Positions 1 through 64,000 of a stretch of DNA of 64,000 nt are shown here, piece after piece; the stretch's first letter is position 1, and every line of letters begins with the position of its first letter. The stretch spans positions 1-64,000 of the IMG/VR virus record IMGVR_UViG_2930337131_000001. One strand, given 5' to 3'. The stretch is from a virus. Taxonomy: Duplodnaviria; Caudoviricetes. The notes under the pieces are model-generated. The model was not told where the DNA came from and ran no database searches. It saw only the letters and a program-made list of their open reading frames with translations. The position numbers and the translations under genes are program-made.

Positions 1-15
1 GGGGAGCTGCCGCGG

Positions 16-909
16 TCAGGCGGCGAGCAGAAGCTGGGGGTCGTCCGGCAGGCTGTTGAGGAGCGCGTTCCGCCAGGCGATGGCGTACTTGGGGCAGTTG
101 CCGCAGTGCACGTGCTTGCCGACGCATCCGGGCATCGGGGCCCGGTTCACCGCGTTGTACGACCAGGCGAGCGAGTCGGAGCTGTAGAGCTGGTGGGCGA
201 CGCGGCGGAGACCGGTCTTCTTGAAGCCGAAGCCGTGCAGGCGGATGCCCATGGACCAGATCGTTTCGATGATCCGGGCGGCCTCGTCGGTCTGCTGCAG
301 GCGGCACACAGAGCCGATGCCAACGACGGGTTCGAGCGTGAGGTCGACGCCGACCTGGTCGTACAGGTCGATGCACCGCAGGTAGTCGTCGAGCGTGCGG
401 CCCTGGATGACCGGCATCCACGGCAGCTCGGAGTCGAGCGTCATCAGGTTCAGGTACGACGCGACCGTCTTGATCTGGTGGTCCGCGATGGTGAGGCCGG
501 TCTTCGCGAGGATCTCGTCCTCACACATCCAGTCCTGAATGGAACACATGTCCATCAGGCCGATCTCGTCGTAGTACCGGCGCGCCGCCGCGGCGTACGT
601 GTACGGCGAGATCGTCCAACGGCCGTGCTGCGACAGCTCCGTGAATCCACGGGAGTCGAGCATCCACGGCGTCACGGCCCGCGGCAGGGTCACACGGTCG
701 GCCAAGCGCCCGTGGGAGACGCACAGCGGGATGCAGTCGTTGCCGAACTCTTCGCGGGCGAGCCAAGACGGCTGGTGCGTGCCCAGGTACGTCACGCGGT
801 CGACGTCGGCGAACCACGTGCGCGGGGCGTACACCGGGGCCGGACGCTTTGCCTTGGGCTGTGCGTTCGCCGCCGGGGCGGGAATGTCGAAGAGTGCGGC
901 ATCAGCCAT
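16..909 (-). CDS. DpdA/TGT-like (queuine tRNA-ribosyltransferase fold) putative DNA base-exchange transglycosylase
   Basis: TGT-family motifs MLDSRGF, PVIQG, GIGSVC, LHGFG, SSDSLAW; C-terminal Cys/His cluster. ATG at 909 follows AGGA RBS. Confidence 0.75.
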   Translation of the reverse strand: MADAALFDIPAPAANAQPKAKRPAPVYAPRTWFADVDRVTYLGTHQPSWLAREEFGNDCIPLCVSHGRLADRVTLPRAVTPWMLDSRGFTELSQHGRWTISPYTYAAAARRYYDEIGLMDMCSIQDWMCEDEILAKTGLTIADHQIKTVASYLNLMTLDSELPWMPVIQGRTLDDYLRCIDLYDQVGVDLTLEPVVGIGSVCRLQQTDEAARIIETIWSMGIRLHGFGFKKTGLRRVAHQLYSSDSLAWSYNAVNRAPMPGCVGKHVHCGNCPKYAIAWRNALLNSLPDDPQLLLAA

Positions 910-978
910 GGTGTTCCTCGCTTCGTGGTCCGTTGGCGGTGCTCTCCGCCAACACGAGGAATAGTACACCCTGGGCAA
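910..978 (-). promoter_or_regulatory. Class A box plus AGAGCA-hairpin leader (copy 1)
   Basis: TTGCCCAGGGTGTACTATTC...GTTGGCGG-AGAGCA-CCGCCAAC-GGACCACGAA-GCGAGGAACACC-ATG. Confidence 0.8.
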
Positions 979-1044
979 CGTGTGGGGTAGGGGTGCGCGG
1001 AAACTGAAGCGGGGACCGCGCCAGGACGGCCCCCGCTCGCGTGA

Positions 1045-2145
1045 TCAGGCGGCCAGGCCGTACAACGTGACCTGACGGGCGCGGTACTTGCTCGCCGCGG
1101 CCCGGCCGATGTGCCCGGCCATCGCGGTCCCAGCCGGCGGCCGCGCGGCGGGACCCTCGGCCTCCTCGAGCGCCTGGGCGCGCCGGATGATCTCCCGCAT
1201 CGACAACCCCTTCTTGAAGTCGGCCCCGACCACCACTTCGGTCCGGGCGTACGCCGCGGCGAGCTCCGGCACCCGGCGGGCGCCATTCACCAAGTCGCTG
1301 TTGCACCCGAGGACACAGAAAACGCAGCTCAGGCGCCGGTTTCCCCAGTCGTAAGCCGGGTGGTACGGCAGACGCGACCGGGCTATCTCCTGCCACACCT
1401 TCCGGTCGCTCCACGCGTGGATCGGGCGCCAGGTGACGACGTGCCGCTTGCCATTGCTCGCGCCGCGGTTGATCTCCACCTCGGCGAGCTGCGCCCGCGC
1501 GGTGCTCTCCGCGGCCCGCTGGCCGATGCACTCCAGGATCCGCACGGGACGGCCCAGGTCGCCCAGCTCGGCGACCAGCCGCGTGTACAGGGTCCGGATC
1601 GGGCCCCGCTTGGCGTCCGGGGTGCACCAGCGCGCAGAACTCGACGGCCAGGCCGGCGCAACCTTCGCCGTCGTCGGGTCCTCGCCGCGCTCCCGCGCCT
1701 CCTCCTCGGCCTTCGCCTTCAGCTTGCCGTACCGGATCTCGACGCGGTCGAGGAGATCGGCGCCCTTCGCCTGGACCACCTCGAACCGGGGGACCCCGGC
1801 GAGCGCGGCCTGGAGCTCGGCGAGCTCGCGCGTCCCCTCCCACTCGACCCGGCCCAAGTCCGCGTGGACGACGACGACCTTGTGCAGCATCCCCAGGGCC
1901 TTCGCGCGCCGCACGACGTACGACAGCATCGCCTGACTGTCCTTGCCGCCACTGCTCGAGATCACGACCCAGTCCGCGTCACGGATCATCTCGTCCGGCA
2001 CGGTCGTCGACGGCTCGAGGGGCACGGACGCGTGCACCGTCTTCCGCCGCTTCGGCTTCGGCGTGGGCTTCGCCGGCGCTTCGACCACGGCGGCTATCTG
2101 GGGGCTCTGGATGGCGGGGAGGTCGAACAGGGTCGCGGTCTGCAT
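1045..2145 (-). CDS. PAPS-reductase-family (PP-loop adenine nucleotide alpha-hydrolase) protein
   Basis: SSSGGKDS PP-loop, HADLGRVEW, RWCT..KRGP, GQRAAES, RLSCVFC. Confidence 0.85.
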   Translation of the reverse strand: MQTATLFDLPAIQSPQIAAVVEAPAKPTPKPKRRKTVHASVPLEPSTTVPDEMIRDADWVVISSSGGKDSQAMLSYVVRRAKALGMLHKVVVVHADLGRVEWEGTRELAELQAALAGVPRFEVVQAKGADLLDRVEIRYGKLKAKAEEEARERGEDPTTAKVAPAWPSSSARWCTPDAKRGPIRTLYTRLVAELGDLGRPVRILECIGQRAAESTARAQLAEVEINRGASNGKRHVVTWRPIHAWSDRKVWQEIARSRLPYHPAYDWGNRRLSCVFCVLGCNSDLVNGARRVPELAAAYARTEVVVGADFKKGLSMREIIRRAQALEEAEGPAARPPAGTAMAGHIGRAAASKYRARQVTLYGLAA

Positions 2146-2235
2146 GGCGGGCGTCCTCGAGGGCGTGGAGCGGGCGGAGCGGGGCGGCGAGCGGGGACAG
2201 GGGGCGCAGCACGGGCCGCGCCCCCTGGGGGGTCG

Positions 2236-2691
2236 TCAGCGGTACCAGTGGCCGAACTGGTTGCGCGCGGTCACGTACATCTCTCCGTGCGTCTCGGTGG
2301 CCCACGGCGACCGGGGCAGCTCGTACCGGACGACCGCGCCGAACCGGCAGGTGGACACGACGGACGCGGTGACGTCTCCCACGACGGTGATCACGTCGCC
2401 GGTCTGCAGACCCAGGAAGTCCGGCGTGGACACGCTCGCCTCGGTCCTCCACCACGCGCCCCACGCCTTCGGCTCGTGCGGGGACCTCGAGAGCGGCGCG
2501 AACCGGTCGCCCGGCCGGTGGTCGACCCACTCCGCCGTGCCCGCCTTCGGGCTGTACAGGTGTGCACGGTCGTACGCGGCCGGGACGCTCGAGACGGGCA
2601 GCTCTCCCAGGGCGAGCGGCCGACGGACCTTCACGGGGGCCGGGACGGCGGGGGCGGCGGGGGCGACGTCGAACAGGGCGAGGGTCTGCAT
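2236..2691 (-). CDS. hypothetical protein
   Basis: GGAGG RBS then MQTLALFD; GC3-rich frame. Confidence 0.7.
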   Translation of the reverse strand: MQTLALFDVAPAAPAVPAPVKVRRPLALGELPVSSVPAAYDRAHLYSPKAGTAEWVDHRPGDRFAPLSRSPHEPKAWGAWWRTEASVSTPDFLGLQTGDVITVVGDVTASVVSTCRFGAVVRYELPRSPWATETHGEMYVTARNQFGHWYR

Positions 2692-2771
2692 GGGGTCCTC
2701 CAGGACGTGAGGCGGGCGGAGAGGGGGGCCGGGGCGCACCGTGCGGGCTGCGCCCCGACCCGGGGGAGCTG

Positions 2772-3497
2772 CTAGCCGTTGCAGGCGGCGCGGATGGCGG
2801 CGATGAACTTGGCGGCCGCCGCGGTGGCGCTCGCGGGGTCGGCGTCCGGGTCGCACCGGTGGATCACCACCTCGTCCGCGCCGTTGTTGAACCGGATCTG
2901 CCAGGTGCCGCCCCAGTGCTCGAGCGGCTCGTCGACGAACACCCAGTCCTCATGGGCCTCGTAGACGTACGCGACGAGCTGGGGCGTCCCGACGCCGGGG
3001 AAGTCGTCGCCGGTCAGGGGGATGACCAGCCACGAGTTACCGGCGTCGTCGTCGCGGTGGGCGGTGATGCCGTACTCGGTGAGCGCCGCGGTCATCCGCT
3101 CGCGGGCCGTGGGCAGCGGGGGCGTGAGGATGAGCCGCGCGAGACGCTCCCGGCCGGTGTGGTCGCGCTCCCAGACCTCCGCCGCGCGCCAGCGGGCCAC
3201 GCGGAACAGGTGGGCGTACTCGAGGGTGACGCGCAGCCGCTCGTCGCACTGCTGCTCCCAGCCGGCGCTCGGCCGGTGTTCGGGGAGGAGCTCCAGGACC
3301 ACCTCGCCGGTCTCGCGGCGCGGGTCCAGGTAGGCCCCGGCGCTGATGCACTGGTCCCGCTCGTTGAACGCGGCCAGCGGCTGCCCGTCGTGCGTCAGGA
3401 GACGGATGGCGGCCTTCACCTGGGGGACGTCGACGCTCCCGGGGAGGCAGCCGAGGGGGCGCGGCGCGGTCTGGGCGGTGGCGGGCTTCGTGGTCAT
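2772..3497 (-). CDS. hypothetical protein
   Basis: RBS GAGGAG; codon bias; co-oriented run. Confidence 0.7.
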   Translation of the reverse strand: MTTKPATAQTAPRPLGCLPGSVDVPQVKAAIRLLTHDGQPLAAFNERDQCISAGAYLDPRRETGEVVLELLPEHRPSAGWEQQCDERLRVTLEYAHLFRVARWRAAEVWERDHTGRERLARLILTPPLPTARERMTAALTEYGITAHRDDDAGNSWLVIPLTGDDFPGVGTPQLVAYVYEAHEDWVFVDEPLEHWGGTWQIRFNNGADEVVIHRCDPDADPASATAAAAKFIAAIRAACNG

Positions 3498-3583
3498 GGC
3501 GCGGGGTTCTCCTCGGTGAAGTCGTGGCGTGCTGGGGGGGGCGGGGCGCAGCGTCGGGGTGCTGCGCCCCGCCGGGGGTCCGG

Positions 3584-3799
3584 CTAGAGCTGGGGTTCGC
3601 GGACGCGGCCGTCGGAGTACACGAACAGCAGGGGCGCGCCCTGGTCGGTGCGGACGGCGGCGGTGTGGGCGGGGTAGCGCAGGGCGGCCATCTCGGTGTG
3701 CGCGCGGCTGACGATGTCCTCGCGGGCCATGTCGTCGGGCAGCTCGGTCACGGTGCCCTGTCGGACGTCGGACCAGTTGGCGTAAAGGTCGATGCGCAT
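3584..3799 (-). CDS. hypothetical protein
   Basis: RBS GAGGA; 71 aa; flanked by hairpins. Confidence 0.65.
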   Translation of the reverse strand: MRIDLYANWSDVRQGTVTELPDDMAREDIVSRAHTEMAALRYPAHTAAVRTDQGAPLLFVYSDGRVREPQL

Positions 3800-3887
3800 G
3801 GGGTTCCTCTGCTGGGGCCGAGTGAGGCGGGGAGGGTGCCGGGGCGCGGCGCGTACGGTCGCGCCCCGGCGGTAGGGACCGGACCGG

Positions 3888-4304
3888 TCAGACGACGTCG
3901 GTGACGGTGAAGTGGTCGGCCAGGCCGTGACCGGCGTTCTCGGCCTCCATGCGCACGGCGGCGATGTACACGGCCTCGATCACCGCGCGGGTGGTGTGGT
4001 CGACGACGTACCACTTGCCGCCACGGCCGCCCGTCCAGAAGTCGAGCGCGTACCGGGTCGCCAGGGTGACGGGCTCCAGGTACTCGACGACGCGGATGGT
4101 CTGGCCCCACGCGCCCTCGGCGGTGCGGATGCCGGACTCGCGCAGCACCTTGCCGCCCGCGATGTTGAACGCGTACGCGTCGTGCTGCTCGCGGGGGACG
4201 GTGGTGGAGTAGATCCGGTGGTGCATGACCGCGCGCGGCTCGCCGAACTGGGCGGACAGCTCCCACCAGGGCTTCAGGGCGGCCTCTACGGGGGCAACGC
4301 TCAT
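3888..4304 (-). CDS. hypothetical protein
   Basis: ATG at 4304 directly after leader copy 2. Confidence 0.7.
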   Translation of the reverse strand: MSVAPVEAALKPWWELSAQFGEPRAVMHHRIYSTTVPREQHDAYAFNIAGGKVLRESGIRTAEGAWGQTIRVVEYLEPVTLATRYALDFWTGGRGGKWYVVDHTTRAVIEAVYIAAVRMEAENAGHGLADHFTVTDVV

Positions 4305-4396
4305 AGGGGTGTTCCTCCTTCGTGGTCTGGCGGGTGCTCTCCCGCCAACACGCAGAATAGTACACCCTGGGCAATGATGGGTAGGGGTTGCCCAGG
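4305..4396 (-). promoter_or_regulatory. Class A box plus AGAGCA-hairpin leader (copy 2)
   Basis: CCTGGGCAA..TTGCCCAGG inverted pair; GTGTACTATTC; TGGCGGG-AGAGCA-CCCGCCA-GACCACGAA-GGAGG. Confidence 0.8.
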
Positions 4397-4479
4397 AAAA
4401 CCCACGGGGAACGGCCCCGGGATTCCCTCCGGCTGTGCATTCGGGGGAGTCTCGGGGCTCTACCTGCCCGGGGGAGCTG

Positions 4480-5502
4480 CTACGCGGCCGGGGCGAACAG
4501 CCGGCGCTCGGCGTCCACCGACGGCAGCAACACGCCTGCCAGGCTCGCGCTGAACTCCTCCACCTGGGCCCGGGGGATGGCGACGTGCGTGGTCCCGTCG
4601 GGGAACCGCTCCGCCATGGGGCGCGGCTTCGGCCACGGGGCACGGCGGGGCTTCACCGGCATGGGCGGGGGCACCACCAGCGCCGGACGGGCCACCGACA
4701 CGGGGAACAAGCCCTCCTGCCCGTCCTCCTCGGCCCGCACGGCGTCCACCTCGTCGGCCTCCCGCAGCATCGCGGCGTGCGCCTGCTCGAACAGCTCCAC
4801 CCGCTCGAGCTCCAGGCGCTCCGCCTCCACCCGCGCGGCCTCCGCACGGGCCAGGCGCTCCGCCTCGGCGACGACCGCGGGCACCATCCGCGCCCGGAGG
4901 GCCGTCACCGCGCTGTCGTCGGCCCGCTCGAGGTCCACACCGCCCACGGCGGCCCACACCTCCTCTGCCACGGCCCCGTGCTGCTCCCACAGCGGCCGGG
5001 AGCTGCTCCGCGCCTCCACGGGCCGCGTACGGGCCCCCAGACGCTGCGCCAGGGCGTGCAGGACGTCCGCGCGGAACTCCCGGACCCGCACGCGCATCGT
5101 CGACGCGTCCTCGTACTCCAGGAACTCCTCGGCGGCCGCGGAGCGCTTCCACGCGCCGAACACCCGGACCGCCCGGGTCGCCAGGGCCTCCACCTCGTCC
5201 AGGACCCGCTCGAGGGCCACCAGGTACCCGGCGACCGCCCCCGCGTCGCCCTGCACCGTCAGCCGCCGGTCGTCCAGGCCGCCGTACCGCTCATCCGTGC
5301 CGCACATCTCCTTGTAGAACGACCACCGCGGGTTCAGCTTGAAGGGGGTCGCCGCCTCCACCCCGTGAACGTCGGCCAGGGCCCACGCCACGTCGTGGTG
5401 CTGCTTCGCCCGACGCTTCGACGGCGCAGGGAACGCCAGGTCGACGGTAAACCGGCCCGGGGCCGACTCGTACGGGCGGGGGAACTCAACATGCGCACTC
5501 AT
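4480..5502 (-). CDS. hypothetical protein
   Basis: 340 aa, strong GC3 bias, follows leader copy 3. Confidence 0.75.
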   Translation of the reverse strand: MSAHVEFPRPYESAPGRFTVDLAFPAPSKRRAKQHHDVAWALADVHGVEAATPFKLNPRWSFYKEMCGTDERYGGLDDRRLTVQGDAGAVAGYLVALERVLDEVEALATRAVRVFGAWKRSAAAEEFLEYEDASTMRVRVREFRADVLHALAQRLGARTRPVEARSSSRPLWEQHGAVAEEVWAAVGGVDLERADDSAVTALRARMVPAVVAEAERLARAEAARVEAERLELERVELFEQAHAAMLREADEVDAVRAEEDGQEGLFPVSVARPALVVPPPMPVKPRRAPWPKPRPMAERFPDGTTHVAIPRAQVEEFSASLAGVLLPSVDAERRLFAPAA

Positions 5503-5543
5503 GCGCTCTCTCCTTCGTGGTCGTGACGGCTGCTCTCCGCCAC
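5503..5543 (-). promoter_or_regulatory. AGAGCA-hairpin leader (copy 3)
   Basis: GTGGCGG-AGAGCAG-CCGTCAC-GACCACGAA-GGAG. Confidence 0.75.
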
Positions 5544-5589
5544 AGGGGGACCGGACCGCAGGGGGCGGACCGGGGACATGGGGGCCGGC

Positions 5590-5994
5590 TCAGCGGCGAC
5601 GGAGCACACGGGCGAGCCAGCACGGGCGGCGACGTTCACGGGGCGCGCCACGCTCGTACGCCCGGATCATCGCGGCCACCGACTCCGGGTTCGGCGACTG
5701 GTGCCACTGCAGCAGCAGCCACACCCCATCGCGCAGCTCCCCGTACGGCCGGTCAAGGAACAGGGACGCTCCACCGTCCTTGTACCGCCACACCATCCAG
5801 ACGCGGGCTGACTGATACTCCCGCTGGTACACCTCCGACCGGGGAGCGGGCGGCAGACCCAACAGGCGGGCCACCTCGTCGGTGAACGCCACGAACGACG
5901 TGAACGGCTCACTGGCGAGCCGAGACTGAAGCCAGGGGGGAACCATGACGGGCTGAGCCTTCCTGAGAGCGCCCCGCAGCGCCCCGACGCACAC
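5590..5994 (-). CDS. hypothetical protein (start uncertain)
   Basis: Only plausible ORF in the gap; weaker codon bias. Confidence 0.45.
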   Translation of the reverse strand: MCVGALRGALRKAQPVMVPPWLQSRLASEPFTSFVAFTDEVARLLGLPPAPRSEVYQREYQSARVWMVWRYKDGGASLFLDRPYGELRDGVWLLLQWHQSPNPESVAAMIRAYERGAPRERRRPCWLARVLRRR

Positions 5995-6127
5995 GGCGGC
6001 CGGGAAGCGCTGAGAGAGCGGGAGAGCGGGGTTTCTGGACTTTCTGGACCGTCCACACGCGCGCGGGCGTGTAAGGCGGCTCGAGGGGTGCCGCCCGACC
6101 CGATCCGGCCGGGCGGCACCGGGCGGG

Positions 6128-7984
6128 TCAGCCCTGGGAGCGGCGGACGTACTCGACGGGGACGGCGACGCTGAACAGGGCGCCGATCACCTTGCGGGCG
6201 TTGGCGGCGGCGTCCTCGCGGCCGTCGCGCTTGCGGAACTTCGCGACGATCGCCGGGTGCGCGGGGATGAACCCCTGGGGCGTGTCGACCCCGGCCGTGA
6301 TCGTGGCGGTGACGTTCCAGCCGGTGCCGGAGTCGCTCGAGCACTGCACGCGCACCAGGGGCGTGCCGGTCTCGGCGGCGGTCAGCTCCTCGGCCGTGCC
6401 GTCGACGGCGTTGTACGCCACGGCGGCCGTACGGATCTCCTCGGCCGTGCTGGGCAGGTCGGTGCCGTGCATGCGGTGGGCGTGCGGGGCGACGGCCAGG
6501 ATCACCGCGCGGGCCTGCTCGACGGCGGCGCGCGCCTGGTCGTGGGCGGCGTTGCGGGCCCGCAGGTCCCCAGCGGTGCGCAGCGACTCCCACGCGTCCT
6601 CGACGGCGTCCTTCGCGTCGACGATGGCCAGGTGGTGCTCGCTGGGGGCGTGCTTGCCCAGGGTGAGCAGGTGGCGGCCGAGGTCCTCGAGGTCACGGGG
6701 CGCGGTGGCGCACACGGTGGCCTCGTACGCGGCCAGGGCGGCGTACAGGGTCCCGGCGGCCGGGGCGGTGTCCTCGGCGGCGGGGCCGAACACGGTGTCC
6801 AGGGAGGCGCGGGTAACCATCAGGTGCATGTCCGGCGGGAAGGTGCTGCCGGTGGTGCTCTCGTCGTGGCTGCGGAACGTCCAGGTGGGGCGGACCCAGG
6901 GCGCGCCGGGGCCGACGAACGCGGTGACGGCGTCGACGGTGCGGGTCTCGCCCATGTGGGCGTGGATCACGTCCATGCCGGGGCGGAGCATGTCGGCGCG
7001 GACGGGGAGCGCCGAACCGTCGGTGATCTCCTGGAACGTCTCGGCGTAGTACGCGGACAGCTCCGCGTCGATGTCGCCGGTCAGCTCGGCGTCCGTGGGG
7101 CGCTCCAGGGCGGGGAAGAGGTCGCCGGGGGTGGCGGGGCGCAGGTACACGGTCCGGCCGTCGCGGTAGACGATGTGGGCGGTCGACTTGCTCGCGGACA
7201 TGCGCTTGACGGTGCGCTTCACCAGCGGCTGCATCATCGCGGCGTTGATCTCGTCCAGGGCCTGCCGGGTCGGGATGATCTCGGTGGTGCCGTTCTCGGT
7301 GCGGACGTGCTTACGCTCCACGGTGGGCGCGGCGCCGGGGGCCGGCTGCGGGACGTACCGGCGGTTCTCCACGACGATCGCGCGGTCGGCGGGGTCCTGG
7401 CGGAACTGCTGACGCTTGAAGCGCAGGTTCGACACGATCTTGCGGACCTGGGCGGCGGGGATGCCGTCGTGCTTGCGCTCCTCGCCGACGTACACGGCGT
7501 GCGGCGCGTCGACGACGTCGTCGGTGGTGGGCAGCTCCTCCAGCTTCGCGGGGGCCTTGCTCCACAGGCGGATGGACACCGGCTCGACACCGCGCAGGCG
7601 CATCGGGGACAGGCGGTTGGACAGGCGCGCGGAGATCGCGTCGGTGAGTTCCTTGTCCCAGCCGCGCGGGTCGCGGTCGCCGCCCTCGACGATCTCGTCG
7701 CGCAGGGCGTGCACCTGGTCGTCGCTCATGTGGTGGAGCTGCTCGCGGATGGCCCAGTACCGCTCATCGCGGGTGAAGATGACGCGGACGCGCTCCGACT
7801 CGGCGTCCCGGCGGATGATGCGCCGGACGGTCTCCTTGTTGGCCTTGCCCTGCTCCTTGTCGGCGTCGCGGCTCATCACGGCGTCCACCAGGTCGTGCGT
7901 GACCACGCGGCCGTTGTCCAGGCGGGCGGAGATGAAGACCTGCAGCGCCATGGCTTCGGCGCGGTCGGTGGCGGTCAGCGTCAT
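6128..7984 (-). CDS. hypothetical multidomain protein
   Basis: 618 aa, strong codon bias, follows leader copy 4. Confidence 0.8.
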   Translation of the reverse strand: MTLTATDRAEAMALQVFISARLDNGRVVTHDLVDAVMSRDADKEQGKANKETVRRIIRRDAESERVRVIFTRDERYWAIREQLHHMSDDQVHALRDEIVEGGDRDPRGWDKELTDAISARLSNRLSPMRLRGVEPVSIRLWSKAPAKLEELPTTDDVVDAPHAVYVGEERKHDGIPAAQVRKIVSNLRFKRQQFRQDPADRAIVVENRRYVPQPAPGAAPTVERKHVRTENGTTEIIPTRQALDEINAAMMQPLVKRTVKRMSASKSTAHIVYRDGRTVYLRPATPGDLFPALERPTDAELTGDIDAELSAYYAETFQEITDGSALPVRADMLRPGMDVIHAHMGETRTVDAVTAFVGPGAPWVRPTWTFRSHDESTTGSTFPPDMHLMVTRASLDTVFGPAAEDTAPAAGTLYAALAAYEATVCATAPRDLEDLGRHLLTLGKHAPSEHHLAIVDAKDAVEDAWESLRTAGDLRARNAAHDQARAAVEQARAVILAVAPHAHRMHGTDLPSTAEEIRTAAVAYNAVDGTAEELTAAETGTPLVRVQCSSDSGTGWNVTATITAGVDTPQGFIPAHPAIVAKFRKRDGREDAAANARKVIGALFSVAVPVEYVRRSQG

Positions 7985-8091
7985 GGGGTGCTCCCTCGTT
8001 CGTGGTCCGGCCGGGGATGCTCGCCCCGGCCCCGCCTTAGTGGCGTCCGCTGACCGTACCGCCCTCCCCTCGAATACGCAACCCTGGGCAA
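7985..8091 (-). promoter_or_regulatory. Variant class A box plus hairpin leader (copy 4)
   Basis: TTGCCCAGGGTTGCGTATTC; GGCCGGGG-CGAGCAT-CCCCGGCC-GGACCACGAA. Confidence 0.7.
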
Positions 8092-8172
8092 TGAAAGGGT
8101 GCGGAGCGCTCGAGGAATCGCGGCGCTCACCAGGGAGTTTCAGGGAATCTCGACGCAGGGGGTTGCGAGAGA

Positions 8173-8259
8173 TTGCCTCGGGTGTACTGTTCTCCTCAGC
8201 GGTTCACACCGCAGCCCCGGAGAGCACCGGGGCGAGACCACGAACACGAGGAGCACCCG
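8173..8259 (+). promoter_or_regulatory. Variant class A box plus hairpin leader (copy 5), divergent from copy 4
   Basis: TTGCCTCGGGTGTACTGTTC; GCCCCGG-AGAGCA-CCGGGGC-GAGACCACGAA. Confidence 0.75.
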
Positions 8260-8601
8260 ATGATCACTCTCGCCAAGGCCACCGACACCCCCCGCGCCAC
8301 CGTCTCCCTGGAGAAGGACCCCACCGCCATCGTCTGGTTCCTGGCCGTCGTGACCGACATGGCCACCCCCGCCGCCCGGGTCCACGAACTGGTCGTCACC
8401 TTCGAGGAGTCCTACGACTCCCAGGTGGAAGCGGCGCACCGCCTGGCCGAGACGATCGACGGCGCCACTGTCGAGATCCTGTTCGCCAACGACCGGTCCG
8501 AGGCGTACGGCGTCGCCCGCACCGGCCAGGACTTCGACGGGATGCTCGACCTGTGGCTCGCCCAGCAGCCCCCGGCCGTGGCCGTCGAGCACGTCGGCTG
8601 A
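8260..8601 (+). CDS. hypothetical protein
   Basis: ATG after GAGGAG of leader. Confidence 0.7.
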   Translation: MITLAKATDTPRATVSLEKDPTAIVWFLAVVTDMATPAARVHELVVTFEESYDSQVEAAHRLAETIDGATVEILFANDRSEAYGVARTGQDFDGMLDLWLAQQPPAVAVEHVG

Positions 8602-8703
8602 CCCCGAGACCCGCACCGCCCGCCAACCCCCCTGGCGGGCGGTGCGCCCCGCCCCCGGGGCCGGCTGTCTGCCGGAACGGGCGCAGGGCGCACCGCCCAC
8701 ACC

Positions 8704-8743
8704 GTCCCGGAGAGCACCGGGGCCCGGACCACGAAGGAACACC
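8704..8743 (+). promoter_or_regulatory. AGAGCA-hairpin leader (copy 6)
   Basis: GTCCCGG-AGAGCA-CCGGGGC-CCGGACCACGAA-GGAACACC-ATG. Confidence 0.75.
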
Positions 8744-9310
8744 ATGCGTCGCATTCGCCTCTCGGCCGTCCTCACCCGCCGCCCCCGCCCGGTCGTGATC
8801 GCGCTCGCCGGTCTCACCGCCACCGTCGCCGCCCTGGTCTCCGTGTACGGCAGCACGTACGACGGAGCCAACGCGGGCGCCACCGTCGGCCCGGCCGGTT
8901 GCTTCGTCGGCATCGAGTGGCGCGGCGAGCCGGGCGTGTACGGCTCCTGCACCGGCGCCGACCCGGACAGCCGGGAGGGCGCGACCGCGTCCGGCCCCGC
9001 CTTCCACCTCGACTTCCCGTGGGCCGACAACGTCGACGCGGACACCGCCACGCCTGAGCCGGCCCCCGCCCCGGCCGCCGACGACGTCGTCACCGCGTAC
9101 AACGCCGGGTGGAAGGCAGGCGTCGACGCCCTCGGCCACGGCACGCACGCCACGCCCCCGGCCGCGTCCGGCGACGCGAACGACGCGGGCACCGTCGCGT
9201 GGGCAGACGGCTGGATCGACGGCCAGGCCGACGCCATGGGCGACGACGACCGAGACGGCACCGTCGAGCCGGGCGAGTCCGGGTGGGACGCAAGCACGGC
9301 CCGCCACTGA
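8744..9310 (+). CDS. putative secreted or membrane-anchored protein
   Basis: Basic N-terminus plus hydrophobic segment; acidic C-terminal DDDRDG. Confidence 0.65.
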   Translation: MRRIRLSAVLTRRPRPVVIALAGLTATVAALVSVYGSTYDGANAGATVGPAGCFVGIEWRGEPGVYGSCTGADPDSREGATASGPAFHLDFPWADNVDADTATPEPAPAPAADDVVTAYNAGWKAGVDALGHGTHATPPAASGDANDAGTVAWADGWIDGQADAMGDDDRDGTVEPGESGWDASTARH

Positions 9311-9379
9311 CCCTCGAGCACCCCGCCGGGGCGCAGCCCGCGCCCCGGCCCCCGACTCCCCAGGAAGGCACCGCACGCC

Positions 9380-9682
9380 ATGCCCAGCGCCCCCCTCACC
9401 CCCGCCCAGACCGCGCAGCTCGGCGACGCCGTCGGCCGGATCGCCGCGTACGCCGCCCGCTCCCTCGTCGACACGTACCCGCACCTGGACCTCGAGCAGC
9501 TCGTCGAGACGTTCACGCGCCCCGTGGCCGTCGAGGGCACCGCACGCCGCTACCTGGCCGCGCTGGACTGCGGCGCCACCCCGGCCGTCGCCGCCGGGCG
9601 CGCCGGGGTCGCGCTCATCAACGCGTGGGCCGAGGCGCGCCTGGCCGCCGCCCAGGCCGCCCAGGCCGCCCGCACCGCCTGA
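9380..9682 (+). CDS. hypothetical protein
   Basis: 100 aa, RBS, codon bias. Confidence 0.65.
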   Translation: MPSAPLTPAQTAQLGDAVGRIAAYAARSLVDTYPHLDLEQLVETFTRPVAVEGTARRYLAALDCGATPAVAAGRAGVALINAWAEARLAAAQAAQAARTA

Positions 9683-9753
9683 CACACCCGACCACTCCCG
9701 CCGGGGCGCAGCACCGCGCCCCGGCCCCGCACAGCTCCGAGAGGATCCACACC

Positions 9754-10200
9754 ATGGCCCGGAAGATGAGCGCCACCGAGCGAGCCGCCCGCGATGTCGT
9801 GAACAAGTACGTCCGTGACGGCCTGATGGAGCGCGGGCAGGCCAACCGCGCGATCCGTGACGGCCTGGCCATCGCCGAGACGACCGTGCGCACGGAGTAC
9901 GTGAAGAACGGGTGGGGCTCCGCCCTGTACTACGGGCAGAAGGTCGCCGCGGCCCGCGAGGAGTTCGACGCCGCCCGGCCCGGCTCGATCGCCCAGCGCG
10001 TGAAGGGCGCGCGCCTGCTGGCCACGGAGATATACGCGGCCGTGTTCGCCGTCGTGGAGGCCGAGGAGGGCCCCCGCGAGGGCGCCGAGCGGCTCACCCC
10101 CGGCCAGGCCGAGGAGGTCATGGCCACCGTGCGCGACACCGCCCGGGAGCTGCGCGAGGAAGCCGCCGCGCCCGCCCGCCGGTTCACCGCCGCCGCCTGA
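9754..10200 (+). CDS. hypothetical protein
   Basis: RBS GAGGA, MARKMSATER. Confidence 0.7.
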   Translation: MARKMSATERAARDVVNKYVRDGLMERGQANRAIRDGLAIAETTVRTEYVKNGWGSALYYGQKVAAAREEFDAARPGSIAQRVKGARLLATEIYAAVFAVVEAEEGPREGAERLTPGQAEEVMATVRDTARELREEAAAPARRFTAAA

Positions 10201-10282
10201 CAGTCCCCGCCCGCCGGGCGCAGCTCCCCCGCGCTGCGCCCGGCCCCGCCCCCTGGCCCCGTCCCGAGACAGGAGAGACCCC

Positions 10283-10504
10283 GTGAGCACTGCCCCCGAC
10301 TGGTCGGCCATGCGCCGCGCCGACTTCGACCCGACCGCCCCGCTCGCCCTGGTGGAGGCCCGCGACGTCACCCGCCGCGTGGAGGCCGTCCCGGACGCGT
10401 GCGGCACCGACGCCCTGTTCGGGGACGAGCCGCGCCCCGCCCGCCCGGCCCACCGCAGTAGGCCGGCTGTCGCGGACGCCCCGGAGGCCGACGCCCTGTT
10501 CTGA
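10283..10504 (+). CDS. small hypothetical protein with two DALF motifs
   Basis: RBS AGGAG, GTG start. Confidence 0.65.
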   Translation: MSTAPDWSAMRRADFDPTAPLALVEARDVTRRVEAVPDACGTDALFGDEPRPARPAHRSRPAVADAPEADALF

Positions 10505-10615
10505 CGGGCGGGAACAGTACGCCGAGGGCAGCGCGCCCGATCACCTCCGGGATGGTCGGGCGCATTCCCATCTGCGGAAACTCGAATTCGATCACGGGAA
10601 GTGTTCCCCCAGGGG

Positions 10616-10684
10616 TTGCCCAGGGTGTACTATTCAGGGGTTGGCGGAGAGCACCGCCGACGACCACGAAGCGAGGAGCACCCC
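10616..10684 (+). promoter_or_regulatory. Class A box plus hairpin leader (copy 7)
   Basis: TTGCCCAGGGTGTACTATTC; GTTGGCGG-AGAGCA-CCGCCGAC-GACCACGAA-GCGAGGAG. Confidence 0.8.
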
Positions 10685-11062
10685 ATGGCTACTGCCCGCA
10701 CCAACTTCCGCGACCGCGTCCGTGCCAACCGCGCCGCCTCCCGCGCCCGCCGCGCCACGGCTCGCGCCGCCCGCGCCGTCCGCACCTCCGCCCGCTCCAT
10801 CACCACGCACGTCCTCGCCACCGGCGCCGACGCCGCCACCGTGAAGGGCGTCGTCAAGGCGCTGCAGGGCGTCGCCAAGACCGCCCGCGCCAACGGCCTC
10901 AAGGGCAAGCGGGTCCGCATCCGCCGCACCGCCCAGGGCTTCAAGCGTCACGCCGTCACCGCCTACCGGTACACCCGCGCCCAGGTCGCCGAGATCGCCG
11001 CCGCCTACAAGCCGCGCAAGGCCGAGTACAAGGCCATCCGCGCCGCGCTGATCGCCGCCTGA
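10685..11062 (+). CDS. highly basic Arg/Lys/Ala-rich putative nucleic-acid-binding protein
   Basis: 125 aa, very few acidic residues. Confidence 0.7.
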   Translation: MATARTNFRDRVRANRAASRARRATARAARAVRTSARSITTHVLATGADAATVKGVVKALQGVAKTARANGLKGKRVRIRRTAQGFKRHAVTAYRYTRAQVAEIAAAYKPRKAEYKAIRAALIAA

Positions 11063-11142
11063 GCCACCCCCTGAACCGCCGGGGCGCGGCCCTCCCCCAC
11101 CGCGCCCCGGCCCCCCTCTCGACACACCGGAGACGAGACACC

Positions 11143-11652
11143 GTGACCAGCACCGCCGCATACCTCCAGGCCGCGCAGCGCGCCCGCACCATCGCCTACG
11201 TCGCCCGCGACCGCTTCGCCGACGGCCAGATCCGCGCCGCCATCCTCGCCATCGCCGCGTGCCTGGACGAGGCCGCCCGCGAGCTGGACGCCGCCGCGAC
11301 CACCGCGCCCGCCCAGGTCCCCGACTCGGCCGCGTCCGAGGTGTTCATGGCCGAGCAGCACGCCGTCGACTGCCCGCGCACCCGGTTCCCCGCCCTCCTC
11401 GGCGAGTACGTCCTGGCGCCCCTCGGCGGCCGCACGCTCCCCATGCCCGAGCCGCTGCGCCCCCTCGACGCCGAACGCGCGGCCCGTGAGACGGACCTGG
11501 TCAACCGGCTGGAGCAGCTCCACGCGGACACCGAGATGCAGGCCGACGCCCCCGACACGTGGCTGCGCACCGTCCTGATGGTCTGGCAGAAGCACATGCG
11601 CCTGGCCGACGAGGTCCTCGCGACCAACGGCCGCCCCTGCAACCAGCGCTGA
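11143..11652 (+). CDS. hypothetical protein
   Basis: GTG start with GGAG RBS; codon bias. Confidence 0.7.
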   Translation: MTSTAAYLQAAQRARTIAYVARDRFADGQIRAAILAIAACLDEAARELDAAATTAPAQVPDSAASEVFMAEQHAVDCPRTRFPALLGEYVLAPLGGRTLPMPEPLRPLDAERAARETDLVNRLEQLHADTEMQADAPDTWLRTVLMVWQKHMRLADEVLATNGRPCNQR

Positions 11653-11703
11653 CCAGCGCTCGCCGGGCGGGCCTGTCACAGCACACGCCCGCCCGGCGTT
11701 CCC

Positions 11704-11750
11704 CCCGACGAGAGCACGTCGGGCCGACCACACACCGGAGGAACACCCCC
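11704..11750 (+). promoter_or_regulatory. AGAGCA-hairpin leader (copy 8)
   Basis: CCCGACG-AGAGCA-CGTCGGG-CCGACCAC..GGAGGAACACC. Confidence 0.7.
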
Positions 11751-11975
11751 GTGGACGACACCGCCCAGGACCCGGCCGCCGCCTCGGCCGCCAAGCTCGC
11801 CGAGGGCGCCCGCCCCGCATGGGAGCTGTACGCCGCCGCGCACAGGGGCGTGACCATGGCCGACCTGATCAGCGACCTACTGCACCTCGCCGACCGCCTG
11901 CCCGACGAGCAGGACAAGGGCGCTGACGAGATCCTCGCCCGCGCCCAGCGCGACTACGACGCCGAGCGTCCGTAG
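11751..11975 (+). CDS. hypothetical protein
   Basis: GTG after leader; DLISDLLH helix. Confidence 0.65.
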   Translation: MDDTAQDPAAASAAKLAEGARPAWELYAAAHRGVTMADLISDLLHLADRLPDEQDKGADEILARAQRDYDAERP

Positions 11976-12052
11976 AGCGGTCGCGCCCCGGGGCCCGGAC
12001 GTACGAGCCGCCCCGGGGCGCGACGCAAGCCCCACCCGCAGGACCCAATGCC

Positions 12053-12105
12053 CCGGCCGGAGAGCACCGCGCCGGACCAGACCACGAACGAAGGAACACC
12101 GCGCC
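12053..12105 (+). promoter_or_regulatory. AGAGCA-hairpin leader (copy 9)
   Basis: CCGGCCGG-AGAGCA-CCGCGCCGG-ACCAGACCACGAA-CGAAGGAACACC. Confidence 0.7.
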
Positions 12106-13017
12106 GTGACCATGCCCGCAGTCGCCCACGCGACCACCGCCGCCCCGCTCGCCGCCCTCCTGCCCACCCGCATGGGCAACACCTGGCGGATTGGACCGGC
12201 GCCGTACGGCATCCGCAACAACGTCGCCACCTCCCGACTGACGGACGGCCGCCGCGCGCTGATCGTCGTGGAGGAGGGCAACCGCGTCGAGCTGTACGCC
12301 GACCGCCCGGACACCTTCCCCATCACCCCGGACGCCGTCGTCGACGGCACGGACCCTTCCGCCGTCGCCGCGCTGGCCGCCCGCGCGCTGCGCTGGATCC
12401 TCCCCACGCTGGACGCCGAACGGATGCGGGCCGACGCCGCCGGGTGCAAGGACCCCGCCGACCAGTGGCGGCGCTTCCTGCGGTTGAAGGGCACCCACCT
12501 GATCGACGTCGGCTTCAGCCTCATCGACCACGGCGCGCACCCCGTGCCGCGAGAGATCCCCGGCCAGATGGCGCGGAAGGCCGACCACATGGACGAGTGG
12601 GGGCACCCGCTGGCCATGGAGCGTCCGGACGGGCCCGGACTGGCGTGGACGGCCGCGAGCGGCGCCGAGTGGGGCGTGTGGTCGCACGGGTGCGGCCCGG
12701 CCTACACCCTGACCTACGAGGGCCCCATGCGCGGCCTATACGGGGCGCTGCCGGTCCTGCTGCCCCCGCTGGGCACCCACACCCCCACGGACGCCGGTAG
12801 CGCGTTCACGCGGCACCTGACGGACCGCTTCCCGCAGCTCCAGCCCGTCGACGCCGACGAGGTCGAGTTCGGCGGCTACCAGGACCTGCACGGCTGGATC
12901 GCGCTTCCCTCCCGCGCGGAGCTGGGCGACGTCGTCGACGACGACACCCGCGTCTGCGCCCAGGTCGGCCCGGTCGGCGCCGACTTCCTGCTCGCCGCCG
13001 CCGCGCACCTGATCTGA
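12106..13017 (+). CDS. hypothetical protein, paralog of next gene
   Basis: Shared blocks with 13088..13927. Confidence 0.75.
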   Translation: MTMPAVAHATTAAPLAALLPTRMGNTWRIGPAPYGIRNNVATSRLTDGRRALIVVEEGNRVELYADRPDTFPITPDAVVDGTDPSAVAALAARALRWILPTLDAERMRADAAGCKDPADQWRRFLRLKGTHLIDVGFSLIDHGAHPVPREIPGQMARKADHMDEWGHPLAMERPDGPGLAWTAASGAEWGVWSHGCGPAYTLTYEGPMRGLYGALPVLLPPLGTHTPTDAGSAFTRHLTDRFPQLQPVDADEVEFGGYQDLHGWIALPSRAELGDVVDDDTRVCAQVGPVGADFLLAAAAHLI

Positions 13018-13087
13018 CCCCAGCCGCCCGGCCGCGCCCCCGGCCCCTCGTGCTGGGGGCGCGGCCCGCCTCGAAAGGCACCACGAC

Positions 13088-13927
13088 ATGACCACCGTCA
13101 CCGCCCCGGCCCGCCCGTCCTCCCCCGCCGTCACGCTCGCCGAGCACGTCGCCGCGCTCCTCCCAGAGCGAGCCGGCGTTCCGTGGACCGTCGAACCGTG
13201 CTCCCCCTGGTGGACCGCCCGGCACCCCGGCGCCCGCCTGGTCCAGGGCAAGCGCGCCCTTGTCCTGGTGGCGCGCACCTGGGACACCGAGATTGGGTGG
13301 CAGCTCCCGCACCGCGAGCCGACCCGCCCAGACCTGCGCATCGACCGCATGGCCCCGGCCGCCATCGCCCGCGACGTGCTGCGCCTGGTCCTGCCCGTCC
13401 TCGACGACGAAGCCGCCCACGGCCTCGAGGACGGCGCCCGCGCCCGCCGGGGAGCGCTCGTCGACATCGGCACCGCGATGCGCGCCCAGGGAGCTGCCAC
13501 GTACGAGCGGGCCAGTCTCCTGGTGAACACCGCGTGCATCGTGTGGTCCTCGAGCGGGCTGCGCTACTCGGCCACCCTGCACGGCACCAACCCCGTGGCG
13601 TCCGTCCAGATCCAGGGCCCGGTGCGCGCCCTCGAGCGGGCCGTCGCCCACTTCCTGCCCGAGGCCGCGCCCGGACGCCCGATCACCCCGGCCGGGATAC
13701 GCGGCCGCCTCGAGCGGCGCATGGCCAACGTCCTCGCCCGGCACGGCCACGTCGAGCAGCTCGACGGCAAGGGCCTGGCGTTCGGCGAGAAGTCCGGCCC
13801 GTACGGGCACGTCGCCCCCGCCCTGGACCCGGCCGCCCGCGCCCACGACAACACGCTCACGTCCGTCGACGTCCACGGCGTCGGCGTCGACTTCCTGCTG
13901 TCCCTCGCCCCGCAGCTCGCCCGCTGA
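13088..13927 (+). CDS. hypothetical protein, paralog of previous gene
   Basis: Shared blocks with 12106..13017. Confidence 0.75.
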   Translation: MTTVTAPARPSSPAVTLAEHVAALLPERAGVPWTVEPCSPWWTARHPGARLVQGKRALVLVARTWDTEIGWQLPHREPTRPDLRIDRMAPAAIARDVLRLVLPVLDDEAAHGLEDGARARRGALVDIGTAMRAQGAATYERASLLVNTACIVWSSSGLRYSATLHGTNPVASVQIQGPVRALERAVAHFLPEAAPGRPITPAGIRGRLERRMANVLARHGHVEQLDGKGLAFGEKSGPYGHVAPALDPAARAHDNTLTSVDVHGVGVDFLLSLAPQLAR

Positions 13928-13990
13928 CCCCGGGTGCGCCCCGTCAGCCGGCTCACGGGGCGCACCCCCTCCTGGAAGGACACTCCCGCA

Positions 13991-14515
13991 GTGACCACCG
14001 CCAACCTGGCCCCGATCACCGACCTGTTCGCCGCCGAAGACAAGGCCCGCGCCGTCGCCCGCGACATGCTGCCGCTGCTCGCCGCGACGCTCCGCGCGCA
14101 GTACCCCACCGGCGTGCACCTGGCGCTGTACCGGGACAGCGACGGGGAACTCAGCTACCACTCCGTGCGCACCGCCCAGGGCGAGACCGTGTTCCGGTTC
14201 CCGACCCGCTGGTGGGACATGGGCCGCTTCCCGCAGCCGGTCCCGGCCGAGATCGCCGCCCTGTGGCCGGATCACGATGCGAGCGACCCGGGCACCGTGC
14301 TGTCGATGATTCAGCAGGTCGACCAACACGGCGTCCTGTCGTTCCTCCCCGACGAGGCGATGTGGCCGCACGAGGAGGACCTGGACCTGACGCCCGTGGG
14401 CCTCCGGCTCATCTGCCCGTGCGGCGCCCCCGACGGGGTGTGCGCCCCCTGCTGCGGCACCGAGCCGTGCGGCCCGAACGTCTGCTCCGCGTGCACCCTG
14501 TGGCGGTCGCGATGA
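13991..14515 (+). CDS. hypothetical protein with Cys-rich C-terminus
   Basis: GTG with AAGGA RBS; CPC..C..CC..C..C..C tail. Confidence 0.65.
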   Translation: MTTANLAPITDLFAAEDKARAVARDMLPLLAATLRAQYPTGVHLALYRDSDGELSYHSVRTAQGETVFRFPTRWWDMGRFPQPVPAEIAALWPDHDASDPGTVLSMIQQVDQHGVLSFLPDEAMWPHEEDLDLTPVGLRLICPCGAPDGVCAPCCGTEPCGPNVCSACTLWRSR

Positions 14516-14889
14516 TCCCCGCCGAGCCCGAGCACCTGGCCGCCCTGGACGCCCTGCTGCGCCCGTCCTCCGTCTCGTCGTTCGCCGTGGCCCTGGACGC
14601 CGCCGAGGTGCACGCCGAGACCCTCCGAGGGCTGCACACGACCGAGGGACTCGGCCGGTACTGCCGTACGGCTCTGCCGCCGGTCCTGCGCCGCCTCCTG
14701 GCCGTCGAGTCCGAACTGGCCACCGTCCGCGCGAAGGTCGCCGGGCACATCGCCGCGCACGACCAGGGCCACGACCCGACGGCCGGGGAGCTGCTCGAGG
14801 ACCTCCGGCGCGCCGGGGTCGACCTGGCGCACGACGTCACCGCGGCGGCCGCCGTCCTCGAGGGCCAGGCGCACGCCGCCACGTTCTGA
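14512..14889 (+). CDS. hypothetical protein
   Basis: ATGA overlap with previous stop. Confidence 0.65.
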   Translation: MIPAEPEHLAALDALLRPSSVSSFAVALDAAEVHAETLRGLHTTEGLGRYCRTALPPVLRRLLAVESELATVRAKVAGHIAAHDQGHDPTAGELLEDLRRAGVDLAHDVTAAAAVLEGQAHAATF

Positions 14890-14982
14890 CCGGCCCCCTG
14901 CAACAGCCTCGAGCCCGCCCGCGTTCCTTGCTGCGCCCGGCCTTCCCGGTCGGGCGCAGCGCCCCTCCGAGGAGATCCCCAC

Positions 14983-15543
14983 GTGAGCCGCCACTCCCGC
15001 ACCAAGCCCAACCGGCACGACCGCCAGGCCCGGCACGCCGGGTTCGACGCGCTGCTGCCACGCCTCAAGCGGGGCAAGCTCACCCCGGAGGAGGCCGCCC
15101 TCCTGGCCGCGTACGTCCTCGAGGAGCGGCGCCTGGGCGAGAAGACCCGCCGGTCCCTGACCGCCACGACCCGGACCCTGGCCGCGCACCGGGAGGCCGC
15201 CGACGCGGCGATCCGGGAGGCCGAGGAGACGAACGAGGCGCACCGCGTCGCCGTCGCCGAGGCGCTCGGGGCACCGGCCGACACCCCGTGGTCCGCGCTC
15301 GTCGGCCGCGCCCACGACGCGCAGCACTGGGCAGGGCGTGCCCGGCGCGACGTCGGGGAGACCGAGCAGCTCCGCGAGCGGCTGCGCCAGTCGGAGGAGG
15401 CGCGGGCCACGCTGCGGGGGCGCCTGGCCGAGGCGGTGAGGGGCGGCCGGCTGAGGGTCGAGTGCCTGACGACGGGGGACCCGGTCGCACTCGGTCGGGC
15501 CGTCGCCGACATCGTCCGGCGCGCACCGCAGCACCTCGGCTGA
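14983..15543 (+). CDS. hypothetical coiled-coil protein
   Basis: GAGGAG RBS, helical composition. Confidence 0.65.
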   Translation: MSRHSRTKPNRHDRQARHAGFDALLPRLKRGKLTPEEAALLAAYVLEERRLGEKTRRSLTATTRTLAAHREAADAAIREAEETNEAHRVAVAEALGAPADTPWSALVGRAHDAQHWAGRARRDVGETEQLRERLRQSEEARATLRGRLAEAVRGGRLRVECLTTGDPVALGRAVADIVRRAPQHLG

Positions 15544-15618
15544 GACACCCCAGGAACCCCAGGAACGCGCAGCCCATGGCAACGGGTTGCGCGTTTCTAC
15601 TGTTCGCACACGCATGCA

Positions 15619-15692
15619 TTGCCCAGGGTGTACTATTCGGCGTGTTGGTGGAGAGCGCCGCCGACGCGGACCACGAAGAAGAGGAACACCAG
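15619..15692 (+). promoter_or_regulatory. Class A box plus hairpin leader (copy 10)
   Basis: TTGCCCAGGGTGTACTATTC; GTTGGTGG-AGAGCG-CCGCCGAC-GCGGACCACGAA-GAAGAGGA. Confidence 0.8.
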
Positions 15693-17027
15693 ATGCGGAC
15701 CCTGCCCCCAGCGGTCGCCACCGCCGTGCACGTCGCCACCCTCGCCCGCAAGGCAGGGAAGCCGATCCCGCCGAAGGTGTACGCCGTCCTGGAGGCCGCC
15801 GCCAACCCGTGGCCCGCCGAGTGGCTGCTCGCCCCGCTCCCCGGCGACCCGATCCGCGTGGTGGAGCTGTTCGCCGGTCCCGGCGGCTGGTCCGAGGGCA
15901 TCGCCGCCGTCCTCGGCGTGGCCGTCGACTCGTGCGGAGTGGACATCTCCCCGGACGCCTGCGCTACCGCCCGCGCCGCCGGACACCGCCGCATCTGCGC
16001 CGACATCACCACCCTGGACCCCGAGCACATCGCACTGCGCTACACCGCCGCCGTCATCATCAGCCCGCCGTGCCCCACGTTCTCCCCGGCGGGCAAGCTG
16101 TCCGGTCTCGAGGCCCGCAACATCGACATCCTGTGCACCGCCATCGCCTACGTGGGCGAGGCCGCCGGATTCCTGCCCGTCGACGAAATCTTCGACTTCC
16201 ACGACGAGGACGACTACGACGAGGACGGGAACTGCCCGTGCGAGCCGGGCGAGGGTTGCATGGCGCCCTTCGCCCCGCGCTCTGGTGCCACCTGGGATGA
16301 GGTCCGCGAGATGGCTGCCGAGGTCAGCGACCCCCGCATTGCCCTGATGCTCGAGGTCGTCATCTGGCCGCTCGCGCTGCAGGCCGCCGGGGCACCGATC
16401 CGCTGGATGGCCATGGAGCAGTCGCACAACCTGCCCGAGGACATCCTCGACTACCTGTCCGGCGAGTTCCGGTGTGCCGAGTGGTTCTACACCAGCCACG
16501 ACATCATGGAGGCTGCGGACTACGGCCTGCCCTCCCGCCGCAAGCGCGTGTACATGGTCGCCACCCGCACCTACACGCCCGCGATCACACGCCGCATCCG
16601 CCCGCTCCCCGCGACGTCCATGGCGCAGGCCCTCGGCTGGCAGCCCGGCGAGCGCGTCAACACGCGCGGCACCCGCCCCATCGACCCGAAGACCGGCCGC
16701 CCCAAGGGCGGGAACTGTTTCTCCGCCGACGGCCCGTCCTGGTGCCTCACCGGCAAGTCCCGCACCTGGAAGCGAGAGAGCGACGGCCTGCGCCTCACCG
16801 AGTCGGAGGCTGGTCTCCTCGTCGGGTTCCGCCGCTCCTACCCGTGGCAGGGAAGCCGCACGAGCGCCTTCCAACAGGCCGCCGACGTCGTCTCCCCGGT
16901 CATGGCCGCCATCGTCCTGTCCGGCATGTTCGGCGCCCTCGGCGAGGCCCTGGTGCGCGACTACCTCGCCCAGCTCTACGAGATGGACGACATGCTCGCC
17001 CAGGACGACTACGACCTAGTCACCTAG
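15693..17027 (+). CDS. orphan DNA cytosine-C5 methyltransferase
   Basis: Motif I ELFAGPGG, motif IV SPPCPTFS, MEQ (ENV-like), YGLPSRRKR, RLTESEAGLLVGF, QQAADVVSP. Confidence 0.9.
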   Translation: MRTLPPAVATAVHVATLARKAGKPIPPKVYAVLEAAANPWPAEWLLAPLPGDPIRVVELFAGPGGWSEGIAAVLGVAVDSCGVDISPDACATARAAGHRRICADITTLDPEHIALRYTAAVIISPPCPTFSPAGKLSGLEARNIDILCTAIAYVGEAAGFLPVDEIFDFHDEDDYDEDGNCPCEPGEGCMAPFAPRSGATWDEVREMAAEVSDPRIALMLEVVIWPLALQAAGAPIRWMAMEQSHNLPEDILDYLSGEFRCAEWFYTSHDIMEAADYGLPSRRKRVYMVATRTYTPAITRRIRPLPATSMAQALGWQPGERVNTRGTRPIDPKTGRPKGGNCFSADGPSWCLTGKSRTWKRESDGLRLTESEAGLLVGFRRSYPWQGSRTSAFQQAADVVSPVMAAIVLSGMFGALGEALVRDYLAQLYEMDDMLAQDDYDLVT

Positions 17028-17123
17028 CCCCCTCGCCCCGCCCGGCCCCCGCCCACCCGGCGGGGGCCGCCGTCGTTCCCGGCCCCGTGCAACAGCCTGC
17101 CGCCATCCGCCGTTCCCCCGGTC

Positions 17124-17417
17124 ATGAGCCTGCCACCGCCCCACGCTGCGCCGTACGCCCCGTTCACCCTCCCGGTGACCCTCAGCGCCACCGTCACCGT
17201 GAACGGCGTGGAGATCGGCGCGCAGGAGTGCGTGGACCCGCACGCCTGGGCCGCCATGTCGACCGACCCGGCCGCCGTCGCCGCGTACGAGCGGCTGGTG
17301 TGGGAGCGCCTGGGCCGGGCCATCGTCGAGCACCTGGCCCCGGCCGTGACCGTCGGCGTCCCCGCCGCGCCCGTCCGGGCCGAGCGTCAGACCCCCGACG
17401 TACCCTCCGAAGCATGA
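17124..17417 (+). CDS. hypothetical protein
   Basis: 97 aa, ATGA overlap with next gene. Confidence 0.55.
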   Translation: MSLPPPHAAPYAPFTLPVTLSATVTVNGVEIGAQECVDPHAWAAMSTDPAAVAAYERLVWERLGRAIVEHLAPAVTVGVPAAPVRAERQTPDVPSEA

Positions 17418-17827
17418 GCACCCCCACCCCCGCCCCGGAGGAGACTCCGTTCGACCCGCACGCCTTCCCCGCCGACCTGGTCGCCGCACAGCGCGAGCTC
17501 GCCGAGGCGTACGCCGCGCTCCACACGCTGCAAAAGCGGCTCCCCTGGTCCCGGGAACCTCACGACGGATGGCCGGAGGTGACGGACCGCGGACGGGAGC
17601 GGCCCGGCCGTGAAGCCTCGCCCGGGTGGGCGGCCGCCGACGCCGCCGAGTTCGACCGGCTCATGCGCCGGCTGCAGGAGCTGGCCGCGTTCGTGCAGGG
17701 ACACGGGCACTGGAAGGCGTGCCGGGACAACGGCGCGGACATGGTCGCCACCCGGCAGGCACTCAAGCACGCCCCCGGCGCCGTCCCGTCCGCCCTCGAG
17801 CGCCAGGACGTCACCGCGGCCGCGTAA
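17414..17827 (+). CDS. hypothetical protein
   Basis: MSTPTPAPEE; codon bias. Confidence 0.65.
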   Translation: MSTPTPAPEETPFDPHAFPADLVAAQRELAEAYAALHTLQKRLPWSREPHDGWPEVTDRGRERPGREASPGWAAADAAEFDRLMRRLQELAAFVQGHGHWKACRDNGADMVATRQALKHAPGAVPSALERQDVTAAA

Positions 17828-17916
17828 CCGACGCTCCTGTCCGACGGGCCCCCAGAGCGGGGAAGGGGTACAGGGCGGCCCACACGGGGCGCGCCCCCGC
17901 TCGAGAGGGGCCCGCC

Positions 17917-18126
17917 GTGGCTCTCCCCGTCCGCACCTACCTGGTGACCAACGCCCCCGCCCTGTTCGGCCCGGGTGCGCGCATCGTCGTCCGCAGCACG
18001 GCCCCGGCCGGTGCCGTCGTCGACCGCGTCGTCCGCGGCCGCGCCGTCCGCGTGGAGCTCACCGACACCCCGCTGCCCGCCTACGGCGACGTCTACGTCG
18101 CGGAGCTCCAGCTCCCCCGCCTGTAG
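17917..18126 (+). CDS. small hypothetical protein
   Basis: GAGGGG RBS, GTG start. Confidence 0.55.
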   Translation: MALPVRTYLVTNAPALFGPGARIVVRSTAPAGAVVDRVVRGRAVRVELTDTPLPAYGDVYVAELQLPRL

Positions 18127-18148
18127 CCCGAACGCCCCCGCGGCCCTG

Positions 18149-18493
18149 TCAGCCCCCGGCAGGGCCGCGCCGGGGCATCTCCCCCTGCCGCCGCTCGTCG
18201 ACGCCCTGGGATGGCTCGGAGTCGCTCCGGTGAGCCACGCGCAACCCCGGCTGTGGCCACTGGTACGCCATGATCCGCACGGTCGTGTCCCCGTGCAGGT
18301 CCACCTCGACCTGGTAGCGGACCGTTCCGTCCGCCCAGTTCTGCCGCGCCACGACCGGCGCGTGCCGCCACTTCCCGCCGGACATCACCTGCAGCGCCGG
18401 GCGGTCGGTCCTGGGCCAGGTCCACACCTCCGGGCGTGGCCCGTCCTCCGGGCGCCACGGCCGGGCCGGTACCGCGTCCGGGATATCTGCCAT
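18149..18493 (-). CDS. hypothetical protein
   Basis: GGAGG RBS before ATG. Confidence 0.6.
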   Translation of the reverse strand: MADIPDAVPARPWRPEDGPRPEVWTWPRTDRPALQVMSGGKWRHAPVVARQNWADGTVRYQVEVDLHGDTTVRIMAYQWPQPGLRVAHRSDSEPSQGVDERRQGEMPRRGPAGG

Positions 18494-18513
18494 GCCTCCG
18501 ACTGTAGGCAGCG

Positions 18514-18551
18514 CGCGACGCAAGGCGCCCCCGGCCCCCACGATCCGCGGC
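18514..18551 (+). promoter_or_regulatory. Class B promoter-like motif
   Basis: CGCGAC-N19-CACGAT-CCGCGGC. Confidence 0.55.
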
Positions 18552-18579
18552 CTTACCCGTCCGCCTGGAAGGCCCCGCC

Positions 18580-18945
18580 GTGAAGACCCACCGCCCGCAG
18601 TCCGAGCAGCACTCCCGCCTGATCGTCGCCCTCGGCGCTGGCCTGCTCGTGTTCGCCCTGGTGGTGCTGTTCGCCGCCCTGGTCGCCGACGACGACAGCG
18701 ACAGCAGCTCCCACCGCTGCCCGGGGTACGCCGTCGGCACCGTCGACCCGTACACCTGCCTCCCGTACAGCCACGGCCACGGCCACGGCCACGGCGCAGG
18801 GGCGACTACCAAGCATCCCGGGAGCAGCGCCCGCCGGCCCGCGCAGCCGCGGCCGAAGGCGCCCGTCGCGAAGGTCCCGGCCGCGCCCAAGCCAGCGGCG
18901 CCGAAGGCCCCCGCCGCGCCCCCGCGGCTCTCCCTGAAGAAGTGA
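18580..18945 (+). CDS. single-pass membrane protein with Pro/Lys-rich tail
   Basis: Hydrophobic helix; HG repeat; PK-rich end. Confidence 0.6.
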   Translation: MKTHRPQSEQHSRLIVALGAGLLVFALVVLFAALVADDDSDSSSHRCPGYAVGTVDPYTCLPYSHGHGHGHGAGATTKHPGSSARRPAQPRPKAPVAKVPAAPKPAAPKAPAAPPRLSLKK

Positions 18946-18948
18946 CCG

Positions 18949-18986
18949 CGCGACACAAGCCGTCCGCGCCCGGCACCGTCCGCGCG
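18949..18986 (+). promoter_or_regulatory. Class B promoter-like motif
   Basis: CGCGAC-N19-CACCGT-CCGCGCG. Confidence 0.55.
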
Positions 18987-19014
18987 CCTGTCCACCCCGT
19001 ACGGAAGGAACCCC

Positions 19015-19350
19015 GTGTCTGACACCGCCCCGGCCTCGGACGAGCTCGAGCTGATCTCCGACAACCGCTGTGTGCGCTACAACCGCGCGATCCTCGCCCT
19101 GCTCCTGGTGAACCTCGCCGCCACCGTCGGGTTCGGCGTCCTCGGCGTGCACGACCGCCACCAGGACGCGAAGCCGAACCCGAAGCCGTCGCACACTGCG
19201 ACGTCCACGCCCAGGCCGAGCGCGACCCCGTCCGCGCCGGAGCCGTCCAGCTCGCCCACCCCGGGCCCGTCGCTCTCGTTCCCCCCGGACCCGACCGGCA
19301 GTGCGTGCAACATCTTCGACCCCGAGTGCGACAGCGGCGCCTCGAGCTGA
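19015..19350 (+). CDS. single-pass membrane protein with Pro/Ser/Thr stalk
   Basis: AAGGA RBS; TM helix; CNIFDPEC end. Confidence 0.6.
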   Translation: MSDTAPASDELELISDNRCVRYNRAILALLLVNLAATVGFGVLGVHDRHQDAKPNPKPSHTATSTPRPSATPSAPEPSSSPTPGPSLSFPPDPTGSACNIFDPECDSGASS

Positions 19351-19598
19351 CCTCCCCGCACTGCTGCGCCCCGGCCGGACGACTCCCCGGCCGGGGCGCA
19401 GTCATGTCCGGCCCCCAGGCCCCGCGGCCGGCCGAGGGTGACCGCCCAGTAACCCAGCAGCGGACACAAAACCTCCACATCAGGAAGGGTGCGCTCCCGC
19501 TCGCCGCACGTCCGCGGCCGCCGACCGGTGGCCACGTGCCGCGGGCAGAAGGGAGCAGCGTGCAACCGCACGTCATGAAGGCAATGCACGACTGGCGC

Positions 19599-20027
19599 AT
19601 GAGCTGGGACGACCAGCAGTTCGCGGCACAACAGGCCTTCACCGCGGCGTTCCCCGCCCTCACCCCGGCGGAGAAGTGCCAGTGCTTCGGCCCGACCCTG
19701 CGCTGGAAGACCCTCGGCGAGGGCGAGGGCAAGGTGTGCCTGGACGACCACGGGCGCGCCACGATCGAGTTCGAACGCGTCCCCAAGGCCGTGGTCGGCC
19801 AGGCCATGAAGGAGACGTGGGGCGCCGACTGGTTCGACGAGGGCCCCGGCGGGTTCGCCGTGGCGGAGCCAGGCAGCTACCACTACGAGGACGAGCAGAC
19901 GTACGCGGAGTACCAGTTCGACGTCCACGACGACGGGACCGTCACGTTCTGGATCTCCTACGTGAAGATCGACGACATCGTGACGATCCTCGACGAGCTC
20001 GAGCAGGCCCTGGCCGCGCACCGCTGA
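19599..20027 (+). CDS. acidic hypothetical protein (start uncertain)
   Basis: Codon bias from about 19575 onward. Confidence 0.65.
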   Translation: MSWDDQQFAAQQAFTAAFPALTPAEKCQCFGPTLRWKTLGEGEGKVCLDDHGRATIEFERVPKAVVGQAMKETWGADWFDEGPGGFAVAEPGSYHYEDEQTYAEYQFDVHDDGTVTFWISYVKIDDIVTILDELEQALAAHR

Positions 20028-20037
20028 TGCGGGCTCG

Positions 20038-20083
20038 AGGTGACGTGACGCGATGCCCGGGTCCGTACCGCGTCACGTCACCT
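20038..20083. repeat. 15-16-15 inverted repeat AGGTGACGTGACGCG (site L)
   Basis: Arms 20038-20052 and 20069-20083. Confidence 0.8.
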
Positions 20084-20101
20084 GCCCGGCAGAATGGCGG
20101 C

Positions 20102-20650
20102 ATGGACTCCACCGTCGCGTTCACCGCCGCCCTGGCCGTCACCACCGCGGGCGGGATCGCGGTCCACCTCCTGGTGCGCGCCCAGACGGCCGCGGCCGTC
20201 CCCGGGCCGGTCGTCGACGGCCAGGCGCTGAGGCGTACGCACGAGCGGCGCGCCGAGACGTACACCGAGTTCTCCACGGCCGCGGGCCAGATCGCCGCCA
20301 TGGTCATGGTGTGGTCGCACCTGCCGCAGGACGCCCGGCCCCACGCGCTCGACCAGGCGCGCGCCCATCTGCAGACCCTGCGCGCTCAGCACGTGGCAGT
20401 GCTGGCCGACTCCGACACGGCCATCCGGGAGGCCGCGGCCGCGGTCGTCGCCGACTCCGAGCGGCTCGTCGACGCGCTCGTCCTGGACGCCGACCCGGGC
20501 CCGGAGGAGCTGCGCCTCGCCGCGGCGCATGACCTCACCCTGCCGTTCCTCCGGGCGTGCCGGGCGTACCTCGAGGCCGAGTCCGAACGGCACTTCGGTC
20601 TCCGCCCCGCCGCCGGGCGCAGCCTGTTCGGTCGCCTCTCCGCGAGGTGA
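20102..20650 (+). CDS. membrane-anchored helical protein
   Basis: N-terminal TM then helical domain; bracketed by sites L and R. Confidence 0.65.
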   Translation: MDSTVAFTAALAVTTAGGIAVHLLVRAQTAAAVPGPVVDGQALRRTHERRAETYTEFSTAAGQIAAMVMVWSHLPQDARPHALDQARAHLQTLRAQHVAVLADSDTAIREAAAAVVADSERLVDALVLDADPGPEELRLAAAHDLTLPFLRACRAYLEAESERHFGLRPAAGRSLFGRLSAR

Positions 20651-20690
20651 CGTGACGCGCCCAGAGCTGCGGATTCGCGTCACGTCACCT
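20645..20690. repeat. 15-16-15 inverted repeat AGGTGACGTGACGCG (site R)
   Basis: Arms 20645-20659 and 20676-20690, same arms as site L. Confidence 0.8.
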
Positions 20691-20707
20691 CACGGCGCAC
20701 CGTAGCG

Positions 20708-20745
20708 CGCGACGCAAGCCCCGCCCGTTCGTACGGTCCGCGGTC
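20708..20745 (+). promoter_or_regulatory. Class B promoter-like motif
   Basis: CGCGAC-N18-TACGGT-CCGCGGTC-ATG. Confidence 0.55.
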
Positions 20746-21138
20746 ATGTCTCCGACTGCCGCACTGCCCCGTACCCGGATCGCCGGCCTCGCGGCCCGCG
20801 CCCGGAACATCGTCGACTCCGGCCTGGTCTCCCGCACGACGGCCGTTCCCGACTGGCCCGCCCGCCTGGAGCAGCTCCACCGCCTGACTGCGACCCCCGC
20901 CGCCGACCGGAGCGCCGCCATCGCGCGGCTCGACGACCGCGTCGTGTGCGACCTCCTGATCCTGTCGTACCTGCACAACGGCACCCCGTACGCCCTGTGG
21001 GCGGACAACCTGGCCGGGTTCGCCGAGGACGTCCTGGGCGCGCCGACCTGGGCGCACCTGCAGACGTTCGTCGACTTCCTCGCCTGGAGGGACCCGGGCG
21101 CTCGAGTTCCCCGGCCCGCTGCCCCCGGCCCTCGGTAG
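20746..21138 (+). CDS. hypothetical protein
   Basis: 130 aa, codon bias. Confidence 0.65.
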   Translation: MSPTAALPRTRIAGLAARARNIVDSGLVSRTTAVPDWPARLEQLHRLTATPAADRSAAIARLDDRVVCDLLILSYLHNGTPYALWADNLAGFAEDVLGAPTWAHLQTFVDFLAWRDPGARVPRPAAPGPR

Positions 21139-21273
21139 GCTCTGCCTCGGAGACCTCGTCGGACTCCCCCTCTTGGGCCCCGCGCGGCGGGGATGCAGCC
21201 CGTTCCGACCGGGCTGACCGCGCGCGCCCGGCCCCGGGCCGCGCTCGTCCGCCGCCCATGAGGAGATCCCTCG

Positions 21274-21867
21274 ATGCCCACCCCTAAGCACGTCCTGGTC
21301 GTCCCCGTCGCAGAGGGCGGCGAGTTCGTTCTCGCGCACGCCCTGGACAGCGGGATCCGCGTCTGGACGCGGGGCCTGACCCGCCGCGTCGACGAGCGGC
21401 CCCGACGACTCCGCGGTGTCGCCGCCCCGCTGTACGGCGGAACCATCAGCGACATGGCGCCCCTGGCCGACTTCGTGGCCGACTTCCTGGAGCACGCCGT
21501 CGACGACCCGGCCATGCCGCTGACTCTGGGCCGGATCCGCGACACCCGGCCGATCGTCGCGCGGACCAACTCCGACGCCCTGTCCAGCCGCATGCACTTC
21601 TCGTACCGCTCCATGTCGCCGCTGCACACCGTCGGCCCGTGGGACGGTGCCGCGGCCGAGCTGCTCCTCAGCCGCGTGCGGGGCGCGGACTTCCGGCACA
21701 TGGGGTTCTTCGCCACCGGTCTGCCGGAGCTCCCCGCCGGCGCCACCCCGGACGCCCTGCCCGCCGCGGTCATCAGCCGGGAGCGCGCCGAGTTCCTCGC
21801 CGAGTGGCTGCACGCTTCGGCCGGGCAGGTCCTCCACCACCTGGGGCGCGACTTCCAGCGCCGGTGA
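21274..21867 (+). CDS. hypothetical protein
   Basis: GAGGAG RBS, 197 aa. Confidence 0.7.
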   Translation: MPTPKHVLVVPVAEGGEFVLAHALDSGIRVWTRGLTRRVDERPRRLRGVAAPLYGGTISDMAPLADFVADFLEHAVDDPAMPLTLGRIRDTRPIVARTNSDALSSRMHFSYRSMSPLHTVGPWDGAAAELLLSRVRGADFRHMGFFATGLPELPAGATPDALPAAVISRERAEFLAEWLHASAGQVLHHLGRDFQRR

Positions 21868-21876
21868 CCGCCACCG

Positions 21877-21914
21877 CGCGACGTAAGGCGCGGCCGCCGC
21901 CCACTCTCCCCGCC
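21877..21914 (+). promoter_or_regulatory. Class B promoter-like motif
   Basis: CGCGAC-N19-CACTCT. Confidence 0.45.
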
Positions 21915-21940
21915 TCGCCCCAGGGTGCGCCCACAGGGCC

Positions 21941-22345
21941 GTGAACACCGCGGCCCGGCACCCGGGGGCAGGCGAGGAGACCAGTGCTGTGAAGGCACGA
22001 CGGCGAACCGGGCCCACCGACGTGGTGAAGGCGATCGTCTACGACCGGGACGGCGGCGCGTGCGTGCGCTGCGCCGGGCGGCAGGACCTGACCATCCACC
22101 ATCGCGTGAACCGCGGCATGGGCGGCGCCCGCGAGGCGTGGATCAACCAGGCGCACAACCTCCTGCTCGTGTGCACGGTGTGCAACTCCTGGTTCGAGGA
22201 CAACCCGCGGGAGTCGTACCAGCACGGTTGGAAGGTCCGCCGGCCGGAGCTGCCGGGCGAGGTCCTGGTGCGCTACCCCGACGGCCGGGACTACGTGCTC
22301 ACCCCCGACGGTGTGCGCTCCACGACCGTGGAGGCCGCCCGATGA
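21941..22345 (+). CDS. HNH endonuclease
   Basis: RDGGACVRC..TIHHR..RGMGG..NLLLVCTVCN. Confidence 0.85.
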   Translation: MNTAARHPGAGEETSAVKARRRTGPTDVVKAIVYDRDGGACVRCAGRQDLTIHHRVNRGMGGAREAWINQAHNLLLVCTVCNSWFEDNPRESYQHGWKVRRPELPGEVLVRYPDGRDYVLTPDGVRSTTVEAAR

Positions 22346-23169
22346 CCGGCTCCCGCCGCACCCGCGTGTTCCCGCTGACTGCCCAGTGGTACCTCGCCAC
22401 GTGGCGCAGCAAGTACCGGCTGCGCGCGAAGACCATCCGCACAAGCGTCGACGGCCGCCAGAAGATCATCGGCTTCGCTGCGACGGTCCTCGGGTTCACC
22501 GTCGCCCTCGGCGTGTTCTCCGGCTGCTGCCACACCACGCACGGCTGGTACCGCGACTTCGGCCACCGGTTCGGCCGGTACACGATCGGAGGCTGGCGAA
22601 CCGTCCGGCGCGTGCCGGTGTCGACGGGCTGGGCGTTCGGCGGGGACGGCAGCCGCATCGGTTGCACCGTCACGGTCGCCTCTCGCACCCTGATGTTCGC
22701 CAAGCTCGCCACCCGCGCCGACCTACACGCGAGTTGCCAGTGCCACAGGCCCCGCTCGTTCTGGACCGAGAAGCGGGTACGCCTCGCCCTGCGTGCCGTG
22801 ACCGTGGCCCTCGTCGCCCTGGACGTGGTGCTCGTCGCCCTCGCCTGGTGCTTGTGGCCCGTGTCGTACCTGGTCACGGCCGCGTACACCGTGTGGGTGG
22901 CGCTGACGTGGGTCAAGCGGCCGCACTTCCTGGACGTCGGCCGGTTCACCGCCGGCGTCTGGCGCGTGCACCCGGGCACGAACACGCCGATCCTCGGCCT
23001 GTTCTGGGCGCGGCACGGCGCCGGTCCCAAGGGTCCGAAGGCTGGCCTCGAGCTCGTCATCGGCGGGTACGGCATGGCTGCCTTCGCTCTGATGCCGCGC
23101 AGCGAGTGGCCCGCCTACAAGCAGGCGAAGGCCGAACGGCGCGCCCGACGCAAGGAGCTCGAGGCATGA
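22342..23169 (+). CDS. membrane protein
   Basis: ATGA overlap; hydrophobic helices. Confidence 0.65.
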   Translation: MTGSRRTRVFPLTAQWYLATWRSKYRLRAKTIRTSVDGRQKIIGFAATVLGFTVALGVFSGCCHTTHGWYRDFGHRFGRYTIGGWRTVRRVPVSTGWAFGGDGSRIGCTVTVASRTLMFAKLATRADLHASCQCHRPRSFWTEKRVRLALRAVTVALVALDVVLVALAWCLWPVSYLVTAAYTVWVALTWVKRPHFLDVGRFTAGVWRVHPGTNTPILGLFWARHGAGPKGPKAGLELVIGGYGMAAFALMPRSEWPAYKQAKAERRARRKELEA

Positions 23170-23420
23170 GCCCCCGGATGCAGCGCACGATGCGCGCCCC
23201 TCGAGGCCTGCGCCTGGGCCCGGTCTGGCTGTGGGCCGCGCGCGTCCCCCAGGGCCCGGCTCTCGGGTACGGGCCGATCGCGACGACCGACACTCCCCGC
23301 AACCCAGCTCCCGGCCAGCAGTACATGCGCGAGGGCAGCGGCCGCGTCCTGGTCCTGGGCGGCATCGCGTTCGCGGTGCTCCGCTGCAGGTCAGTGCCCG
23401 TGCCCGCGCGGCACTCCTGA
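23166..23420 (+). CDS. hypothetical protein
   Basis: ATGA overlap with previous gene. Confidence 0.55.
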   Translation: MSPRMQRTMRAPRGLRLGPVWLWAARVPQGPALGYGPIATTDTPRNPAPGQQYMREGSGRVLVLGGIAFAVLRCRSVPVPARHS

Positions 23421-23428
23421 CAGGGTGA

Positions 23429-23448
23429 TTTACCTGGGTGTACTATTC
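23429..23448 (+). promoter_or_regulatory. Class A promoter box without hairpin leader
   Basis: TTTACCTGGGTGTACTATTC. Confidence 0.6.
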
Positions 23449-23528
23449 TCCGCGTTGCGGCGGGATGGGGCTTCCCCAGTCGCCGCAGCCGGCGCAAGAC
23501 CGCGCCACGGAAACGGAGAACAGCCACC

Positions 23529-24149
23529 ATGCCCAAGGCTGGGATCACCTACGGCCCGCGTATCGCGGCCCCGGACTACGAGCAGATTGCCCGTGACGCC
23601 GAGCGCCAGGTCCTCGAGGAGCTCGGCCTCGAGCGTGCCGAGGACCTGGTCGCCAAGGCGCGCCCCGACACCCTGGTCGTCAAGGCCGCGGAAGTCCTGC
23701 AGCAGGCGGACGCGGAGCTCGCGGCCTACCTCGGCGACCGGGACCGGGCGCTCGCGCACCTGTGGTTCTACGAGCAGCGCCTGGGCCTGGCGAAGACCGT
23801 GGGCCTGACGAACATCGGCTACCGGCAGATCCTCGCGAAGATGATGACCGGCGACAAGCGGGGCGACCTGCCGGCGAACCTGTCGAACGAGGAGCTCGTC
23901 AAGGCCGCGGAGGAGGCGGGCATCGAGCGCGTCGAGAACGCCGAGGCGAAGCTCCTGGAGACGGCCCCGATCGTGTTCGCCGCCCGGACCCGCCGGGACG
24001 TCGCCGTGCGCTACATGCAGGAGGCGGTGCTCGCCCTGTCGCAGGAGCCCTACGGCTGGTCGCCCGACCGGATCGCCGAACACGCGGGCGTCCACCGTGA
24101 CTTGATCTACAAGCAGCGCCGGACGGCCCGCAAGCGCCACGGCATGTGA
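23529..24149 (+). CDS. helix-turn-helix DNA-binding protein
   Basis: C-terminal WSPDRIAEHAGVHRDLIYK; second HTH-like LAKTVGLTNIGYRQIL. Confidence 0.7.
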   Translation: MPKAGITYGPRIAAPDYEQIARDAERQVLEELGLERAEDLVAKARPDTLVVKAAEVLQQADAELAAYLGDRDRALAHLWFYEQRLGLAKTVGLTNIGYRQILAKMMTGDKRGDLPANLSNEELVKAAEEAGIERVENAEAKLLETAPIVFAARTRRDVAVRYMQEAVLALSQEPYGWSPDRIAEHAGVHRDLIYKQRRTARKRHGM

Positions 24150-24167
24150 CCCCCACCAGCTCCACCC

Positions 24168-24195
24168 ACCGGCCCTACGGGGCCGGTTCTTTTTT
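24168..24195 (+). terminator. intrinsic terminator
   Basis: ACCGGCCC-TACG-GGGCCGGT followed by TCTTTTTT. Confidence 0.85.
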
Positions 24196-24213
24196 GCCCG
24201 CCCCGCAGGTCAT

Positions 24214-24310
24214 ACCGGGGACGGGTTCCTGGGCCCCGGTCACCGGAGACGGGTTACCGGGCGCCGGTTTAGCGGTCGCCGGAGTTCCGGCCCCCGGGTA
24301 ACTGGGCCCC
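24214..24310. repeat. degenerate 14-15 bp tandem repeats (iteron-like)
   Basis: ACCGGGGACGGGTT / ACCGGAGACGGGTT and related units, followed by an AT-richer stretch. Confidence 0.5.
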
Positions 24311-24476
24311 TTTAGTAAGAAGATCAAGTACATCCATCAAGTCTGTTCCGATGCCTTCGCTTCGCTCAGGCATCGGCGGGTGCTGGGGCTTGCTAGAGCT
24401 CGAGCGGCGACAAGCGCAGCAGCAGCGGCAGGGGAGCGGCTGTCACAGAATCGGATCACCTGGCGTTCCCCCGGGC

Positions 24477-25322
24477 ATGACGATGCGATCCATGCCCACG
24501 CGCACGATGCTCCCGCCGCACCTGACCCGGCACTACTACGAGACTCAGCGGCGGCTCCTCCTCGAGGAGGGCATGGACACCAAGCCCTGGTACCGGCTCA
24601 CCCCGGCAGAGCGGGCCTCCGTGGAGCAGCAGGTCGAGATACTCCGCCAGGCGATCCGCGCGGCCGAGGAGGAGCAGGACCTCGTCGCCCAGTACAACGC
24701 CCCGCCAGCCGCCGACATCCCGGCCGCGGAGGACAGCCCCGCCCCGGAGCCCTGCGACTGCATGGGCTGCACGATGCGCGCCACGTTCACCGAGCTGCTG
24801 AAGGAGGCGTACAAGCCCCTCGGCTGGACCGTGTCGGAGCCCAGTGGCCCGCTCGAGCCGTTCTCCGTCAACGTGGTCCCGCTCGACACCCGCCGCTGGG
24901 GCGTCCCGCTGACCCGGGAGGAGGAGGCCCGCCTGGCGGCCGCCACCGACGAGGCGTTCGGGAAGCTGACTCTCATCACGGCCGGCATCGACTTCGCTGT
25001 CCTGACGGGCCCCGCCCCCATGGGCCCGATCACCTTCGGGCCCGCCGATCCCAAGCCGCAGGATGCCGCGCTCCGTGCTGCCGCCGAGGCCGCGATCCGG
25101 AAGTGGGAGGCCGAGGGTCGCCCGCTCAAGCTGATCTATCCGCCGGAGCCGATCAAGTTCCAGAAGACGCCCGGCGCCAACTGGATCGACACGGCCGCGC
25201 TGGAGAAGGATCTCCGCCGCCGGTACGGGAGCCCGTTCGAGGCCATGCGCCGCGAGTACTGGGCGCAGTGGCGGATCGCGCCCCAGAGCCCGCTCAGGGG
25301 TGTAACGGATTTCCTCGGCTGA
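24477..25322 (+). CDS. hypothetical protein (start uncertain)
   Basis: Codon bias; CDCMGC motif. Confidence 0.65.
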   Translation: MTMRSMPTRTMLPPHLTRHYYETQRRLLLEEGMDTKPWYRLTPAERASVEQQVEILRQAIRAAEEEQDLVAQYNAPPAADIPAAEDSPAPEPCDCMGCTMRATFTELLKEAYKPLGWTVSEPSGPLEPFSVNVVPLDTRRWGVPLTREEEARLAAATDEAFGKLTLITAGIDFAVLTGPAPMGPITFGPADPKPQDAALRAAAEAAIRKWEAEGRPLKLIYPPEPIKFQKTPGANWIDTAALEKDLRRRYGSPFEAMRREYWAQWRIAPQSPLRGVTDFLG

Positions 25323-25552
25323 CGTACTACAGGTGTGGCTGGCTGACAGACCCCGAATCGCTCCCGGGTAAAGCAGCTCCAGCCAGCACCCCCCGAAGAC
25401 CGGGGGCGCCCCCGCTCCACCTCCCCGGAGCAGGGCCGCCCCCGGCAAGACTTCCGGCACCCACGCTGATCCCTTCCCCGGGTGGCGTCTCCAAAGGAGT
25501 GCCGGATCCCGCGGCCTGGCCGACGGTCTGGGCATGGACCGTTCGGCCAGGC

Positions 25553-25590
25553 CGCGACACTAGATCCCTCCGCGCTGCACCTTCCGCGGC
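25553..25590 (+). promoter_or_regulatory. Class B promoter-like motif before terL
   Basis: CGCGAC-N19-CACCTT-CCGCGGC-ATG. Confidence 0.6.
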
Positions 25591-27387
25591 ATGTCCCGCA
25601 CGCAGCCCCCCACCTCGAGACTCCGCGTCGCCCCCGCACGCGAGGAGCTGCAGCGCTCACGGAAGCCCGGCGTCGTCTCCCGGGACGCCGCCAACGTCGC
25701 CGACATCCTGCTGCGCGCTCCCGTCGCCGCCCGCCGCCACGCCTTCAAGTACGACATCAGCGTCCGCGAGCGGCCGTACGTCATGCGGGAAGTGGAGCGG
25801 GCCACCGGCTCCATGTACGGCCTGTGGCGGGACACCCCATCGGGCTTCGTCGAGGACGTCCTGGGCGAGTCCATATGGAGCCTGCAGCGCGAGGTCCTCG
25901 ACGCGCTCGTCGACCACAAGCGCGTCGCCGTCCCCGCAGGCTTCGGCGTCGGCAAGACCCACCTGGCCGCGCGCGCCGCCGTCTGGTTCGTCAACGTCTA
26001 CCCGGTCGGCACCGCGCTGTGCATCACCACCGCCACCCGCTTCCGCCAGGTCCAGCGGCAGCTCTGGCCCCACATCCGGAAAGTCGTCCCCCGCGCCGGC
26101 CTGCCCGGAGCCTGCGACACCGTCCAGTACAAGATGCCGACCCCGCAGGGGCACGACTTCGTCGCCGCCTACGGCTTCTCCGCGCCCGCCAACGACGAGG
26201 CCGCGATGCAGGGCATCCACATGGCCCACATCCTCCTGATCGTCGACGAGGCGGGCGGTATCGCCCCGATGATCGGCCACGGCACCAACAACCTCCTGAC
26301 CGGCGGCCACGCGGCGATGCTGGCCATCGGCAACCCGGCCATGGACGACCCGGCGAGCTGGTTCGAGGAACTGTGCATCGAGGGCGACGACCCCGACGAG
26401 CCGACGACCATCACCCTGCCGATCTCCTCCCTCGACTCCCCGGCGATCACGGGGGAGCGGGTGCCGTACTGCACGGACTGCCCCGACTCCACGCACGACC
26501 GGCACACCCTCGCCCGGCACATGCCAGACCAGGACTGGGTGGACCGCACCATCCGCTCGTACGGCGAAGATCACCCGTACGTCATCGCGAAGGTGTACGC
26601 GAAGTTCCCCAAGGGTGGTGGCGGTCTCGTCGTCCCGCCCACCTGGATCGACAGCGCCCTGAGCGCCCCGAACCCGGACGGTCCCGGCTGGCACCGCCTG
26701 TGCGACCTCGGCCTCGAGGGCGAGACCGGCACGCACACCGTGAAAGAGGGTGCCTGGGTCCGCCTGGGCGTCGACGTCGCCGCCGACGGTGGCGATGAGT
26801 TCACCATCGCCCGCTCCGTCGGGGACGTCGTCGAGAACCGGCACGCCTCCGCCGGCTCCGCCAACGACAACCAGGTCAAGGTCGCCGAACGCGTCCTCGA
26901 GGAGATCCTCGCCGCGCAGCGCCTGGCCGACGCCCTGGGCTCCCCGCACCCCGTCCGCGTCAAGGTCGACAAGAACGGCATCGGCCACGGCGTGACCGGC
27001 ATGCTCGAGCGCTGGGCCGAGACCGGCCGCCACAAGGCGCAGATCGTCGGCGTCATGGTCTCCGAGAACCCCACCCAGGACGACCCGGGCGCCGTCATGC
27101 GCCCGTACCGCAAGCGTGACGAGATGTGGCTCGCGACCAGGGCACTCCTGCAGCCGGATCCGTCGACCGGCACCGGCCGCCTGCGGTTCTGCTTCGACAA
27201 GAAGACCGCGGCGCAGCTCTCCACCCCGAAACTCCTGTCGAACGCCGGCGGCTACTCCGTCGTCGAGTCCAAGAAGCAGATGAAGCAGCGCGGCATGAAG
27301 TCCCCCGACCGGGCCGAGGCCGTCCTCCTGGCCCTGTACGAGCCGGAGCCGATCAACCCCCCGCGCCGCCGCGGCCTGCTCAACTAG
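25591..27387 (+). CDS. terL: phage terminase large subunit
   Basis: Walker A AGFGVGKT, Walker B LIVDEA, IGNP coupling motif, nuclease GVDVAADGGD and KSPDRAEA. Confidence 0.85.
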   Translation: MSRTQPPTSRLRVAPAREELQRSRKPGVVSRDAANVADILLRAPVAARRHAFKYDISVRERPYVMREVERATGSMYGLWRDTPSGFVEDVLGESIWSLQREVLDALVDHKRVAVPAGFGVGKTHLAARAAVWFVNVYPVGTALCITTATRFRQVQRQLWPHIRKVVPRAGLPGACDTVQYKMPTPQGHDFVAAYGFSAPANDEAAMQGIHMAHILLIVDEAGGIAPMIGHGTNNLLTGGHAAMLAIGNPAMDDPASWFEELCIEGDDPDEPTTITLPISSLDSPAITGERVPYCTDCPDSTHDRHTLARHMPDQDWVDRTIRSYGEDHPYVIAKVYAKFPKGGGGLVVPPTWIDSALSAPNPDGPGWHRLCDLGLEGETGTHTVKEGAWVRLGVDVAADGGDEFTIARSVGDVVENRHASAGSANDNQVKVAERVLEEILAAQRLADALGSPHPVRVKVDKNGIGHGVTGMLERWAETGRHKAQIVGVMVSENPTQDDPGAVMRPYRKRDEMWLATRALLQPDPSTGTGRLRFCFDKKTAAQLSTPKLLSNAGGYSVVESKKQMKQRGMKSPDRAEAVLLALYEPEPINPPRRRGLLN

Positions 27388-27437
27388 TCCGTCACAAGTG
27401 CATCCGTCGGGGCGGAAAGCGTGCAAACTCTTGTGCC

Positions 27438-28484
27438 ATGAGTTCGACCGCTCGTCACCCCAGCGAAAGCGGCGACCGCCCCACCGAGGCGGCCGCCCTT
27501 TCTGTAGTACCTGCGCCCGCGCCCGCGCTGCGCGAGCTCGAGCGGGTCCTGGACGTGTTCCGGACGGTCAACCGCAAGGCCAAGGACGTCGTGTCGGACT
27601 CCCGCCTGCAGCAACTCGAATGGGTCGCGGGCGAGCTCTCCCTGGCGCTCCCCCTCGGCCTGACCGAGACCGCCGGCGACTCCCTCGCCGAGCTGCTCGC
27701 ACCGGACGCCGTGCACGCCTACCTGCTCTACGGGCGCGGCGGCTACCTGCGGACCGCGCCCATAGTCGCCACCGACCCCACCAGCTACGACACCTCGGAG
27801 CGCATCCGGATCTTCTGCCTCGGCATCATCGCCGAGCAGGCCCGGATCGAGTTCGAGGCACCCGACCTTCCCCCGTGGGGACTGCGCCCCACCGTCTCCC
27901 CGAAGAAGGCCGACCTCATCACGGACCACCTGGAGGAGCAGGCCAAGCAGTGGACCGAGGTTGACCGGCCGGACGTCATCGTCCGCGGCCTGGCCATGTG
28001 GGGCGTCATGCGGGACGCCCTGCCGCGACTGGGCGAGCTGGAGTCCATGCTCGTCGAGGACATGGTCATCGAGGGGAAGACCCCCGTAGCGCTCACGATC
28101 GTGCGCCAGCCCCAGGGCGGCCTGCGCGGGAAGATGCCCGAGCCCGAGATCGTCGGTCTGTCCCCGGACACCGGCCGCCGTCTTGAGGGCTGGCTCGAGC
28201 GCCGCACCCGCCTGATGACCCGGCTGCAGGGCGGCGTGCCCCGGCACCTGTGGCTGTCCGCCTGGCACCCCAACACCGGCGTCCCCATCGACCGGCGCGG
28301 CATCAGCCGCTGGTACAAGGGCGTCGCCGACGAGGTCCAGGTCAAGCAGGACGCCGAGGGGACGCCGGAGGAGGAACTCGTGCCGACCCGGTGGGAGACG
28401 ATGCGCCGTACCCTCCTCGCGCACCGGCAGGCCACGGGAACCGCACCTGACCAGCGCGGGAAGCTACCGCCGTCGCCTGCATAG
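27438..28484 (+). CDS. tyrosine-recombinase-like protein lacking catalytic Tyr segment
   Basis: PRLGELESMLVED box I; WETMRRT in place of HxLR; protein ends with no downstream Tyr. Confidence 0.55.
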   Translation: MSSTARHPSESGDRPTEAAALSVVPAPAPALRELERVLDVFRTVNRKAKDVVSDSRLQQLEWVAGELSLALPLGLTETAGDSLAELLAPDAVHAYLLYGRGGYLRTAPIVATDPTSYDTSERIRIFCLGIIAEQARIEFEAPDLPPWGLRPTVSPKKADLITDHLEEQAKQWTEVDRPDVIVRGLAMWGVMRDALPRLGELESMLVEDMVIEGKTPVALTIVRQPQGGLRGKMPEPEIVGLSPDTGRRLEGWLERRTRLMTRLQGGVPRHLWLSAWHPNTGVPIDRRGISRWYKGVADEVQVKQDAEGTPEEELVPTRWETMRRTLLAHRQATGTAPDQRGKLPPSPA

Positions 28485-28493
28485 GGTGCGCCC

Positions 28494-29078
28494 GTGCTCC
28501 TCTCCGACAAAGACATCCGCAAGGCCATAGCCAACGACCGGCTGGGCATCGCTCCCTTCGACGACGCGATGGTGCAGCCGGCGTCCGTCGACGTGCGCCT
28601 AGCCCGCCAGTTCCGGGTCTTCGAGAACCACCGCGCCACCCACATCGACCCGGCCGAGGAACAGTCCGACCTCACCCGTCTCGTCGAGCCGGAGGGCGAC
28701 GAACCGTTCATCCTGCACCCCGGGGAATTCGTCCTCGCATCGACGTACGAGGTCATCACCCTGGCCGACGATCTCGCCGCCCGCCTCGAGGGCAAGAGCT
28801 CCCTCGGCCGGCTGGGGCTGGTCACCCACTCCACCGCCGGGTTCATCGACCCCGGCTTCTCCGGCCACGTCACGCTCGAGCTGTCCAACCTGGCGAACCT
28901 GCCGATCAAGCTGTGGCCCGGCATGAAGGTCGGCCAGTTGTGCGTGTTCGCCCTGTCCAGCCCGGCCGAGCACCCGTACGGCAGCACCGAGTGCGGCTCC
29001 CGCTACCAGGGACAGAGCGGGCCGACCGCGTCCCGCTCGAGCCGGAACTTCCACCGCACCGCACTGCCCTCGACGTAG
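28494..29078 (+). CDS. dcd: dCTP deaminase
   Basis: [50 protein letters not shown]. Confidence 0.95.
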
Positions 29079-29129
29079 ATCACCCGAGACGGCCCCTGGC
29101 GGCCCCCAGGGCGCTGCTACGGTCCCCGC

Positions 29130-29354
29130 ATGGACGTCGCCCAGTCTCAAGCCGCCACAGTGCCTCTCACGGTCGCAGAGCGCGCCCAGGTGGAGACCGC
29201 CGCGGCGGCCGCCGGGAAGACGTTCGACGACTTCGTGCGGGATGCCGTCCTCGCCGCGGCGTACGACCCGCTCGTCGTCGCCCTCGAGCGGGCCGCCGAC
29301 ACCGTCGCCGCCCGCAGCGCGGCCGACCGGATCCGCCACGACTACGCGGGCTGA
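29130..29354 (+). CDS. small ribbon-helix-helix-like protein
   Basis: ERAQVETAAAAAGKTFDDFVRDAVL. Confidence 0.55.
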   Translation: MDVAQSQAATVPLTVAERAQVETAAAAAGKTFDDFVRDAVLAAAYDPLVVALERAADTVAARSAADRIRHDYAG

Positions 29355-29380
29355 GTCCCTTCGGCCCCTTGGCACACGAA

Positions 29381-29418
29381 AGGGCCCGGTACCGACGGGG
29401 GATGCGGTACCGGGCCCT
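29381..29418. terminator. hairpin between convergent genes
   Basis: 14-bp arms AGGGCCCGGTACCG / CGGTACCGGGCCCT. Confidence 0.7.
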
Positions 29419-29427
29419 CCTGGCAGG

Positions 29428-30600
29428 TTACTTGCTCCGGTCGCGTGCTGCTTCGGCTTCGCTCGCGCGAGTCTCCAGGGCGCGCTCCCGGTCCGCGGCC
29501 GCGCGGAGCTGCTCCTTCGCCTGGTCCAGCTCGCTGCGCAGCTCGTCGATTCGGGTCTCGCGCGTCTCCAGCCGCTTGTTCGTGCGCTCGAGCTCCGCGG
29601 CGAGTCCGGCCCGGACCGTCTCGGCCGCGTCCTTCGCCGCGGTGACCATGCCCTCGGCGTTCCGCATGGCCTGCCGCCCGCTCTCCTCCGCCTCGTTGGC
29701 GCGCGCCTCCGCGGCCGCGGCCCTCGCGTTGGCCTCCTCGACCTGCGCCGCGGCGGCCGCCTGCCCCTGCTCGAGCGTCGTGGTCATCTCCGCGACCCGG
29801 CGGTCGGCCTCGACCCGGGCCTCCCCGGCGGCGTTCTCCGCGGCCTGGACCTCCTCCGCCGTACGCCGGCGCATCGCGTTGATCTCGTCGGCCGCGGCCT
29901 GGCGGGCAGCGTTGACGTGCGTCTCGGTCAAGGCCTTCGCCTCGGCGATCTCGCGCTTGGCCTCGGCGCGCGCCTCCTCCGCCGACGTCTCCGCCGCCTC
30001 GACCCTGGCGTTGGCCTCCCTGTTGATCCGCTCGACCTCGGCCTGGAAGTGGGCGCGGGCTTCCTCGAGCTCCGCCTCCATCTGCTCCGCGGCCTGGTTG
30101 GCGGCCTCCGCCTCCTGTTCGGCCGCACCCTTCGCGTTCTGCGCGGCGACCTTGGCTGAGCGCTCCTGGTCCGCGCGCGCCTCGGCCTGCGCGATACGGG
30201 TGTTGGCCTCGCTCTCCACGGCGAGCACCTGGGCCTCGGCCGCCTCCGGGTCGTTGATCGTCTGCATCAGATCGACGTACCGGGGCAGGTCGCGGAGCAG
30301 CCCCTGAACGTGGCCGATCACCTGCTCCCGGACGTTGACCGCGTTCACCGCGGCGTCCGTGACGGGCTTGTCGGTCTCCGGCTCCTCCACGGCGGGCGCG
30401 CCGCCCGCGGCCCTGGCCATCTTGCGCTTCGCCCGCCACGCGCTGCCGGCGTTGTGGTCCGGCCGGACGCAGTACTCCGGCGCCGGGCCGGGCGCCGACG
30501 GATCCCTCTTCGGCTCCCGCTCGTCCCCGCATCCGGGGAACTTGCAGGTCACCTGTTCCGCGTTCTCCCCGGCCGGGGCATCGGCGCTGGGCTCGCTCAT
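29428..30600 (-). CDS. long coiled-coil protein with N-terminal C3H zinc-binding motif (KfrA-like architecture)
   Basis: CKFPGC...YCVRPDH then about 280 aa of A/E/R heptads. Confidence 0.7.
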   Translation of the reverse strand: MSEPSADAPAGENAEQVTCKFPGCGDEREPKRDPSAPGPAPEYCVRPDHNAGSAWRAKRKMARAAGGAPAVEEPETDKPVTDAAVNAVNVREQVIGHVQGLLRDLPRYVDLMQTINDPEAAEAQVLAVESEANTRIAQAEARADQERSAKVAAQNAKGAAEQEAEAANQAAEQMEAELEEARAHFQAEVERINREANARVEAAETSAEEARAEAKREIAEAKALTETHVNAARQAAADEINAMRRRTAEEVQAAENAAGEARVEADRRVAEMTTTLEQGQAAAAAQVEEANARAAAAEARANEAEESGRQAMRNAEGMVTAAKDAAETVRAGLAAELERTNKRLETRETRIDELRSELDQAKEQLRAAADRERALETRASEAEAARDRSK

Positions 30601-30671
30601 GGACGTTGCTCTCCTGGGTCGCTTCGGTCGCTCTGGAGGTCCGGGCGCCCGAGTTGTACCACACGCGAGAA

Positions 30672-30733
30672 CTCATCCCATCTCATCTCATCTCAACTCA
30701 TCACGGTGATGAGATGTGATGCGATGGGATGAG
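30672..30733. repeat. inverted arrays of CTCAT pentamers
   Basis: (CTCAT-like)x6 CAC G GTG (ATGAG-like)x5 between divergent genes. Confidence 0.8.
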
Positions 30734-30795
30734 ATTGGATCGCGCACCGGGGTTTCCGGGCCCGCGTTGTCGGCGCCCGCCGCTACCGTGCTGGG

Positions 30796-32034
30796 ATGCC
30801 ACGTCCCCAACCCATTGAGCTGTGGGCCGGACTGAACCCCCGCCAGCAGACGTACCTCACCGCGGTCTACAACGCCGACCAGAACGCCGAGGCCAACCAG
30901 AAGGGCGGCGCGTTCGACTGGGGACACGGCCCGCCGGCCAGCGAGTGGCGGTGGCAGACCTTTTGCCTGAAGGCCCCGAAGGAATGGGTGGGCCGCACGG
31001 CCATGCAGTACGAGCTGGACGCGAAGGGCGAGCACGACCAGGGCGCCGGGTCCTCCCTCGCCGCGCTGCGCCGACGCGCGCTGATCGAGGTCGCAGAGGA
31101 CCAAGTTCAGACCGTGCTCGGCTGGGTCCCCCGCGTACGGGTGAAGTTGACGACCCTCGGCCGCGCCACCGCCCGCGCGGGCCTCGGCCACACCGCGCCC
31201 AAGTCCCCGCCGCGCGGGATGCTCTCCGAGTGGCTGTGGTCCAACCTCGTGCGCCTCTACCGGGCCGGGCCCGAGGGGATGCCCAGCGAGTCACCGCGCG
31301 GCACCCCGTACGAGGAACGCGCCCCTTCCCAGAAGGCCCGCCTCTTCCTGGAACGGATGGACCGCAAGGAGGGACGGTTCATCGAGCAGCGCCGCGTGAA
31401 GAACGGGGAGCCGTACGAGAGCTACCTGAATCCCGGGCAGATGATCACCCCGACCGAGCCCCGAGTGTTCCTCACCGACGCAGGCCGCGCGCACTACGAG
31501 CACCATCTGCGCTGCTACGCCGAGCTGTACCCGGACATCGAGGCGCCCGTACCTGAACATCTCCCCGAGGACGCCCACCTCGGCCTGGAGTCCCACAAGG
31601 TCCACAAGCCCCGCGGACTCCTGGCCCGCCCTCCGTACCTGCTCCTGGTCGCGCTGGTCTCGGCCGACGTGCGCAACCACCTGTGGATCCGCAAGGAGTT
31701 CCACCGGTACGGCAGCGGCCTCGACAGCGTCACGGCGGACGCCCTGGCCGCGCTGCCGGCGGGGATCACTCACCCCCGCAATGTCACGCGCAGCGCTACC
31801 GCGCCCGGCAAGCTGCTCACGTTCCGCGGCGGCCCGCTTGCCGCCGAGACTGTGGTCTCCCCATGGCTGGACCCGTGGCGCCGGACGCGGGAGGGAGACC
31901 TGACGATCCTGCACCTGACCGACGCCGGCCGCGCACACTACGCCGCCAACCTCCCCGCGTACAAAGCCACCTACGACGACGTGGACGCCCCGGACGCACC
32001 CGAGGAGTGGGCCAGCCTCCCCGCGGGCCAGTGA
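30796..32034 (+). CDS. protein with three tandem winged-helix-like repeats
   Basis: VKLTTLGRA, VFLTDAGRAHY, LHLTDAGRAHY. Confidence 0.65.
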   Translation: MPRPQPIELWAGLNPRQQTYLTAVYNADQNAEANQKGGAFDWGHGPPASEWRWQTFCLKAPKEWVGRTAMQYELDAKGEHDQGAGSSLAALRRRALIEVAEDQVQTVLGWVPRVRVKLTTLGRATARAGLGHTAPKSPPRGMLSEWLWSNLVRLYRAGPEGMPSESPRGTPYEERAPSQKARLFLERMDRKEGRFIEQRRVKNGEPYESYLNPGQMITPTEPRVFLTDAGRAHYEHHLRCYAELYPDIEAPVPEHLPEDAHLGLESHKVHKPRGLLARPPYLLLVALVSADVRNHLWIRKEFHRYGSGLDSVTADALAALPAGITHPRNVTRSATAPGKLLTFRGGPLAAETVVSPWLDPWRRTREGDLTILHLTDAGRAHYAANLPAYKATYDDVDAPDAPEEWASLPAGQ

Positions 32035-32040
32035 ACGCCA

Positions 32041-32074
32041 CAGGGGCCCCGTACGGCGTCGTACGGGGCCCCTG
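32041..32074. terminator. hairpin between convergent genes
   Basis: Perfect 15-4-15 inverted repeat. Confidence 0.75.
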
Positions 32075-32082
32075 CCGTCTGA

Positions 32083-32535
32083 TCACTCGGCCGGGTGCGC
32101 GTCCAGCCACCGGGACAGCTCATGCGCGGAGCCGAGGACCGCCGGCCGGTTCGTCCCGAGGGCCGTGGCGCCCTTGTCCTCCCCCACCGCGATGCCGTCC
32201 TCCATCTTGTTGATCAGGACGTACGCCCCCGACCAGAACTCCGGCCCTGTGCCCTTGTCCGCGTGCATCGCAGTCCGCAGGGTCCGCGCGGGCCCCATGA
32301 GCGCCTGCATCTGCTTCCAGCACGTCCCCGGCTCCTGCTCGAGGCAGCCGCCGTCCGTGTCGAACTTCTCCACCGCGGCCTGGAACTTGGTGGTGGCCGC
32401 CCCCAGGCTCACCGTCTTCGCCTTCGCCGCCGGCTTTGCGTCGTCCTTGCTGCTCGAGCCGCAGCCGCTCACGGCCGCCACGGTCACGGCCAGGACCACG
32501 CCCACGGCCGCCTTCCCCCACGTGTGTCTCCCCAT
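32083..32535 (-). CDS. lipoprotein
   Basis: Signal peptide with VSGC lipobox. Confidence 0.75.
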   Translation of the reverse strand: MGRHTWGKAAVGVVLAVTVAAVSGCGSSSKDDAKPAAKAKTVSLGAATTKFQAAVEKFDTDGGCLEQEPGTCWKQMQALMGPARTLRTAMHADKGTGPEFWSGAYVLINKMEDGIAVGEDKGATALGTNRPAVLGSAHELSRWLDAHPAE

Positions 32536-32639
32536 GGCGGGAGATCATCGCACGGGCCGCCGACATGCACACGATCAGCCGTAGGCCGCGCACGGCAAAG
32601 GGCCCCGACCAATGGCCGGGGCCCCTCGGTTCAGCAGCG

Positions 32640-33077
32640 TCACGCGTGCGTGTTGGAGCGGCCTCCCCACCGGTTGTTGTTCGTGATGTTCACCGTCTTG
32701 CCCGCCCGGTTCGAGGGCGCCATCTTCCAGGCGAGCAGCAGCAGCGCAATCGCCGCGACCGCGCCGCCCGCAGCCGAGAACGCACTGATGAGCTGGCTTG
32801 CCCCGGCGAGGAACTGCCCCGCTCCCCAGCCCGCGACGCCACCGCCGACACCGCCACCGAACAGGCGCTGCGCGAGCGGGTCGATGAGCGGCTGGGGGCT
32901 CAGGTCCCGGGCCGGGGTCGGCGCGGTCGGCTGCAGGGCGGAACGGCGCACCGCCACGGACCGGTTCGGATCGTACGGGTCCTGGACGTGGACGATCGGG
33001 TCGTTCTCGTCGCCCAGCTCGACGAACCCCACGACCGGCTGAGGGGTGTACGCGCGGATCACAGGCTTGCCGGACAT
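32640..33077 (-). CDS. membrane protein downstream of traB (Spd-like)
   Basis: GGAG RBS; Gly/Ala-rich TM segments; overlaps traB end. Confidence 0.6.
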   Translation of the reverse strand: MSGKPVIRAYTPQPVVGFVELGDENDPIVHVQDPYDPNRSVAVRRSALQPTAPTPARDLSPQPLIDPLAQRLFGGGVGGGVAGWGAGQFLAGASQLISAFSAAGGAVAAIALLLLAWKMAPSNRAGKTVNITNNNRWGGRSNTHA

Positions 33078-35065
33078 GCGGAGTTCTCCTTGCTGGTGTC
33101 GTCGACGTCGGCTTCGGGGGTGTGCTGCGCGGCAGTGAGGACGAAGACGACTGAGCGGTCGCGCTTGCCGTTCTCGGTCACCCAGCCCTGACCAACCCAC
33201 TGGGACAGCCACGGGCTGATGGACGAGTGGTGATTGCAGATCCCGTCCCGGACCGCCTCGCCCTTGGTCAGGCCCTCGGGACCGGCCTTCTCCAGGGCCC
33301 GCCACAGCTCCAGCCGGTTCTCCTCGATCCGGGAGCCGTCCGGGTACGTCGGGACGGCGCGCAGCACCGGCCGGCCGCCGCCCCGCGGGCCGCCACCACC
33401 GCCGCGCGGGGGCGGAGGGGGCGTCGGGTCCGGGTCGGGTTCCAGGTCCGGGTGCGGGCGGACGTCCGCGTCCGTGTCCTCGGCGGCCGGGGCGTGCTCG
33501 CGGGACGTCTCGAGGATCTCCTCCTCGGTGATCCAGTAGCAGCGGCCTTCGTTCGGCGCCGTGTACCGCTCGGACGAGACCATGCACTTGCCCGGCAGGT
33601 CGAGCTCGTCGAGGCGCCAGCCCTTCCCGTACGCGCCCGTCCCCATGATCATGTTGATGGGGGTGGGCTCGTTGACGGGCAGGCCGATGCGCACGCCGAA
33701 CTGCTGCCGGGTGTCGGTGCCCTTCCCCCCGAATGCCTGCTCGCTGGGCGACTGGGTCGCGGCGATGATGCGGATACCCATGGCGCGGGACACCTGCATC
33801 AGCGTCATCAGCTCGGACGCCACGTCGGGCGCCTGGCGGATGAGCTCGGCGAGCTCGTCGATGATCAGGACGATGTACTTGCCGTGCTTCCGGGTCCACT
33901 TCTTGACCCGCTCGCCCTTCGGGCCGCGCAGCGTCGACAGGTGCTTGCCGCGCCGGGTCATCTCGCCCTTGAGCCAGACCAGGACCTGACGCGCAGTGTC
34001 CGGGTCGTCGGCGAGGGCGATCATGTTGTCGCGCCACGGGCCCAGCTCGAGCGCGCCGGGCTTCATGTCGATGCCCGCGAGGTCGACGTCGCCGCAGGCC
34101 ACGAGGTTCGCGGCGAGGACGTTGACGGCCCCGGACTTGCCCTTGTTGGTGCCACCGGCGACCAGGACGTGCCCGTCGACGATGTCGACCAGGATCTCGC
34201 TGCCGTCGGGGTAGACGCCGATCGGGATGGGCTGCTCGATCGAGTCGATGCGCACGCCCGGCCACGAGATGCCAGGTCCGGCGAGCGGGTCCGTGGTCTG
34301 CAGACGCACGATCAACTGGTTCGGCTGCGCGCCCTCGGTGAGACGGAGCCGGCCGGGGAGGTCGAGGTTCGCCTGGAGCTGCTGCCGCTTGGCGATGACG
34401 GAGGCCGCGGACGTGTTCTTGCCCGGGGGCAGCGTCACCAGGCAGTACCAACCGGTCTCGGTGAACACGATCCGGGAGACGTCGACGGCGGGCACGCCCA
34501 GGGCCACCAGGGCGCGGCGCAGCGCGGTCTCCTCCTCGGTGTCGCCCGTGACTCCGGCCTGGCCGACGTTCACGCCCATGCCGTCGGGCAGGGGCGCGGT
34601 CTTGGCCGCCTTGATCTGCAGGTTGAACCGCTCGTGGCGGGACTTGATCAGCCACGGCACGTACACCGCGTACGAGGAGATCGTTACGACACCCGAGGCG
34701 ATGAGCGACGGGACGGTCGGGCCGGTGATGGCGCCGATCGCCGTGTTCACGATCGTGCCCGTGGAGGCGACGCCGAGGGAGGTGGCGAGTCCGTTCTTGT
34801 GCTTGATGCCGCCCCAGGTCAGGCCGCCCGCGGCGGCGAGCGCCACGCCGTACCCGGCGTACGCCTCCGGTGTGACGCCGGCGAGGTGGTGGAGCCAGCC
34901 CAGGCACGTCATGCCGAAGGTCACCGCGGCCGGGGCCAGTTCGTAGCGCATCCGCCCGCACCAGCGGCACACAGCCTCGGCCATGCGGCGCGTACGGCCG
35001 TGGGGCGAGATTTCGTCTATGGGTGGCGGGGTGACGTGATCGGTCTTCTCGCGAGGGATGAACAC
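33059..35065 (-). CDS. traB: FtsK/SpoIIIE-family conjugative DNA translocase (TraB-like)
   Basis: N-terminal TMs, Walker A GGTNKGKS, IDMK, Walker B IIDELAEL, ATQSP, C-terminal wHTH. Confidence 0.85.
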   Translation of the reverse strand: MFIPREKTDHVTPPPIDEISPHGRTRRMAEAVCRWCGRMRYELAPAAVTFGMTCLGWLHHLAGVTPEAYAGYGVALAAAGGLTWGGIKHKNGLATSLGVASTGTIVNTAIGAITGPTVPSLIASGVVTISSYAVYVPWLIKSRHERFNLQIKAAKTAPLPDGMGVNVGQAGVTGDTEEETALRRALVALGVPAVDVSRIVFTETGWYCLVTLPPGKNTSAASVIAKRQQLQANLDLPGRLRLTEGAQPNQLIVRLQTTDPLAGPGISWPGVRIDSIEQPIPIGVYPDGSEILVDIVDGHVLVAGGTNKGKSGAVNVLAANLVACGDVDLAGIDMKPGALELGPWRDNMIALADDPDTARQVLVWLKGEMTRRGKHLSTLRGPKGERVKKWTRKHGKYIVLIIDELAELIRQAPDVASELMTLMQVSRAMGIRIIAATQSPSEQAFGGKGTDTRQQFGVRIGLPVNEPTPINMIMGTGAYGKGWRLDELDLPGKCMVSSERYTAPNEGRCYWITEEEILETSREHAPAAEDTDADVRPHPDLEPDPDPTPPPPPRGGGGGPRGGGRPVLRAVPTYPDGSRIEENRLELWRALEKAGPEGLTKGEAVRDGICNHHSSISPWLSQWVGQGWVTENGKRDRSVVFVLTAAQHTPEADVDDTSKENSACPASL

Positions 35066-35071
35066 GTCACG

Positions 35072-35128
35072 TCACCTCGCCAGGAGGGACGCGGAAAGGC
35101 GGACAACGGCTGCGGTGCGCGAGGGCAT
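35072..35128 (-). CDS. 18-aa leader peptide MPSRTAAVVRLSASLLAR upstream of traB
   Basis: Directly follows leader copy 11 RBS; stop lies 6 bp before traB GTG. Confidence 0.45.
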   Translation of the reverse strand: MPSRTAAVVRLSASLLAR

Positions 35129-35172
35129 CGGGGTGTTCCTTCGTTCGTGGTCTCGGCGGTGCTCTCCGCCGT
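35129..35172 (-). promoter_or_regulatory. AGAGCA-hairpin leader (copy 11)
   Basis: CGGCGG-AGAGCA-CCGCCG-AGACCACGAA-CGAAGGAACACC. Confidence 0.75.
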
Positions 35173-35217
35173 GGGGCCTGGCCATGACGCCAGATGTTCG
35201 GTTGTCGCAGGTGCGGG

Positions 35218-35466
35218 TTACGGGCCGGGCGGCCCGAGCGTCACGGGGTCGGTCGTCTTGTCGTGCCAGACGTAGCCCCACTGATGACGACTGGTCATCT
35301 GTGTTTCGGGTGGGAGCGCGCGGCCGGCGATGGCTGCCACGGCCGTGGTCATGCTGTCCACGGCGTCCATGCGTTTGGCCGTGCGCACATTGGTCGGGGT
35401 GCCCGGCGGGATCGTGAACTGGAAAGTCACTGTGAGCACCCGCGGGGCATCTCGCTCCGACGTCAT
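35218..35466 (-). CDS. hypothetical protein
   Basis: GAGGGG RBS; 82 aa. Confidence 0.5.
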   Translation of the reverse strand: MTSERDAPRVLTVTFQFTIPPGTPTNVRTAKRMDAVDSMTTAVAAIAGRALPPETQMTSRHQWGYVWHDKTTDPVTLGPPGP

Positions 35467-35550
35467 TCGTCCCCCCTCTGGATCAGACACAGCCCTCATT
35501 GTGCCTGATCTGTCGGGGAGATTGATAGTTCTCCGGGAGAACTTGCGCCC

Positions 35551-35868
35551 TCAGCGCCTACGAACCAGGAGTGGCCTGGCCTTTTCCAGAAGGATTCGCA
35601 CGTTCTCCGGGAGAGCTGGGGGAGCTGGGGGCGGTTCCAGGCCCAGCCACTCGAGCGCCAACTCCTCCGGCCACGGCGTCCACGCCACGAGGGGCACCAC
35701 CTGGTCCAGGTCCGCCTTCACGCGCGCCGGGTGCGTCCGCTTCCACGCCTCCGCCCACGCGGCCTCGTCGGCACGCTCCGCCTCGGCCTCGAGCCAGTGC
35801 AGGATCCGCCGCGGCCCCCGCGCCTCCAGCCAGCCGTCTTCCAGCAGCGTGGCGTACAGGCCCTTCAC
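35551..35868 (-). CDS. hypothetical protein
   Basis: GTGA overlap, GGAGG RBS. Confidence 0.55.
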   Translation of the reverse strand: MKGLYATLLEDGWLEARGPRRILHWLEAEAERADEAAWAEAWKRTHPARVKADLDQVVPLVAWTPWPEELALEWLGLEPPPAPPALPENVRILLEKARPLLVRRR

Positions 35869-36515
35869 GATGCCCTCCGCGGGGCGCGGACGGGCTGCAT
35901 GTGCTCCTTGCAGTTCACGCACCGCACCACGCCCTTGAAGCGCGGGTGCGGCTCCGTGCCCAACGGCCCGCACAGCTCGCACGCGCGCGGGAACACCCAC
36001 TCGCTTGCCTCGACTGCCGATGCGATCGGGGGGTCGTGCGGCGTCGCCGCGTCGTACATGTCATTCCACGTGAACCGCGTACCGTCCCGGTCCGGTTCCG
36101 ACTGATGCCAACCGCCAGGCTGGTCCCGCACGGGCATGAGCGACGGGTCGTAGTGGCCCACCGGCCGCCCGCAGGAAACCCGGCCCGCCATGGCGTGCAG
36201 CATGGTCGCGCTGCAGGTGGTCACCTCACCCGAGCACTCTGGACACGGCACGGGCCTCTGCTCCCACCGCGTGAGGTCGGGGACCACACCGCGGCCGCGG
36301 CAGCGGCGGCAAGGCGGAGCCGGCGGCTTCGGCGGGGGAAACGACACCTCGAGCTTCACCAGGTCGGGGTGCCGGTCGGACGGGCCGAGTGCGTCGACCT
36401 GGCAGTGCAGGGTGACCGTCCGCCAGCCCTCGAGGGGCAGCGTGGAAGGCAGCTCGCCCTTGAGCAGCTCGGGCAGCTCCTCGGCGGTGATCTCGCGGTT
36501 TCCGGGGGCGGTCAT
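35865..36515 (-). CDS. zinc-finger protein
   Basis: CRRCRGRG..CPECSG, CELC..CVNC. Confidence 0.6.
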   Translation of the reverse strand: MTAPGNREITAEELPELLKGELPSTLPLEGWRTVTLHCQVDALGPSDRHPDLVKLEVSFPPPKPPAPPCRRCRGRGVVPDLTRWEQRPVPCPECSGEVTTCSATMLHAMAGRVSCGRPVGHYDPSLMPVRDQPGGWHQSEPDRDGTRFTWNDMYDAATPHDPPIASAVEASEWVFPRACELCGPLGTEPHPRFKGVVRCVNCKEHMQPVRAPRRAS

Positions 36516-36694
36516 GCGGTCAGCACCGCCATAGACCAGCAGAAGGCCATGAACACGGAGACGAAGCCGACGACAACTCCCCAGAGCTGCGCGGCCCCCT
36601 TCCACGATCCATCCATGTGGTAGCCCAGCCAGGTGATTCCCCCGGCGAAGGCGGCCACGGTCGCCACCACCACGACCCACGCCAACACGACCAT
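36512..36694 (-). CDS. small 2-TM membrane protein
   Basis: Two hydrophobic helices; overlap coupling. Confidence 0.55.
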   Translation of the reverse strand: MVVLAWVVVVATVAAFAGGITWLGYHMDGSWKGAAQLWGVVVGFVSVFMAFCWSMAVLTA

Positions 36695-36697
36695 GTC

Positions 36698-37000
36698 CTA
36701 CGCCTCCACTTCAGTGAGCCCGGCGGCGTCGGCCAGGCGCGCGTACCAGCCCTCGACGGTCAACGCCGTGATCCGACAGGCCAGATGCCGGGGCATGACC
36801 CGCCGGAAAATGCTCAGGGGAAGGACGAACTCCACCTCGGCCAGAAGTGGCCGGGCGGGGAGCAACCCGCCCGGCTTGTACTCCTGCTCGGTGTCGAGCT
36901 GGGCGTCCGCGGCGTAGCCGACGTACGACCAGGCGCCGGCCGCGTCCGGCGGGGTTCCCGCCGGAGCCGTCCACACCGCACCGCCCACCGGGCCCGTCAC
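36698..37000 (-). CDS. hypothetical protein
   Basis: GTGA overlap. Confidence 0.55.
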   Translation of the reverse strand: MTGPVGGAVWTAPAGTPPDAAGAWSYVGYAADAQLDTEQEYKPGGLLPARPLLAEVEFVLPLSIFRRVMPRHLACRITALTVEGWYARLADAAGLTEVEA

Positions 37001-37443
37001 GACGCCTCCGGGGTGTTCACGAAGCCGCGGATCTCCCCGGCGAGCATCCCGATAGCGTGCCCGTCTATCCGTCCCTCGACGACGTCCTCGTACATCGCCA
37101 GCGCCTTGCGCAGCAGGGCCTCCGCCTTCTCCCCGCGAGCCAGTTCCTTGTCGATCCGGGCCTTGAGCGGCGCCCCGAACTCCTGCACCGAAGGGTCCGG
37201 AGCGAACCGCTTCACCGCCTCCCAGAACGCGCCGGCCGCCTTGTCCGGGGCGTAGTTCTCCCCGAACACCATCCGCCCGTCCGGGTGGACCGTCAGCATC
37301 GGGCGGCCGTTGTCGTCCGGGATGACCAGGGAGTACGAGGTGATCGGCTTCATCGCGCTGAGCGCGCTCAGGGGCACCACGTCACCGACCAGCGCCGTGG
37401 GGACGATGCCGCGAGACTCGCCGACGTTGAACGCGCCGCTCAC
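36997..37443 (-). CDS. hypothetical protein
   Basis: GTGA overlap. Confidence 0.65.
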   Translation of the reverse strand: MSGAFNVGESRGIVPTALVGDVVPLSALSAMKPITSYSLVIPDDNGRPMLTVHPDGRMVFGENYAPDKAAGAFWEAVKRFAPDPSVQEFGAPLKARIDKELARGEKAEALLRKALAMYEDVVEGRIDGHAIGMLAGEIRGFVNTPEAS

Positions 37444-37898
37444 GCGGTCTCACCCCAGTAGCCAGGCAGAGCGTGGACGTCGATGCCGTCCCGCTCGGAC
37501 ACGCGGGCGACGCTCGGGTCGGCACTCCACACGGTGAGCCCGCCGAACTTGGCGGCCGCGGCGCGCAGCCGCTCCCCCTTCACCACGGCGGTCGGCCGGA
37601 AGTCACCGCGGCCGCGCATCAGCACGAGGGTGGCGGGCACCCCGTGCGCGCCCAGCCACGTCACGACGAGCTGCTCCAGGCGCCGGTCGCCGCCGGTCAT
37701 GACCAGGACGGTCTGCCCCTTCGCGTGCGCCTCCCTGGCAGCCTGCACGACCTTGCGGTTCGGGGGGCACTGGAGGCTGGCACGGTAGAACGCGGCCGCA
37801 TCGCCGGCCAGGTGGCGGATGGTCCGAACGTTGATGAGGCCGCCCTCGAGGTCGAAGGCGACGGCCCCGCGCGGCGGGGCGGCGACAGCAGTGGTCAT
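37440..37898 (-). CDS. HAD-fold polynucleotide-3'-phosphatase-like protein, degenerate active site
   Basis: VAFDLEGG, VMTGG, LMR..GDFRP..VVK. Confidence 0.6.
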   Translation of the reverse strand: MTTAVAAPPRGAVAFDLEGGLINVRTIRHLAGDAAAFYRASLQCPPNRKVVQAAREAHAKGQTVLVMTGGDRRLEQLVVTWLGAHGVPATLVLMRGRGDFRPTAVVKGERLRAAAAKFGGLTVWSADPSVARVSERDGIDVHALPGYWGETA

Positions 37899-38170
37899 GC
37901 GAGGTCTCCGTTGTAAATGTGGATCATGCGGACGGCCTTCGCCTGGCACGAGTCGCACGTCTTGCGGCGGGGGTCGCCCGTGCCGCAGATCGCCGCGGCG
38001 AGGGCGTCGACGGCGCCGGTGGAGGTGATGCGGAGCAGCGTGACGCCCTTCTTGCGGCAGGAGTCGCACGCCCGGGTCTTCCCGGGCCGGGTGTTCTCTC
38101 CGCACGCGACCAGTGCCAGGCGCTGCTCGAGGACGAGATCCGTGGGGAGCTCAGTGACAGTGGCGGTCAT
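37895..38170 (-). CDS. small Cys-rich protein
   Basis: Duplicated CG..CDSC motif. Confidence 0.6.
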   Translation of the reverse strand: MTATVTELPTDLVLEQRLALVACGENTRPGKTRACDSCRKKGVTLLRITSTGAVDALAAAICGTGDPRRKTCDSCQAKAVRMIHIYNGDLA

Positions 38171-38826
38171 CGGTTGCAGTCCTTCGGCGCGCGCGACTTG
38201 TGGTGGGCGATGGTCTGCAGGTCTCCCCCGACCTGCTCGTAAGCGGTCATCAACTGGCAGGCCGTGCAGCGACGGGCCAGGAAGATCCGCAGGGGGTTCG
38301 TCGTCGACTTCTGGTGTCCCGAGCGGCCGCTGGTCATCTCGCCGTGCGTCCGGTCGCCGCACCACTCACACGACGGGTCGTAGTGGGACAGGATCGGAGC
38401 CGGCCGCCACGGCATCGACCAGGTGATCGCGCAGCCCGCGTGCTCCCTGGGCAGGGGCGCCTCGGCGTACGTCGTCGGCTCAGGAACCGCCCAGAGGTGG
38501 CGGCCGCGGCGGTCCAGTTCAGGCTCCGGCAGCTCCTCGGCGGCGTCGGCCTGGACGAGACGGGGCTTCTCCGGCTCCGGCTCCCCGCGCAGGGCGCGCA
38601 GGCAGGCCGGGCAGATGTCCGCCTCGGTGACTGGCCCGTCCCACGGCCGTACGCCCGGGGCCTGTTCGACGTCCGGCGTGCACTCCAGGGGCACGGTGAA
38701 CACGGGCATCCTGGGGGCCGTGACGCCCTCCCCCGCGATGTGCAGCATCGGGCGGCCTGCAGCCCGCACGACCAGGCGGCCGGCCCACACGGGCGCGGCC
38801 GGGGTCTCGACGGCCAGGGCGCTCAC
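38167..38826 (-). CDS. zinc-binding hypothetical protein
   Basis: CPAC, CEWC, CTAC. Confidence 0.6.
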   Translation of the reverse strand: MSALAVETPAAPVWAGRLVVRAAGRPMLHIAGEGVTAPRMPVFTVPLECTPDVEQAPGVRPWDGPVTEADICPACLRALRGEPEPEKPRLVQADAAEELPEPELDRRGRHLWAVPEPTTYAEAPLPREHAGCAITWSMPWRPAPILSHYDPSCEWCGDRTHGEMTSGRSGHQKSTTNPLRIFLARRCTACQLMTAYEQVGGDLQTIAHHKSRAPKDCNR

Positions 38827-39077
38827 GACTTGTCCCCCGCGGTGCTCTGGAGCGCGCCGGCGACGCGGGCCCACATGGTCGCCATGCCGACCGCACGCTC
38901 GCGGTACATCTCGAGGCCGTCAGCCGTCGCCCGATGCAGGGCAGCGGCCGCGTTGTCCCGCGCGCTCTCGGCGCGCTTCGCCTCCCTCTGCTGCTCGTCG
39001 ACTGCCTTGATGCCCAGCTCGGCGGCCTCCGCCCAGCCCAGCGCCTTCTCTGCGGCCCCGGCCGCGGTGAGGCTCAT
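38823..39077 (-). CDS. hypothetical protein
   Basis: Overlap-coupled. Confidence 0.55.
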   Translation of the reverse strand: MSLTAAGAAEKALGWAEAAELGIKAVDEQQREAKRAESARDNAAAALHRATADGLEMYRERAVGMATMWARVAGALQSTAGDKS

Positions 39078-39310
39078 CGGGCCCGCCCCGTCAGGAGCTG
39101 CACCAGGCCGGTGGGCTTGGCGTTCTGCCGGTACAGGTCCCGGCGGGCAGTGTGGACGCTGCGCCGGGCGAGGCAGAGCACGCCCGCCGGAACGTGGCAG
39201 GTCGGGCACTGCACGGAGTAGGAGCCGTGCCGGAACCGGGCCGCGGTCTCGTGCGCAGCATCGTGCGCGGCGTCTGCGGCCGGGGACGGTATGACGCTGG
39301 AGAGGATCAC
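39074..39310 (-). CDS. small zinc-finger protein
   Basis: VQCPTCHVPAGVLC..HTAR. Confidence 0.6.
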   Translation of the reverse strand: MILSSVIPSPAADAAHDAAHETAARFRHGSYSVQCPTCHVPAGVLCLARRSVHTARRDLYRQNAKPTGLVQLLTGRAR

Positions 39311-39969
39311 GCGCGGCCGCCCTGGTCGGGCACCGGCAGGAAGCGCGGACGGGAGCCCTCGGCCGGGAACGGCTGCTCGCGGTCGAGCATGTACTCCCAC
39401 TGCCCGGTGCGCGGCTGGGCCCGCTTGAGCCGCTTGTAATAGGCCGTGCCGAACACCATGTCCGTGGTGTCCCCGCACTCCGTGGGCAGTTCGAGCCGGT
39501 AGACCGGGCCGGTCAGCGCGTCGGCCGCCGGCGGTTCCTTCGGCCCCCACACGCCCAGCACGATGCCCATGTGCGGGCCCTCGACGATCCGGACCTCGTG
39601 GAAGTCCCGGGTCGCCCCGGACGCCTCGGCGGAGGCGTCGCGTATGCCGCGCGCCCAGGCGTTGACGTCCACGGCCGTCGGCGTCGGGGCGTAGCCGAGG
39701 AGGCTGCGCAGGGCGGCGATGGTGGTGAGGAGCTCCGTGTACGCGGCGACAGGGAAGTTGTCTTTCCACTGGTCACGCAGCAGGGAACACGCGGCCTTGT
39801 CGACGATCTCGAGAAGGTGGAGGTCGACGACGTCGCGCTCGAGCATGGTCCCGGCGGCCGAGAACGCATTGACGACCAGGTCCACGTTGCGGAACCGGTC
39901 CCAGAGCGGCGCTACGGGCATCCCGCGGTGGTCGTACATCTGCAGGGATACGGGGTGCTTGGTGCTCAT
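39307..39969 (-). CDS. hypothetical protein
   Basis: AGGAG RBS, 220 aa. Confidence 0.7.
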   Translation of the reverse strand: MSTKHPVSLQMYDHRGMPVAPLWDRFRNVDLVVNAFSAAGTMLERDVVDLHLLEIVDKAACSLLRDQWKDNFPVAAYTELLTTIAALRSLLGYAPTPTAVDVNAWARGIRDASAEASGATRDFHEVRIVEGPHMGIVLGVWGPKEPPAADALTGPVYRLELPTECGDTTDMVFGTAYYKRLKRAQPRTGQWEYMLDREQPFPAEGSRPRFLPVPDQGGRA

Positions 39970-40060
39970 GGAGGGGCATCTCCTGTTAGCTGAGGCGAGG
40001 GCGGGCCAGCCCTCATGTGAGGTACGTCGAGTGGCCGATTCCTGTTACGGTTCCGGCGTT

Positions 40061-40630
40061 CTAGCTGGTCAGAGGCTCGGTGAGTTCCACGATGACCAGC
40101 GACATGCGGGCGAATCCGGTGGTGACGGGCTCCCCCATGACGGGCATCGGGCCCATGAGGAACTCGTGGTTGTCGTCCGGCAGGAGTCCCCCGTCGGTGA
40201 CCAGGCCGTCGACGTACGCCTTCACCGTGGGCGCCCAGTTGCCCGGGTCCCGCTTCCGGGAGAGCGGCCGGGGGTGCAGCACGTAGAAGACGGCCGCGCG
40301 CTGCAGCTTGGGCAGGCGCTTGGCCATGGCCATGGCGGCGGCGTCCTGGCGGAGCTGCTTGCGGATCCGGTGCACGGCCATGTGGTGGAGCCGCTGGTTG
40401 CTGTCCAGCATCTCCTCGACGTACGGCATGAGCAGCGTCCAGGTGCGCCCGACGCCGGACAGGCCGGTGAGCAGGGGCTGGACTGCGGGCGCGGGCGGGG
40501 TGGACGGCGGGCCCGGGTGCACGGCCGGCTTCTTCCGGGCCTTCTTCTTCGGCTTCGCGGCGGCGGCCGCCGGGGAGGCTTGTCCCCCGCGGCGGCTCGC
40601 CATCAGGTCGCGGTACTGGGCCGCGGTCAT
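40061..40630 (-). CDS. RusA-like Holliday junction resolvase
   Basis: RDPGN..KAYVDGL..DDN. Confidence 0.75.
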   Translation of the reverse strand: MTAAQYRDLMASRRGGQASPAAAAAKPKKKARKKPAVHPGPPSTPPAPAVQPLLTGLSGVGRTWTLLMPYVEEMLDSNQRLHHMAVHRIRKQLRQDAAAMAMAKRLPKLQRAAVFYVLHPRPLSRKRDPGNWAPTVKAYVDGLVTDGGLLPDDNHEFLMGPMPVMGEPVTTGFARMSLVIVELTEPLTS

Positions 40631-40646
40631 ACGGGCAACCAAGGGA

Positions 40647-41561
40647 TCAGCTCTCCAGGGCAGCGGTACCGGCGTCGGTCAGCCGCCAACGCCACCCCAT
40701 GCCGTTGGCTTGCGTCCTGCTGAACTGTTCGTCGACCACCACCCACCCCTTCGCCTCGAGCTTCTTCACCGCGGCGCTGACCCTCCGGCCCAGGTGTCCC
40801 CATGCCGAGGTGCTGCGCTGGCTGGTGTCGAAGACGATGGGCTGGCTCGTGCGGCCCGGCCGCAGGGTGAACACGACGCCCGACTTGATGAGCTCGAGCA
40901 GCGCCTTCTCCGCCGCGGTGGGCGGCGCCGGGGCGTCGGCGGGGCGGACCTTCCCCATGTAGTCCAGGCACCGGTGGCAGTTGGCGGGGGCGTCGACGGG
41001 CTCGCTCAGGTGCAGCGGGTTCGATCGGCCGGGGGTCTCGCACAGGCCGCGGTCGGCCGGGTGCTTGCGGGACCGGCCGGAGACCAGGTCGTCCTTGGGC
41101 GCGGCGTGCCGGAGCGATCCGCCCACGCCCGAGTGCCTGGTGTTCTCCCGCACGGTCATCTCGACGCCGGCAGCGGCGAGTGCCTCGTCCCACCTGCGTT
41201 TTTCGCGCTCTCGGCGCTCCTTGGCCTTCTGGGCGATCAGCTCCTCGTGTTCCTTGCGGCGCTGTCGCGCCTCGACGACGGACGGCGGCAGGGGCGGGTC
41301 CAGGGCCATCTGGTCGGCGAGGACGAGCATCCAGCCGTCCACGCTGGAGCTGCGGTCGATACCGGGGAAGGAGTGCCCCAGTACGGCGGTGCACCAGTCG
41401 TTGCCGCGCCGGTCGGCGACCTCGTACATGCTCTTGAGGTCCTCGGGACCCAACGGTCCGCGGCTCTTGCGCTCGGCGTCCGTCCGCACCATCTCGTACG
41501 TGTCGTACGCGGGATCGGGCACGGGGCGGGGAAGCAGAGCGGTCACGACGTGTCGTCGCAT
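40647..41561 (-). CDS. hypothetical protein with Cys motif and C-terminal winged helix
   Basis: NCHRC; VKKLEAKGWV..WRLTDAG. Confidence 0.7.
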   Translation of the reverse strand: MRRHVVTALLPRPVPDPAYDTYEMVRTDAERKSRGPLGPEDLKSMYEVADRRGNDWCTAVLGHSFPGIDRSSSVDGWMLVLADQMALDPPLPPSVVEARQRRKEHEELIAQKAKERREREKRRWDEALAAAGVEMTVRENTRHSGVGGSLRHAAPKDDLVSGRSRKHPADRGLCETPGRSNPLHLSEPVDAPANCHRCLDYMGKVRPADAPAPPTAAEKALLELIKSGVVFTLRPGRTSQPIVFDTSQRSTSAWGHLGRRVSAAVKKLEAKGWVVVDEQFSRTQANGMGWRWRLTDAGTAALES

Positions 41562-41606
41562 CGGGGGTGTTCCTCTCTTCGGGTGAACAGCGGTGCTCTC
41601 CGCTGT
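41562..41606 (-). promoter_or_regulatory. AGAGCA-hairpin leader (copy 12)
   Basis: ACAGCGG-AGAGCA-CCGCTGT-TCACCCGAA-GAGAGGAACACC. Confidence 0.7.
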
Positions 41607-41646
41607 GTGGCACCGCGGTGGGCGCCGAGACCTGCGTACGGTGAGG

Positions 41647-42231
41647 TCAGGAACGTCGCGCGGGCTCTGCCCGGATGATCGCAAGGGACTGGACGAGCAG
41701 CTCGGCGTTGGTCCGCGGGTCCGAGCGCCAACGCAGCGCGTATCCGCCGGAGATGGTCGGGCCTTCGATCTCGTGCAGTGTCGGGTGGCGGTCGCGTGCC
41801 CGCTCCTCCCACCCGTCGGCGGGCAGTGTCACGCCGCCGTGGCCGTTGTCCGGGCAGGTGATGAACACCGTGGTCTCGGCAATTTCCGCGGAGAAGCCGC
41901 CCGCGTACGCGAACCGCGCGCGCGACGCTGGAGCCTGACGTGCAGGGCGCCGACCGCGCGGCCGGTAGGGGCCGCGGCCGCCGCGGGGCACAGGGTGCTG
42001 TTCCATCCACTTCCGGCCGGAGTCGGTCAGCTTCACGGGGGCGGAGTCGTCTCCCCCGTCGGTCACGTACCCGGCGCTGGTCAGCGGGTAGAACGAGCTC
42101 TGATTGACGACGTAGTCGGTGCCGGTGAGTCGGTAGCGGGCGCGGGGCGCCACGGCGAACTGGGCACCGGTGCTGCCGGCCTCCGCGATGGTGCGGAGGA
42201 GGGTTTCGACAGCAGGCGTGAAGTCGGGCAT
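41647..42231 (-). CDS. hypothetical protein, N-terminal winged-helix-like
   Basis: GAGGAG RBS; VKLTDSG. Confidence 0.65.
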   Translation of the reverse strand: MPDFTPAVETLLRTIAEAGSTGAQFAVAPRARYRLTGTDYVVNQSSFYPLTSAGYVTDGGDDSAPVKLTDSGRKWMEQHPVPRGGRGPYRPRGRRPARQAPASRARFAYAGGFSAEIAETTVFITCPDNGHGGVTLPADGWEERARDRHPTLHEIEGPTISGGYALRWRSDPRTNAELLVQSLAIIRAEPARRS

Positions 42232-42307
42232 GTGGTTCTGCTCCTCGACGGGGCTGAGCGGAGAATCGTTCTGAGCGAAGAATCGAACGCGTCGAACAGC
42301 CGGGTTG

Positions 42308-42595
42308 TTACGCCTTGGCCGGAGCCTTCACCGGCAGGATGGCGTCGATCGAGGTGTCCCAGGCGCGGCCGAACCACCGTGCGGCGTTGCCGAGTCGGCC
42401 GGGGAACATCTGCGCCACCAGGACGCCGGCGGCGATCGTCAGCGTGAGGGCCAGGTGCGCGAGGAACCAGCCCACGACTGCGCCGACAACTTCCGCCAGG
42501 AAGAGGAGAGTTGCCAGGGTAGGCGGGACGATGGCCGGGTGCGCGACGGCCAGGAGGCCGAACGCCCAGGCGAGAAGCTGCAGCTTGGCGCGCAT
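42308..42595 (-). CDS. small membrane protein
   Basis: Mostly hydrophobic 95 aa. Confidence 0.6.
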   Translation of the reverse strand: MRAKLQLLAWAFGLLAVAHPAIVPPTLATLLFLAEVVGAVVGWFLAHLALTLTIAAGVLVAQMFPGRLGNAARWFGRAWDTSIDAILPVKAPAKA

Positions 42596-42596
42596 C

Positions 42597-42785
42597 TCAA
42601 CCCTCCTGCTGCTGGCCGTAGAAGCCGCTGGAGGGGTTGGTGGTGTCGGAGAGGTGGACTCGCCACCCGTCGGTGGTCTTCACCAGCGGGTCCTCTTCGG
42701 TACCCGGGTGACCGTCTGCCGCGCAGATGTTCCGCAGACCGTCGTGGTCGCGCTTCTGCTGGCCCGTGCTGATCCAGCCCGCCAT
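42597..42785 (-). CDS. small hypothetical protein
   Basis: Follows leader copy 13. Confidence 0.65.
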   Translation of the reverse strand: MAGWISTGQQKRDHDGLRNICAADGHPGTEEDPLVKTTDGWRVHLSDTTNPSSGFYGQQQEG

Positions 42786-42828
42786 GGGGGAGCTCCTCAG
42801 TTCGTGGTCTGGGCGGTGCTCTCCGCCC
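42786..42828 (-). promoter_or_regulatory. AGAGCA-hairpin leader (copy 13)
   Basis: GGGCGG-AGAGCA-CCGCCC-AGACCACGAA-CTGAGGAG. Confidence 0.75.
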
Positions 42829-42863
42829 TTCGAGGAAGACTCTACGCGGTTACTCGTCGGTAG

Positions 42864-42889
42864 CCGACAATAATCCCAATTGTTGTCGG
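42864..42889. promoter_or_regulatory. AT-rich imperfect palindrome at a strand switch
   Basis: CCGACAATAAT-CCCA-ATTGTTGTCGG. Confidence 0.55.
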
Positions 42890-42930
42890 TAATCTTGGCT
42901 CAACGTCAGAACTGCAACCCAGGGGGCACC

Positions 42931-43188
42931 ATGACGGCCAGTCGGCCAACCGACGTCGAAGAGGTCCGGGCCCAGGTGCTCGCCGCCTTCGGTCTCGCAG
43001 AAGACGACCCATGGGGTCAGGCGCTCGATGCGCTGTACACCGCGGCGGCCACGGACCGGGAGGCGCACCACACGCGCATCCTCGGCGAAGTCGACACCAT
43101 GGCCGAGGAACTGACGCAGACCCTGCCGCCGGAGCTGCGCGCCGCCGGCCTCCGCATTGCCTACGACACCGAAGGACTCCACGCATGA
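42931..43188 (+). CDS. hypothetical protein
   Basis: AGGGGG RBS. Confidence 0.65.
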   Translation: MTASRPTDVEEVRAQVLAAFGLAEDDPWGQALDALYTAAATDREAHHTRILGEVDTMAEELTQTLPPELRAAGLRIAYDTEGLHA

Positions 43189-43442
43189 ACCTCGAGCCGA
43201 TCCCGCCCGGCGCGATCACCGCGGGCAAGATCCCCTCCGGTGCCATCCAGAGCGGCGACGTCCTCGAGGACATCCGCAACCGGGAGCCGTACGCCGTCGA
43301 GGCCGTCATCCTCCACGCGCTCGCCGAGTTCAGCATGGGCGGCCCGCCCATGGGCAAGGACGAGGCCCGCCAGTGGCTGAGCCTCTACCTGCAGCAAGTC
43401 GCCGAAGGCCGCTCCCCCGTAGACCCCGGAGTACACGCATGA
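43185..43442 (+). CDS. hypothetical protein
   Basis: ATGA overlap. Confidence 0.6.
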   Translation: MNLEPIPPGAITAGKIPSGAIQSGDVLEDIRNREPYAVEAVILHALAEFSMGGPPMGKDEARQWLSLYLQQVAEGRSPVDPGVHA

Positions 43443-43774
43443 ACTACGACGACGACCTCGAGGACCGCCTGGCGGCCGAGTACCAGAACCGGCAGCGCCA
43501 GACCGGTGACCTGGACTACATCCGCCGTTACTACGGGCTCGAGCGGCGCCACGGGATTCGCGTGGCGATCGGCGGCCGGATCCGGAGCAGCGGGCAGGAG
43601 GGGCAGATCGTCGACACGTCCGGCCACTACCTGATGGTGCAGTTCGACGGTGACGAGCAGCCGGTACGCCGTCACGTCACCTCGAACATGGAGTACGCCA
43701 CGGCGGCCGGATGGGTCGCGGCCACGCCCGTCCCCGACCCGTACGCCGCGGCGCCGGCCGGGGCCGCGCAGTGA
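43439..43774 (+). CDS. hypothetical phage-type protein
   Basis: ATGA overlap; DYIRRYYG..GGRI. Confidence 0.65.
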   Translation: MNYDDDLEDRLAAEYQNRQRQTGDLDYIRRYYGLERRHGIRVAIGGRIRSSGQEGQIVDTSGHYLMVQFDGDEQPVRRHVTSNMEYATAAGWVAATPVPDPYAAAPAGAAQ

Positions 43775-44289
43775 CCGCCGTCGACGAGCAAATCGCGCTC
43801 GCCTTCTACGAGTTCATCCAGGCACGGTACGCCGACGAGCTGCGCGAGCAGTACCCGACGGCGGACAGCACCCCGGCCGTGGAGACGTACCGGGAGCAGT
43901 ACCGCGAGGCGCAGACGGAGCACCAGGCCCTCGTCGACGCGCTGCACCGCGGCGACCAGGAGCAGGCCGCAGACTGCCTCTGGGGGCTGCGCAACCAGGC
44001 GTCCAAGTGGAAGGCGCACCCCGACTACCCCGAGCCGATCTCCGACGGCACCATGCCCTGCCCTGTCCCGGCCCCCGAGACCGGGCACCCCTGCACGAAG
44101 CGGATCCCGAAGGGCCGGGCCGCATCGGAAGGGCACGGCGGCGGCCACTTCTGGCAGTCCCCCCGGGCGGCCGAGCTCGAGGCCCTCGGCGCGCACATGG
44201 ACTACGGCACCTTGCTGTCCGGTCAGCCCACGCCGTGGCACCTGCCCAAGGACTGCACGCCCGACTGCTGGAAGTGGAGCGACCGATGA
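43771..44289 (+). CDS. hypothetical protein
   Basis: GTGA overlap; WKAHPDY. Confidence 0.6.
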   Translation: MTAVDEQIALAFYEFIQARYADELREQYPTADSTPAVETYREQYREAQTEHQALVDALHRGDQEQAADCLWGLRNQASKWKAHPDYPEPISDGTMPCPVPAPETGHPCTKRIPKGRAASEGHGGGHFWQSPRAAELEALGAHMDYGTLLSGQPTPWHLPKDCTPDCWKWSDR

Positions 44290-44648
44290 TGGTGGAGCGG
44301 CGCGCGAGTGACCTGACGCCGATGCTGTGGCCTGGAGCGGAGATCGAGGCAGCCCCGGGCGTGGTCGAGCGCTACGACGAGGCGCCGGACCTTGCCGAAC
44401 CGATCCGGGGCATCGGCCCGGAGGACGGTCCAGTGCGCACGATGTGGTGCCCGCAGTGCCAGGAAGAGATCACGGGGTCGGATCTCGATGTCATCGCTGC
44501 TTGCTCCCCCATCACGGTGCAGGCGCCCAGCATTGCGTGGCCCGGATACAGGAGACTCGCGGGGTTGGTCACGGTGAAGCCGTGCGGGCACGCCTTCCGC
44601 GTCGTGGACGGCCAGACACTCGTTGAGATTCGGGAGTCGGCGGCATGA
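44286..44648 (+). CDS. zinc-ribbon hypothetical protein
   Basis: CPQC..PCGH; ATGA overlap. Confidence 0.55.
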   Translation: MMVERRASDLTPMLWPGAEIEAAPGVVERYDEAPDLAEPIRGIGPEDGPVRTMWCPQCQEEITGSDLDVIAACSPITVQAPSIAWPGYRRLAGLVTVKPCGHAFRVVDGQTLVEIRESAA

Positions 44649-45775
44649 GCCTGCACGACGAGGAGGAGGAGTTCGTCGACGCGGAGATCGTCGAGGGCGG
44701 CGTCCTGGCGCTCGTCGACGACGAGGTGCCGCTCGTCGACTTCAACACCGTGCTGCACCCGGGCCAGGAGCTGCCCACGGCCGCCAACGGCCCGCAGTAC
44801 AGCGAGCGCGACCTGTACGTCAGCCAGGAGACCGCCGACATCCTCGACGGCACGGACCCGACGGAGACGGGCCCGATGAAGGCCTTCAAGGCGTGGTGCG
44901 AGGCGAACGGTCGGGTGGCGGTTCCGTGTACCACCGCCACCTACACCGAGTACAGCCGGCACCTGATGGCCCGAAGCCTCAAGGTCGCCACGATCAAGAA
45001 CTACATGTCCCTGATCAAGACCGCGATGCCGCCGGGGAAGAAGCCCGATAACAGCCTCTACCTGCGGCTGCTCGCGAACTACCGGCAGAACAACAAGCGG
45101 GCGATGCGCACCCGCCGGGCGTTTCCGATCACGCTGTCGTACCTGATCCCGATGATGGAGAAGGCCGAGGCGAGTAACCAGCCGATCGGCTGGCGCGACG
45201 CGGCCATGTTCGCCTTCGGGTACCGCTTCCTCGGCCGGAGCGTCGAGAACGCGAACCTCGAGATCGAGGACGTGAGGTTCACCAGCGGCGGCATTCTGGT
45301 GTGGTTGCCCGAGGACAAGACGCACGACGAGGAACAGAACCTCGTGCTGCGCGACCGTGAGGACCTGCAGCTCGTCCCACGGCTCAACCGGTGGTTGGAG
45401 TACATGGCTGACCAGGGCATCACGTCCGGCCCGGTCTTCCGGCACGTCCTCAAGAACGGGAAGGTGGCCACCGAGGAGACCCGGAGCAAGACGGCCACGA
45501 GCCGCGGCCTGCACCTGCGGGGGCAAACCGTCAACGACCGGGTGAAGCACTGGTTTGGCGCGGCCGGCCTGGTCACGGACGGGCGGCACGTCTCCTCGCA
45601 GGGCCTCCGCGCGGGCGCGGCGACCGAACTGGCCCAGAACAAAGCCACGGACGAGGAGTTGGAGCGGGCCGGCCGGTGGCGTCCGGGCTCCCGCGTCCCT
45701 CGCGAGGTGTACGTCCGGCCCGCCGAGGCGGAGAGGAAGGATCCGTTCGACAAGGTGCCATTGCACCGGCCCTGA
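44645..45775 (+). CDS. Cre-like tyrosine recombinase
   Basis: RDAAM..GRSVE, DKT, SSQGLRAGAATE, GRW..S..EVYVR. Confidence 0.85.
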   Translation: MSLHDEEEEFVDAEIVEGGVLALVDDEVPLVDFNTVLHPGQELPTAANGPQYSERDLYVSQETADILDGTDPTETGPMKAFKAWCEANGRVAVPCTTATYTEYSRHLMARSLKVATIKNYMSLIKTAMPPGKKPDNSLYLRLLANYRQNNKRAMRTRRAFPITLSYLIPMMEKAEASNQPIGWRDAAMFAFGYRFLGRSVENANLEIEDVRFTSGGILVWLPEDKTHDEEQNLVLRDREDLQLVPRLNRWLEYMADQGITSGPVFRHVLKNGKVATEETRSKTATSRGLHLRGQTVNDRVKHWFGAAGLVTDGRHVSSQGLRAGAATELAQNKATDEELERAGRWRPGSRVPREVYVRPAEAERKDPFDKVPLHRP

Positions 45776-45801
45776 ACCGGGCATGACGGGCGGTCAACGA
45801 A

Positions 45802-45830
45802 AGACCCCGCTCCCGAGGGGGGCGGGGTCT
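45802..45830. terminator. hairpin after recombinase
   Basis: AGACCCCGCTCCC..GGGGGCGGGGTCT. Confidence 0.65.
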
Positions 45831-45895
45831 GTCCGTGCCCCCCGAAGCCGATCGAGGGGTACCGTTCTGGTGTCGAGTCAGAACAGGAGATAAGT

Positions 45896-47086
45896 ATGCA
45901 CGCTCTGCCTCAAGACCACACCGGGGTACGAATCGCGCGTCTCCGTCGGGAGCGCCATCTCACTCAGCAGGGTTTGGCCGACCTCTCAGGAGTCCCGTAC
46001 AACACCCTGACCAAGATCGAGCAGGGCAAGTACGCGGCCACGCCGCACGCGATTGCTTGCCTGGCCCGCGCTATGCGCGTGGAGGTCTCCACCATCATCG
46101 GGCAGCCCTACAAGGCCGAACTGCGCGCCGACGAACTGGACGTGTTGATAGCGCCGATCCGGGAGGCCCTGGACGTCTACGACCTGGGCGTTGACCCCGA
46201 CATCTCGGCCCGCCCGCTGCGGAACCTGCTGGAGGACTCCGAGAGCCTGTGTGCAGCCGTACGGGCCGGAGAGATCAAGCGGGCGGCCAGTGACGTCGCC
46301 GGACTGATCGAGGAGGCAACCACCGCGGCGCACCAGCACGGCAGCAGCGACGGATGGCTGATCCTCTCCTCCCTCTACCGCACGTCGTACGACGTGGCGA
46401 CGAAGCTGGGATACGCCGACCTGGCGCAGCTCTCCCTCGCCCGGCTGGACTGGGCCTCGCAGCGAGCGGGCAGCGCGGTGTTCGGCGGCGCGTACCAGTA
46501 CTTCCGCGCCCTCACCTACTTGCGGGAGGGGAAGTTCCGCACCGGGCAGCGCCTCGTCGACCTGGGCCTGCGCACCATCAGCCAGGCGGAGCCCTCACGA
46601 GAGCGCGACGTCGTAACCGGGCAGCTCCACCTCGGCGGGTCCGTGATGGCCGGCCGGGCGCACAACGAGTCCCAGGCCATGGACCATCTCGCCGAGGCCG
46701 ACACCATCGCGGCCCGCACGGGCGAGTCCCCGCGGGTGCTCTGGATGGCGTTCGGCGAGACCAACGTCCGAGTGCACCGGGTGTCCGTCCTCGCCGAGCT
46801 CGACAAGTACGACAAGGCCGTCGCGGCGGCCGACAACCTCCTCATCCCGGCCGACTGGCCGAAGTCCCGGACGAGCCACCACTGGGCTGAAGTCGCCCGC
46901 GCGCAGATGTGGACGGGCAAGCTCGATGCGTCGTTCGCCAGCCTGCTCAAGGCGCGGAAGACAGCTCCGCAACAGGCGAAGTACCACCCGATGGTGCGGG
47001 AGACGTACGCCAGTTTGGAGGCCGCACACCGCCGGCTTCCCGACACCTTCCTCTCGTACGGCAGTTGGCTGGCCAGCCAAGTCTGA
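45896..47086 (+). CDS. XRE-family HTH regulator with helical (TPR-like) sensor domain
   Basis: RLRRERHLTQQGLADLSGVPYNTLTKIEQG. Confidence 0.85.
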   Translation: MHALPQDHTGVRIARLRRERHLTQQGLADLSGVPYNTLTKIEQGKYAATPHAIACLARAMRVEVSTIIGQPYKAELRADELDVLIAPIREALDVYDLGVDPDISARPLRNLLEDSESLCAAVRAGEIKRAASDVAGLIEEATTAAHQHGSSDGWLILSSLYRTSYDVATKLGYADLAQLSLARLDWASQRAGSAVFGGAYQYFRALTYLREGKFRTGQRLVDLGLRTISQAEPSRERDVVTGQLHLGGSVMAGRAHNESQAMDHLAEADTIAARTGESPRVLWMAFGETNVRVHRVSVLAELDKYDKAVAAADNLLIPADWPKSRTSHHWAEVARAQMWTGKLDASFASLLKARKTAPQQAKYHPMVRETYASLEAAHRRLPDTFLSYGSWLASQV

Positions 47087-47102
47087 CGCTGCGTAAACCC
47101 TT

Positions 47103-47138
47103 GGCCCTAACTGGTATGAACTCATGCCAGTTAGGGCC
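47103..47138. promoter_or_regulatory. 17-bp inverted repeat (operator or terminator)
   Basis: GGCCCTAACTGGTATGA-AC-TCATGCCAGTTAGGGCC. Confidence 0.6.
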
Positions 47139-47189
47139 TAGTTGTGGCCCCACCATGTCGTCACTGGCCATTTCGACATGGAGCCGACC

Positions 47190-47693
47190 ATGACGACTTA
47201 CCTTGCGGACCAGGTGCGCACCCGTCGAAGCGCGCCCGGAACCGCCCCAGAGCCGAGAAGCCCCGGAGACACCCGGACAGCGCTCGACATGTCCATCGAG
47301 CGCCGACCCGATCCGGAAACCGGCGGCCTGTCCGCGGCAGATGCCGCCTGGCCCCGACGCCTCCGCCGTATCGTCCGCGCCAGCCTCATCCACTGGGGCC
47401 ACCCCGGCATGGTCGATACCGCGCTACTGCTCGTCACCGAACTGGCCACCAACGCACTTCAGCACGGCAGCGGCCCCGCGATCGGAGTCCGCATCTTCCT
47501 CCAGGGCGACCACTGTGTGATCAAGGTGACCGACACCGCCGGGTCCCCCACCCGTCCCCGGCTCCGCGCCGCCAGCCCCACCGACGAGAGCGGCCGCGGC
47601 CTCTTCCTCGTCGAGGCCCTGGCCGCGGAGTGGGGCGTCAGCGACGACGGCACGCGCGTCTGGTGTCTCTTCCCCGTAGGGGGCACGTCCTGA
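47190..47693 (+). CDS. HATPase_c (RsbW-like) ATP-binding protein
   Basis: ELATNALQHG, VTD, ESGRGLFLV..WG. Confidence 0.85.
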   Translation: MTTYLADQVRTRRSAPGTAPEPRSPGDTRTALDMSIERRPDPETGGLSAADAAWPRRLRRIVRASLIHWGHPGMVDTALLLVTELATNALQHGSGPAIGVRIFLQGDHCVIKVTDTAGSPTRPRLRAASPTDESGRGLFLVEALAAEWGVSDDGTRVWCLFPVGGTS

Positions 47694-48157
47694 TGCCCTC
47701 CACCGCCTGCGTCCGCCGCGGCAGCGAGAACGCGCCCCGCTGGAATCATGACGTCGAGCCCGCGCAGCGCCCGGAAGAGGCCGCAGTGCTGGACGCCCTG
47801 GCGAAGTTACGGGCCTGGAGCCCCTACAACGGGGATGACTGGCTGGACGACGTCGCGGATGCCCTCGACACCGTCGCACCGGCCGAAGACCAGGTCGAGG
47901 AACTCGCCCAGCGCTTACGCGGGTACCTGATGCAGCTCGTCGCCATCGCCGCCGGCGACGAAACCGAGAAGCGCGACGCGCGCGCGGCACTCCGCATCAC
48001 CCGGGCCCGGGACATACGAGAAGCAGAGATGCCGGGCGACTACCGCCAGGCCGTCGGCCACCTGCGCCAAATGGGATGGGCCGTGAACGAGCTGCTGGAC
48101 CTCCTCGTCGAACTCGGCTGCGTGAAGTCCCCGGACTCCCTGAGCGAGGCACTGTGA
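47693..48157 (+). CDS. helical protein (DUF6415-like)
   Basis: ELAQRLRGYLMQL; TGATG overlap. Confidence 0.55.
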   Translation: MPSTACVRRGSENAPRWNHDVEPAQRPEEAAVLDALAKLRAWSPYNGDDWLDDVADALDTVAPAEDQVEELAQRLRGYLMQLVAIAAGDETEKRDARAALRITRARDIREAEMPGDYRQAVGHLRQMGWAVNELLDLLVELGCVKSPDSLSEAL

Positions 48158-48627
48158 ACGCCCCAGAGACCTCGCTCGCCGTTCCGGCCGAAGCCGAGTT
48201 GGCCATCGCTCGCTCCCTCTCCACCGACCTCCCCGGCGTCCCGTACGCCGTTCAGGGAGCGCGGTTCTGGGTTCGGATGTCCGTCACGGCCCTGTGCTGG
48301 CAGGGCGACATCCTGCAAGCGGTCGAGGTCATCAGCCGACTCGTGGACAACGGTGTCCGCCACGGCATGCCCGCCGACGTACCCAAGGACGAGCGGCGCC
48401 TGGTTCTGTCCGCTGCCGTCGCCGAGACCGGCGAGCTCCTCATCGACGTGTCCGACCTCAACCCCGCGTTCCCCGACTTCGACAGAGCGGTGGCGGGAGA
48501 GAAGGGGCGCGGCCTGTGGCAGGTCGCCCGCCTGGGCGCGCGCATCATCCGGTTCCTGCCGCACGAAGGGGCCGGGAAGACCGTACGGGCCGTACTGCCT
48601 CCTGGACCGGTGAACCCCTATGCCTAA
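48154..48627 (+). CDS. second HATPase_c-like protein
   Basis: LVDNGVRHG, VSD, GRGLWQV, GKTVRA. Confidence 0.7.
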   Translation: MNAPETSLAVPAEAELAIARSLSTDLPGVPYAVQGARFWVRMSVTALCWQGDILQAVEVISRLVDNGVRHGMPADVPKDERRLVLSAAVAETGELLIDVSDLNPAFPDFDRAVAGEKGRGLWQVARLGARIIRFLPHEGAGKTVRAVLPPGPVNPYA

Positions 48628-49315
48628 GCAGCTCCATTGGGGGGACCTGCGCGTCCCCTACATCACGGCCTGGAGCGCCGAGGTCGTTCCCCAGCCCGAT
48701 GTCGTCCGGGTCACCCGACGCGGCGGCGAGGGCATCGGGTACGAGGACGAGGACCCCGTCATCGATCGCCGGCACGAGGCCTTGTGGGTGCGTTCCGGCA
48801 TGGCCCGCGGCCGCGGTGCGCCCGACTTCAGCCGCATCAACTCGCTCCGGCAGAAGCGGGCGATGCGATACGACCTGTGCCAGCTCTGCGGGTTCACGGT
48901 TCTGGGCACGCGGGACGACGAGCGAACCCTGTGCCTCATGGGTGGCGACAGACCGATCGCGGAGGGGGAGACGACGACGGCACCCCCGGTTCACCCCGCG
49001 TGCGCCAAGTACTCGATCGAGAACTGCCCGCCTCTCCGCCGCAAGCACGCGGCCGCGCTCGTCGACGTCAGCCGCCTGTGGGGCGTCGCTGGTGTGGTCT
49101 TCGACCCGGTCACGATGCAGCCGCTTCCCAGCACCGGATCGCGACCTGGCGACCTGGACCACGTTCACGTCGCGGACAAGGCCATCCGGTGGACCCTGGC
49201 CAACTTCACCGTGCACAGCCTCCATGGCGTCACACCCGTGTCCACGGATGAGCTGTACGCCATGGCTGAGCGCGAGCCCGGCCTACCCGACGGTGAGCGC
49301 GTGAGCGCCCCCTAG
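48620..49315 (+). CDS. Cys/His-motif hypothetical protein
   Basis: VPYITAWS, LCQLCG, PPVHPAC..CP. Confidence 0.7.
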   Translation: MPKQLHWGDLRVPYITAWSAEVVPQPDVVRVTRRGGEGIGYEDEDPVIDRRHEALWVRSGMARGRGAPDFSRINSLRQKRAMRYDLCQLCGFTVLGTRDDERTLCLMGGDRPIAEGETTTAPPVHPACAKYSIENCPPLRRKHAAALVDVSRLWGVAGVVFDPVTMQPLPSTGSRPGDLDHVHVADKAIRWTLANFTVHSLHGVTPVSTDELYAMAEREPGLPDGERVSAP

Positions 49316-49563
49316 ATCCTGCCCGGCGGCCCGGTGCCGATATGGCCCTGGCCCTCGGGCAGCACAACCCCGGCGCGCAGAGACCTGCCTTTCCCCTCCC
49401 CTGGGCAAGTCCCGACGCCGGCATGTCGGCCCTGCAGTCCAGCGATGCCACGCCCCGGACTGCAGGGCCGACGCCCGGGTCGCGGTACCCGGTCCGCCGA
49501 CTCCCCTGCGGGCGGCCGGTGCCGCGGCCCGAACCATCACCCCGACGCTCAACGGAGGAAACT

Positions 49564-50541
49564 GTGACCGACCTTGGATTGCCGAGCGTGCCCCGTCAGC
49601 AGCACAGGGAGCTGGGCGGAGGCATCGGGTACGCCTTCAACGGACAGCACTTCGACGCTCCGGCAGACGCCAGCGTCGCGGACATCGCGAGCACACTCGA
49701 CGCGCCGCTGTCCGTGATCGTGCAGGTCACCAAGCGCTGTGACTTCGACTGCTCGTTCTGCTCCGAGATCCTGCAGATGCCGGATCCCACCCTCGAGCAG
49801 CTCGACACCATGCGCCGGAACCTGGCAGGAGTCAGCCGGGTGTTCCTGTCCGGCGGTGAGCCCCTGATGCGCAAGGACTTCGGGGAAGTCGTCGACATCT
49901 TCGCCGACCACCACATTGTCGCCGTGCCCACGAACGCCACCCACGCCCTGGACCACGCGCGGAACATCGCCGGGAAGATCTCGTACGCCAACGTCGGGTT
50001 CGAGGGCCCCCGCGCCGCCTTCAAGCGGGTCCGCGGCGACTACGACAAGACGATGGCCGGCGTCCGCGTTCTGCAGGAGCACGGCATCCCCCTCGCCCTG
50101 TCCGCCGTCGTCTACCGCTCCACCCTGTCGGTGCTGCCGTACACCGTGCAGATCGCCGACGTCCTGGACGCCACGAAGGTGAAGCTGATCCTGCCCCTGC
50201 GCAAGGGCAACGCCCTGAACCTCGCCGACCACGAGTTCATCACCACCGAGGAAGCGGAGACCACGTTCGCGCGACTCAAGGAGCAGCGCGCCGAGATGCA
50301 GTGGTCCCCGGCGCTGCGGCTGACGGCCTGGACGCCGCAGAACGAGGGGCACATGCTCGTCGTGGAACCGAACGGCATCGTGAGGGCCTGGCCGGTCTAC
50401 GACGCCCCGGACCTCTGGGAGAACCTCGGCAACATCCTCGAGGAGCCCATCACCGAAATCTGGAAGCGGTACCGCTTCAAGGAGAACCACATCTCCAAGT
50501 ACGTCGGCCGCTCGATCCACGCGGTCACGCAGGGGGTGTGA
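49564..50541 (+). CDS. radical SAM enzyme
   Basis: CDFDCSFC (CxxxCxxC), SGGEP, PTNA; GGAGG RBS before GTG 49564. Confidence 0.9.
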   Translation: MTDLGLPSVPRQQHRELGGGIGYAFNGQHFDAPADASVADIASTLDAPLSVIVQVTKRCDFDCSFCSEILQMPDPTLEQLDTMRRNLAGVSRVFLSGGEPLMRKDFGEVVDIFADHHIVAVPTNATHALDHARNIAGKISYANVGFEGPRAAFKRVRGDYDKTMAGVRVLQEHGIPLALSAVVYRSTLSVLPYTVQIADVLDATKVKLILPLRKGNALNLADHEFITTEEAETTFARLKEQRAEMQWSPALRLTAWTPQNEGHMLVVEPNGIVRAWPVYDAPDLWENLGNILEEPITEIWKRYRFKENHISKYVGRSIHAVTQGV

Positions 50542-50542
50542 C

Positions 50543-51331
50543 GTGCTCGAACGCACCAACCTGGGATGGCCCGAGACGCCATACGGCTCGGTCACCAGCC
50601 CCGTGCAGAAGCCCGGGACATGGTTGACCGGCATCTTCCTGCTCTGGGGCGAGGCCGGCGACGACCCGATCCTCATGGGCGCCGCTGCGGTGTTCATGAA
50701 GATCCACCGCACGCAATCGCTACCCGTCTCCGCTCCGCTCATGAACTTCGGGTACAGGGTGCTGATCCCGCAGGCCCTGGGCGAGACCGCGGCGATCGTC
50801 CGGCAGCTCGACACCGTGCTCGTCCAGGCCCGCCGCAAGTCGCAGATCCTCGCCTGGCACAACGGCGCCGACGACCTGCACGTCCTGCGGCAACTCCCCC
50901 GGGCCGACGACGAGCCGCGCCACCCGGGCGTGACCGCCATCGCCGACGCCTGGAAGGACCGCAGCACCCGCGAACGGGGCACCACGCTGTGCGTGGACAC
51001 CAGCCACGATCTCGGACCGGCCGGACTGATCAGCGACACCGCAACAGCGCACGGGCTCGAGCCGCTCAAGTCGTTCGCCGGCCAGCAGCAACAGGCCAGC
51101 GCGCAGGAGGCGTGCGACGCCCTCACGGAGGACCGGGACGCAGCGTTCTCGCCGGACGCCCTGGCCGGCAGTGCCCTGTCCTCAGCCCTCGCTACGGCAC
51201 TGATGGGAGGTAAGCACACCGGCCGGCTGCACTGGGACGAGCCGCTGAGTCTCTTCCAAGCACTGTCCGAAGCCGCGTGGGAGGCGGCCCCCTCACTTCT
51301 CGGCGGCGTGGCGTCGGTACGGAGCGAGTAG
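50543..51331 (+). CDS. degenerate RNase H/DEDD-like protein
   Basis: LAWHNGADDLHVL, CVDT; resembles next gene but lacks DxE motif I. Confidence 0.5.
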   Translation: MLERTNLGWPETPYGSVTSPVQKPGTWLTGIFLLWGEAGDDPILMGAAAVFMKIHRTQSLPVSAPLMNFGYRVLIPQALGETAAIVRQLDTVLVQARRKSQILAWHNGADDLHVLRQLPRADDEPRHPGVTAIADAWKDRSTRERGTTLCVDTSHDLGPAGLISDTATAHGLEPLKSFAGQQQQASAQEACDALTEDRDAAFSPDALAGSALSSALATALMGGKHTGRLHWDEPLSLFQALSEAAWEAAPSLLGGVASVRSE

Positions 51332-51392
51332 CGTCCCGGCGGGGCCGTGCGCACCGGGCGTGCGGCCCCGCCCTACCCCAGGAACACCACAC

Positions 51393-52253
51393 ATGATCAT
51401 CACGAGCAACTTGCCCAGCACCCGCTCCCTGCGACCCCCTCCCCTGCACTCGGGAGATGTGCGGATCGCGTCCGTCGACGTTGAGTGGACGAAGAACTAC
51501 CGGATCAAGAACGGGCAACGCCCCTTCTGCTTCAGCGTCGCCTGGCTCGACCTGCCTGCCGACGGGACACCGGACCTGGCGGACGTCCCGTTCGAATGGA
51601 CCAGCCTGTACGTGGATGAGCCCGACGAGATGGATGAGCTCATCCGGCGCGCCGCGCAGACGCTGTCCGCGGCCGCGGAGACCGCCACGATCATCACCGG
51701 GCACCAGTTCTGCAGCGACCTGGCCGTCCTGCGGTCGAACGCTCCCGCGGACGCGCTGCAGGAGCTGGAGCGGGCCCGTGAGCAGTGGAGCGGCCGTCGC
51801 ACGGCCGACCCCACCGCGAGCCACTACGTCGACACCCGGTATGACGCCGGGCACCTGCTCACCGGAGCGTCGCGCCGCCTGGTCGACGTGTGCACGGAGC
51901 TCGGCCTGGACGTCACCCAGCCCGAGCTCAGCAAGACGTCCATGCCCGAGTGGCACCGCCGTTGGCTCAACGACGGCAACGAGGAGGGCCGGGAGCGCGT
52001 GAGCGTCCTCAACCTCCGGCACTCCCTCTCGACCGCCTACGTCGCCGCCCGCAGCGCCGGACTCGCGGTGTGGGCCGCCGACGGCCTGAACGTCAACCGA
52101 GTCATCGCCGAGGGCGCAAAGGGCGCCTGGGCCTGGCTCGAGAACCCCGTCTTCACCAACCTTCTGGAGGTCCCGTGTCCGTCCGCGAGTGCCGCGTTAT
52201 CGCCGTCGAAGGCACCCAGGCCGCAGGCAAAACGACGTTCGTCCACGCCCTGA
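51393..52253 (+). CDS. DEDD/RNase H-fold 3'-5' exonuclease-like protein
   Basis: ASVDVEWT (Exo I), TGHQFCSDL (Exo II), VDT. Confidence 0.6.
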   Translation: MIITSNLPSTRSLRPPPLHSGDVRIASVDVEWTKNYRIKNGQRPFCFSVAWLDLPADGTPDLADVPFEWTSLYVDEPDEMDELIRRAAQTLSAAAETATIITGHQFCSDLAVLRSNAPADALQELERAREQWSGRRTADPTASHYVDTRYDAGHLLTGASRRLVDVCTELGLDVTQPELSKTSMPEWHRRWLNDGNEEGRERVSVLNLRHSLSTAYVAARSAGLAVWAADGLNVNRVIAEGAKGAWAWLENPVFTNLLEVPCPSASAALSPSKAPRPQAKRRSSTP

Positions 52254-52786
52254 CCGCGCACCTTCGAGAGCAGAGCATCGGCGTCACCTGCACCGGCGAG
52301 CCCGCGCGCACCAGCCCGTTCATGGAGGACATCGTCCTTCACGGGACAGGGCCCTTCGACCTGGTCGCGGAGCTCGACCTGTTCGCCCAGCACTTCACCG
52401 TGCCGCTGCGCGCCGCCCGGCACCACCAGGTCCTCATCACCGACAAGACCCCCGCGAACGTCCTGGCCCTGGCCGGTCTGGTCCTCGACCCCACCGAGCC
52501 GGGCACCGCTTCCGTCCTCGCCGCGGCGGAGGCGATGTGTCGGGCCTGGATGCCCATTGCGTACGACGCGATCGTGTACTGCCGGGACCGCTACGACCAG
52601 AAGGCCGGCGGCGACCGCATGAGGGAGAAGGTCCTCGGCCTCCAGGACGACGCGGACACCGCCATCTACGACGCGTGCCGCGCCACGGGCGTGCCGATGC
52701 TCGAGATGCCCACGGGCCTGACCGTGTCTGAGCGTGTCTCGTGGACTATGCAACGCGTTGGAGACATGGGGCTGATCGCTGTCTGA
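52175..52786 (+). CDS. P-loop nucleoside-monophosphate-kinase-like protein
   Basis: IAVEGTQAAGKTT, EPAR, LITDKT; GGAGG RBS. Confidence 0.8.
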   Translation: MSVRECRVIAVEGTQAAGKTTFVHALTAHLREQSIGVTCTGEPARTSPFMEDIVLHGTGPFDLVAELDLFAQHFTVPLRAARHHQVLITDKTPANVLALAGLVLDPTEPGTASVLAAAEAMCRAWMPIAYDAIVYCRDRYDQKAGGDRMREKVLGLQDDADTAIYDACRATGVPMLEMPTGLTVSERVSWTMQRVGDMGLIAV

Positions 52787-52841
52787 TCCCGGCTAGAGTC
52801 CCCTACCGGCAAGCGCCCAACCGGTCGGAGGACAACGCACC

Positions 52842-53285
52842 GTGCCCCAACTGCCCGTGAACGACGTAATGCTCATCCTCGAGCGCGACGGGGCCGTGTG
52901 CCTTGCCGAGCGGCAGGGCACCGGCTACGCCGACGGGAAGCTGAACCTGCCGTCCGGGAAGCTCGACCCGGGCGAGGACGTGTTCGACGCCGCGCTCCGC
53001 GAGCTCGAGGAGGAGACCGGCGTCAAGAGCACCCGGGACGCCCTGCGGATCGTGCACGTGATGCACTTCCGCAACCCCGAGGGGGAGCCTCGCGTGGGCT
53101 GGTTCTTCGTCGTCCAGGATTGGGAGGGGGAGCCGCGGAACATGGAGCCGCACAAGTGCGCCGGCCTGTCCTGGCACCCCGCGGACCACCTTCCCGACAA
53201 CACCGTCGAGTACAACGCGCTGGGGATCGCCCACTACCTCAAGGGTGAACAGTTCTCCGTGCACGGGTGGGACAGGTCCGCGTAG
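52842..53285 (+). CDS. Nudix hydrolase
   Basis: GKLDPGEDVFDAALRELEEETG; NMEPHKC. Confidence 0.92.
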   Translation: MPQLPVNDVMLILERDGAVCLAERQGTGYADGKLNLPSGKLDPGEDVFDAALRELEEETGVKSTRDALRIVHVMHFRNPEGEPRVGWFFVVQDWEGEPRNMEPHKCAGLSWHPADHLPDNTVEYNALGIAHYLKGEQFSVHGWDRSA

Positions 53286-53377
53286 AGCCGGGGGTGTAAC
53301 AGATCACGGCCGTTGACGTTCGGGCAGTGAAGGGGGTTGGCCTTTATGTCAACCCCGCAGTGACCCGGAGGAACGGT

Positions 53378-53983
53378 GTGACGACCGCGACAGCTCCCAT
53401 CTCGCCCGAGGCCGGCCGCTCTCATCTGCAGGAGAGCCTGTTCTCCTGGCTCGAGCCCGAGCCCGCCCCGAAGACGCGCGTAGCCAAGCCCACCGGCGAG
53501 CCCGCGCGCTCGCCGGTGGCCGAGGCGTTGATGCTCGAGGAAGCGGCCCCCGCCACCGCGCCGGTGGTCACGGCCGAGACGAAGACGCTCGAGGAGTCCG
53601 CCCAGGAAGAACCCCCGGTCGCCCCGGCCCCGCCTAAGAAGCGGGACCTGTCCCACGTGTGGGTCGTGGCCGCAGAGATCGAGGTCAACCCGAAGATCGC
53701 GAGCGTCGCCGACTACCGCGGCAGCTTCAAGACCACCGAGGGGCAGCGTGTCGACGCGCTCGAGGTGTATTGCAAGGGCTGCCGCCGCCCGTACGACGAG
53801 GTCAAGGGCCGGGACTGCGCCGAGAAGATCGACAACAAGCACCTGATCGGCGGGGACCAGAGCGTCCGCGCGAAGCGGAAGATCCCCGTGCCGCCCGCGA
53901 ACGCGAAGATCATCCCCGGCGGCACGATCAACCGGCGCGGCCTCGGCGCCTACGTCTCTGGAGTGTCCCGCCCCAAGCGCTGA
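53378..53983 (+). CDS. hypothetical protein
   Basis: GGAGG RBS; CKGC..C..H. Confidence 0.7.
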   Translation: MTTATAPISPEAGRSHLQESLFSWLEPEPAPKTRVAKPTGEPARSPVAEALMLEEAAPATAPVVTAETKTLEESAQEEPPVAPAPPKKRDLSHVWVVAAEIEVNPKIASVADYRGSFKTTEGQRVDALEVYCKGCRRPYDEVKGRDCAEKIDNKHLIGGDQSVRAKRKIPVPPANAKIIPGGTINRRGLGAYVSGVSRPKR

Positions 53984-53989
53984 GCAGCA

Positions 53990-54027
53990 CGCGACACTAA
54001 CCGCGGCCGCTGTCCATGGTGCGCGGC
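53990..54027 (+). promoter_or_regulatory. Class B promoter-like motif before portal operon
   Basis: CGCGAC-N19-CATGGT-GCGCGGC-GTG. Confidence 0.6.
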
Positions 54028-54420
54028 GTGACTACTCAGCAACCTCAGCCGTCGATCGTCGATGACCTGACCGACCCGGACATCATCGGCCCTGCGGGTC
54101 CCGACGCGAAGATCGGCCGGGAGGCCTTCGGGCTTCTCCTGCTCTCGTTCGGTGTGCTCGGCGGCCTCGGTGCGCTGGGCGCCCTGCACTGGGTCGCCGG
54201 TCTGTCCGCAGCTCTCATCGGCCTGTGCGCCAGTGGCGTCGTCGTCCGCCGCAACAGCAAGCAGCGATGGCAGCAAGACGCCGGCGCCATGGTCGCCTTC
54301 GCTGCCTACGCGGGGCAGACCGCCCTCCTGTTCTACCTGCTGCAGCCGCTCGGGTGGCTGGCCGTCAGCGCCCTCGGCATAGCCGCCGGCCTGTGGCTGT
54401 CCAGCGATGAGGGGGCCTGA
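54028..54420 (+). CDS. multi-pass membrane protein
   Basis: About 4 TM helices; TGATG overlap with portal. Confidence 0.7.
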   Translation: MTTQQPQPSIVDDLTDPDIIGPAGPDAKIGREAFGLLLLSFGVLGGLGALGALHWVAGLSAALIGLCASGVVVRRNSKQRWQQDAGAMVAFAAYAGQTALLFYLLQPLGWLAVSALGIAAGLWLSSDEGA

Positions 54421-56903
54421 TGCCCCGCCAACTCTTCCCCGGGCTCCGCGGCCTCCTTGTCCCACGAGGCGCCGTGGAGCCAGCAGCCGCGCCCGCGCCC
54501 GTCGAGACGAAGGACCTGCTCGCAGGGGGCGTCTACACGTCGATGACGTACGCCGGCGTCACGAACGTGTGGGGCACCCCGGGCCGTGCGGACGGCTGGG
54601 ACCTCGAGCGCGTCATCGTCGAGGGCTACGAGCGTTCCATCTGGACCTTTAAGTCCGTGGAGGCGATCAGCAAGCACGCCTCTACCCTGCCCATCCAGAT
54701 CGGCCGCGGTGGCGACGAGCGTGAATTCGCCGAGGTCCTCAAGGACCATCCGCTGCTGAAGTTGCTCAACCGCAAGGCCAACCCGCTCGAGACCGGCGAT
54801 GTCTTCAAGAAGCGGCTGAGCGCCATGCTGCTGCTGAGCAAGAAGGGCGTGTTCGTCGAGAAGACGAAGAACCGGCGCGGAGTGCTGACCCGGCTCGACC
54901 TGCTGCCCCCGGACCGCGTCAACATCATCCCGGACGTCGAGAACTCCGCCTATGTGAGCCACTTCGAGCTCACGGAGTACAACGGCCGCATCCGCGAACT
55001 GCCGCCGGAAAAGGTCATCTGGATCAGGGACCCGCACCCCACGGACCCGTTCTGCGGCGTGACTCCGCTCGAGGCCGCCGGGCTGTCGGTCGACCTGGAC
55101 GTCAAGGCCCGCACCTACAACATCTCCTTTATCGACAATGACGGCCGCCCTGGCGGCATCGTCGGTATCGACCTGGACGGCGTGGACCAGGCAGAGGTCA
55201 AGCGGATCCAGAAGCGGCTCGAGCCGGGCGCGCACAACGCCGGACAGCTCACCCTCGTGGGCACCGGGCCCGGCGGTGTCACGTACGTCGACACCTCGGC
55301 CCGCCCCCGCGAGATGGCATACGAGACGCTCGCCAGCACCTCGAAAAACGAGATCCTCTCCGCGTTCGGTGTGCCCGAGAGCGTGATCGGCAACGCCAGC
55401 GAGCGGACGTTCGCGAACGCCGACCGGGAGGAGTACACGTTCTGGGCCCACACGGAGCTTCCCCACCTCAACCTGCTCGCCTCGGCGTTCGACCCGGACC
55501 TGTCGGACGACTGGGTGATCCGGTTCGACACCTCCCGCATTCAGGCCCTGGAGTTCCCCCGCCGCCAGGCCCGTGAGGAAGCGCGCAAGGAGTGGGAGTC
55601 GGGCCTCATCACCATCGACGAGTACCGGGTGGCGGCCGGGCGTAAGCCGTTCAACACCCCGCAGTCCCGCGCGCTGTGGATCAGCCCGCAGAAGGCACCC
55701 GTCCCCGCCAACGCCCAGGACGCGGCCGCCCTCGGCCTCTCCGACCCGGGCGGCGCTCCGGGCGCGGGCGGTACCCCCGGAGCAGGCCCGGCCGCCGGAC
55801 CGCCCACAGCCGACGGGGACCAGTCCGCCGCCGCGGCGGTCGCTGGGGCCCGCACCGACGACCCCGGTCCGACCGCGGCCGACGACGTAGCCGCAGCCCG
55901 CGGGCAAGCGCCCTCCGAGCCGGCCGCCGGTTCGGACTCGCCCGCGGCCGACGCCGTGGCGGACGCCCGCGCGGACGTCACCGACGACGGCCCCGGGGAA
56001 GCAGCCGGCGACGTCGCGGCCGCGCGCGCCAGCACGGTGCAGCCCGAGGCCGGACCCGCGGCCGAGGAAGTCGAGCGGGCACGCGCCCAGCTCGAGACCA
56101 AGGCACTCACCGGCGACGACAACGGGTTCGAGGTCACCGACGCCGACTTCGACACCCTCGCCGCGGCCATCAAGGCAGCCCTCACCGCGCTTCTGGCGCG
56201 CCAGGAGGGAGTCATCGTCGCCCGGATCCACGCCCCGAAGATCCGCAAGCACACGCGGTTCTGGGAGCCGGAGAACGAGAACGACACCCGCGGCGGCGAC
56301 GCCAACCTCGACGAGGACCGCGTCGTCAGCGCGGCCCGCTGGGCGGAGGAGACCACCAACACCCTGACCCCGATCCTGCAGCAGGCCGCGGCCGCCACCG
56401 CTCGCAAGCTGAGCAAGGCAGTCACCGGCACCGAAACGGTGCCCCCGGCCGCCGTCGCGCCCGCGCTCGTCACCGCGGCGCACGCCGGTGAAGCGATGAC
56501 CGCGTTCCTCACCGAACTCGCCGTCGTGCTGCACCAGGCCCAGGCCGATCCGAACCTCGACCTCGACACGCTGAAGCACGTGGTCGGCGGCTTCTACAAC
56601 TCGGCCGGCCCCGACCTCGCGGCCCGGGTCGCGGAGACCTGCGCCGTCTCGACCATCAACGGGGCCGCGGACGCCGCAGCAGAGAACGCCGGGCCCGGAG
56701 TCGTCCGGACGTGGATCACTCGCCAGGACGACCGCGTACGGCCCGCGCACCGCGCCCTCCAGGGCAAGACGCTGCCCGTCGGCACGCCGTACGAGATCGA
56801 CGGCGCCCAGCTCCGCTACCCCGGCGACCCGTTCGCTCCGCTCGCCCTGACGATCAACTGCCGTTGCCGTCTCCACTACGCCACAGACGAGGACGTGAAC
56901 TGA
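54420..56903 (+). CDS. phage portal protein fused to MuF-like minor head domain
   Basis: HPLLKLLNRKANP, GVTPL, NDGRPGG, FGVP..NASERTFAN; C-terminal WITRQDDRVRPAH..YPGDP..INCRC. Confidence 0.88.
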   Translation: MPRQLFPGLRGLLVPRGAVEPAAAPAPVETKDLLAGGVYTSMTYAGVTNVWGTPGRADGWDLERVIVEGYERSIWTFKSVEAISKHASTLPIQIGRGGDEREFAEVLKDHPLLKLLNRKANPLETGDVFKKRLSAMLLLSKKGVFVEKTKNRRGVLTRLDLLPPDRVNIIPDVENSAYVSHFELTEYNGRIRELPPEKVIWIRDPHPTDPFCGVTPLEAAGLSVDLDVKARTYNISFIDNDGRPGGIVGIDLDGVDQAEVKRIQKRLEPGAHNAGQLTLVGTGPGGVTYVDTSARPREMAYETLASTSKNEILSAFGVPESVIGNASERTFANADREEYTFWAHTELPHLNLLASAFDPDLSDDWVIRFDTSRIQALEFPRRQAREEARKEWESGLITIDEYRVAAGRKPFNTPQSRALWISPQKAPVPANAQDAAALGLSDPGGAPGAGGTPGAGPAAGPPTADGDQSAAAAVAGARTDDPGPTAADDVAAARGQAPSEPAAGSDSPAADAVADARADVTDDGPGEAAGDVAAARASTVQPEAGPAAEEVERARAQLETKALTGDDNGFEVTDADFDTLAAAIKAALTALLARQEGVIVARIHAPKIRKHTRFWEPENENDTRGGDANLDEDRVVSAARWAEETTNTLTPILQQAAAATARKLSKAVTGTETVPPAAVAPALVTAAHAGEAMTAFLTELAVVLHQAQADPNLDLDTLKHVVGGFYNSAGPDLAARVAETCAVSTINGAADAAAENAGPGVVRTWITRQDDRVRPAHRALQGKTLPVGTPYEIDGAQLRYPGDPFAPLALTINCRCRLHYATDEDVN

Positions 56904-56904
56904 C

Positions 56905-57258
56905 CTGAACACCTACCCCGCGGCCCTGCTGCGCGTGATCGACGGCGACACCCTCGACGTCGACCTCGACCTCGGCTTCACGATCCGCTCTCGGCAGCGC
57001 CTGCGCCTGCTGGGCCTCAACGCGCCGGAGAAGAACACCCCGGAGGGCAAGACCGCCAAGGCGTGGGTGAGTGACTGGCTCACCGAGCACGGCCCCGACC
57101 TGGTGGTCGAGACCCACGCCCGGGAGAAGTACGGCCGCTGGCTGGCCACGGTCACCGGCCAGGACGGCGCCTGCCTGAACACCGCACTCCTCGAAGCCGG
57201 CCAAGCCGCCCCGTACGACGGCCACGGCCCCCGCCCCCTCCCCGAACCCAAGGAGTAA
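56905..57258 (+). CDS. thermonuclease (SNase-like)
   Basis: RVIDGDT..DLGF..RLLGLNAPE..KYGRWLA; start may be CTG 56905 or GTG 56935. Confidence 0.85.
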   Translation: MNTYPAALLRVIDGDTLDVDLDLGFTIRSRQRLRLLGLNAPEKNTPEGKTAKAWVSDWLTEHGPDLVVETHAREKYGRWLATVTGQDGACLNTALLEAGQAAPYDGHGPRPLPEPKE

Positions 57259-57263
57259 CCGCC

Positions 57264-57476
57264 ATGTGGGCAGCCATCTGGATCGCCTGGACCACCGTCT
57301 TCGCCATCGCCGAGGCCATCGCCCTCGCCAACAAGAAGGACGAGGACACCCTCTCGGAGAACGTCCGCCGCCTGTTCCGCACGAGAACCAGCAAGGCGGG
57401 CCGGGCCATATTCGCGGCCGCCTGGTTCGGATTCAGCGGCTGGTTCGCGCTGCACATCCTGACGGAGACGATGTAA
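57264..57476 (+). CDS. small 2-TM protein
   Basis: AAGGAG RBS; two hydrophobic segments. Confidence 0.65.
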   Translation: MWAAIWIAWTTVFAIAEAIALANKKDEDTLSENVRRLFRTRTSKAGRAIFAAAWFGFSGWFALHILTETM

Positions 57477-57543
57477 CCAGCGGGTGGGGGCCGCTTGCCC
57501 AATTGGGCAAGAACGATCTTGGAGTATGGCGCGGCCATCACCA

Positions 57544-57581
57544 CGCGACGCTAACCGCGCGCGATGTGCATGGTCCGCGCC
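57544..57581 (+). promoter_or_regulatory. Class B promoter-like motif before giant gene
   Basis: CGCGAC-N19-CATGGT-CCGCGCC-ATG. Confidence 0.6.
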
Positions 57582-60500
57582 ATGCTGAATCGCCCCGCTG
57601 CTGCGCACGCTGAGTTGCAGGACCTGAGTGACGGTCTCGAGGTCAAGGCCGCCCGCCGTTGGAACCCCGCCCTGCATCCTCGCGACAGCAAGGGCCGATT
57701 TATCGAGACCGGCGGCATCGTCCGCCTGTGGGGAGGCGACCTCGCGCGCGTCATGCGCGCCCTGCCCAACGACCGCATCCTCGTGCAGGACCAGACCGGC
57801 CCGAACGAGTTCAACGGCCGCAGGCACACCACCAGCGCCAAGTGGGTGTCCATGGTGGCCCGCCCCGACGGCTCCGCGCCCACTGACAACGAGCACAAGG
57901 TCGAGGCGGAGGACGAGAAGCGGGACAAGGACGCCCGGCGCGGCAACGGCGTTGTCCACGACGACGCCGGCGACCCCGACACCCCCAACGACGCTCACCC
58001 CGTCGACGACCGCGGCCGCCCGATCGGCGAGGACGACCACCCCGTCGGGCCCCGCGAGAACGACGACCAGGACGAGCCCGAGCACGGCAGGCACCCGGTC
58101 AACGTCCGCGCCCTGCCCAACGAACCCACTTCGGGCGGCAGCCGCTTCCAGGACACGGCGGCAGTCCGTCAGCACTTCCTCGACCTGGCCGACCGGCCCG
58201 ACACCCGGCCGGAGATGGCGCAGTTCCTGCGCTCCGTCGCCACTGACGACGACCTGCGTATCGCGGGGGACCTGGCCGTCCTCCGCGACGACTCCACCGG
58301 CCGCTGGTACCTGACGGCGACCGGCACCGGTCAGCGCATGGACCTTGCCGGGGACTTCGCCACCCCCGACGAGGCCAGTGAGTTCGCCCGCCACCTCCGG
58401 ACCACCGCCCCGACCAAGGGCGCTGCGATCCGCGCGTTTGCTCGGGGATTCGACTTCTCCAACCCCGACCTTGACGCCGAGGCGCGCACCTGGCGCTCGG
58501 ACAGGGACGAGAACATCGCGACCGCCATCAAGCGGGCCCGCGGGGAGTTCGACGCCTCCCGCCCCAATCCCGACACGGCCCACGCCCCGCACCCGGACGC
58601 TGGTACGCCGGAGACGGTCAGCCGAGACCAGCTCCAGCCTGGTGACCGCGTCAGGGTGACCGTGGGCCGCGGTGACATCGAGTGGCCGGACAGCACCCGC
58701 GGCCAGGACAAGCCGGAGACGGTCACCGTCGAGGGCACCGTCGCGCCCACCTACCGGCCCGGCCCGGGAACCCAGGGCGCGCCCCTCGTCGACGTCACCC
58801 TGACCCGCCCGGACGGCGTCGTGATGGCATCCAACGACTCCGCCCACGTCCGGCGGATGCCCAGCCAGGCGGACCGGCTCGGGCACACGGACGGCCACGC
58901 CCCGGAGGAACGGCGCGCCGACCACGTCCGCGTCGGAGACGTCATCTCCCGCGGCAACTTCGGGCACGTCGTCACCCGGATCAACCGCCACCAGGGCGGC
59001 CGGACCTTCACGACCCGCAACCTCGGCGGCCGCGGCGAGGTCGACCAGTTCGGTACGCGCCCCGACGCCATGCTGTCCGTCGTCCCGCGCGGCAGCCGCC
59101 GACCGGAGGACGTCCTGCGCGACGTCCCCAGCCACACGCAGCAGCACCCGAACAGCACGGATGCCCGCGGTGCGGCCAGGATGATCGTCCGGGACTGGGG
59201 CCGGGTCAACGAGCTCGCCGGGCAGCAGTGGCCGGACGGGGCGCCGGACGAGTTCCGCACCCTGGCCCAGCACATGCAGAACGTCACGGAGGACCCCAAG
59301 GGCCCCGAGGGCTACCAGCAGAACGCCGACGCGATGCGCGGCGCCCTGGACGTCCTCCACGGGCTGGACTCCGACAACGTCAGCCAGGACATGGCGCGCT
59401 CCCTTCACCGGCTCGAGGAGGGCCTGGACTACAACGCCGACCGGTTCGAGGCCGACGCCCGCGCGATCCAGGCCCGCAGGGCGGCCGCGGCCGCGAACGC
59501 CCCGGACGCCAACGCGCCCGAGACCAACGCGCCCGCGAGCCCGGAGCCTGCCGGCGAACCGCTGCAGCACGATTGGTCCCCCGACAACCTGGTCACCCTG
59601 ACCATGCCGGAGGCGCTCGCGGACTTCCTCAACGTGGACGAAACCGCGGCGATGGAGGACCCCGACACCCGTAAGGCACTCACCGAAGCCGTCCGCGGCC
59701 GCAACGGCACGCTGAAGGTCACCGCGCCGATCGAGACGCACCGGGCCCTGCTCGAGTGGGCGTGGACGCTCGCGGGCGGTGAAGGACTGGACTCCGACCC
59801 GAAGGAGGTCCGGGCCCACCGCAACTACACCAAGCGCGTTGACGAGGCCGCGGCCAAGCTGGAGGAGGCCCGCGCGGCGAAGCCGGACGGCGACGCCCCA
59901 GACGCGAACGTTCCCACCCCGGACGCCGGTGGCAGCACGCCGGATGCACCGTCGGCCAACGCCCCGGACGCCGGCCAGGGCACCCCGGACGCTGGCACCC
60001 CGGACACGGTCACCATGTCGCCCGACGAGGTGAACGCGCCCGCGGCCGCGGCGCACGGAGCGAAGGCCCCGTCGTCGATGGACGACGGCGAGATCCGCGA
60101 CGAGATCGTCTCCCTGATGGAGCGGGAGATGGCCAACGGCGGGGAGCTGTCGGGAGTCGACCGCACCCGCCTCCAGGTCCTCGAGGCGGAGGAGGCCCGC
60201 CGCGCCGGCCGTGCGCCGAAGCGCGAGGACAAGCCGAAGCCGAAGCCCGCGGAGGAGCCCGGCGGTCTGTTCGACGTCGCCCCCGACGAGCAGCAGCGGT
60301 TCGTTGCCGACCCGAACAACCCGGACGACCTGGCGGACGACCCGCTGGGCACGCCGGACATGTTCGCCGACCACGAAGGCCGCGACACGTCCCGGCTGCG
60401 GCCCCCGCAGTCCCGCAAGCCTGCCGACTTCAAGCCCGGCGACCGGTTCGTCGACACCGACGGGCGCACCCACACCGTGCGGGACGAGCCGATCCGGACC

Positions 60501-63500
60501 CCGCGCGGCCGCATCCGCGTCGTCGACGAGGACGGTGGGGAGCACTTCCTCGCGCCGGACAAGGAACTGCGCGTCCTGCACGAGGACGAGACCGCCCCCG
60601 AAGTGCCGGAGACCAACACCCCCGAAGCGAACGCGCCGGAGGGCGACGCCCCGTCCTCGGACGCCCCGGACACCAACACCCCGGGCGCCGACGCCGCCGA
60701 CACCCCTGACGCCAACGCGCCCGAGGGAGACACCCCCGGCACCCCGGACGACTCCGTCGCCCCGCCTGCCCCGATCGGGGAGGCGTCCCCGGCGAGCATG
60801 AGCGACGAGGACATCGACGCCGAGCTCGAGGCGCTGCAGGCGTGGCAGAACCGGCACGTCTCGAGCAGCGGGGAAGGCCCGCGCGTTCAGGGCAGTCGCA
60901 TGCTCGCGCTCTCACCAGTCGGCAGCCGCCGCGGCGACCTGTGGCAGGAGCAGCGCAACCGCGAGACGGCCCGCAAGGACAAGGAACGGAAGGAGAAGGA
61001 GAAGCAGGACCGGGCCGCGGCACTCGCCCGTGCCGAGATCGGCAACCGCTCCGCTGACGGCTCGTACCCGGTGGCCGTCGACGGCGACGACGCCGGCAGC
61101 GTCAGCCAGACCGCCCGCAAGTGGCAGTACACAGACGCCGAAGGCCGCCGGTCTCCCGACTTCTACCCGAGCCGCGCCCAGGCCGTGGCCGCGCTCGTCC
61201 AGAGCCGCGACGTCCGCCGGAACAACGACGCCGAGCACGCTCGCCAGGACCAGGCGCGCACGCAGACGCCGAACGGCTGGACTCTCGGCGACCGCGCCGA
61301 CGTGGCCGAGAACGACATCATCCGTATCCCCCGGATGGGCCGTGACCGGGACGGCAGGCCGTACCCCGAGGGCTGGGGGCAGCCGGTCCGCGTTACCGGC
61401 GTGGAGCACCAGGACGACGGCACGACGATCGTCCGCTTCAGCAACCCCGACGGCTCGCACGCCTGGGGCAGCCCCCTGTTCCTGCGGGGCCCCGACGACA
61501 CGTTCGCGTGGGCCAACGACCGCACCCGCCCGGAGCCGACCCCGGCATGGCGGCATGAGCTCCGTCCCCGGATGGCCGACATCGGCGACGACGTCGCCAC
61601 CCTGCTGAACCACGCCGATGGGATCGACGACCAGGACCAGGAGCGGATGCGGCGCCTGGGCGAGCTGATCCGCCGCGTCGAGGACGGCGACACCGAGGAT
61701 CTGCAGGCAGACCTCCGCAAGATCCGCGACGAGGCCGCGTGGCTCGAGGAGCAGTTCAGCCGCGAGGACCTGCCGTTCGAGACGCGCCGGTACAAGTCGT
61801 GGGCGGTGGCCGCGCACGGCAAGGCTCAGCGGGCCCTCGACCACCCGGACTTCCAGCACGGCAGCACGACGGACGCTCCCACCGCGCCCGACGCGAACGC
61901 GCCCGAGGGCGGGGTTCCGGGAACGCCGAGCACGGGCCCCGAGCTGCCCGACGAGTTTGCCGCGGTGCGGCAGCGCTACGGCGGCGACATGGTGCCCGCG
62001 TCCGAGATCCAGCGCGGGGACTGGGTGCACACCGTCTCGCGTGACCCCGTCTACAACGAGCCGATGCACATGGTGGGGCGCGTCGTCGACGTCACCCCCG
62101 TACTCAGCAACGGGCAGGTCCGCATCGAGGTCGAGGCGCACGTCAAGCTCAACGGCAAGGACACCGTGCGGACCGAGTTCGCGATGATCCCCGCCACCGA
62201 TCTGGCGGAGCGGCTCCCGGAGGGCAACCCCGGACGAGAGGACTCCTCCGACCTGGCGCGCCGGATCGAGGGCGATTTCGAGCGGCACCATGCGTCCAAG
62301 GTGCCGGTACCGGAGGGCTGGCAGGCCGTTGACGGCTCTCAGATCCAGCCCCGCCCCGGCGACCGCTACCGGATCGTCGCGCGCAGGGGCGGCGGCTCGG
62401 GCCCCCACGCGGGTAAAGAGCACATGAACGTCACGGTGGAACGCCCGGCCGAGCGAGAGGGCTACTGGCGCGTCAAGGGCCAGCCGCTGAGCTTCCGCCC
62501 GAGCGACATCGTGGCCATCCCCGACGACGCCGGAGCGCAGCACAGGGACGACGCACCCGACGCCAACCTGCCGAACGCCGACGCCCCGAACGCGGACGCT
62601 CCGAACGTCGACGACCGCGCCACCCGTGCCCGGGACCTGTTCGGCGAGGGCATGAACGCCGTGGGCGGCGACTCCCTGCCGGAGATGCAGGAGCTCAACG
62701 ACCGTCTCGGCCGCGCTGACTCCGCGGACGACCGGGACGCGGAACTCGGTGACATCGCCGACCGCATGGACGAGCTCGCCGACCAGTACGGGCTCGCAGG
62801 CCCCCAGGGCGAGCTCGCCGCCGACCGGTTCCGCCGTGCTGCGCGTGCAGCCCGCGGCGAGCAGGACGACCGCGACAACCACGGAGGCGACGACCACAGC
62901 AACGCTCACGCAGACGGCGACCGCAGCACCGACGGCGCGTCCAACGACGGCCAGAACGACGGCAGCAGCAACGACACGACGGACGGAGGCACCCCCGACG
63001 GTGAGGACCGCGGGCAGCAGCGGGACGACCAGACGGCCCCGGCCGGCGACAGCGCCGACGAGCCGAACCAGGACGACAACCAGGGCGAGCCGAACCCCGA
63101 CGACACCCAGACCCCCGGCGACGACCAGGGCCAGCCGGACAACGAGGACGAGCAGCGCCAGGACGACCAGGACAACGGCCGGCAGCGCAACGACACGAAC
63201 CCGGACGGGGCCGCCCCCGACGGCGCCCCCGACGGTGGCGGAGCAGGCGCGCCCGACTCCAGCGACGACAGCAACAACTCGAACGACGACAACGGCGACG
63301 GCCCCGACCACGCGAACGACGAAGAGGACGCCCCGAACCCGGACGAGGAGAACCAGGACGACGAGGAGCGCCGCCGGAAGCGCCGGCGTCGCCGCAACAA
63401 CCGCGGGGGCGGTACCGGTGGCCCCGGCGGGGGCGGACCGGGCGGCCCTGGCCTGCCGCACCTGAGCCTGCCGGACCTCAACGTCCCTGCCGGAACGGGC

Positions 63501-64000
63501 GGAGGCGGAGACGGTGGCGACGGCAGTCACGGCGATGGCCACCACCCGCGTACGCCGCACAGCCCTCGTCCGCACGACGTGGACTCCCTGCGGAACGCCT
63601 GGCGATCCGGTGAGGGACTCACCGCGGGCGAGGACACCCCCGAGCGGCGCGCCCATCTCGCCGCCCTGGCGGACCGGGAGGGCCTCGCCCTGTCCCCCCA
63701 GGGCGGAATCGCCCTGTACCCCGAGCAGCAGGACGACGGCACCACCGTGTGGCGCTTCGCGCAGGCCCGCAACGGCTCGAACCTGCCCGGCATCACCCTG
63801 ACTACCGACGATCCCGAGGAAGCGCGCGCGCTTGCGGGCCGGTTCGAGGAGATCACCGACGCCAACGGTGACCCCTTCGACTGGCACCAGCCGCAGGGGC
63901 CGGCCAGCGTCGCCGCGTGGCGCGACGGCGAAGGCCGCACTCTGCCCCAGGCCATCCGTGCGGTGCAGGACGACTACCAGCAGGAGCGCGCCGGAGCGTT
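57582..64000 (+). CDS. giant (>2100 aa, truncated by window end) putative virion-associated multidomain protein
   Basis: Frame begins MLNRP..LEVKAARRWNPALHPRDSKGRFIETGG. It is still in frame at 60003 (DTVTMSP) and 63963 (VQDDYQQ). No closed ORF appears in this frame in the track, consistent with no stop codon. Confidence 0.85.
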   Translation, partial: MLNRPAAAHAELQDLSDGLEVKAARRWNPALHPRDSKGRFIETGGIVRLWGGDLARVMRALPNDRILVQDQTGPNEFNGRRHTTSAKWVSMVARPDGSAPTDNEHKVEAEDEKRDKDARRGNGVVHDDAGDPDTPNDAHPVDDRGRPIGEDDHPVGPRENDDQDEPEHGRHPVNVRALPNEPTSGGSRFQDTAAVRQHFLDLADRPDTRPEMAQFLRSVATDDDLRIAGDLAVLRDDSTGRWYLTATGTGQRMDLAGDFATPDEASEFARHLRTTAPTKGAAIRAFARGFDFSNPDLDAEARTWRSDRDENIATAIKRARGEFDASRPNPDTAHAPHPDAGTPETVSRDQLQPGDRVRVTVGRGDIEWPDSTRGQDKPETVTVEGTVAPTYRPGPGTQGAPLVDVTLTRPDGVVMASNDSAHVRRMPSQADRLGHTDGHAPEERRADHVRVGDVISRGNFGHVVTRINRHQGGRTFTTRNLGGRGEVDQFGTRPDAMLSVVPRGSRRPEDVLRDVPSHTQQHPNSTDARGAARMIVRDWGRVNELAGQQWPDGAPDEFRTLAQHMQNVTEDPKGPEGYQQNADAMRGALDVLHGLDSDNVSQDMARSLHRLEEGLDYNADRFEADARAIQARRAAAAANAPDANAPETNAPASPEPAGEPLQHDWSPDNLVTLTMPEALADFLNVDETAAMEDPDTRKALTEAVRGRNGTLKVTAPIETHRALLEWAWTLAGGEGLDSDPKEVRAHRNYTKRVDEAAAKLEEARAAKPDGDAPDANVPTPDAGGSTPDAPSANAPDAGQGTPDAGTPDTVTMSPDEVNAPAAAAHGAKAPSSMDDGEIRDEIVSLMEREMANGGELSGVDRTRLQVLEAEEARRAGRAPKREDKPKPKPAEEPGGLFDVAPDEQQRFVADPNNPDDLADDPLGTPDMFADHEGRDTSRLRPPQSRKPADFKPGDRFVDTDGRTHTVRDEPIRTPRGRIRVVDEDGGEHFLAPDKELRVLHEDETAPEVPETNTPEANAPEGDAPSSDAPDTNTPGADAADTPDANAPEGDTPGTPDDSVAPPAPIGEASPASMSDEDIDAELEALQAWQNRHVSSSGEGPRVQGSRMLALSPVGSRRGDLWQEQRNRETARKDKERKEKEKQDRAAALARAEIGNRSADGSYPVAVDGDDAGSVSQTARKWQYTDAEGRRSPDFYPSRAQAVAALVQSRDVRRNNDAEHARQDQARTQTPNGWTLGDRADVAENDIIRIPRMGRDRDGRPYPEGWGQPVRVTGVEHQDDGTTIVRFSNPDGSHAWGSPLFLRGPDDTFAWANDRTRPEPTPAWRHELRPRMADIGDDVATLLNHADGIDDQDQERMRRLGELIRRVEDGDTEDLQADLRKIRDEAAWLEEQFSREDLPFETRRYKSWAVAAHGKAQRALDHPDFQHGSTTDAPTAPDANAPEGGVPGTPSTGPELPDEFAAVRQRYGGDMVPASEIQRGDWVHTVSRDPVYNEPMHMVGRVVDVTPVLSNGQVRIEVEAHVKLNGKDTVRTEFAMIPATDLAERLPEGNPGREDSSDLARRIEGDFERHHASKVPVPEGWQAVDGSQIQPRPGDRYRIVARRGGGSGPHAGKEHMNVTVERPAEREGYWRVKGQPLSFRPSDIVAIPDDAGAQHRDDAPDANLPNADAPNADAPNVDDRATRARDLFGEGMNAVGGDSLPEMQELNDRLGRADSADDRDAELGDIADRMDELADQYGLAGPQGELAADRFRRAARAARGEQDDRDNHGGDDHSNAHADGDRSTDGASNDGQNDGSSNDTTDGGTPDGEDRGQQRDDQTAPAGDSADEPNQDDNQGEPNPDDTQTPGDDQGQPDNEDEQRQDDQDNGRQRNDTNPDGAAPDGAPDGGGAGAPDSSDDSNNSNDDNGDGPDHANDEEDAPNPDEENQDDEERRRKRRRRRNNRGGGTGGPGGGGPGGPGLPHLSLPDLNVPAGTGGGGDGGDGSHGDGHHPRTPHSPRPHDVDSLRNAWRSGEGLTAGEDTPERRAHLAALADREGLALSPQGGIALYPEQQDDGTTVWRFAQARNGSNLPGITLTTDDPEEARALAGRFEEITDANGDPFDWHQPQGPASVAAWRDGEGRTLPQAIRAVQDDYQQERAGA

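Follow-up and report, generated by a model that had tools for sequence, protein, structure and literature searches.

The left end of the DNA studied here encodes, on the minus strand, a homolog of the DpdA family of DNA guanine transglycosylases (16..909, 297 aa) and a PP-loop ATP pyrophosphatase of the PAPS-reductase fold (1045..2145, 366 aa), and the two proteins share a short N-terminal LFD peptide with the product of a third, adjacent gene. To the explanation that they are separate nucleic-acid-modifying enzymes, encoded in the early block of a phage-plasmid and both tethered to the replisome by that tag, we give about an even chance. The window, that is, the whole stretch of 64,000 nucleotides analysed, corresponds to bases 1-64000 of the virus record IMGVR_UViG_2930337131_000001. 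An earlier note had described the co-oriented pair from the sequence, and the pair is real: on the minus strand, the first protein matches Pfam PF23859 with 263 bits (cut-off 27) and the second PAPS_reduct, PF01507, with 52.3 bits (cut-off 22.5).

The complete record has 128,053 bases, is rated 100% complete and carries terminal repeats. Its bases 1-2200 show 86.9% nucleotide identity with Streptomyces phage Gilgamesh (MN234216), with 99% covered, and at least 17 homolog clusters come from contigs of Streptomyces isolates, 124-133 kb in length. Profile scans of the genome detected genes for a portal, capsid, tail tube, large terminase, ParA, integrase, SSB and RusA, and none for a DNA polymerase or a clamp. 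We regard the element as a temperate Gilgamesh-like Streptomyces phage whose early leftward block carries the DpdA and PP-loop genes; it seems to be maintained as a plasmid of about 128 kb and to rely on the host replisome for its copying. It must be noted that the Pfam scans covered 115 ORFs, called by third-position G+C (GC3), and the PADLOC profile search nine ORFs. Among the 115 ORFs, no Dnd or Ssp partner (DndA/IscS, DndD, DndE; SspA, SspB, SspC) was matched, which bears out the earlier statement that the window holds no other dnd or ssp genes, nor did these scans match ParB_N, DndB or DUF328. The PglZ and BrxC-type families were likewise absent from the Pfam scans of the ORFs.

The reading frame of the DpdA homolog extends over 16-978 (320 aa from a TTG). 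The ATG at 909 is its most likely start, since a GAGGA ribosome-binding site precedes it and the part upstream overlaps a repeated promoter-like box; the TTG at 978 was rejected because it sits inside that box. The PF23859 match (Orion-type, 'DUF7221') covers profile positions 5-251 of 291 and was recovered by a six-frame search of the genome, and phrog_1279 was matched with 269.7 bits. No NCBIfam or PADLOC model matched the protein, and PDB sequence searches with phmmer and with a 30-sequence profile gave no match. The AlphaFold2 model (pLDDT 86.1) had as its best Foldseek match the DNA preQ0 insertase DpdA (7ui4; E 1.4e-6, TM 0.45 by query), followed by archaeal, bacterial and eukaryotic TGTs. 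In an alignment of 30 sequences D85, D126, D245 and the H266/C269/C272 cluster were invariant, Q169-G170 and G197/G199 were invariant or nearly so, and F89 lay in the conserved blocks, outside the invariant list. The model predicts a TGT-like TIM barrel with a His/Cys metal site, in which H266, C269 and C272 would be three of the ligands. In the Salmonella DpdA (PMC10164549), the reference residues are Asp95, Phe99, Asp130, His181-Gly182, Gly206-Gly207 and Asp256; by motif-based mapping, D85, F89, D126, Q169-G170, G197/G199 and D245 of the window protein match these in order and spacing. From its sequence, the enzyme looks catalytically intact.

One feature calls for caution in this regard. 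The usual DSGG loop motif had been noted to read DSRG here, and this was borne out when the motif was read across homologs: among the 120 listed, DSGG occurs in 97, DSGA in 14, DSGS in four, DSRG in three, and DSLG and DSSG in one each. Placed next to the general acid/base Asp, the Arg could either weaken the enzyme or alter its properties. Its rarity, together with the lack of a precursor supply and the unmodified DNA reported for Mycobacterium phage Orion (PMC6884629), would fit a homolog that no longer exchanges bases and is either decaying or acts as a DNA binder or glycosylase-like protein in anti-defence or regulation. Several observations speak against this reading, which we hold to be very unlikely. 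The ORF is intact, with a third-position G+C of 0.92, as in the neighbouring genes, and neither the three catalytic Asp nor the His/Cys cluster varies. The family, with 4145 members at E<=0.001, retains 47-56% identity between genera, in keeping with purifying selection on an enzyme. In addition, one DSRG bearer stands for a cluster of its own, comprising 52 sequences (92% identity), so the substitution is no sequencing error.

With respect to the base that such an enzyme would insert, a six-frame search of the whole 128,053-base record found no QueC, no PTPS/QueD and no GTP cyclohydrolase I (FolE). It had been suggested that folE, queD, queE and queC, not visible in the window, might lie beyond its left edge; their absence from the window stands, but the search of the entire record leaves no place for them beyond that edge. 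The sole radical-SAM gene of the genome (49342-50541) was considered as a hidden QueE and rejected, its best models being PqqE, NirJ and SPASM maturases. No preQ0 transporter family was found in the Pfam scans of the genome ORFs. On gene content, neither the phage nor most of its hosts would be able to synthesize preQ0. These results bear on the simplest alternative, an ordinary DpdA that borrows its precursor (preQ0, CDG or preQ1, made by the host or salvaged from soil) and has nothing to do with the PP-loop enzyme. The residues that read the guanine-like Watson-Crick edge are kept, a true QueC is present in one of five carrier genomes (177.5 bits), QueC adjoins DpdA in the related viral record G020, and salvage or host supply is suggested for DpdA-only phages in PMC6884629. 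Against it, QueC is missing from four of the five carrier genomes and from 49 of 50 related viral records (a nearest-relative sample, in which one record has it), and no transporter family was matched. Moreover, in the DNA of Orion, the sole tested member of the clade, five deazaguanine nucleosides stayed below 6 per million nucleotides according to Table 2 of PMC6884629. We consider a borrowed precursor quite unlikely. In a 2019 survey, DpdA phages without substrate synthesis were the largest of four groups.

The product of the second gene (1045..2145) was matched by phrog_424 with 103.7 bits and contains a SGGKDS PP-loop and a CxxC in the form SCVFC. Across 35 sequences the SGGxDS residues (S65, G67, D69, S70) and three cysteines, C174 in a RWCT context and C274 and C277 in SCxFC, were invariant. 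Its model has a pLDDT of 90.2 and a C-terminal helical region, and its best Foldseek matches were APS/PAPS reductases (2goy, E 2.2e-7), followed by the [4Fe-4S] thiolase TtuA (5b4f, E 9.5e-6); the CxxC aligns with that of APS reductase 2goy. A PDB sequence search gave marginal matches only. The three cysteines may correspond to those that hold the cluster in [4Fe-4S] sulfurtransferases of the TtuA/NcsA/TtcA type, and as judged by the alignment the site is probably an iron-sulfur one. No ECG[IL]H-type motif, the C-terminal catalytic cysteine motif of CysH-type enzymes, was seen in the protein sequence.

The assignment of this protein to DndC, SspD, BrxP or CysH was rejected, because it falls below all the curated cut-offs. 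Among the NCBIfam equivalogs, TIGR03183 (DndC) matched only residues 167-261 and reached 28.3 bits, where the cut-off is 290.4, and the CysH-type models scored 25.7 against 254.2 (TIGR02057), 24.7 against 165.1 (TIGR00434), 29.6 against 235.3 (TIGR02055) and 35.6 against 154 (NF002537). PADLOC gave 48.6 bits for BrxP, over profile positions 133-318 of 779, 17.6-31.9 bits for the DndC models and 22.6 bits for SspD. Of the kinships proposed earlier, the one with DpdA is confirmed by PF23859 and 7ui4, while that of the PP-loop enzyme with DndC and SspD is not. On sequence grounds, we place the enzyme in a clade that is neither CysH nor DndC and is spread over many mobile elements. Its homologs adjoin C5 methylases in seven loci; in other mobile elements their neighbours are ParB/DUF2201 genes, at about 19 loci. 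We infer that its substrate would be DNA.

The two genes are syntenic in eight of 10 close genome loci and in three of four IMG/VR loci with a DpdA identity of at least 73%, and Gilgamesh has the pair as well (gp114/gp116). Two Kitasatospora loci contain diverged copies of both (39% and 41-44% identity) 3-4 kb apart, and in L015 a C5 methylase, DpdA and the PP-loop enzyme follow one another. A different PAPS_reduct subfamily comes directly after DpdA in L123 and L124, and a third PP-loop subfamily, with SGGNDS, was found in L092 and L093. The PP-loop subfamilies other than that of the window lie 0.1-7 kb from DpdA in three further viral lineages, which speaks for more than chance neighbourhood. 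In a sample made up of DpdA-bearing viral records only, PAPS_reduct occurred in 13 of 50, and in seven of the 27 near-complete ones. All this, and the fact that no precursor supply is known for the clade, favours a joint pathway, in which the two enzymes, both held at the fork by the same clamp tag, would make one new DNA modification; the PP-loop enzyme would either make or activate the guanine analogue inserted by DpdA, or complete the base once it is in the DNA, by ATP-dependent amidation or thiolation. Such a joint modification is possible from the sequences.

Nevertheless, each gene is also found alone within the lineage. The Streptomyces genomes L012 and L014 have a PP-loop enzyme 64-79% identical and no PF23859 gene anywhere, while the provirus fragment L088/G007, 29 kb in length, has a DpdA 94% identical and lacks any PAPS_reduct gene. 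Among phage records, 408 have a DpdA homolog and 21 a PP-loop homolog, with Gilgamesh alone, under two accessions, in both sets; the other 406 DpdA-bearing records had no tblastn match to the PP-loop enzyme of the window. At 69 of 80 PP-loop loci there is no DpdA within 10 kb. The identities of the pair do not track each other (76% and 92% in L007; 92% and 87% in L008), and unrelated genes are inserted between the two in Gilgamesh, L008, L010, L013 and L016. No fusion of DpdA with PAPS_reduct was found among nine long homologs, which carry PDDEXK, RepSA, DndB/DGQHR or integrase domains instead; as evidence this is weak. We hold the joint pathway to be unlikely. The co-occurrence of the genes in relatives, on which the earlier note had made its proposal depend, is real without being obligate. 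What holds of its interpretation is the membership in superfamilies of nucleic-acid enzymes, the early block, the neighbours and the shared peptide, but not the kinship with DndC/SspD or the obligate pairing.

The explanation by separate, tethered enzymes draws on the N-termini. The extension of DpdA (799..909, minus strand) has about 37 residues, with an LFD peptide and a Pro/Ala-rich linker with a basic patch, and is predicted to be disordered (pLDDT below 50 for residues 1-37). In the 30-sequence alignment it is restricted to the phage-plasmid lineage of the family, and the tag is retained on the DpdA homolog in all nine related loci that have one. The extension of the PP-loop enzyme (1996..2145, minus strand) has about 50 residues, with the tag MQTATLFDLP, a Pro/Ala linker and a KPKRRK basic patch; its residues 1-21 have a pLDDT below 50. 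A third tagged ORF of 151 aa (2236..2691, minus strand) begins with MQTLALFDVAP; it had no Pfam, PHROG or PADLOC match and no Atlas match above 0.81, and its homologs in Gilgamesh (gp117 position) and L009 also have the tag. These three adjacent genes are the only ones in the whole genome whose true N-termini contain LF[DE], an observation that fits the joint pathway just as well.

The classical beta-clamp-binding motif is QL[SD]LF. The tag peptides of the window, TATLF, DAALF and LALF, each followed by D, are without the Q and first L of this pentapeptide. Of 86 PP-loop homologs with a long extension, 70 have xxx[LM]F within their 25 N-terminal residues, and in 27 it takes the form QLxLF or QLxMF; of 20 homologs without the extension, one has xxx[LM]F. 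QLSLF, QLALF, QLTLF and QLDLF forms all occur. According to PMC11109965, Streptomyces NucS uses KLRLF, with [EK]-[LY]-[TR]-L-F as the general form. Most likely, the tag would dock DpdA, the PP-loop enzyme and the third protein on the host beta sliding clamp. It could, however, dock elsewhere, on a phage hub protein, on the capsid for packaging or on a host factor.

As for the leader sequences, the gap between the DpdA and PP-loop genes measures 135 nt (910-1044) and has a promoter-like box inside it. Directly upstream of the DpdA start, on the minus strand, the stretch 910..978 consists of this box (959-978), an 8-bp stem-loop, a GACCACGAAG box and the GAGGA ribosome-binding site. The 20-nt box has eight copies in the 128-kb genome, allowing up to four mismatches. 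A second box with its leader (4305..4374, minus strand) heads a unit of five genes, the last of which encodes the PP-loop enzyme; the exact 20-nt box is at 4355-4374, with an ATG at 4304, 50 nt later. The same leftward unit includes three upstream ORFs within 2772..4304 (3888-4304, 3584-3799 and 2772-3497, minus strand, GC3 calls), which are partly syntenic in relatives; Pfam and PHROG gave no match for 2772-3497 and 3584-3799, nor did PADLOC for 2772-3497 and 3888-4304. On the plus strand, 15619..17027 comprises another box and leader (15619-15692) and a C5 cytosine DNA methyltransferase gene with a likely ATG at 15693 and an ORF to 17027 (PF00145 65 bits, phrog_116 100.6 bits). A 48-nt arm of the DpdA leader is 90% complementary to the leader of this methylase gene. 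A search of the window with Rfam gave no family at the gathering scores, so the stem-loop of the repeated leader does not belong to an RNA described before. A sigma-70 scan of 1-4600 revealed no promoter-like site, and of the two terminator-like sites in that stretch one is within the PP-loop gene and none between the pair.

Under the explanation by separate enzymes, DpdA would exchange a guanine in DNA for another guanine-like base, with cleavage of the glycosidic bond and formation of a covalent intermediate at Asp245. The PP-loop enzyme would adenylate its substrate with ATP and pass sulfur or another nucleophile through the three-cysteine site. The LFD peptide, on its flexible basic linker, would dock on the clamp, so that the enzymes act on freshly replicated phage DNA, with anti-restriction as the inferred pay-off. 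This would explain how a plasmid-like phage without a polymerase brings DNA-modifying enzymes to new DNA, and a clamp-binding tag would provide a simple marker for other replication-coupled enzymes on actinobacterial mobile elements. A bolder reading, which we hold to be decidedly unlikely, is that Orion-type DpdAs insert a guanine analogue other than a 7-deazaguanine, and that in the Gilgamesh-like phage-plasmids the PP-loop enzyme is the partner that makes or finishes this base, for example by ATP-dependent thiolation or amidation. Both enzymes would ride the host clamp through their common N-terminal motif and write the mark as the DNA is copied. Members of the clade number in the thousands and almost always lack a deazaguanine precursor pathway, and the candidate partner recurs beside such precursor-less DpdAs. 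If this reading is true, the base modification would be new, and no replisome-coupled transglycosylase system would have preceded it. Gilgamesh is an isolated relative that can be cultivated, on Streptomyces lividans. Should its DNA turn out to hold no modification, this would suggest that the Pfam name 'DpdA' overstates what the PF23859 clade does.

The closest known relatives are in Gilgamesh, whose gp114 and gp116 are 85.5 and 86.3% identical in protein sequence to DpdA and the PP-loop enzyme, respectively, and which agrees with the window phage in phage type, module, orientation and N-terminal tags. They are annotated as 'queuine tRNA-ribosyltransferase' and 'PAPS reductase-like domain protein'. 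Unlike in the window, the pair in Gilgamesh is separated by a further gene, gp115, for a hypothetical protein of 190 aa, and gp114 probably reads DSGG, as judged by the family counts. Our literature searches found nothing on gp114/gp116, no link between DpdA and a PAPS reductase, no account of this DpdA clade, and nothing usable on phage PAPS-reductase-like enzymes and IbrA/IbrB.

Orion gp20 is 47% identical over 253 residues (E 1e-81) and shares PF23859, which NCBI names DUF7221 family queuine tRNA-ribosyltransferase-like protein and which scores 467 bits there against 263 bits here. Like the window phage, Orion has DpdA only, and the hosts are mostly or wholly without a preQ0 pathway; unlike the window protein, gp20 is untagged, the alignment beginning at residue 41 of the latter, and the 21 records with a match to the PP-loop enzyme include no Mycobacterium phage. 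Since Orion lacked all five nucleosides of the cited table, the name 'DpdA' for PF23859 rests on annotation. The Salmonella Montevideo DpdA (7ui4) has the same TIM-barrel TGT-like fold, with three catalytic Asp and a gate Phe in the same order and spacing. In sequence, neither it nor Rosebush gp2, a validated DpdA1, shows significant similarity to the window DpdA (no match in the PDB searches; BLASTP E 0.14 for gp2). In Rosebush, ParB, DpdA, QueC, QueD, QueE and FolE are consecutive, whereas the window phage has neither a DpdB-like ParB ATPase nor preQ0 genes. The bacterial Dpd system comprises the ParB/DndB-like ATPase DpdB, DpdC and the restriction genes dpdD-K, and the scans of the phage gave none of ParB_N, DndB and DUF328.

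As for the PP-loop enzyme, it has in common with DndC, SspD and BrxP the PAPS_reduct domain, the PP-loop, a RWCT-type cysteine region and a location in mobile or defence-related DNA. It differs from them in its weak, partial profile matches, in its size (366 aa against 779 for the BrxP profile) and in having no cysteine desulfurase, DndD/E, SspB/C or PglZ partner. Its best structural matches are the APS/PAPS reductases (CysH; 2goy, 1sur, 2oq2) and the TtuA/NcsA thiolases; unlike CysH, it has an N-terminal tag and a C-terminal helical region. Finally, the tags are like beta-clamp-binding motifs in being short peptides at a protein end, with a disordered linker and an LF ending, although the window's own peptides are degenerate relative to the classical ones. 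New here is an N-terminal LFD peptide common to three adjacent genes, with the QLSLF and QLALF forms present in PP-loop homologs.

The G+C content of the window is about 70-75%, and calling genes via third-position G+C resulted in two adjoining minus-strand genes. For the first, the frame 16-978 begins with a TTG codon located inside a repeated promoter-like box, and this start was dropped. The ATG at 909 sits after a GAGGA ribosome-binding site, with the spacing found in other copies of the box, and therefore the gene was placed at 16-909 (297 aa). Its product matched the Pfam family DpdA (PF23859; 263 bits vs. a cut-off of 27) and phrog_1279 (269.7 bits), and that of ORF 1045-2145 (366 aa) matched PAPS_reduct (PF01507; 52.3 bits vs. 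22.5) and phrog_424 (103.7 bits). The co-oriented, adjacent DpdA/TGT-like and PAPS-reductase-like genes that an earlier note had described at 16..2145 were borne out by the PF23859 and PF01507 matches; the observation of that note is thus confirmed and its interpretation is partly supported.

Bases 1-2200 were 86.9% identical to Streptomyces phage Gilgamesh, in which the counterparts are annotated as gp114 (DpdA) and gp116 (PP-loop), with a 190-aa hypothetical gene in between. The 128,053-base virus record, of which the window is the first half, has terminal repeats and was rated complete. Among 115 called ORFs, scans with Pfam, NCBIfam and PHROG models revealed virion genes (a portal fused to a Mu-F-like domain, capsid protease, capsid, tail tube and large terminase), an integrase and ParA, SSB, RusA, an IstB/DnaC-like ATPase and FtsK, together with a dCTP deaminase, a C5 cytosine methylase, two NUDIX proteins and a SPASM-type radical-SAM enzyme; neither a DNA polymerase nor a sliding clamp was found. 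Homologs of both proteins lay on 124-133 kb contigs in many Streptomyces isolate assemblies, which fits a plasmid-persisting phage copied by the host replisome, and we infer that the element is a phage kept as a plasmid in this manner. The other half of the genome holds a MazF/PemK-like toxin gene (115049-115366, plus strand) and an undecaprenyl-diphosphate-synthase-like gene (119220-119945, plus strand) adjoining a PAP2 phosphatase-like gene and ParA; these are odd cargo for a phage and are consistent with a plasmid-like life style. A second cluster of nucleotide-modifying genes may lie just upstream of the portal, at 48620-53285 on the plus strand: the radical-SAM gene (49342-50541), whose product had a weak viperin-like match in PADLOC (30.6 bits), is surrounded by unknown ORFs together with genes for a NUDIX hydrolase (52842-53285) and an AAA_28/thymidylate-kinase-like protein (52175-52786). 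One open frame of 3981 codons follows the portal and a small SNase-like gene directly, running from 57615 to 64000 (plus strand) and on to genome position 69560; its first 2128 residues had no Pfam match, and it may encode a giant virion protein of the injected or 'polyvalent' kind.

The AlphaFold2 model of the DpdA homolog (30 sequences) had a pLDDT of 86.1, with residues 1-37 disordered, and among PDB structures it was most similar to 7ui4 (DpdA, the DNA preQ0 insertase of Salmonella), with tRNA-guanine transglycosylases from all three domains of life next. Residues D85, D126, D245, Q169-G170, G197, G199, H266, C269 and C272 were invariant in the 30-sequence alignment. Mapped by motif order, the order and spacing match Asp95, Asp130, His181-Gly182, Gly206-Gly207 and Asp256 of the Salmonella enzyme, in which Asp95 is the general acid/base, Asp256 is the nucleophile and the change of either to alanine abolished guanine exchange (PMC10164549). 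Given these conserved catalytic motifs, the homolog looks like a working exchange enzyme for a guanine-like base. The reading of DSRG in place of the usual DSGG loop, also from the earlier note, held in the sequence and in the homolog alignment: Arg87 stands for the first Gly, a rare change among the homologs listed (3 of 120). Because a distinct cluster of 52 sequences, 92% identical, also has it, the change is regarded as a variant that a small subclade tolerates. With the unusual residue on one side and the catalytic motifs on the other, a protein that does not exchange bases at all is very improbable.

The DpdA homolog was 47% identical to Mycobacterium phage Orion gp20 (E 1e-81), and its similarity to the validated DpdA of Rosebush was not significant (E 0.14). 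Orion gp20 scored 467 bits on PF23859 and Rosebush gp2 matched no Pfam family; these scores make PF23859 effectively a family of the Orion type. In a 2019 survey, Orion represented the 'DpdA only' phages and its DNA contained dPreQ0, dADG, dG+, dPreQ1 and dQ at less than 6 per million nucleotides, compared with dPreQ0 at about 28% of guanines in Rosebush DNA (PMC6884629). Orion-type membership and the negative result for Orion DNA thus place the homolog in a clade without demonstrated product, the family name being an annotation. In several long homologs (P0241-P0246), Orion-type DpdA domains were fused, or called so, to a PDDEXK nuclease, to RepSA, which is the replication initiator of actinomycete integrative elements, or to a DndB/DGQHR domain; this last fusion is reminiscent of how DpdA and DpdB are paired in bacterial Dpd systems.

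The supply of precursor bears on whether the enzyme performs ordinary preQ0 insertion. The genes folE, queD and queC had been thought to lie perhaps past the left edge of the window, and six-frame searches across the whole 128-kb genome found no QueC, QueD/PTPS or GTP cyclohydrolase I. The radical-SAM gene of the element was considered as QueE and rejected, as it was not QueE-like in profile scans. A precursor could be borrowed, and a true QueC (177.5 bits) was indeed present in one of five Streptomyces genomes carrying such an element; the remaining four gave just 21-26-bit PP-loop matches within long unrelated frames, and among the 80 nearest viral DpdA loci, a search of 50 records turned up QueC in one. 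Insertion of borrowed preQ0 is, on these counts, quite unlikely.

With respect to the second enzyme, all 14 NCBIfam matches were far below cut-off, including DndC (28.3 vs. 290.4) and the CysH, PAPS and APS reductase models (24.7-35.6 vs. cut-offs of 154-254), and in PADLOC, parts of the BrxP (48.6 bits), DndC (31.9 or less) and SspD (22.6) profiles were matched. Such sub-cut-off scores place it in the superfamily and outside the DndC, SspD, BrxP and CysH/PAPS/APS reductase families, so that the proposed kinship with DndC or SspD was not upheld. Its model (pLDDT 90.2; residues 1-21 disordered) was closest to APS/PAPS reductases and next to the [4Fe-4S] thiolase TtuA. Across 35 sequences, the PP-loop residues S65, G67, D69 and S70 were invariant, as were exactly three cysteines, C174 (RWCT), C274 and C277 (SCxFC), and the CxxC aligns to that of the iron-sulfur APS reductase 2goy. 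By analogy with cluster-dependent thiolases, the enzyme may combine ATP-dependent substrate adenylation with a three-cysteine metal site. With 1237 proteins at E<=0.001 among 8000 scored candidates, the clade is a wide one, and it resides on mobile DNA; recurrent neighbours in 80 genome loci were C5 methylases (7) and a set of DUF2201/VWA, ParB and integrase genes (about 19), the latter mainly in Alphaproteobacteria.

The view that the two genes form a pair found support in close relatives. DpdA and the PP-loop gene were no more than 10 kb apart in 8 of the 10 loci with a PP-loop enzyme at least 62% identical to that of the window, in 2 of 9 loci at 41-49% identity (both from Kitasatospora) and in 1 of the 61 loci that were more distant still (11 of 80 overall). 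Of the 80 viral DpdA loci that were nearest, 4 held the PP-loop subfamily of the window, three of them Gilgamesh-like and the other L142. Any PAPS_reduct gene was detected by Pfam in 13 of the 50 DpdA viral records searched, and in 7 of the 27 that were at least 90% complete. Different PP-loop subfamilies were also met beside DpdA, one (SGGRTS, RLCT, CDLC) beginning less than 100 nt past it in loci L123 and L124 and a third 3-4 kb away in viral records G011 and G012. Each gene was likewise found without the other: two genomes (of loci L012 and L014) carry the PP-loop enzyme (79 and 64% identity) and no PF23859 gene genome-wide, and a provirus fragment, 22% complete (L088/G007), has a 94% identical DpdA directly behind a homolog of ORF 6128-7984 and no PAPS_reduct in 29 kb. 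Among the 408 phage records that have a DpdA homolog, 406 gave no match to the PP-loop enzyme of the window, and of the 21 with the PP-loop enzyme, 19 gave none to its DpdA. In addition, the identities of the two genes do not covary across relatives, unrelated genes intervene between them, the homolog search found no DpdA/PAPS_reduct fusion, and DpdA is headed by a promoter-like box of its own, all of which counts against pairing. In one Streptomyces locus (L015, 6894-10831), a C5 methylase, DpdA and the PP-loop enzyme are contiguous, with DpdA upstream of the PP-loop gene, opposite to the order in the window. The neighbourhood is real and probably reflects a common job, the early treatment of phage DNA; an obligate two-enzyme pathway is not supported, and a new modification made by both enzymes together, the foremost of the alternatives, is still unlikely.

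The 20-nt box TTGCCCAGGGTGTACTATTC had eight copies in the 128-kb genome. After the box come an 8-bp stem-loop, the conserved GACCACGAAG box and the GAGGA site. On the minus strand, copies head DpdA (959-978) and a five-gene unit, 4304-1045, with the PP-loop enzyme last (4355-4374), and others lie at 8072-8091 and at genome positions 105754-105773; on the plus strand, one heads the C5 methylase (15619-15638) and the rest are at 8173-8192, 10616-10635 and 23429-23448. All eight modules precede early-looking genes. The DpdA and C5 methylase leaders are 90% alike over 48 nt, and the terminator scan found no terminator-like site between the PP-loop gene and DpdA. The repeated leader matched no Rfam family and the box is not a sigma-70 consensus. 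Given the common boxes and leaders and the lack of an intervening terminator, DpdA, the PP-loop unit and the C5 methylase appear, on sequence grounds, to be switched on together. The Gilgamesh annotation includes a sigma factor of its own, gp92, and a factor of this type could be the reader of the box.

Three consecutive minus-strand genes share a short N-terminal tag: DpdA (16-909, MADAALFDIP), the PP-loop enzyme (1045-2145, MQTATLFDLP) and ORF 2236-2691 (MQTLALFDVA). These were three of the six candidates in a six-frame scan of the 128-kb genome for LF[DE] at most 12 codons from a start and followed by at least 60 codons of high third-position G+C; the other three, internal to longer genes (4480-5502, 70862-73063 and 106036-106668), were rejected. 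The tag was retained on the DpdA homolog in all nine related loci having one and on the PP-loop homolog in eight. In both families it accompanies an extension of about 40-50 residues, predicted to be disordered, with a Pro/Ala-rich linker and a basic patch, which distant members lack. Among the 106 of 120 listed PP-loop homologs with a recognisable PP-loop anchor, xxx[LM]F occurred in the first 25 residues of 70 of the 86 with a long extension vs. 1 of the 20 without. QLALF, QLTLF, QLSLF, QLDLF, QLGLF or QLAMF was present in 27 of these 70, and such peptides have the form of the classical beta-clamp-binding pentapeptide, QL[SD]LF; the tags within the window are degenerate relative to it. The general form of the motif is [EK]-[LY]-[TR]-L-F, and Streptomyces NucS, whose activity is enhanced by the clamp, carries KLRLF (PMC11109965). 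A putative clamp handle would be mechanistically sensible on DNA-modifying enzymes of an element copied by the host replisome. There is about an even chance that the two proteins are independently acting, co-regulated and probably clamp-tethered DNA-modifying enzymes. Similar end peptides were seen elsewhere: a small ORF of the window (10283-10504, plus strand) ends in ...EADALF at its extreme C-terminus, which would be another of the LF type, and two Streptomyces loci (L011, 6843-8354; L012, 6013-6675) encode a further family with an N-terminal ALF[DE]LP tag, without Pfam match, in which ...VLSYGLGADS... after the tag resembles a variant PP-loop.

In the literature searched, we found neither several PP-loop subfamilies recurring beside such DpdAs nor a clamp-binding-like N-terminal tag common to DpdA and PP-loop enzymes. 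The same was true of a Streptomyces phage-plasmid DpdA as a member of an Orion-type clade without shown product, although the supplementary tables of two phage surveys, outside this search, may list such phages. It is already known that both genes are annotated in Gilgamesh, and 'DpdA-only' phages have been described and left unexplained. The parts are ordinary, but the locus gives a cultivable system for the open DpdA-only question.

Follow-up and report, generated by a model that had tools for sequence, protein, structure and literature searches.

In lambda-type antitermination, the nut site combines boxA with a boxB hairpin to which the arginine-rich N protein binds, with TAR and Tat as its HIV counterpart; the lambda boxB loop is a G-N-R-N-A pentaloop. 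Translational operators include the hairpin operator of phage T4 gp43, the RegA sites and the coat-protein hairpin of RNA phages. Phage N4 has hairpin promoters on single-stranded DNA, used by a phage RNA polymerase, and 5'-terminal hairpins stabilise bacterial mRNAs. SAS and extended SAS (ESAS) of cluster K mycobacteriophages, and a similar cluster EF Microbacterium motif, are described in the excerpted text of PMC3203893, PMC7302621, PMC11373665 and PMC12699233. According to these excerpts, the cluster K authors found RNA pairing of the ESAS inverted repeats unsupported, and the repeats were later read as a SigA-type promoter plus operator.

Here we describe a repeated leader in a 64-kb window (the whole stretch of DNA analysed), which makes up half of the 128-kb genome of a Streptomyces phage, a relative of phage Gilgamesh. 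Its 3' half resembles SAS of cluster K mycobacteriophages. As far as the excerpts describe SAS, both have a conserved asymmetric block over the ribosome-binding site a few nucleotides ahead of the start codon, a similar number of copies per genome (11–19 for SAS, 18 for the leader), a single orientation, an association with non-structural genes only, a preference for ATG (80/93 and 15/18), a host genome without the motif, and an upstream promoter-containing element ahead of a subset. The sequences are unrelated (GGGATAGGAGCCC in SAS versus GACCACGAA..AGGARCACC in the leader), and unlike the ESAS repeats as excerpted, the inverted repeat of the leader shows the covariation of an RNA hairpin, its loop is invariant, and it sits between a promoter-like box and the block. 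The first-pass annotation had called the element a candidate undescribed one. No Rfam family matches the leader, which agrees with its having no name there, while its 3' block resembles a motif type already described, the actinobacteriophage SAS as excerpted.

Leader Copies and Anatomy

All 13 copies that had been reported for the window are present within a few bases of their reported places and on the reported strands (Table 1). R1, the covariance model derived from these copies, scores them at 38.7–67.7 bits (filters off); the next-best match in the window (16.9 bits, 1498–1513) lies within a coding region. The count is larger for the whole 128-kb genome, which holds 18 copies (covariance model, E<=0.01), five of them beyond the window (97486+, 100819-, 112113+, 127420-, 127881-). 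In the window we count 10 occurrences of the linear pattern GAGCA-N5-16-ACCACGAA versus 0.02 expected, and 0 of 100 dinucleotide shuffles reach 10.

Table 1. Leader copies, named by the gene that follows, and promoter-like boxes in the window
Feature	Position	Strand	R1 (bits)	Remarks
DpdA gene (16-909)	904..954	-	61.0	hairpin TGTTGGCGG/CCGCCAACG, loop AGAGCA, GACCACGAA, GAGGA, ACACC, ATG
138-aa gene (3888-4304)	4302..4349	-	57.4	
340-aa gene (4480-5502)	5496..5545	-	38.7	7-nt loop AGAGCAG
618-aa gene (6128-7984)	7982..8032	-	48.7	loop CGAGCAT
113-aa gene (8260-8601)	8212..8262	+	50.6	
188-aa gene (8744-9310)	8702..8749	+	48.9	
Basic 125-aa protein gene (10685-11062)	10639..10688	+	67.7	best-scoring copy
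74-aa gene (11751-11975)	11702..11753	+	52.1	3' block GACCACACA
303-aa gene (12106-13017)	12052..12106	+	42.2	GTG start
C5 DNA methylase gene (15693-17027)	15643..15695	+	52.4	loop AGAGCG; PF00145
18-codon upstream ORF (35072-35128)	35126..35174	-	66.1	
304-aa gene (40647-41561)	41560..41608	-	50.2	3' block TCACCCGAA
62-aa gene (42597-42785)	42783..42831	-	59.7	
Box ahead of copy 904	959..978	-		TTGCCCAGGGTGTACTATTC; hairpin begins 6 nt past TACTAT
Box ahead of copy 4302	4355..4374	-		exact
Box about 40 nt ahead of copy 7982	8072..8091	-		degenerate, 4 mismatches
Box, then another small hairpin, then copy 8212	8173..8192	+		variant TACTGT, 3 mismatches
Box ahead of copy 10639	10616..10635	+		exact
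Box ahead of copy 15643	15619..15638	+		exact

From 5' to 3' the leader consists of a covarying hairpin (6–8 bp, AGAGCA loop), GACCACGAA, the Shine-Dalgarno AGGA, rCACC and the start codon. The start-associated block, directly 3' of the hairpin, reads (G/A)ACCACGAA, 2–5 variable nt, AGGA, R, CACC, 2–6 nt and the start codon; the 3' block is A/C-rich and U-free in a genome of 72% G+C. Every copy (18/18) ends at a sense-strand ATG or GTG, and in an independent record annotated as a plasmid 11 of 11 matches adjoin an annotated CDS start. The start is ATG in 15/18 motif genes versus 49/103 other rough gene calls. A pairing of upstream CCTCG with a CGAGG Shine-Dalgarno, proposed earlier, would sequester the latter; it appears in the minimum-energy fold computed for copy 904, but at one copy in 18 it is not a general feature.

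The motif is modular, running from promoter-like box to hairpin to start-associated block. The block lies 0–6 nt downstream of 18 of the 19 loop-bearing hairpins found in intergenic DNA, and no intergenic GACCACGAA without a hairpin was found. A hairpin-only copy (105728-105748), which has an orthologue in Gilgamesh, carries box and hairpin ~110 nt from the start codon without GACCACGAA, indicating that the hairpin can act away from the ribosome-binding site. The conserved box probably acts as a promoter; a sigma-70 consensus scan detected no promoter there. A -10-like TAGAGT lies 10 nt upstream of the stem of copy 42783.

Covariation and Selection

The stem pairs quoted in the first-pass annotation read correctly from the sequence, and covariance modelling with a covariation test places the pairing well above shuffles. 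In the 13 window copies 84.8% of stem cells are paired versus 61.4% in shuffles, seven of the eight stem pairs change on both sides, none of 500 shuffles matches the covariation score, and a slid partner pairs 35–56%. In an alignment of 105 copies, fitted to the covariance model and thus favouring pairing, 90.0% of stem cells are paired (60.5+-1.4% shuffled) and 209 cells show two-sided change (79.5+-8.1 shuffled), with 0/500 shuffles matching either value; slid controls pair 31–58%. Between this phage and Gilgamesh, orthologous copies show compensatory stem changes, such as A-U to G-C at 41560 and 11702. Among the 797 stem cells of the 105 copies, G-U outnumbers A-C by 45 to 14, which identifies the sense strand as the folding strand, in keeping with the selection on single-stranded structure proposed earlier.

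Conservation is blockwise. A comparison of 13 pairs of orthologous copies gives, per column, a change of 0.049 for the loop, 0.060 for GACCACGAA, 0.058 for AGGA and 0.077 for rCACC, compared with 0.11 for the stems and 0.60–0.73 for the spacers between conserved blocks. Loop positions A12, G13 and C14 are identical in 105/105 copies. The near-invariance earlier ascribed to loop and 3' block thus stands as selection on sequence, with variants in the loop at 7982, 5496 and 15643 and in the 3' block at 11702 and 41560. Recognition by a ligand, one of the options then raised, is unlikely, as a 6–8 bp stem, a 6-nt loop and a U-less tail permit no pocket or pseudoknot.

These patterns also bear on action at the DNA level, either as an operator- or stoperator-type repressor site on double-stranded DNA or as a single-stranded hairpin promoter for a phage RNA polymerase. 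The stems appear similar in length to N4 promoter hairpins, and the phage carries a 4001-aa ORF behind its portal gene. GACCACGAA is an asymmetric site that points in the direction of transcription, and in this it resembles the stoperators that the excerpt of PMC3203893 mentions. A dimeric DNA binder would, however, keep the arm sequence, and the arms here covary; a template-strand hairpin predicts the reverse of the G-U excess; the conserved blocks run through the Shine-Dalgarno to 2–6 nt from the start codon; and the 4001-aa ORF resembles no polymerase in searches of Pfam, PHROGs or PDB sequences. We consider action on DNA very improbable.

Distribution and Leader-Bearing Genes

The leader is restricted to the phage element. 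Gilgamesh has 17 copies (covariance model, E<=0.01) and five related ~125-kb elements have 9–18 each (covariance model). In four Streptomyces host genomes (7.4–8.8 Mb), where 150 of about 15,000–18,000 first-look candidates were scored per genome, the 16, 14, 9 and 14 matches all fall on one ~125-kb contig each, a confinement that points to a phage-encoded reader. The source element is a phage or phage-plasmid and no plain plasmid. Copies are absent from 42,832-97,485 of the phage genome, the region where gene order with Gilgamesh places the integrase, HTH, giant ORF and virion genes, and the roughly 18 leader-bearing genes are non-structural. The leader thus looks like a phage-specific gene-expression signal.

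The motif-linked set comprises DNA modification genes, an FtsK-like transfer gene, an AAA ATPase (weak match) and many unknowns. The leaders earlier assigned to a DpdA gene (Pfam DpdA, 2.8e-78), a C5 methylase, a basic protein and traB were borne out, the last preceding a short upstream ORF ahead of an FtsK/SpoIIIE-like gene (33059-35065; PF01580). Pfam and PHROG searches of the motif-linked proteins gave no function beyond DpdA, methylase, FtsK and the weak AAA match, and no recognisable RNA-binding protein. The 188-aa product has what looks like a signal-like or membrane-anchor-like N-terminus. The basic 125-aa protein (pI 12, 25% K+R) has a predicted Arg-rich helix at residues 2-34 and neither a fold nor a family match; it is a speculative candidate for a trans-acting factor.

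Possible Modes of Action

We tentatively propose, from sequence comparison and at somewhat less than an even chance, that the leader is an mRNA operator read by a phage-specific factor controlling translation or mRNA fate. It would be a composite cis-acting element specific to ~125-kb Gilgamesh-like Streptomyces phages (phage-plasmids), with two coupled RNA modules: a 6–8 bp hairpin whose stem sequence would be free provided pairing holds and whose loop core GAGCA would be invariant, and the start-associated block immediately 3' of it. The factor, most likely a protein, would recognise the transcript by its loop and its single-stranded ACCAC block, and its binding would set translation initiation, hence mRNA fate, across a regulon of about 18 non-structural genes. 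The sequences themselves establish the leader's anatomy, its selection for pairing on the sense strand, its blockwise conservation, its tie to start codons and its confinement to the phage element, whereas translation as the level of action, and the existence and identity of a trans factor, are what we infer. Counting against this reading are the hairpin-only copy, whose hairpin lies far from the ribosome-binding site, the small gain in predicted accessibility of that site (below), the lack of any recognisable RNA-binding protein, and the similar block that distant relatives keep without a hairpin (below); a search for RNA runs carrying the sequence gave none. As in the T4 and RNA phage operators, a hairpin and adjacent single-stranded sequence lie beside the Shine-Dalgarno, and several early genes could fall under one repressor; unlike in those systems, there is no homologous protein or common sequence, and a leader repressor is hypothetical.

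The leader could instead be a passive cassette for expression that no specific factor reads. The hairpin would then shield or set the 5' end of the mRNA, whether this arises at a start site or by processing, the A/C-rich, U-free block would leave the ribosome-binding site accessible despite the high G+C content, and likeness among copies would reflect common descent plus selection for efficient translation. In five box-linked copies the hairpin starts 4–8 nt past TACTAT and would therefore be 5'-terminal, and further boxes (23429, 100899) lead straight into hairpins with different loops. The ATG preference fits as well, as does a slightly raised predicted accessibility of the ribosome-binding site (-16..+3; 0.50 for motif genes versus 0.42 for other genes, p=0.004), but that gain is small, and for the Shine-Dalgarno region alone p=0.13. 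Nor does a structural cap need an invariant ACCAC or a loop fixed at three positions while spacers change at 0.6–0.7 per column. Copies 8212 and 112113 have another hairpin in the 5'-proximal position, closer to the promoter-like box, so the AGAGCA hairpin serves not only as a 5'-end cap. We regard a purely passive role as unlikely.

A loading site for processive antitermination or elongation control, nut/boxB- or TAR-like, would have the nascent hairpin bind an Arg-rich phage protein (the 10685-11062 product being a candidate) or RNA polymerase itself, so that transcription passes the GC-rich terminator-like hairpins behind nearly every gene in these arms. Strong GC hairpins do lie behind many of these genes. 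Six hairpins begin 4–10 nt past a -10-like TAnnnT, five of them following the conserved box, and the box-linked set includes the Gilgamesh-conserved hairpin-only copy. By analogy with nut and TAR, the leader would be a small promoter-proximal hairpin conserved in loop but not in stem sequence, its GAGCA core fitting the pentaloop of lambda boxB, with an adjoining linear conserved element and a predicted Arg-rich helical protein encoded beside the best-scoring copy. Unlike nut sites, however, the 18 copies keep a fixed short distance from Shine-Dalgarno and start codon; the order of hairpin and linear element is reversed, with no boxA-like element in the usual order; and four copies lie directly behind a strong hairpin rather than ahead of one (at 11702, a terminator-like hairpin ends 5 nt upstream; upstream fold -40.6 kcal/mol). 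No N, Q or Nus-like family was detected, and binding to the leader is putative. The basic protein has homologues at 10 more distant viral loci, which lack the AGAGCA motif (one weak match, E=0.021). Antitermination is accordingly a rather doubtful reading.

A Related Block without the Hairpin

A block of the form GACCA[AC]GGAA-N1-3-GAGGAA precedes starts in 55 unique copies at five loci, the 87–99 kb viral contigs L198, L200, L204, L205 and L206, which encode distant homologues of the basic protein (41–45% identity). It shares with the leader a GACCA.G.AA core directly ahead of GAGGA and the start codon. The AGAGCA hairpin is absent from these contigs, apart from the weak covariance-model match above, suggesting that the two modules of the proposed operator may function separately. 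Unlike in the leader, the first block is itself Shine-Dalgarno-like (AAGGAA), and there are many more copies per kilobase.

The Leader Motif and Its Copies

All 13 leader copies listed in the first-pass annotation are real: a covariance model built from them, a check proposed there, scores them at 38.7-67.7 bits, against at most 16.9 bits elsewhere in the window. Read 5' to 3' on the sense strand, the motif consists of a 6-8 bp stem, the loop AGAGCA (with variants CGAGCAT, AGAGCAG, and AGAGCG), the returning stem, a spacer of 0-6 nt, the linear block (G/A)ACCACGAA, 2-5 variable nt, AGGA, a purine, CACC, another 2-6 nt, and ATG or GTG. This composite pattern occurs ten times in the window, where 0.02 occurrences are expected. 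Outside the window the model finds five further copies, for a genome total of 18, and in the related Streptomyces phage Gilgamesh it finds 17 at E<=0.01 and 19 at E<=0.05; the copies in the two phages mark orthologous gene starts. Four Streptomyces genomes gave 16, 14, 9, and 14 matches among the best 150 first-look candidates scored per genome, in each case all on one ~125-kb contig. On the wider collection the pattern AGAGCA-N6-14-GACCACGAA lacked stringency (at least 118 single, apparently chance matches); a stricter pattern worked, and single matches in other phyla, at only 20-36 bits, were taken as chance. We conclude that the motif is a real, strongly non-random, structured feature of a Streptomyces phage family.

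Every one of the 18 copies in the genome lies on the sense strand and ends at a start codon, and in a relative annotated as a plasmid 11 of 11 matches adjoin an independently annotated CDS start. ATG opens 15 of the 18 motif genes, compared to 49 of 103 other rough gene calls. Both phages have a long copy-free stretch, which in Gilgamesh is home to the virion genes. Among the genes tagged by a copy are DpdA, a C5 methylase, an AAA-like ATPase, a basic 125-aa protein, and an ORF of 18 codons that precedes an FtsK/SpoIIIE-like gene; the remaining ones have no family match. One exact GACCACGAA in the window overlaps the start codon of a gene opening ATGACCACGAAG and has no hairpin; this is probably a coincidence.

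Positions of the features discussed
Feature	Record	Position	Strand	Other coordinates
Promoter-like box	window	959-978	-	
Promoter-like box	window	4355-4374	-	
Promoter-like box	window	8072-8091	-	
Promoter-like box	genome	105754-105773	-	
Promoter-like box	window	8173-8192	+	
Promoter-like box	window	10616-10635	+	
Promoter-like box	window	15619-15638	+	
Promoter-like box	window	23429-23448	+	
Promoter-like box	genome	100899-100918	+	
Box-linked hairpin lacking GACCACGAA	genome	105728-105748		
Example of GC-rich hairpin after a gene	window	11663-11697		
GACCACGAA without hairpin	window	3487-3497	-	
Gene whose start it overlaps	window	2772-3497		
Copy-free stretch	genome	42,832-97,485		
Copy-free stretch	Gilgamesh	16,939-71,420		
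DpdA and adjoining PAPS-reductase-domain genes	window	16-2145	-	
Basic protein gene	window	10685-11062	+	
C5 cytosine methylase gene	window	15693-17027	+	
18-codon ORF	window	35072-35128	-	
4001-codon ORF	window, on to genome 69560	57555-64000		L120:555-12560
ECF-type sigma factor gene	genome	111230-111934	-	L123:7230-7934
Motif at gene 137 (DNA methylase)	Gilgamesh	L001:18735-18782		

The Phage and Its Relatives

The record is 128,053 bp long, the window being its first 64 kb (G+C 68-76%). Its ends, 1-95 and 127959-128053, have just 95 bases in common, which indicates a closed circular assembly with an arbitrary coordinate 1. The record's "direct terminal repeat" is rejected as a true long terminal repeat, as a 95-base overlap is what a circular assembly is expected to leave. 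Over the first 20 kb the sequence is ~81% identical to Gilgamesh (129,136 bp; host S. lividans), with 55% of the query covered. The Gilgamesh annotation includes a tape measure protein, two tyrosine integrases, ParA, ParB, an FtsK-like translocase, a sigma factor and, after the portal gene, the hypothetical gene 48, a 13.9-kb (about 4,620-codon) ORF. A 4001-codon ORF following a portal-like gene in our phage is, by gene order, its counterpart. It has no sequence match in Pfam, PHROG, or PDB, on which grounds we rejected an N4-like polymerase. Related contigs of ~125-130 kb are present in many Streptomyces assemblies, and one relative, a circular record of 129,653 bp, has been filed as a plasmid. 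This makes the element a temperate phage from a phage-plasmid-like family.

Selection on Structure and Sequence

That stem pairing is under selection, as first suggested from the window alone, is borne out by the 13 window copies, in which 84.8% of cells are paired and seven of eight pairs have changes on both sides. A larger alignment of 105 copies (E<=0.001; own genome, Gilgamesh, four Streptomyces contigs, and two viral contigs, 380 kb searched), which was fitted to the model and is thus biased towards pairing, has 90.0% of cells paired versus 60.5% after shuffling, and both-side changes in 209 cells versus 79.5+-8.1 (0 of 500 shuffles reach the observed value); the 13-copy MAFFT alignment agrees with it. 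Sliding the 3' partner in the 105 copies leaves 31-58% of cells paired. Sense-strand G-U combinations in these copies outnumber A-C combinations 45 to 14, indicating that it is the sense strand that folds, since a template-strand hairpin would give the reverse. Action at the DNA level is at odds with both the covariation and the G-U excess, and we regard it as highly improbable. In N4-type hairpin promoters, a template-strand hairpin is read by a phage single-subunit RNA polymerase; this option was rejected on the same G-U to A-C counts and on the lack of polymerase similarity in the giant ORF.

Minimum-energy folds keep the loop-bearing hairpin in 17 of the 18 leaders, shortened in two of them, and copy 7982 folds differently. 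A helix sequestering the Shine-Dalgarno sequence, put forward in the first-pass annotation for copy 1, is confined to that one of these 18 folds (copy 904) and was rejected as a general feature. Across 13 orthologous pairs between our phage and Gilgamesh, change per column is 0.049 in the loop, 0.060 in GACCACGAA, 0.058 in AGGA, 0.077 in rCACC, and 0.11 in the stems, compared to 0.60-0.73 in the spacers between blocks, and three loop positions are invariant in 105 of 105 copies. The loop and the two linear blocks are therefore under sequence selection and the stem under pairing selection. A passive cassette, consisting of a cap and an open ribosome-binding site, accounts for the position of the copies, but it leaves the invariant loop unaccounted for, and the predicted gain in accessibility of the ribosome-binding site is small, a weak effect; we consider such a cassette unlikely.

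A Promoter-like Box Upstream and Hairpins Nearby

A 20-bp box, TTGCCCAGGGTGTACTATTC (TTTCCnnTGGTGTACTATTC in Gilgamesh), has about ten copies in the genome, each soon followed by a hairpin. At five places a GAGCA-loop hairpin starts 4-8 nt past the TACTAT of the box. The box is probably a phage-specific promoter or operator, the promoter role being suggested by the -10-like hexamer TACTAT and its spacing; a sigma-70 consensus scan of 1-17500 called no promoter there, box included. Copy 42783 has TAGAGT 10 nt before its stem, and another, different small hairpin comes between box and AGAGCA hairpin at 8212 and 112113. One of the five box-linked hairpins lacks GACCACGAA and lies ~110 nt from its start codon; it is kept in Gilgamesh with a stem change from U-G to C-G. 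Among intergenic loop-bearing hairpins, 18 of 19 have the linear block directly 3', and no intergenic GACCACGAA without a hairpin was found.

In four other copies, no more than 6 nt separate the start of the motif from a strong GC hairpin at the end of the preceding gene (folds upstream: -36 to -48 kcal/mol). In window 9300-15000 and genome 124000-128000, nearly all genes have behind them a long GC-rich hairpin that lacks a U tract, such as GCCGGGCGGGC...GCCCGCCCGGC, and genes are thus separated by structured spacers of 70-100 nt. The leader motif itself was rejected as an intrinsic terminator, which would be a GC hairpin with a U tract behind a stop codon: its tail has no T, and the five box-linked copies directly follow the promoter-like box. 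Four terminator-like sites occur in 1-17500, none coinciding with a copy. A nut- or TAR-like role in elongation would draw on the promoter-proximal copies, the copy that is hairpin only, the abundance of terminator-like hairpins, and the predicted Arg-rich helix in the basic protein. It is a poor fit with 18 sites tied to start codons, and we judge it unlikely.

Comparison with Known Elements

A match to an existing Rfam family would have removed the novelty claimed at first; Rfam 15 has none at gathering score over the whole window, and at E<=10 the stretch 7900-12200, with seven copies, yields only two unrelated weak matches, away from the copies. The closest described kind of element is the start-associated sequence (SAS) of cluster K mycobacteriophages and cluster EF Microbacterium phages, going by the passages on these motifs in PMC3203893 and PMC7302621. 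SAS were described in actinobacteriophages in 2011 (in the SAS passages of PMC3203893), and the corresponding passages of 2024 and 2025 papers call the roles of SAS and of extended SAS (ESAS) unknown or unverified (PMC11373665, PMC12699233). Like SAS, our motif places an asymmetric conserved block at the ribosome-binding site in one orientation, here AGGA-R-CACC preceded by (G/A)ACCACGAA, 2-6 nt before the start. Also like SAS, of which there are about 10-20 copies, on non-structural genes only and lacking in the host, it has 18 copies, with none in the copy-free stretch. However, it does not match the SAS consensus GGGATAGGAGCCC within two mismatches, the criterion in the SAS passages of PMC12699233, and so belongs to the same kind and another family.

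The comparison with ESAS brings out further differences. The cluster K authors state, in their passage on the upstream 17-bp imperfect inverted repeats, that these do not support RNA pairing (PMC3203893), and a later paper, where it treats the ESAS repeats, reads them as a SigA-like promoter with an operator. The leader repeat, in contrast, is 6-8 bp long, covaries, and lacks TAnnnT; the promoter-like box is separate and upstream, and the hairpin is placed between that box and the block. We class the motif as a new structured form of actinobacteriophage SAS, undescribed as far as our searches reach: nothing on it or on Gilgamesh was found in open-access text (supplements excluded), and open-access matches to the 9-mer GACCACGAA were unrelated primers only.

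Lambda-type nut sites carry a boxA 5' of boxB, a hairpin with a G-N-R-N-A pentaloop, and go with an N-type protein. Compared by letters, the loop core GAGCA fits G-N-R-N-A, but the loop here is 6-7 nt long, and the linear conserved block follows the hairpin on its 3' side, where boxA would be 5'. No N, Q, or Nus family was found among the phage proteins scanned, which are part of the proteome. PreQ1-I and other small riboswitches do not fit, as Rfam has no match and the loop complement needs U, of which the tail has none; recognition of the RNA by a ligand, one of the possibilities raised initially, is unlikely for a hairpin so small with a U-free tail. The conserved block has no exact or one-mismatch complement in a Streptomyces 16S gene, and pairing of GACCACGAA with 16S rRNA was rejected as not above chance (best duplex -13.0 kcal/mol, matched by 21 of 300 shuffled 9-mers). 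A tRNA-like acceptor mimic (hairpin plus ACCA) acting as an RNase P site was set aside, because its stem is short and the CCA is 2-5 nt away from it instead of 1.

The Basic Protein and a Hairpin-less Block

The tagged basic protein, which in Gilgamesh is the product of gene 129, has 125 aa, a pI of 12, and an Arg/Ala-rich N-terminal helix. Its predicted model is confident (pLDDT 86.7) and has an Arg-rich helix at 2-34; neither Pfam nor PDB folds gave a match at E<=0.001. In the protein atlas it falls into unnamed actinobacterial clusters only, and its family is found only in Streptomyces and Kitasatospora elements. For the name "ribosomal protein L20" that one source gives a homologue, we found no support. 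Protein and motif occur together at the loci of close homologues (L193-L197) and not at 10 distant loci, which makes their co-occurrence weak. The distant homologues (38-45% identity) are encoded in viral contigs of 87-99 kb. Five of these contigs (L198, L200, L204, L205, and L206) have 55 unique hairpin-less copies of GACCA[AC]GGAA, 1-3 nt, and GAGGAA before start codons; five other distant loci have neither hairpin nor GACCA block. The GACCA-type block is, from this, older and more widely distributed than the hairpin. The same five contigs, for which the phage collection has no close isolated phage, also have recurrent AT-rich palindromic promoter-like sites, for example ATGATTTAGTTAATC.

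Possible Mode of Action

Our preferred reading, held tentatively and with slightly less than even confidence, is that the motif would be a leader operator acting at the level of RNA, recognized by a factor specific to the phage and setting translation or mRNA fate. We favor this operator because an invariant loop sits beside a freely varying stem, together with an invariant single-stranded ACCAC block, and because the distance to the Shine-Dalgarno sequence is short and fixed and the motif is restricted to the element. Another reading, more novel and quite unlikely, is that the hairpin may be a boxB- or TAR-like tag on non-structural transcripts, read by the Arg-rich 125-aa protein, whose own gene lies behind the best copy and would thus be autoregulated, and forming with the GACCA-type block a private expression code that couples terminator read-through and preferential translation. 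If the tag were so read, it would provide the first mechanistic handle on SAS, unexplained in actinobacteriophages since 2011.

What the Streptomyces form adds to SAS is a small hairpin whose compensatory changes are clear and whose loop is invariant, which makes precise and cheap mutations (loop, stem-breaking, stem-restoring, and ACCAC) testable in the cultivable pair Gilgamesh and Streptomyces lividans. In a widespread phage/phage-plasmid family of ~125-130 kb, the motif tags a transfer gene and genes for anti-restriction DNA modification, and may therefore explain how such elements time their accessory genes. The leader could also serve high-G+C hosts as a compact expression part.

Observations on Individual Genes

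The 18-codon ORF, MPSRTAAVVRLSASLLAR, is flanked by a leader motif and the FtsK/SpoIIIE-like gene. The same first codons occur in Gilgamesh, where the ORF is unannotated, and its product may act as a leader or coupling peptide. In Gilgamesh gene 137 the motif ends ~45 nt downstream of the annotated start, and the methylase therefore probably starts at the ATG where the motif ends, like the window copy (15693). The DpdA gene adjoins a PAPS-reductase-domain gene, with the C5 cytosine methylase nearby, and the phage DNA probably carries a 7-deazaguanine derivative and 5-methylcytosine as modifications. A gene for an ECF-type sigma factor (Sigma70_r2 and r4) is divergent from the motif-bearing gene at 112167.
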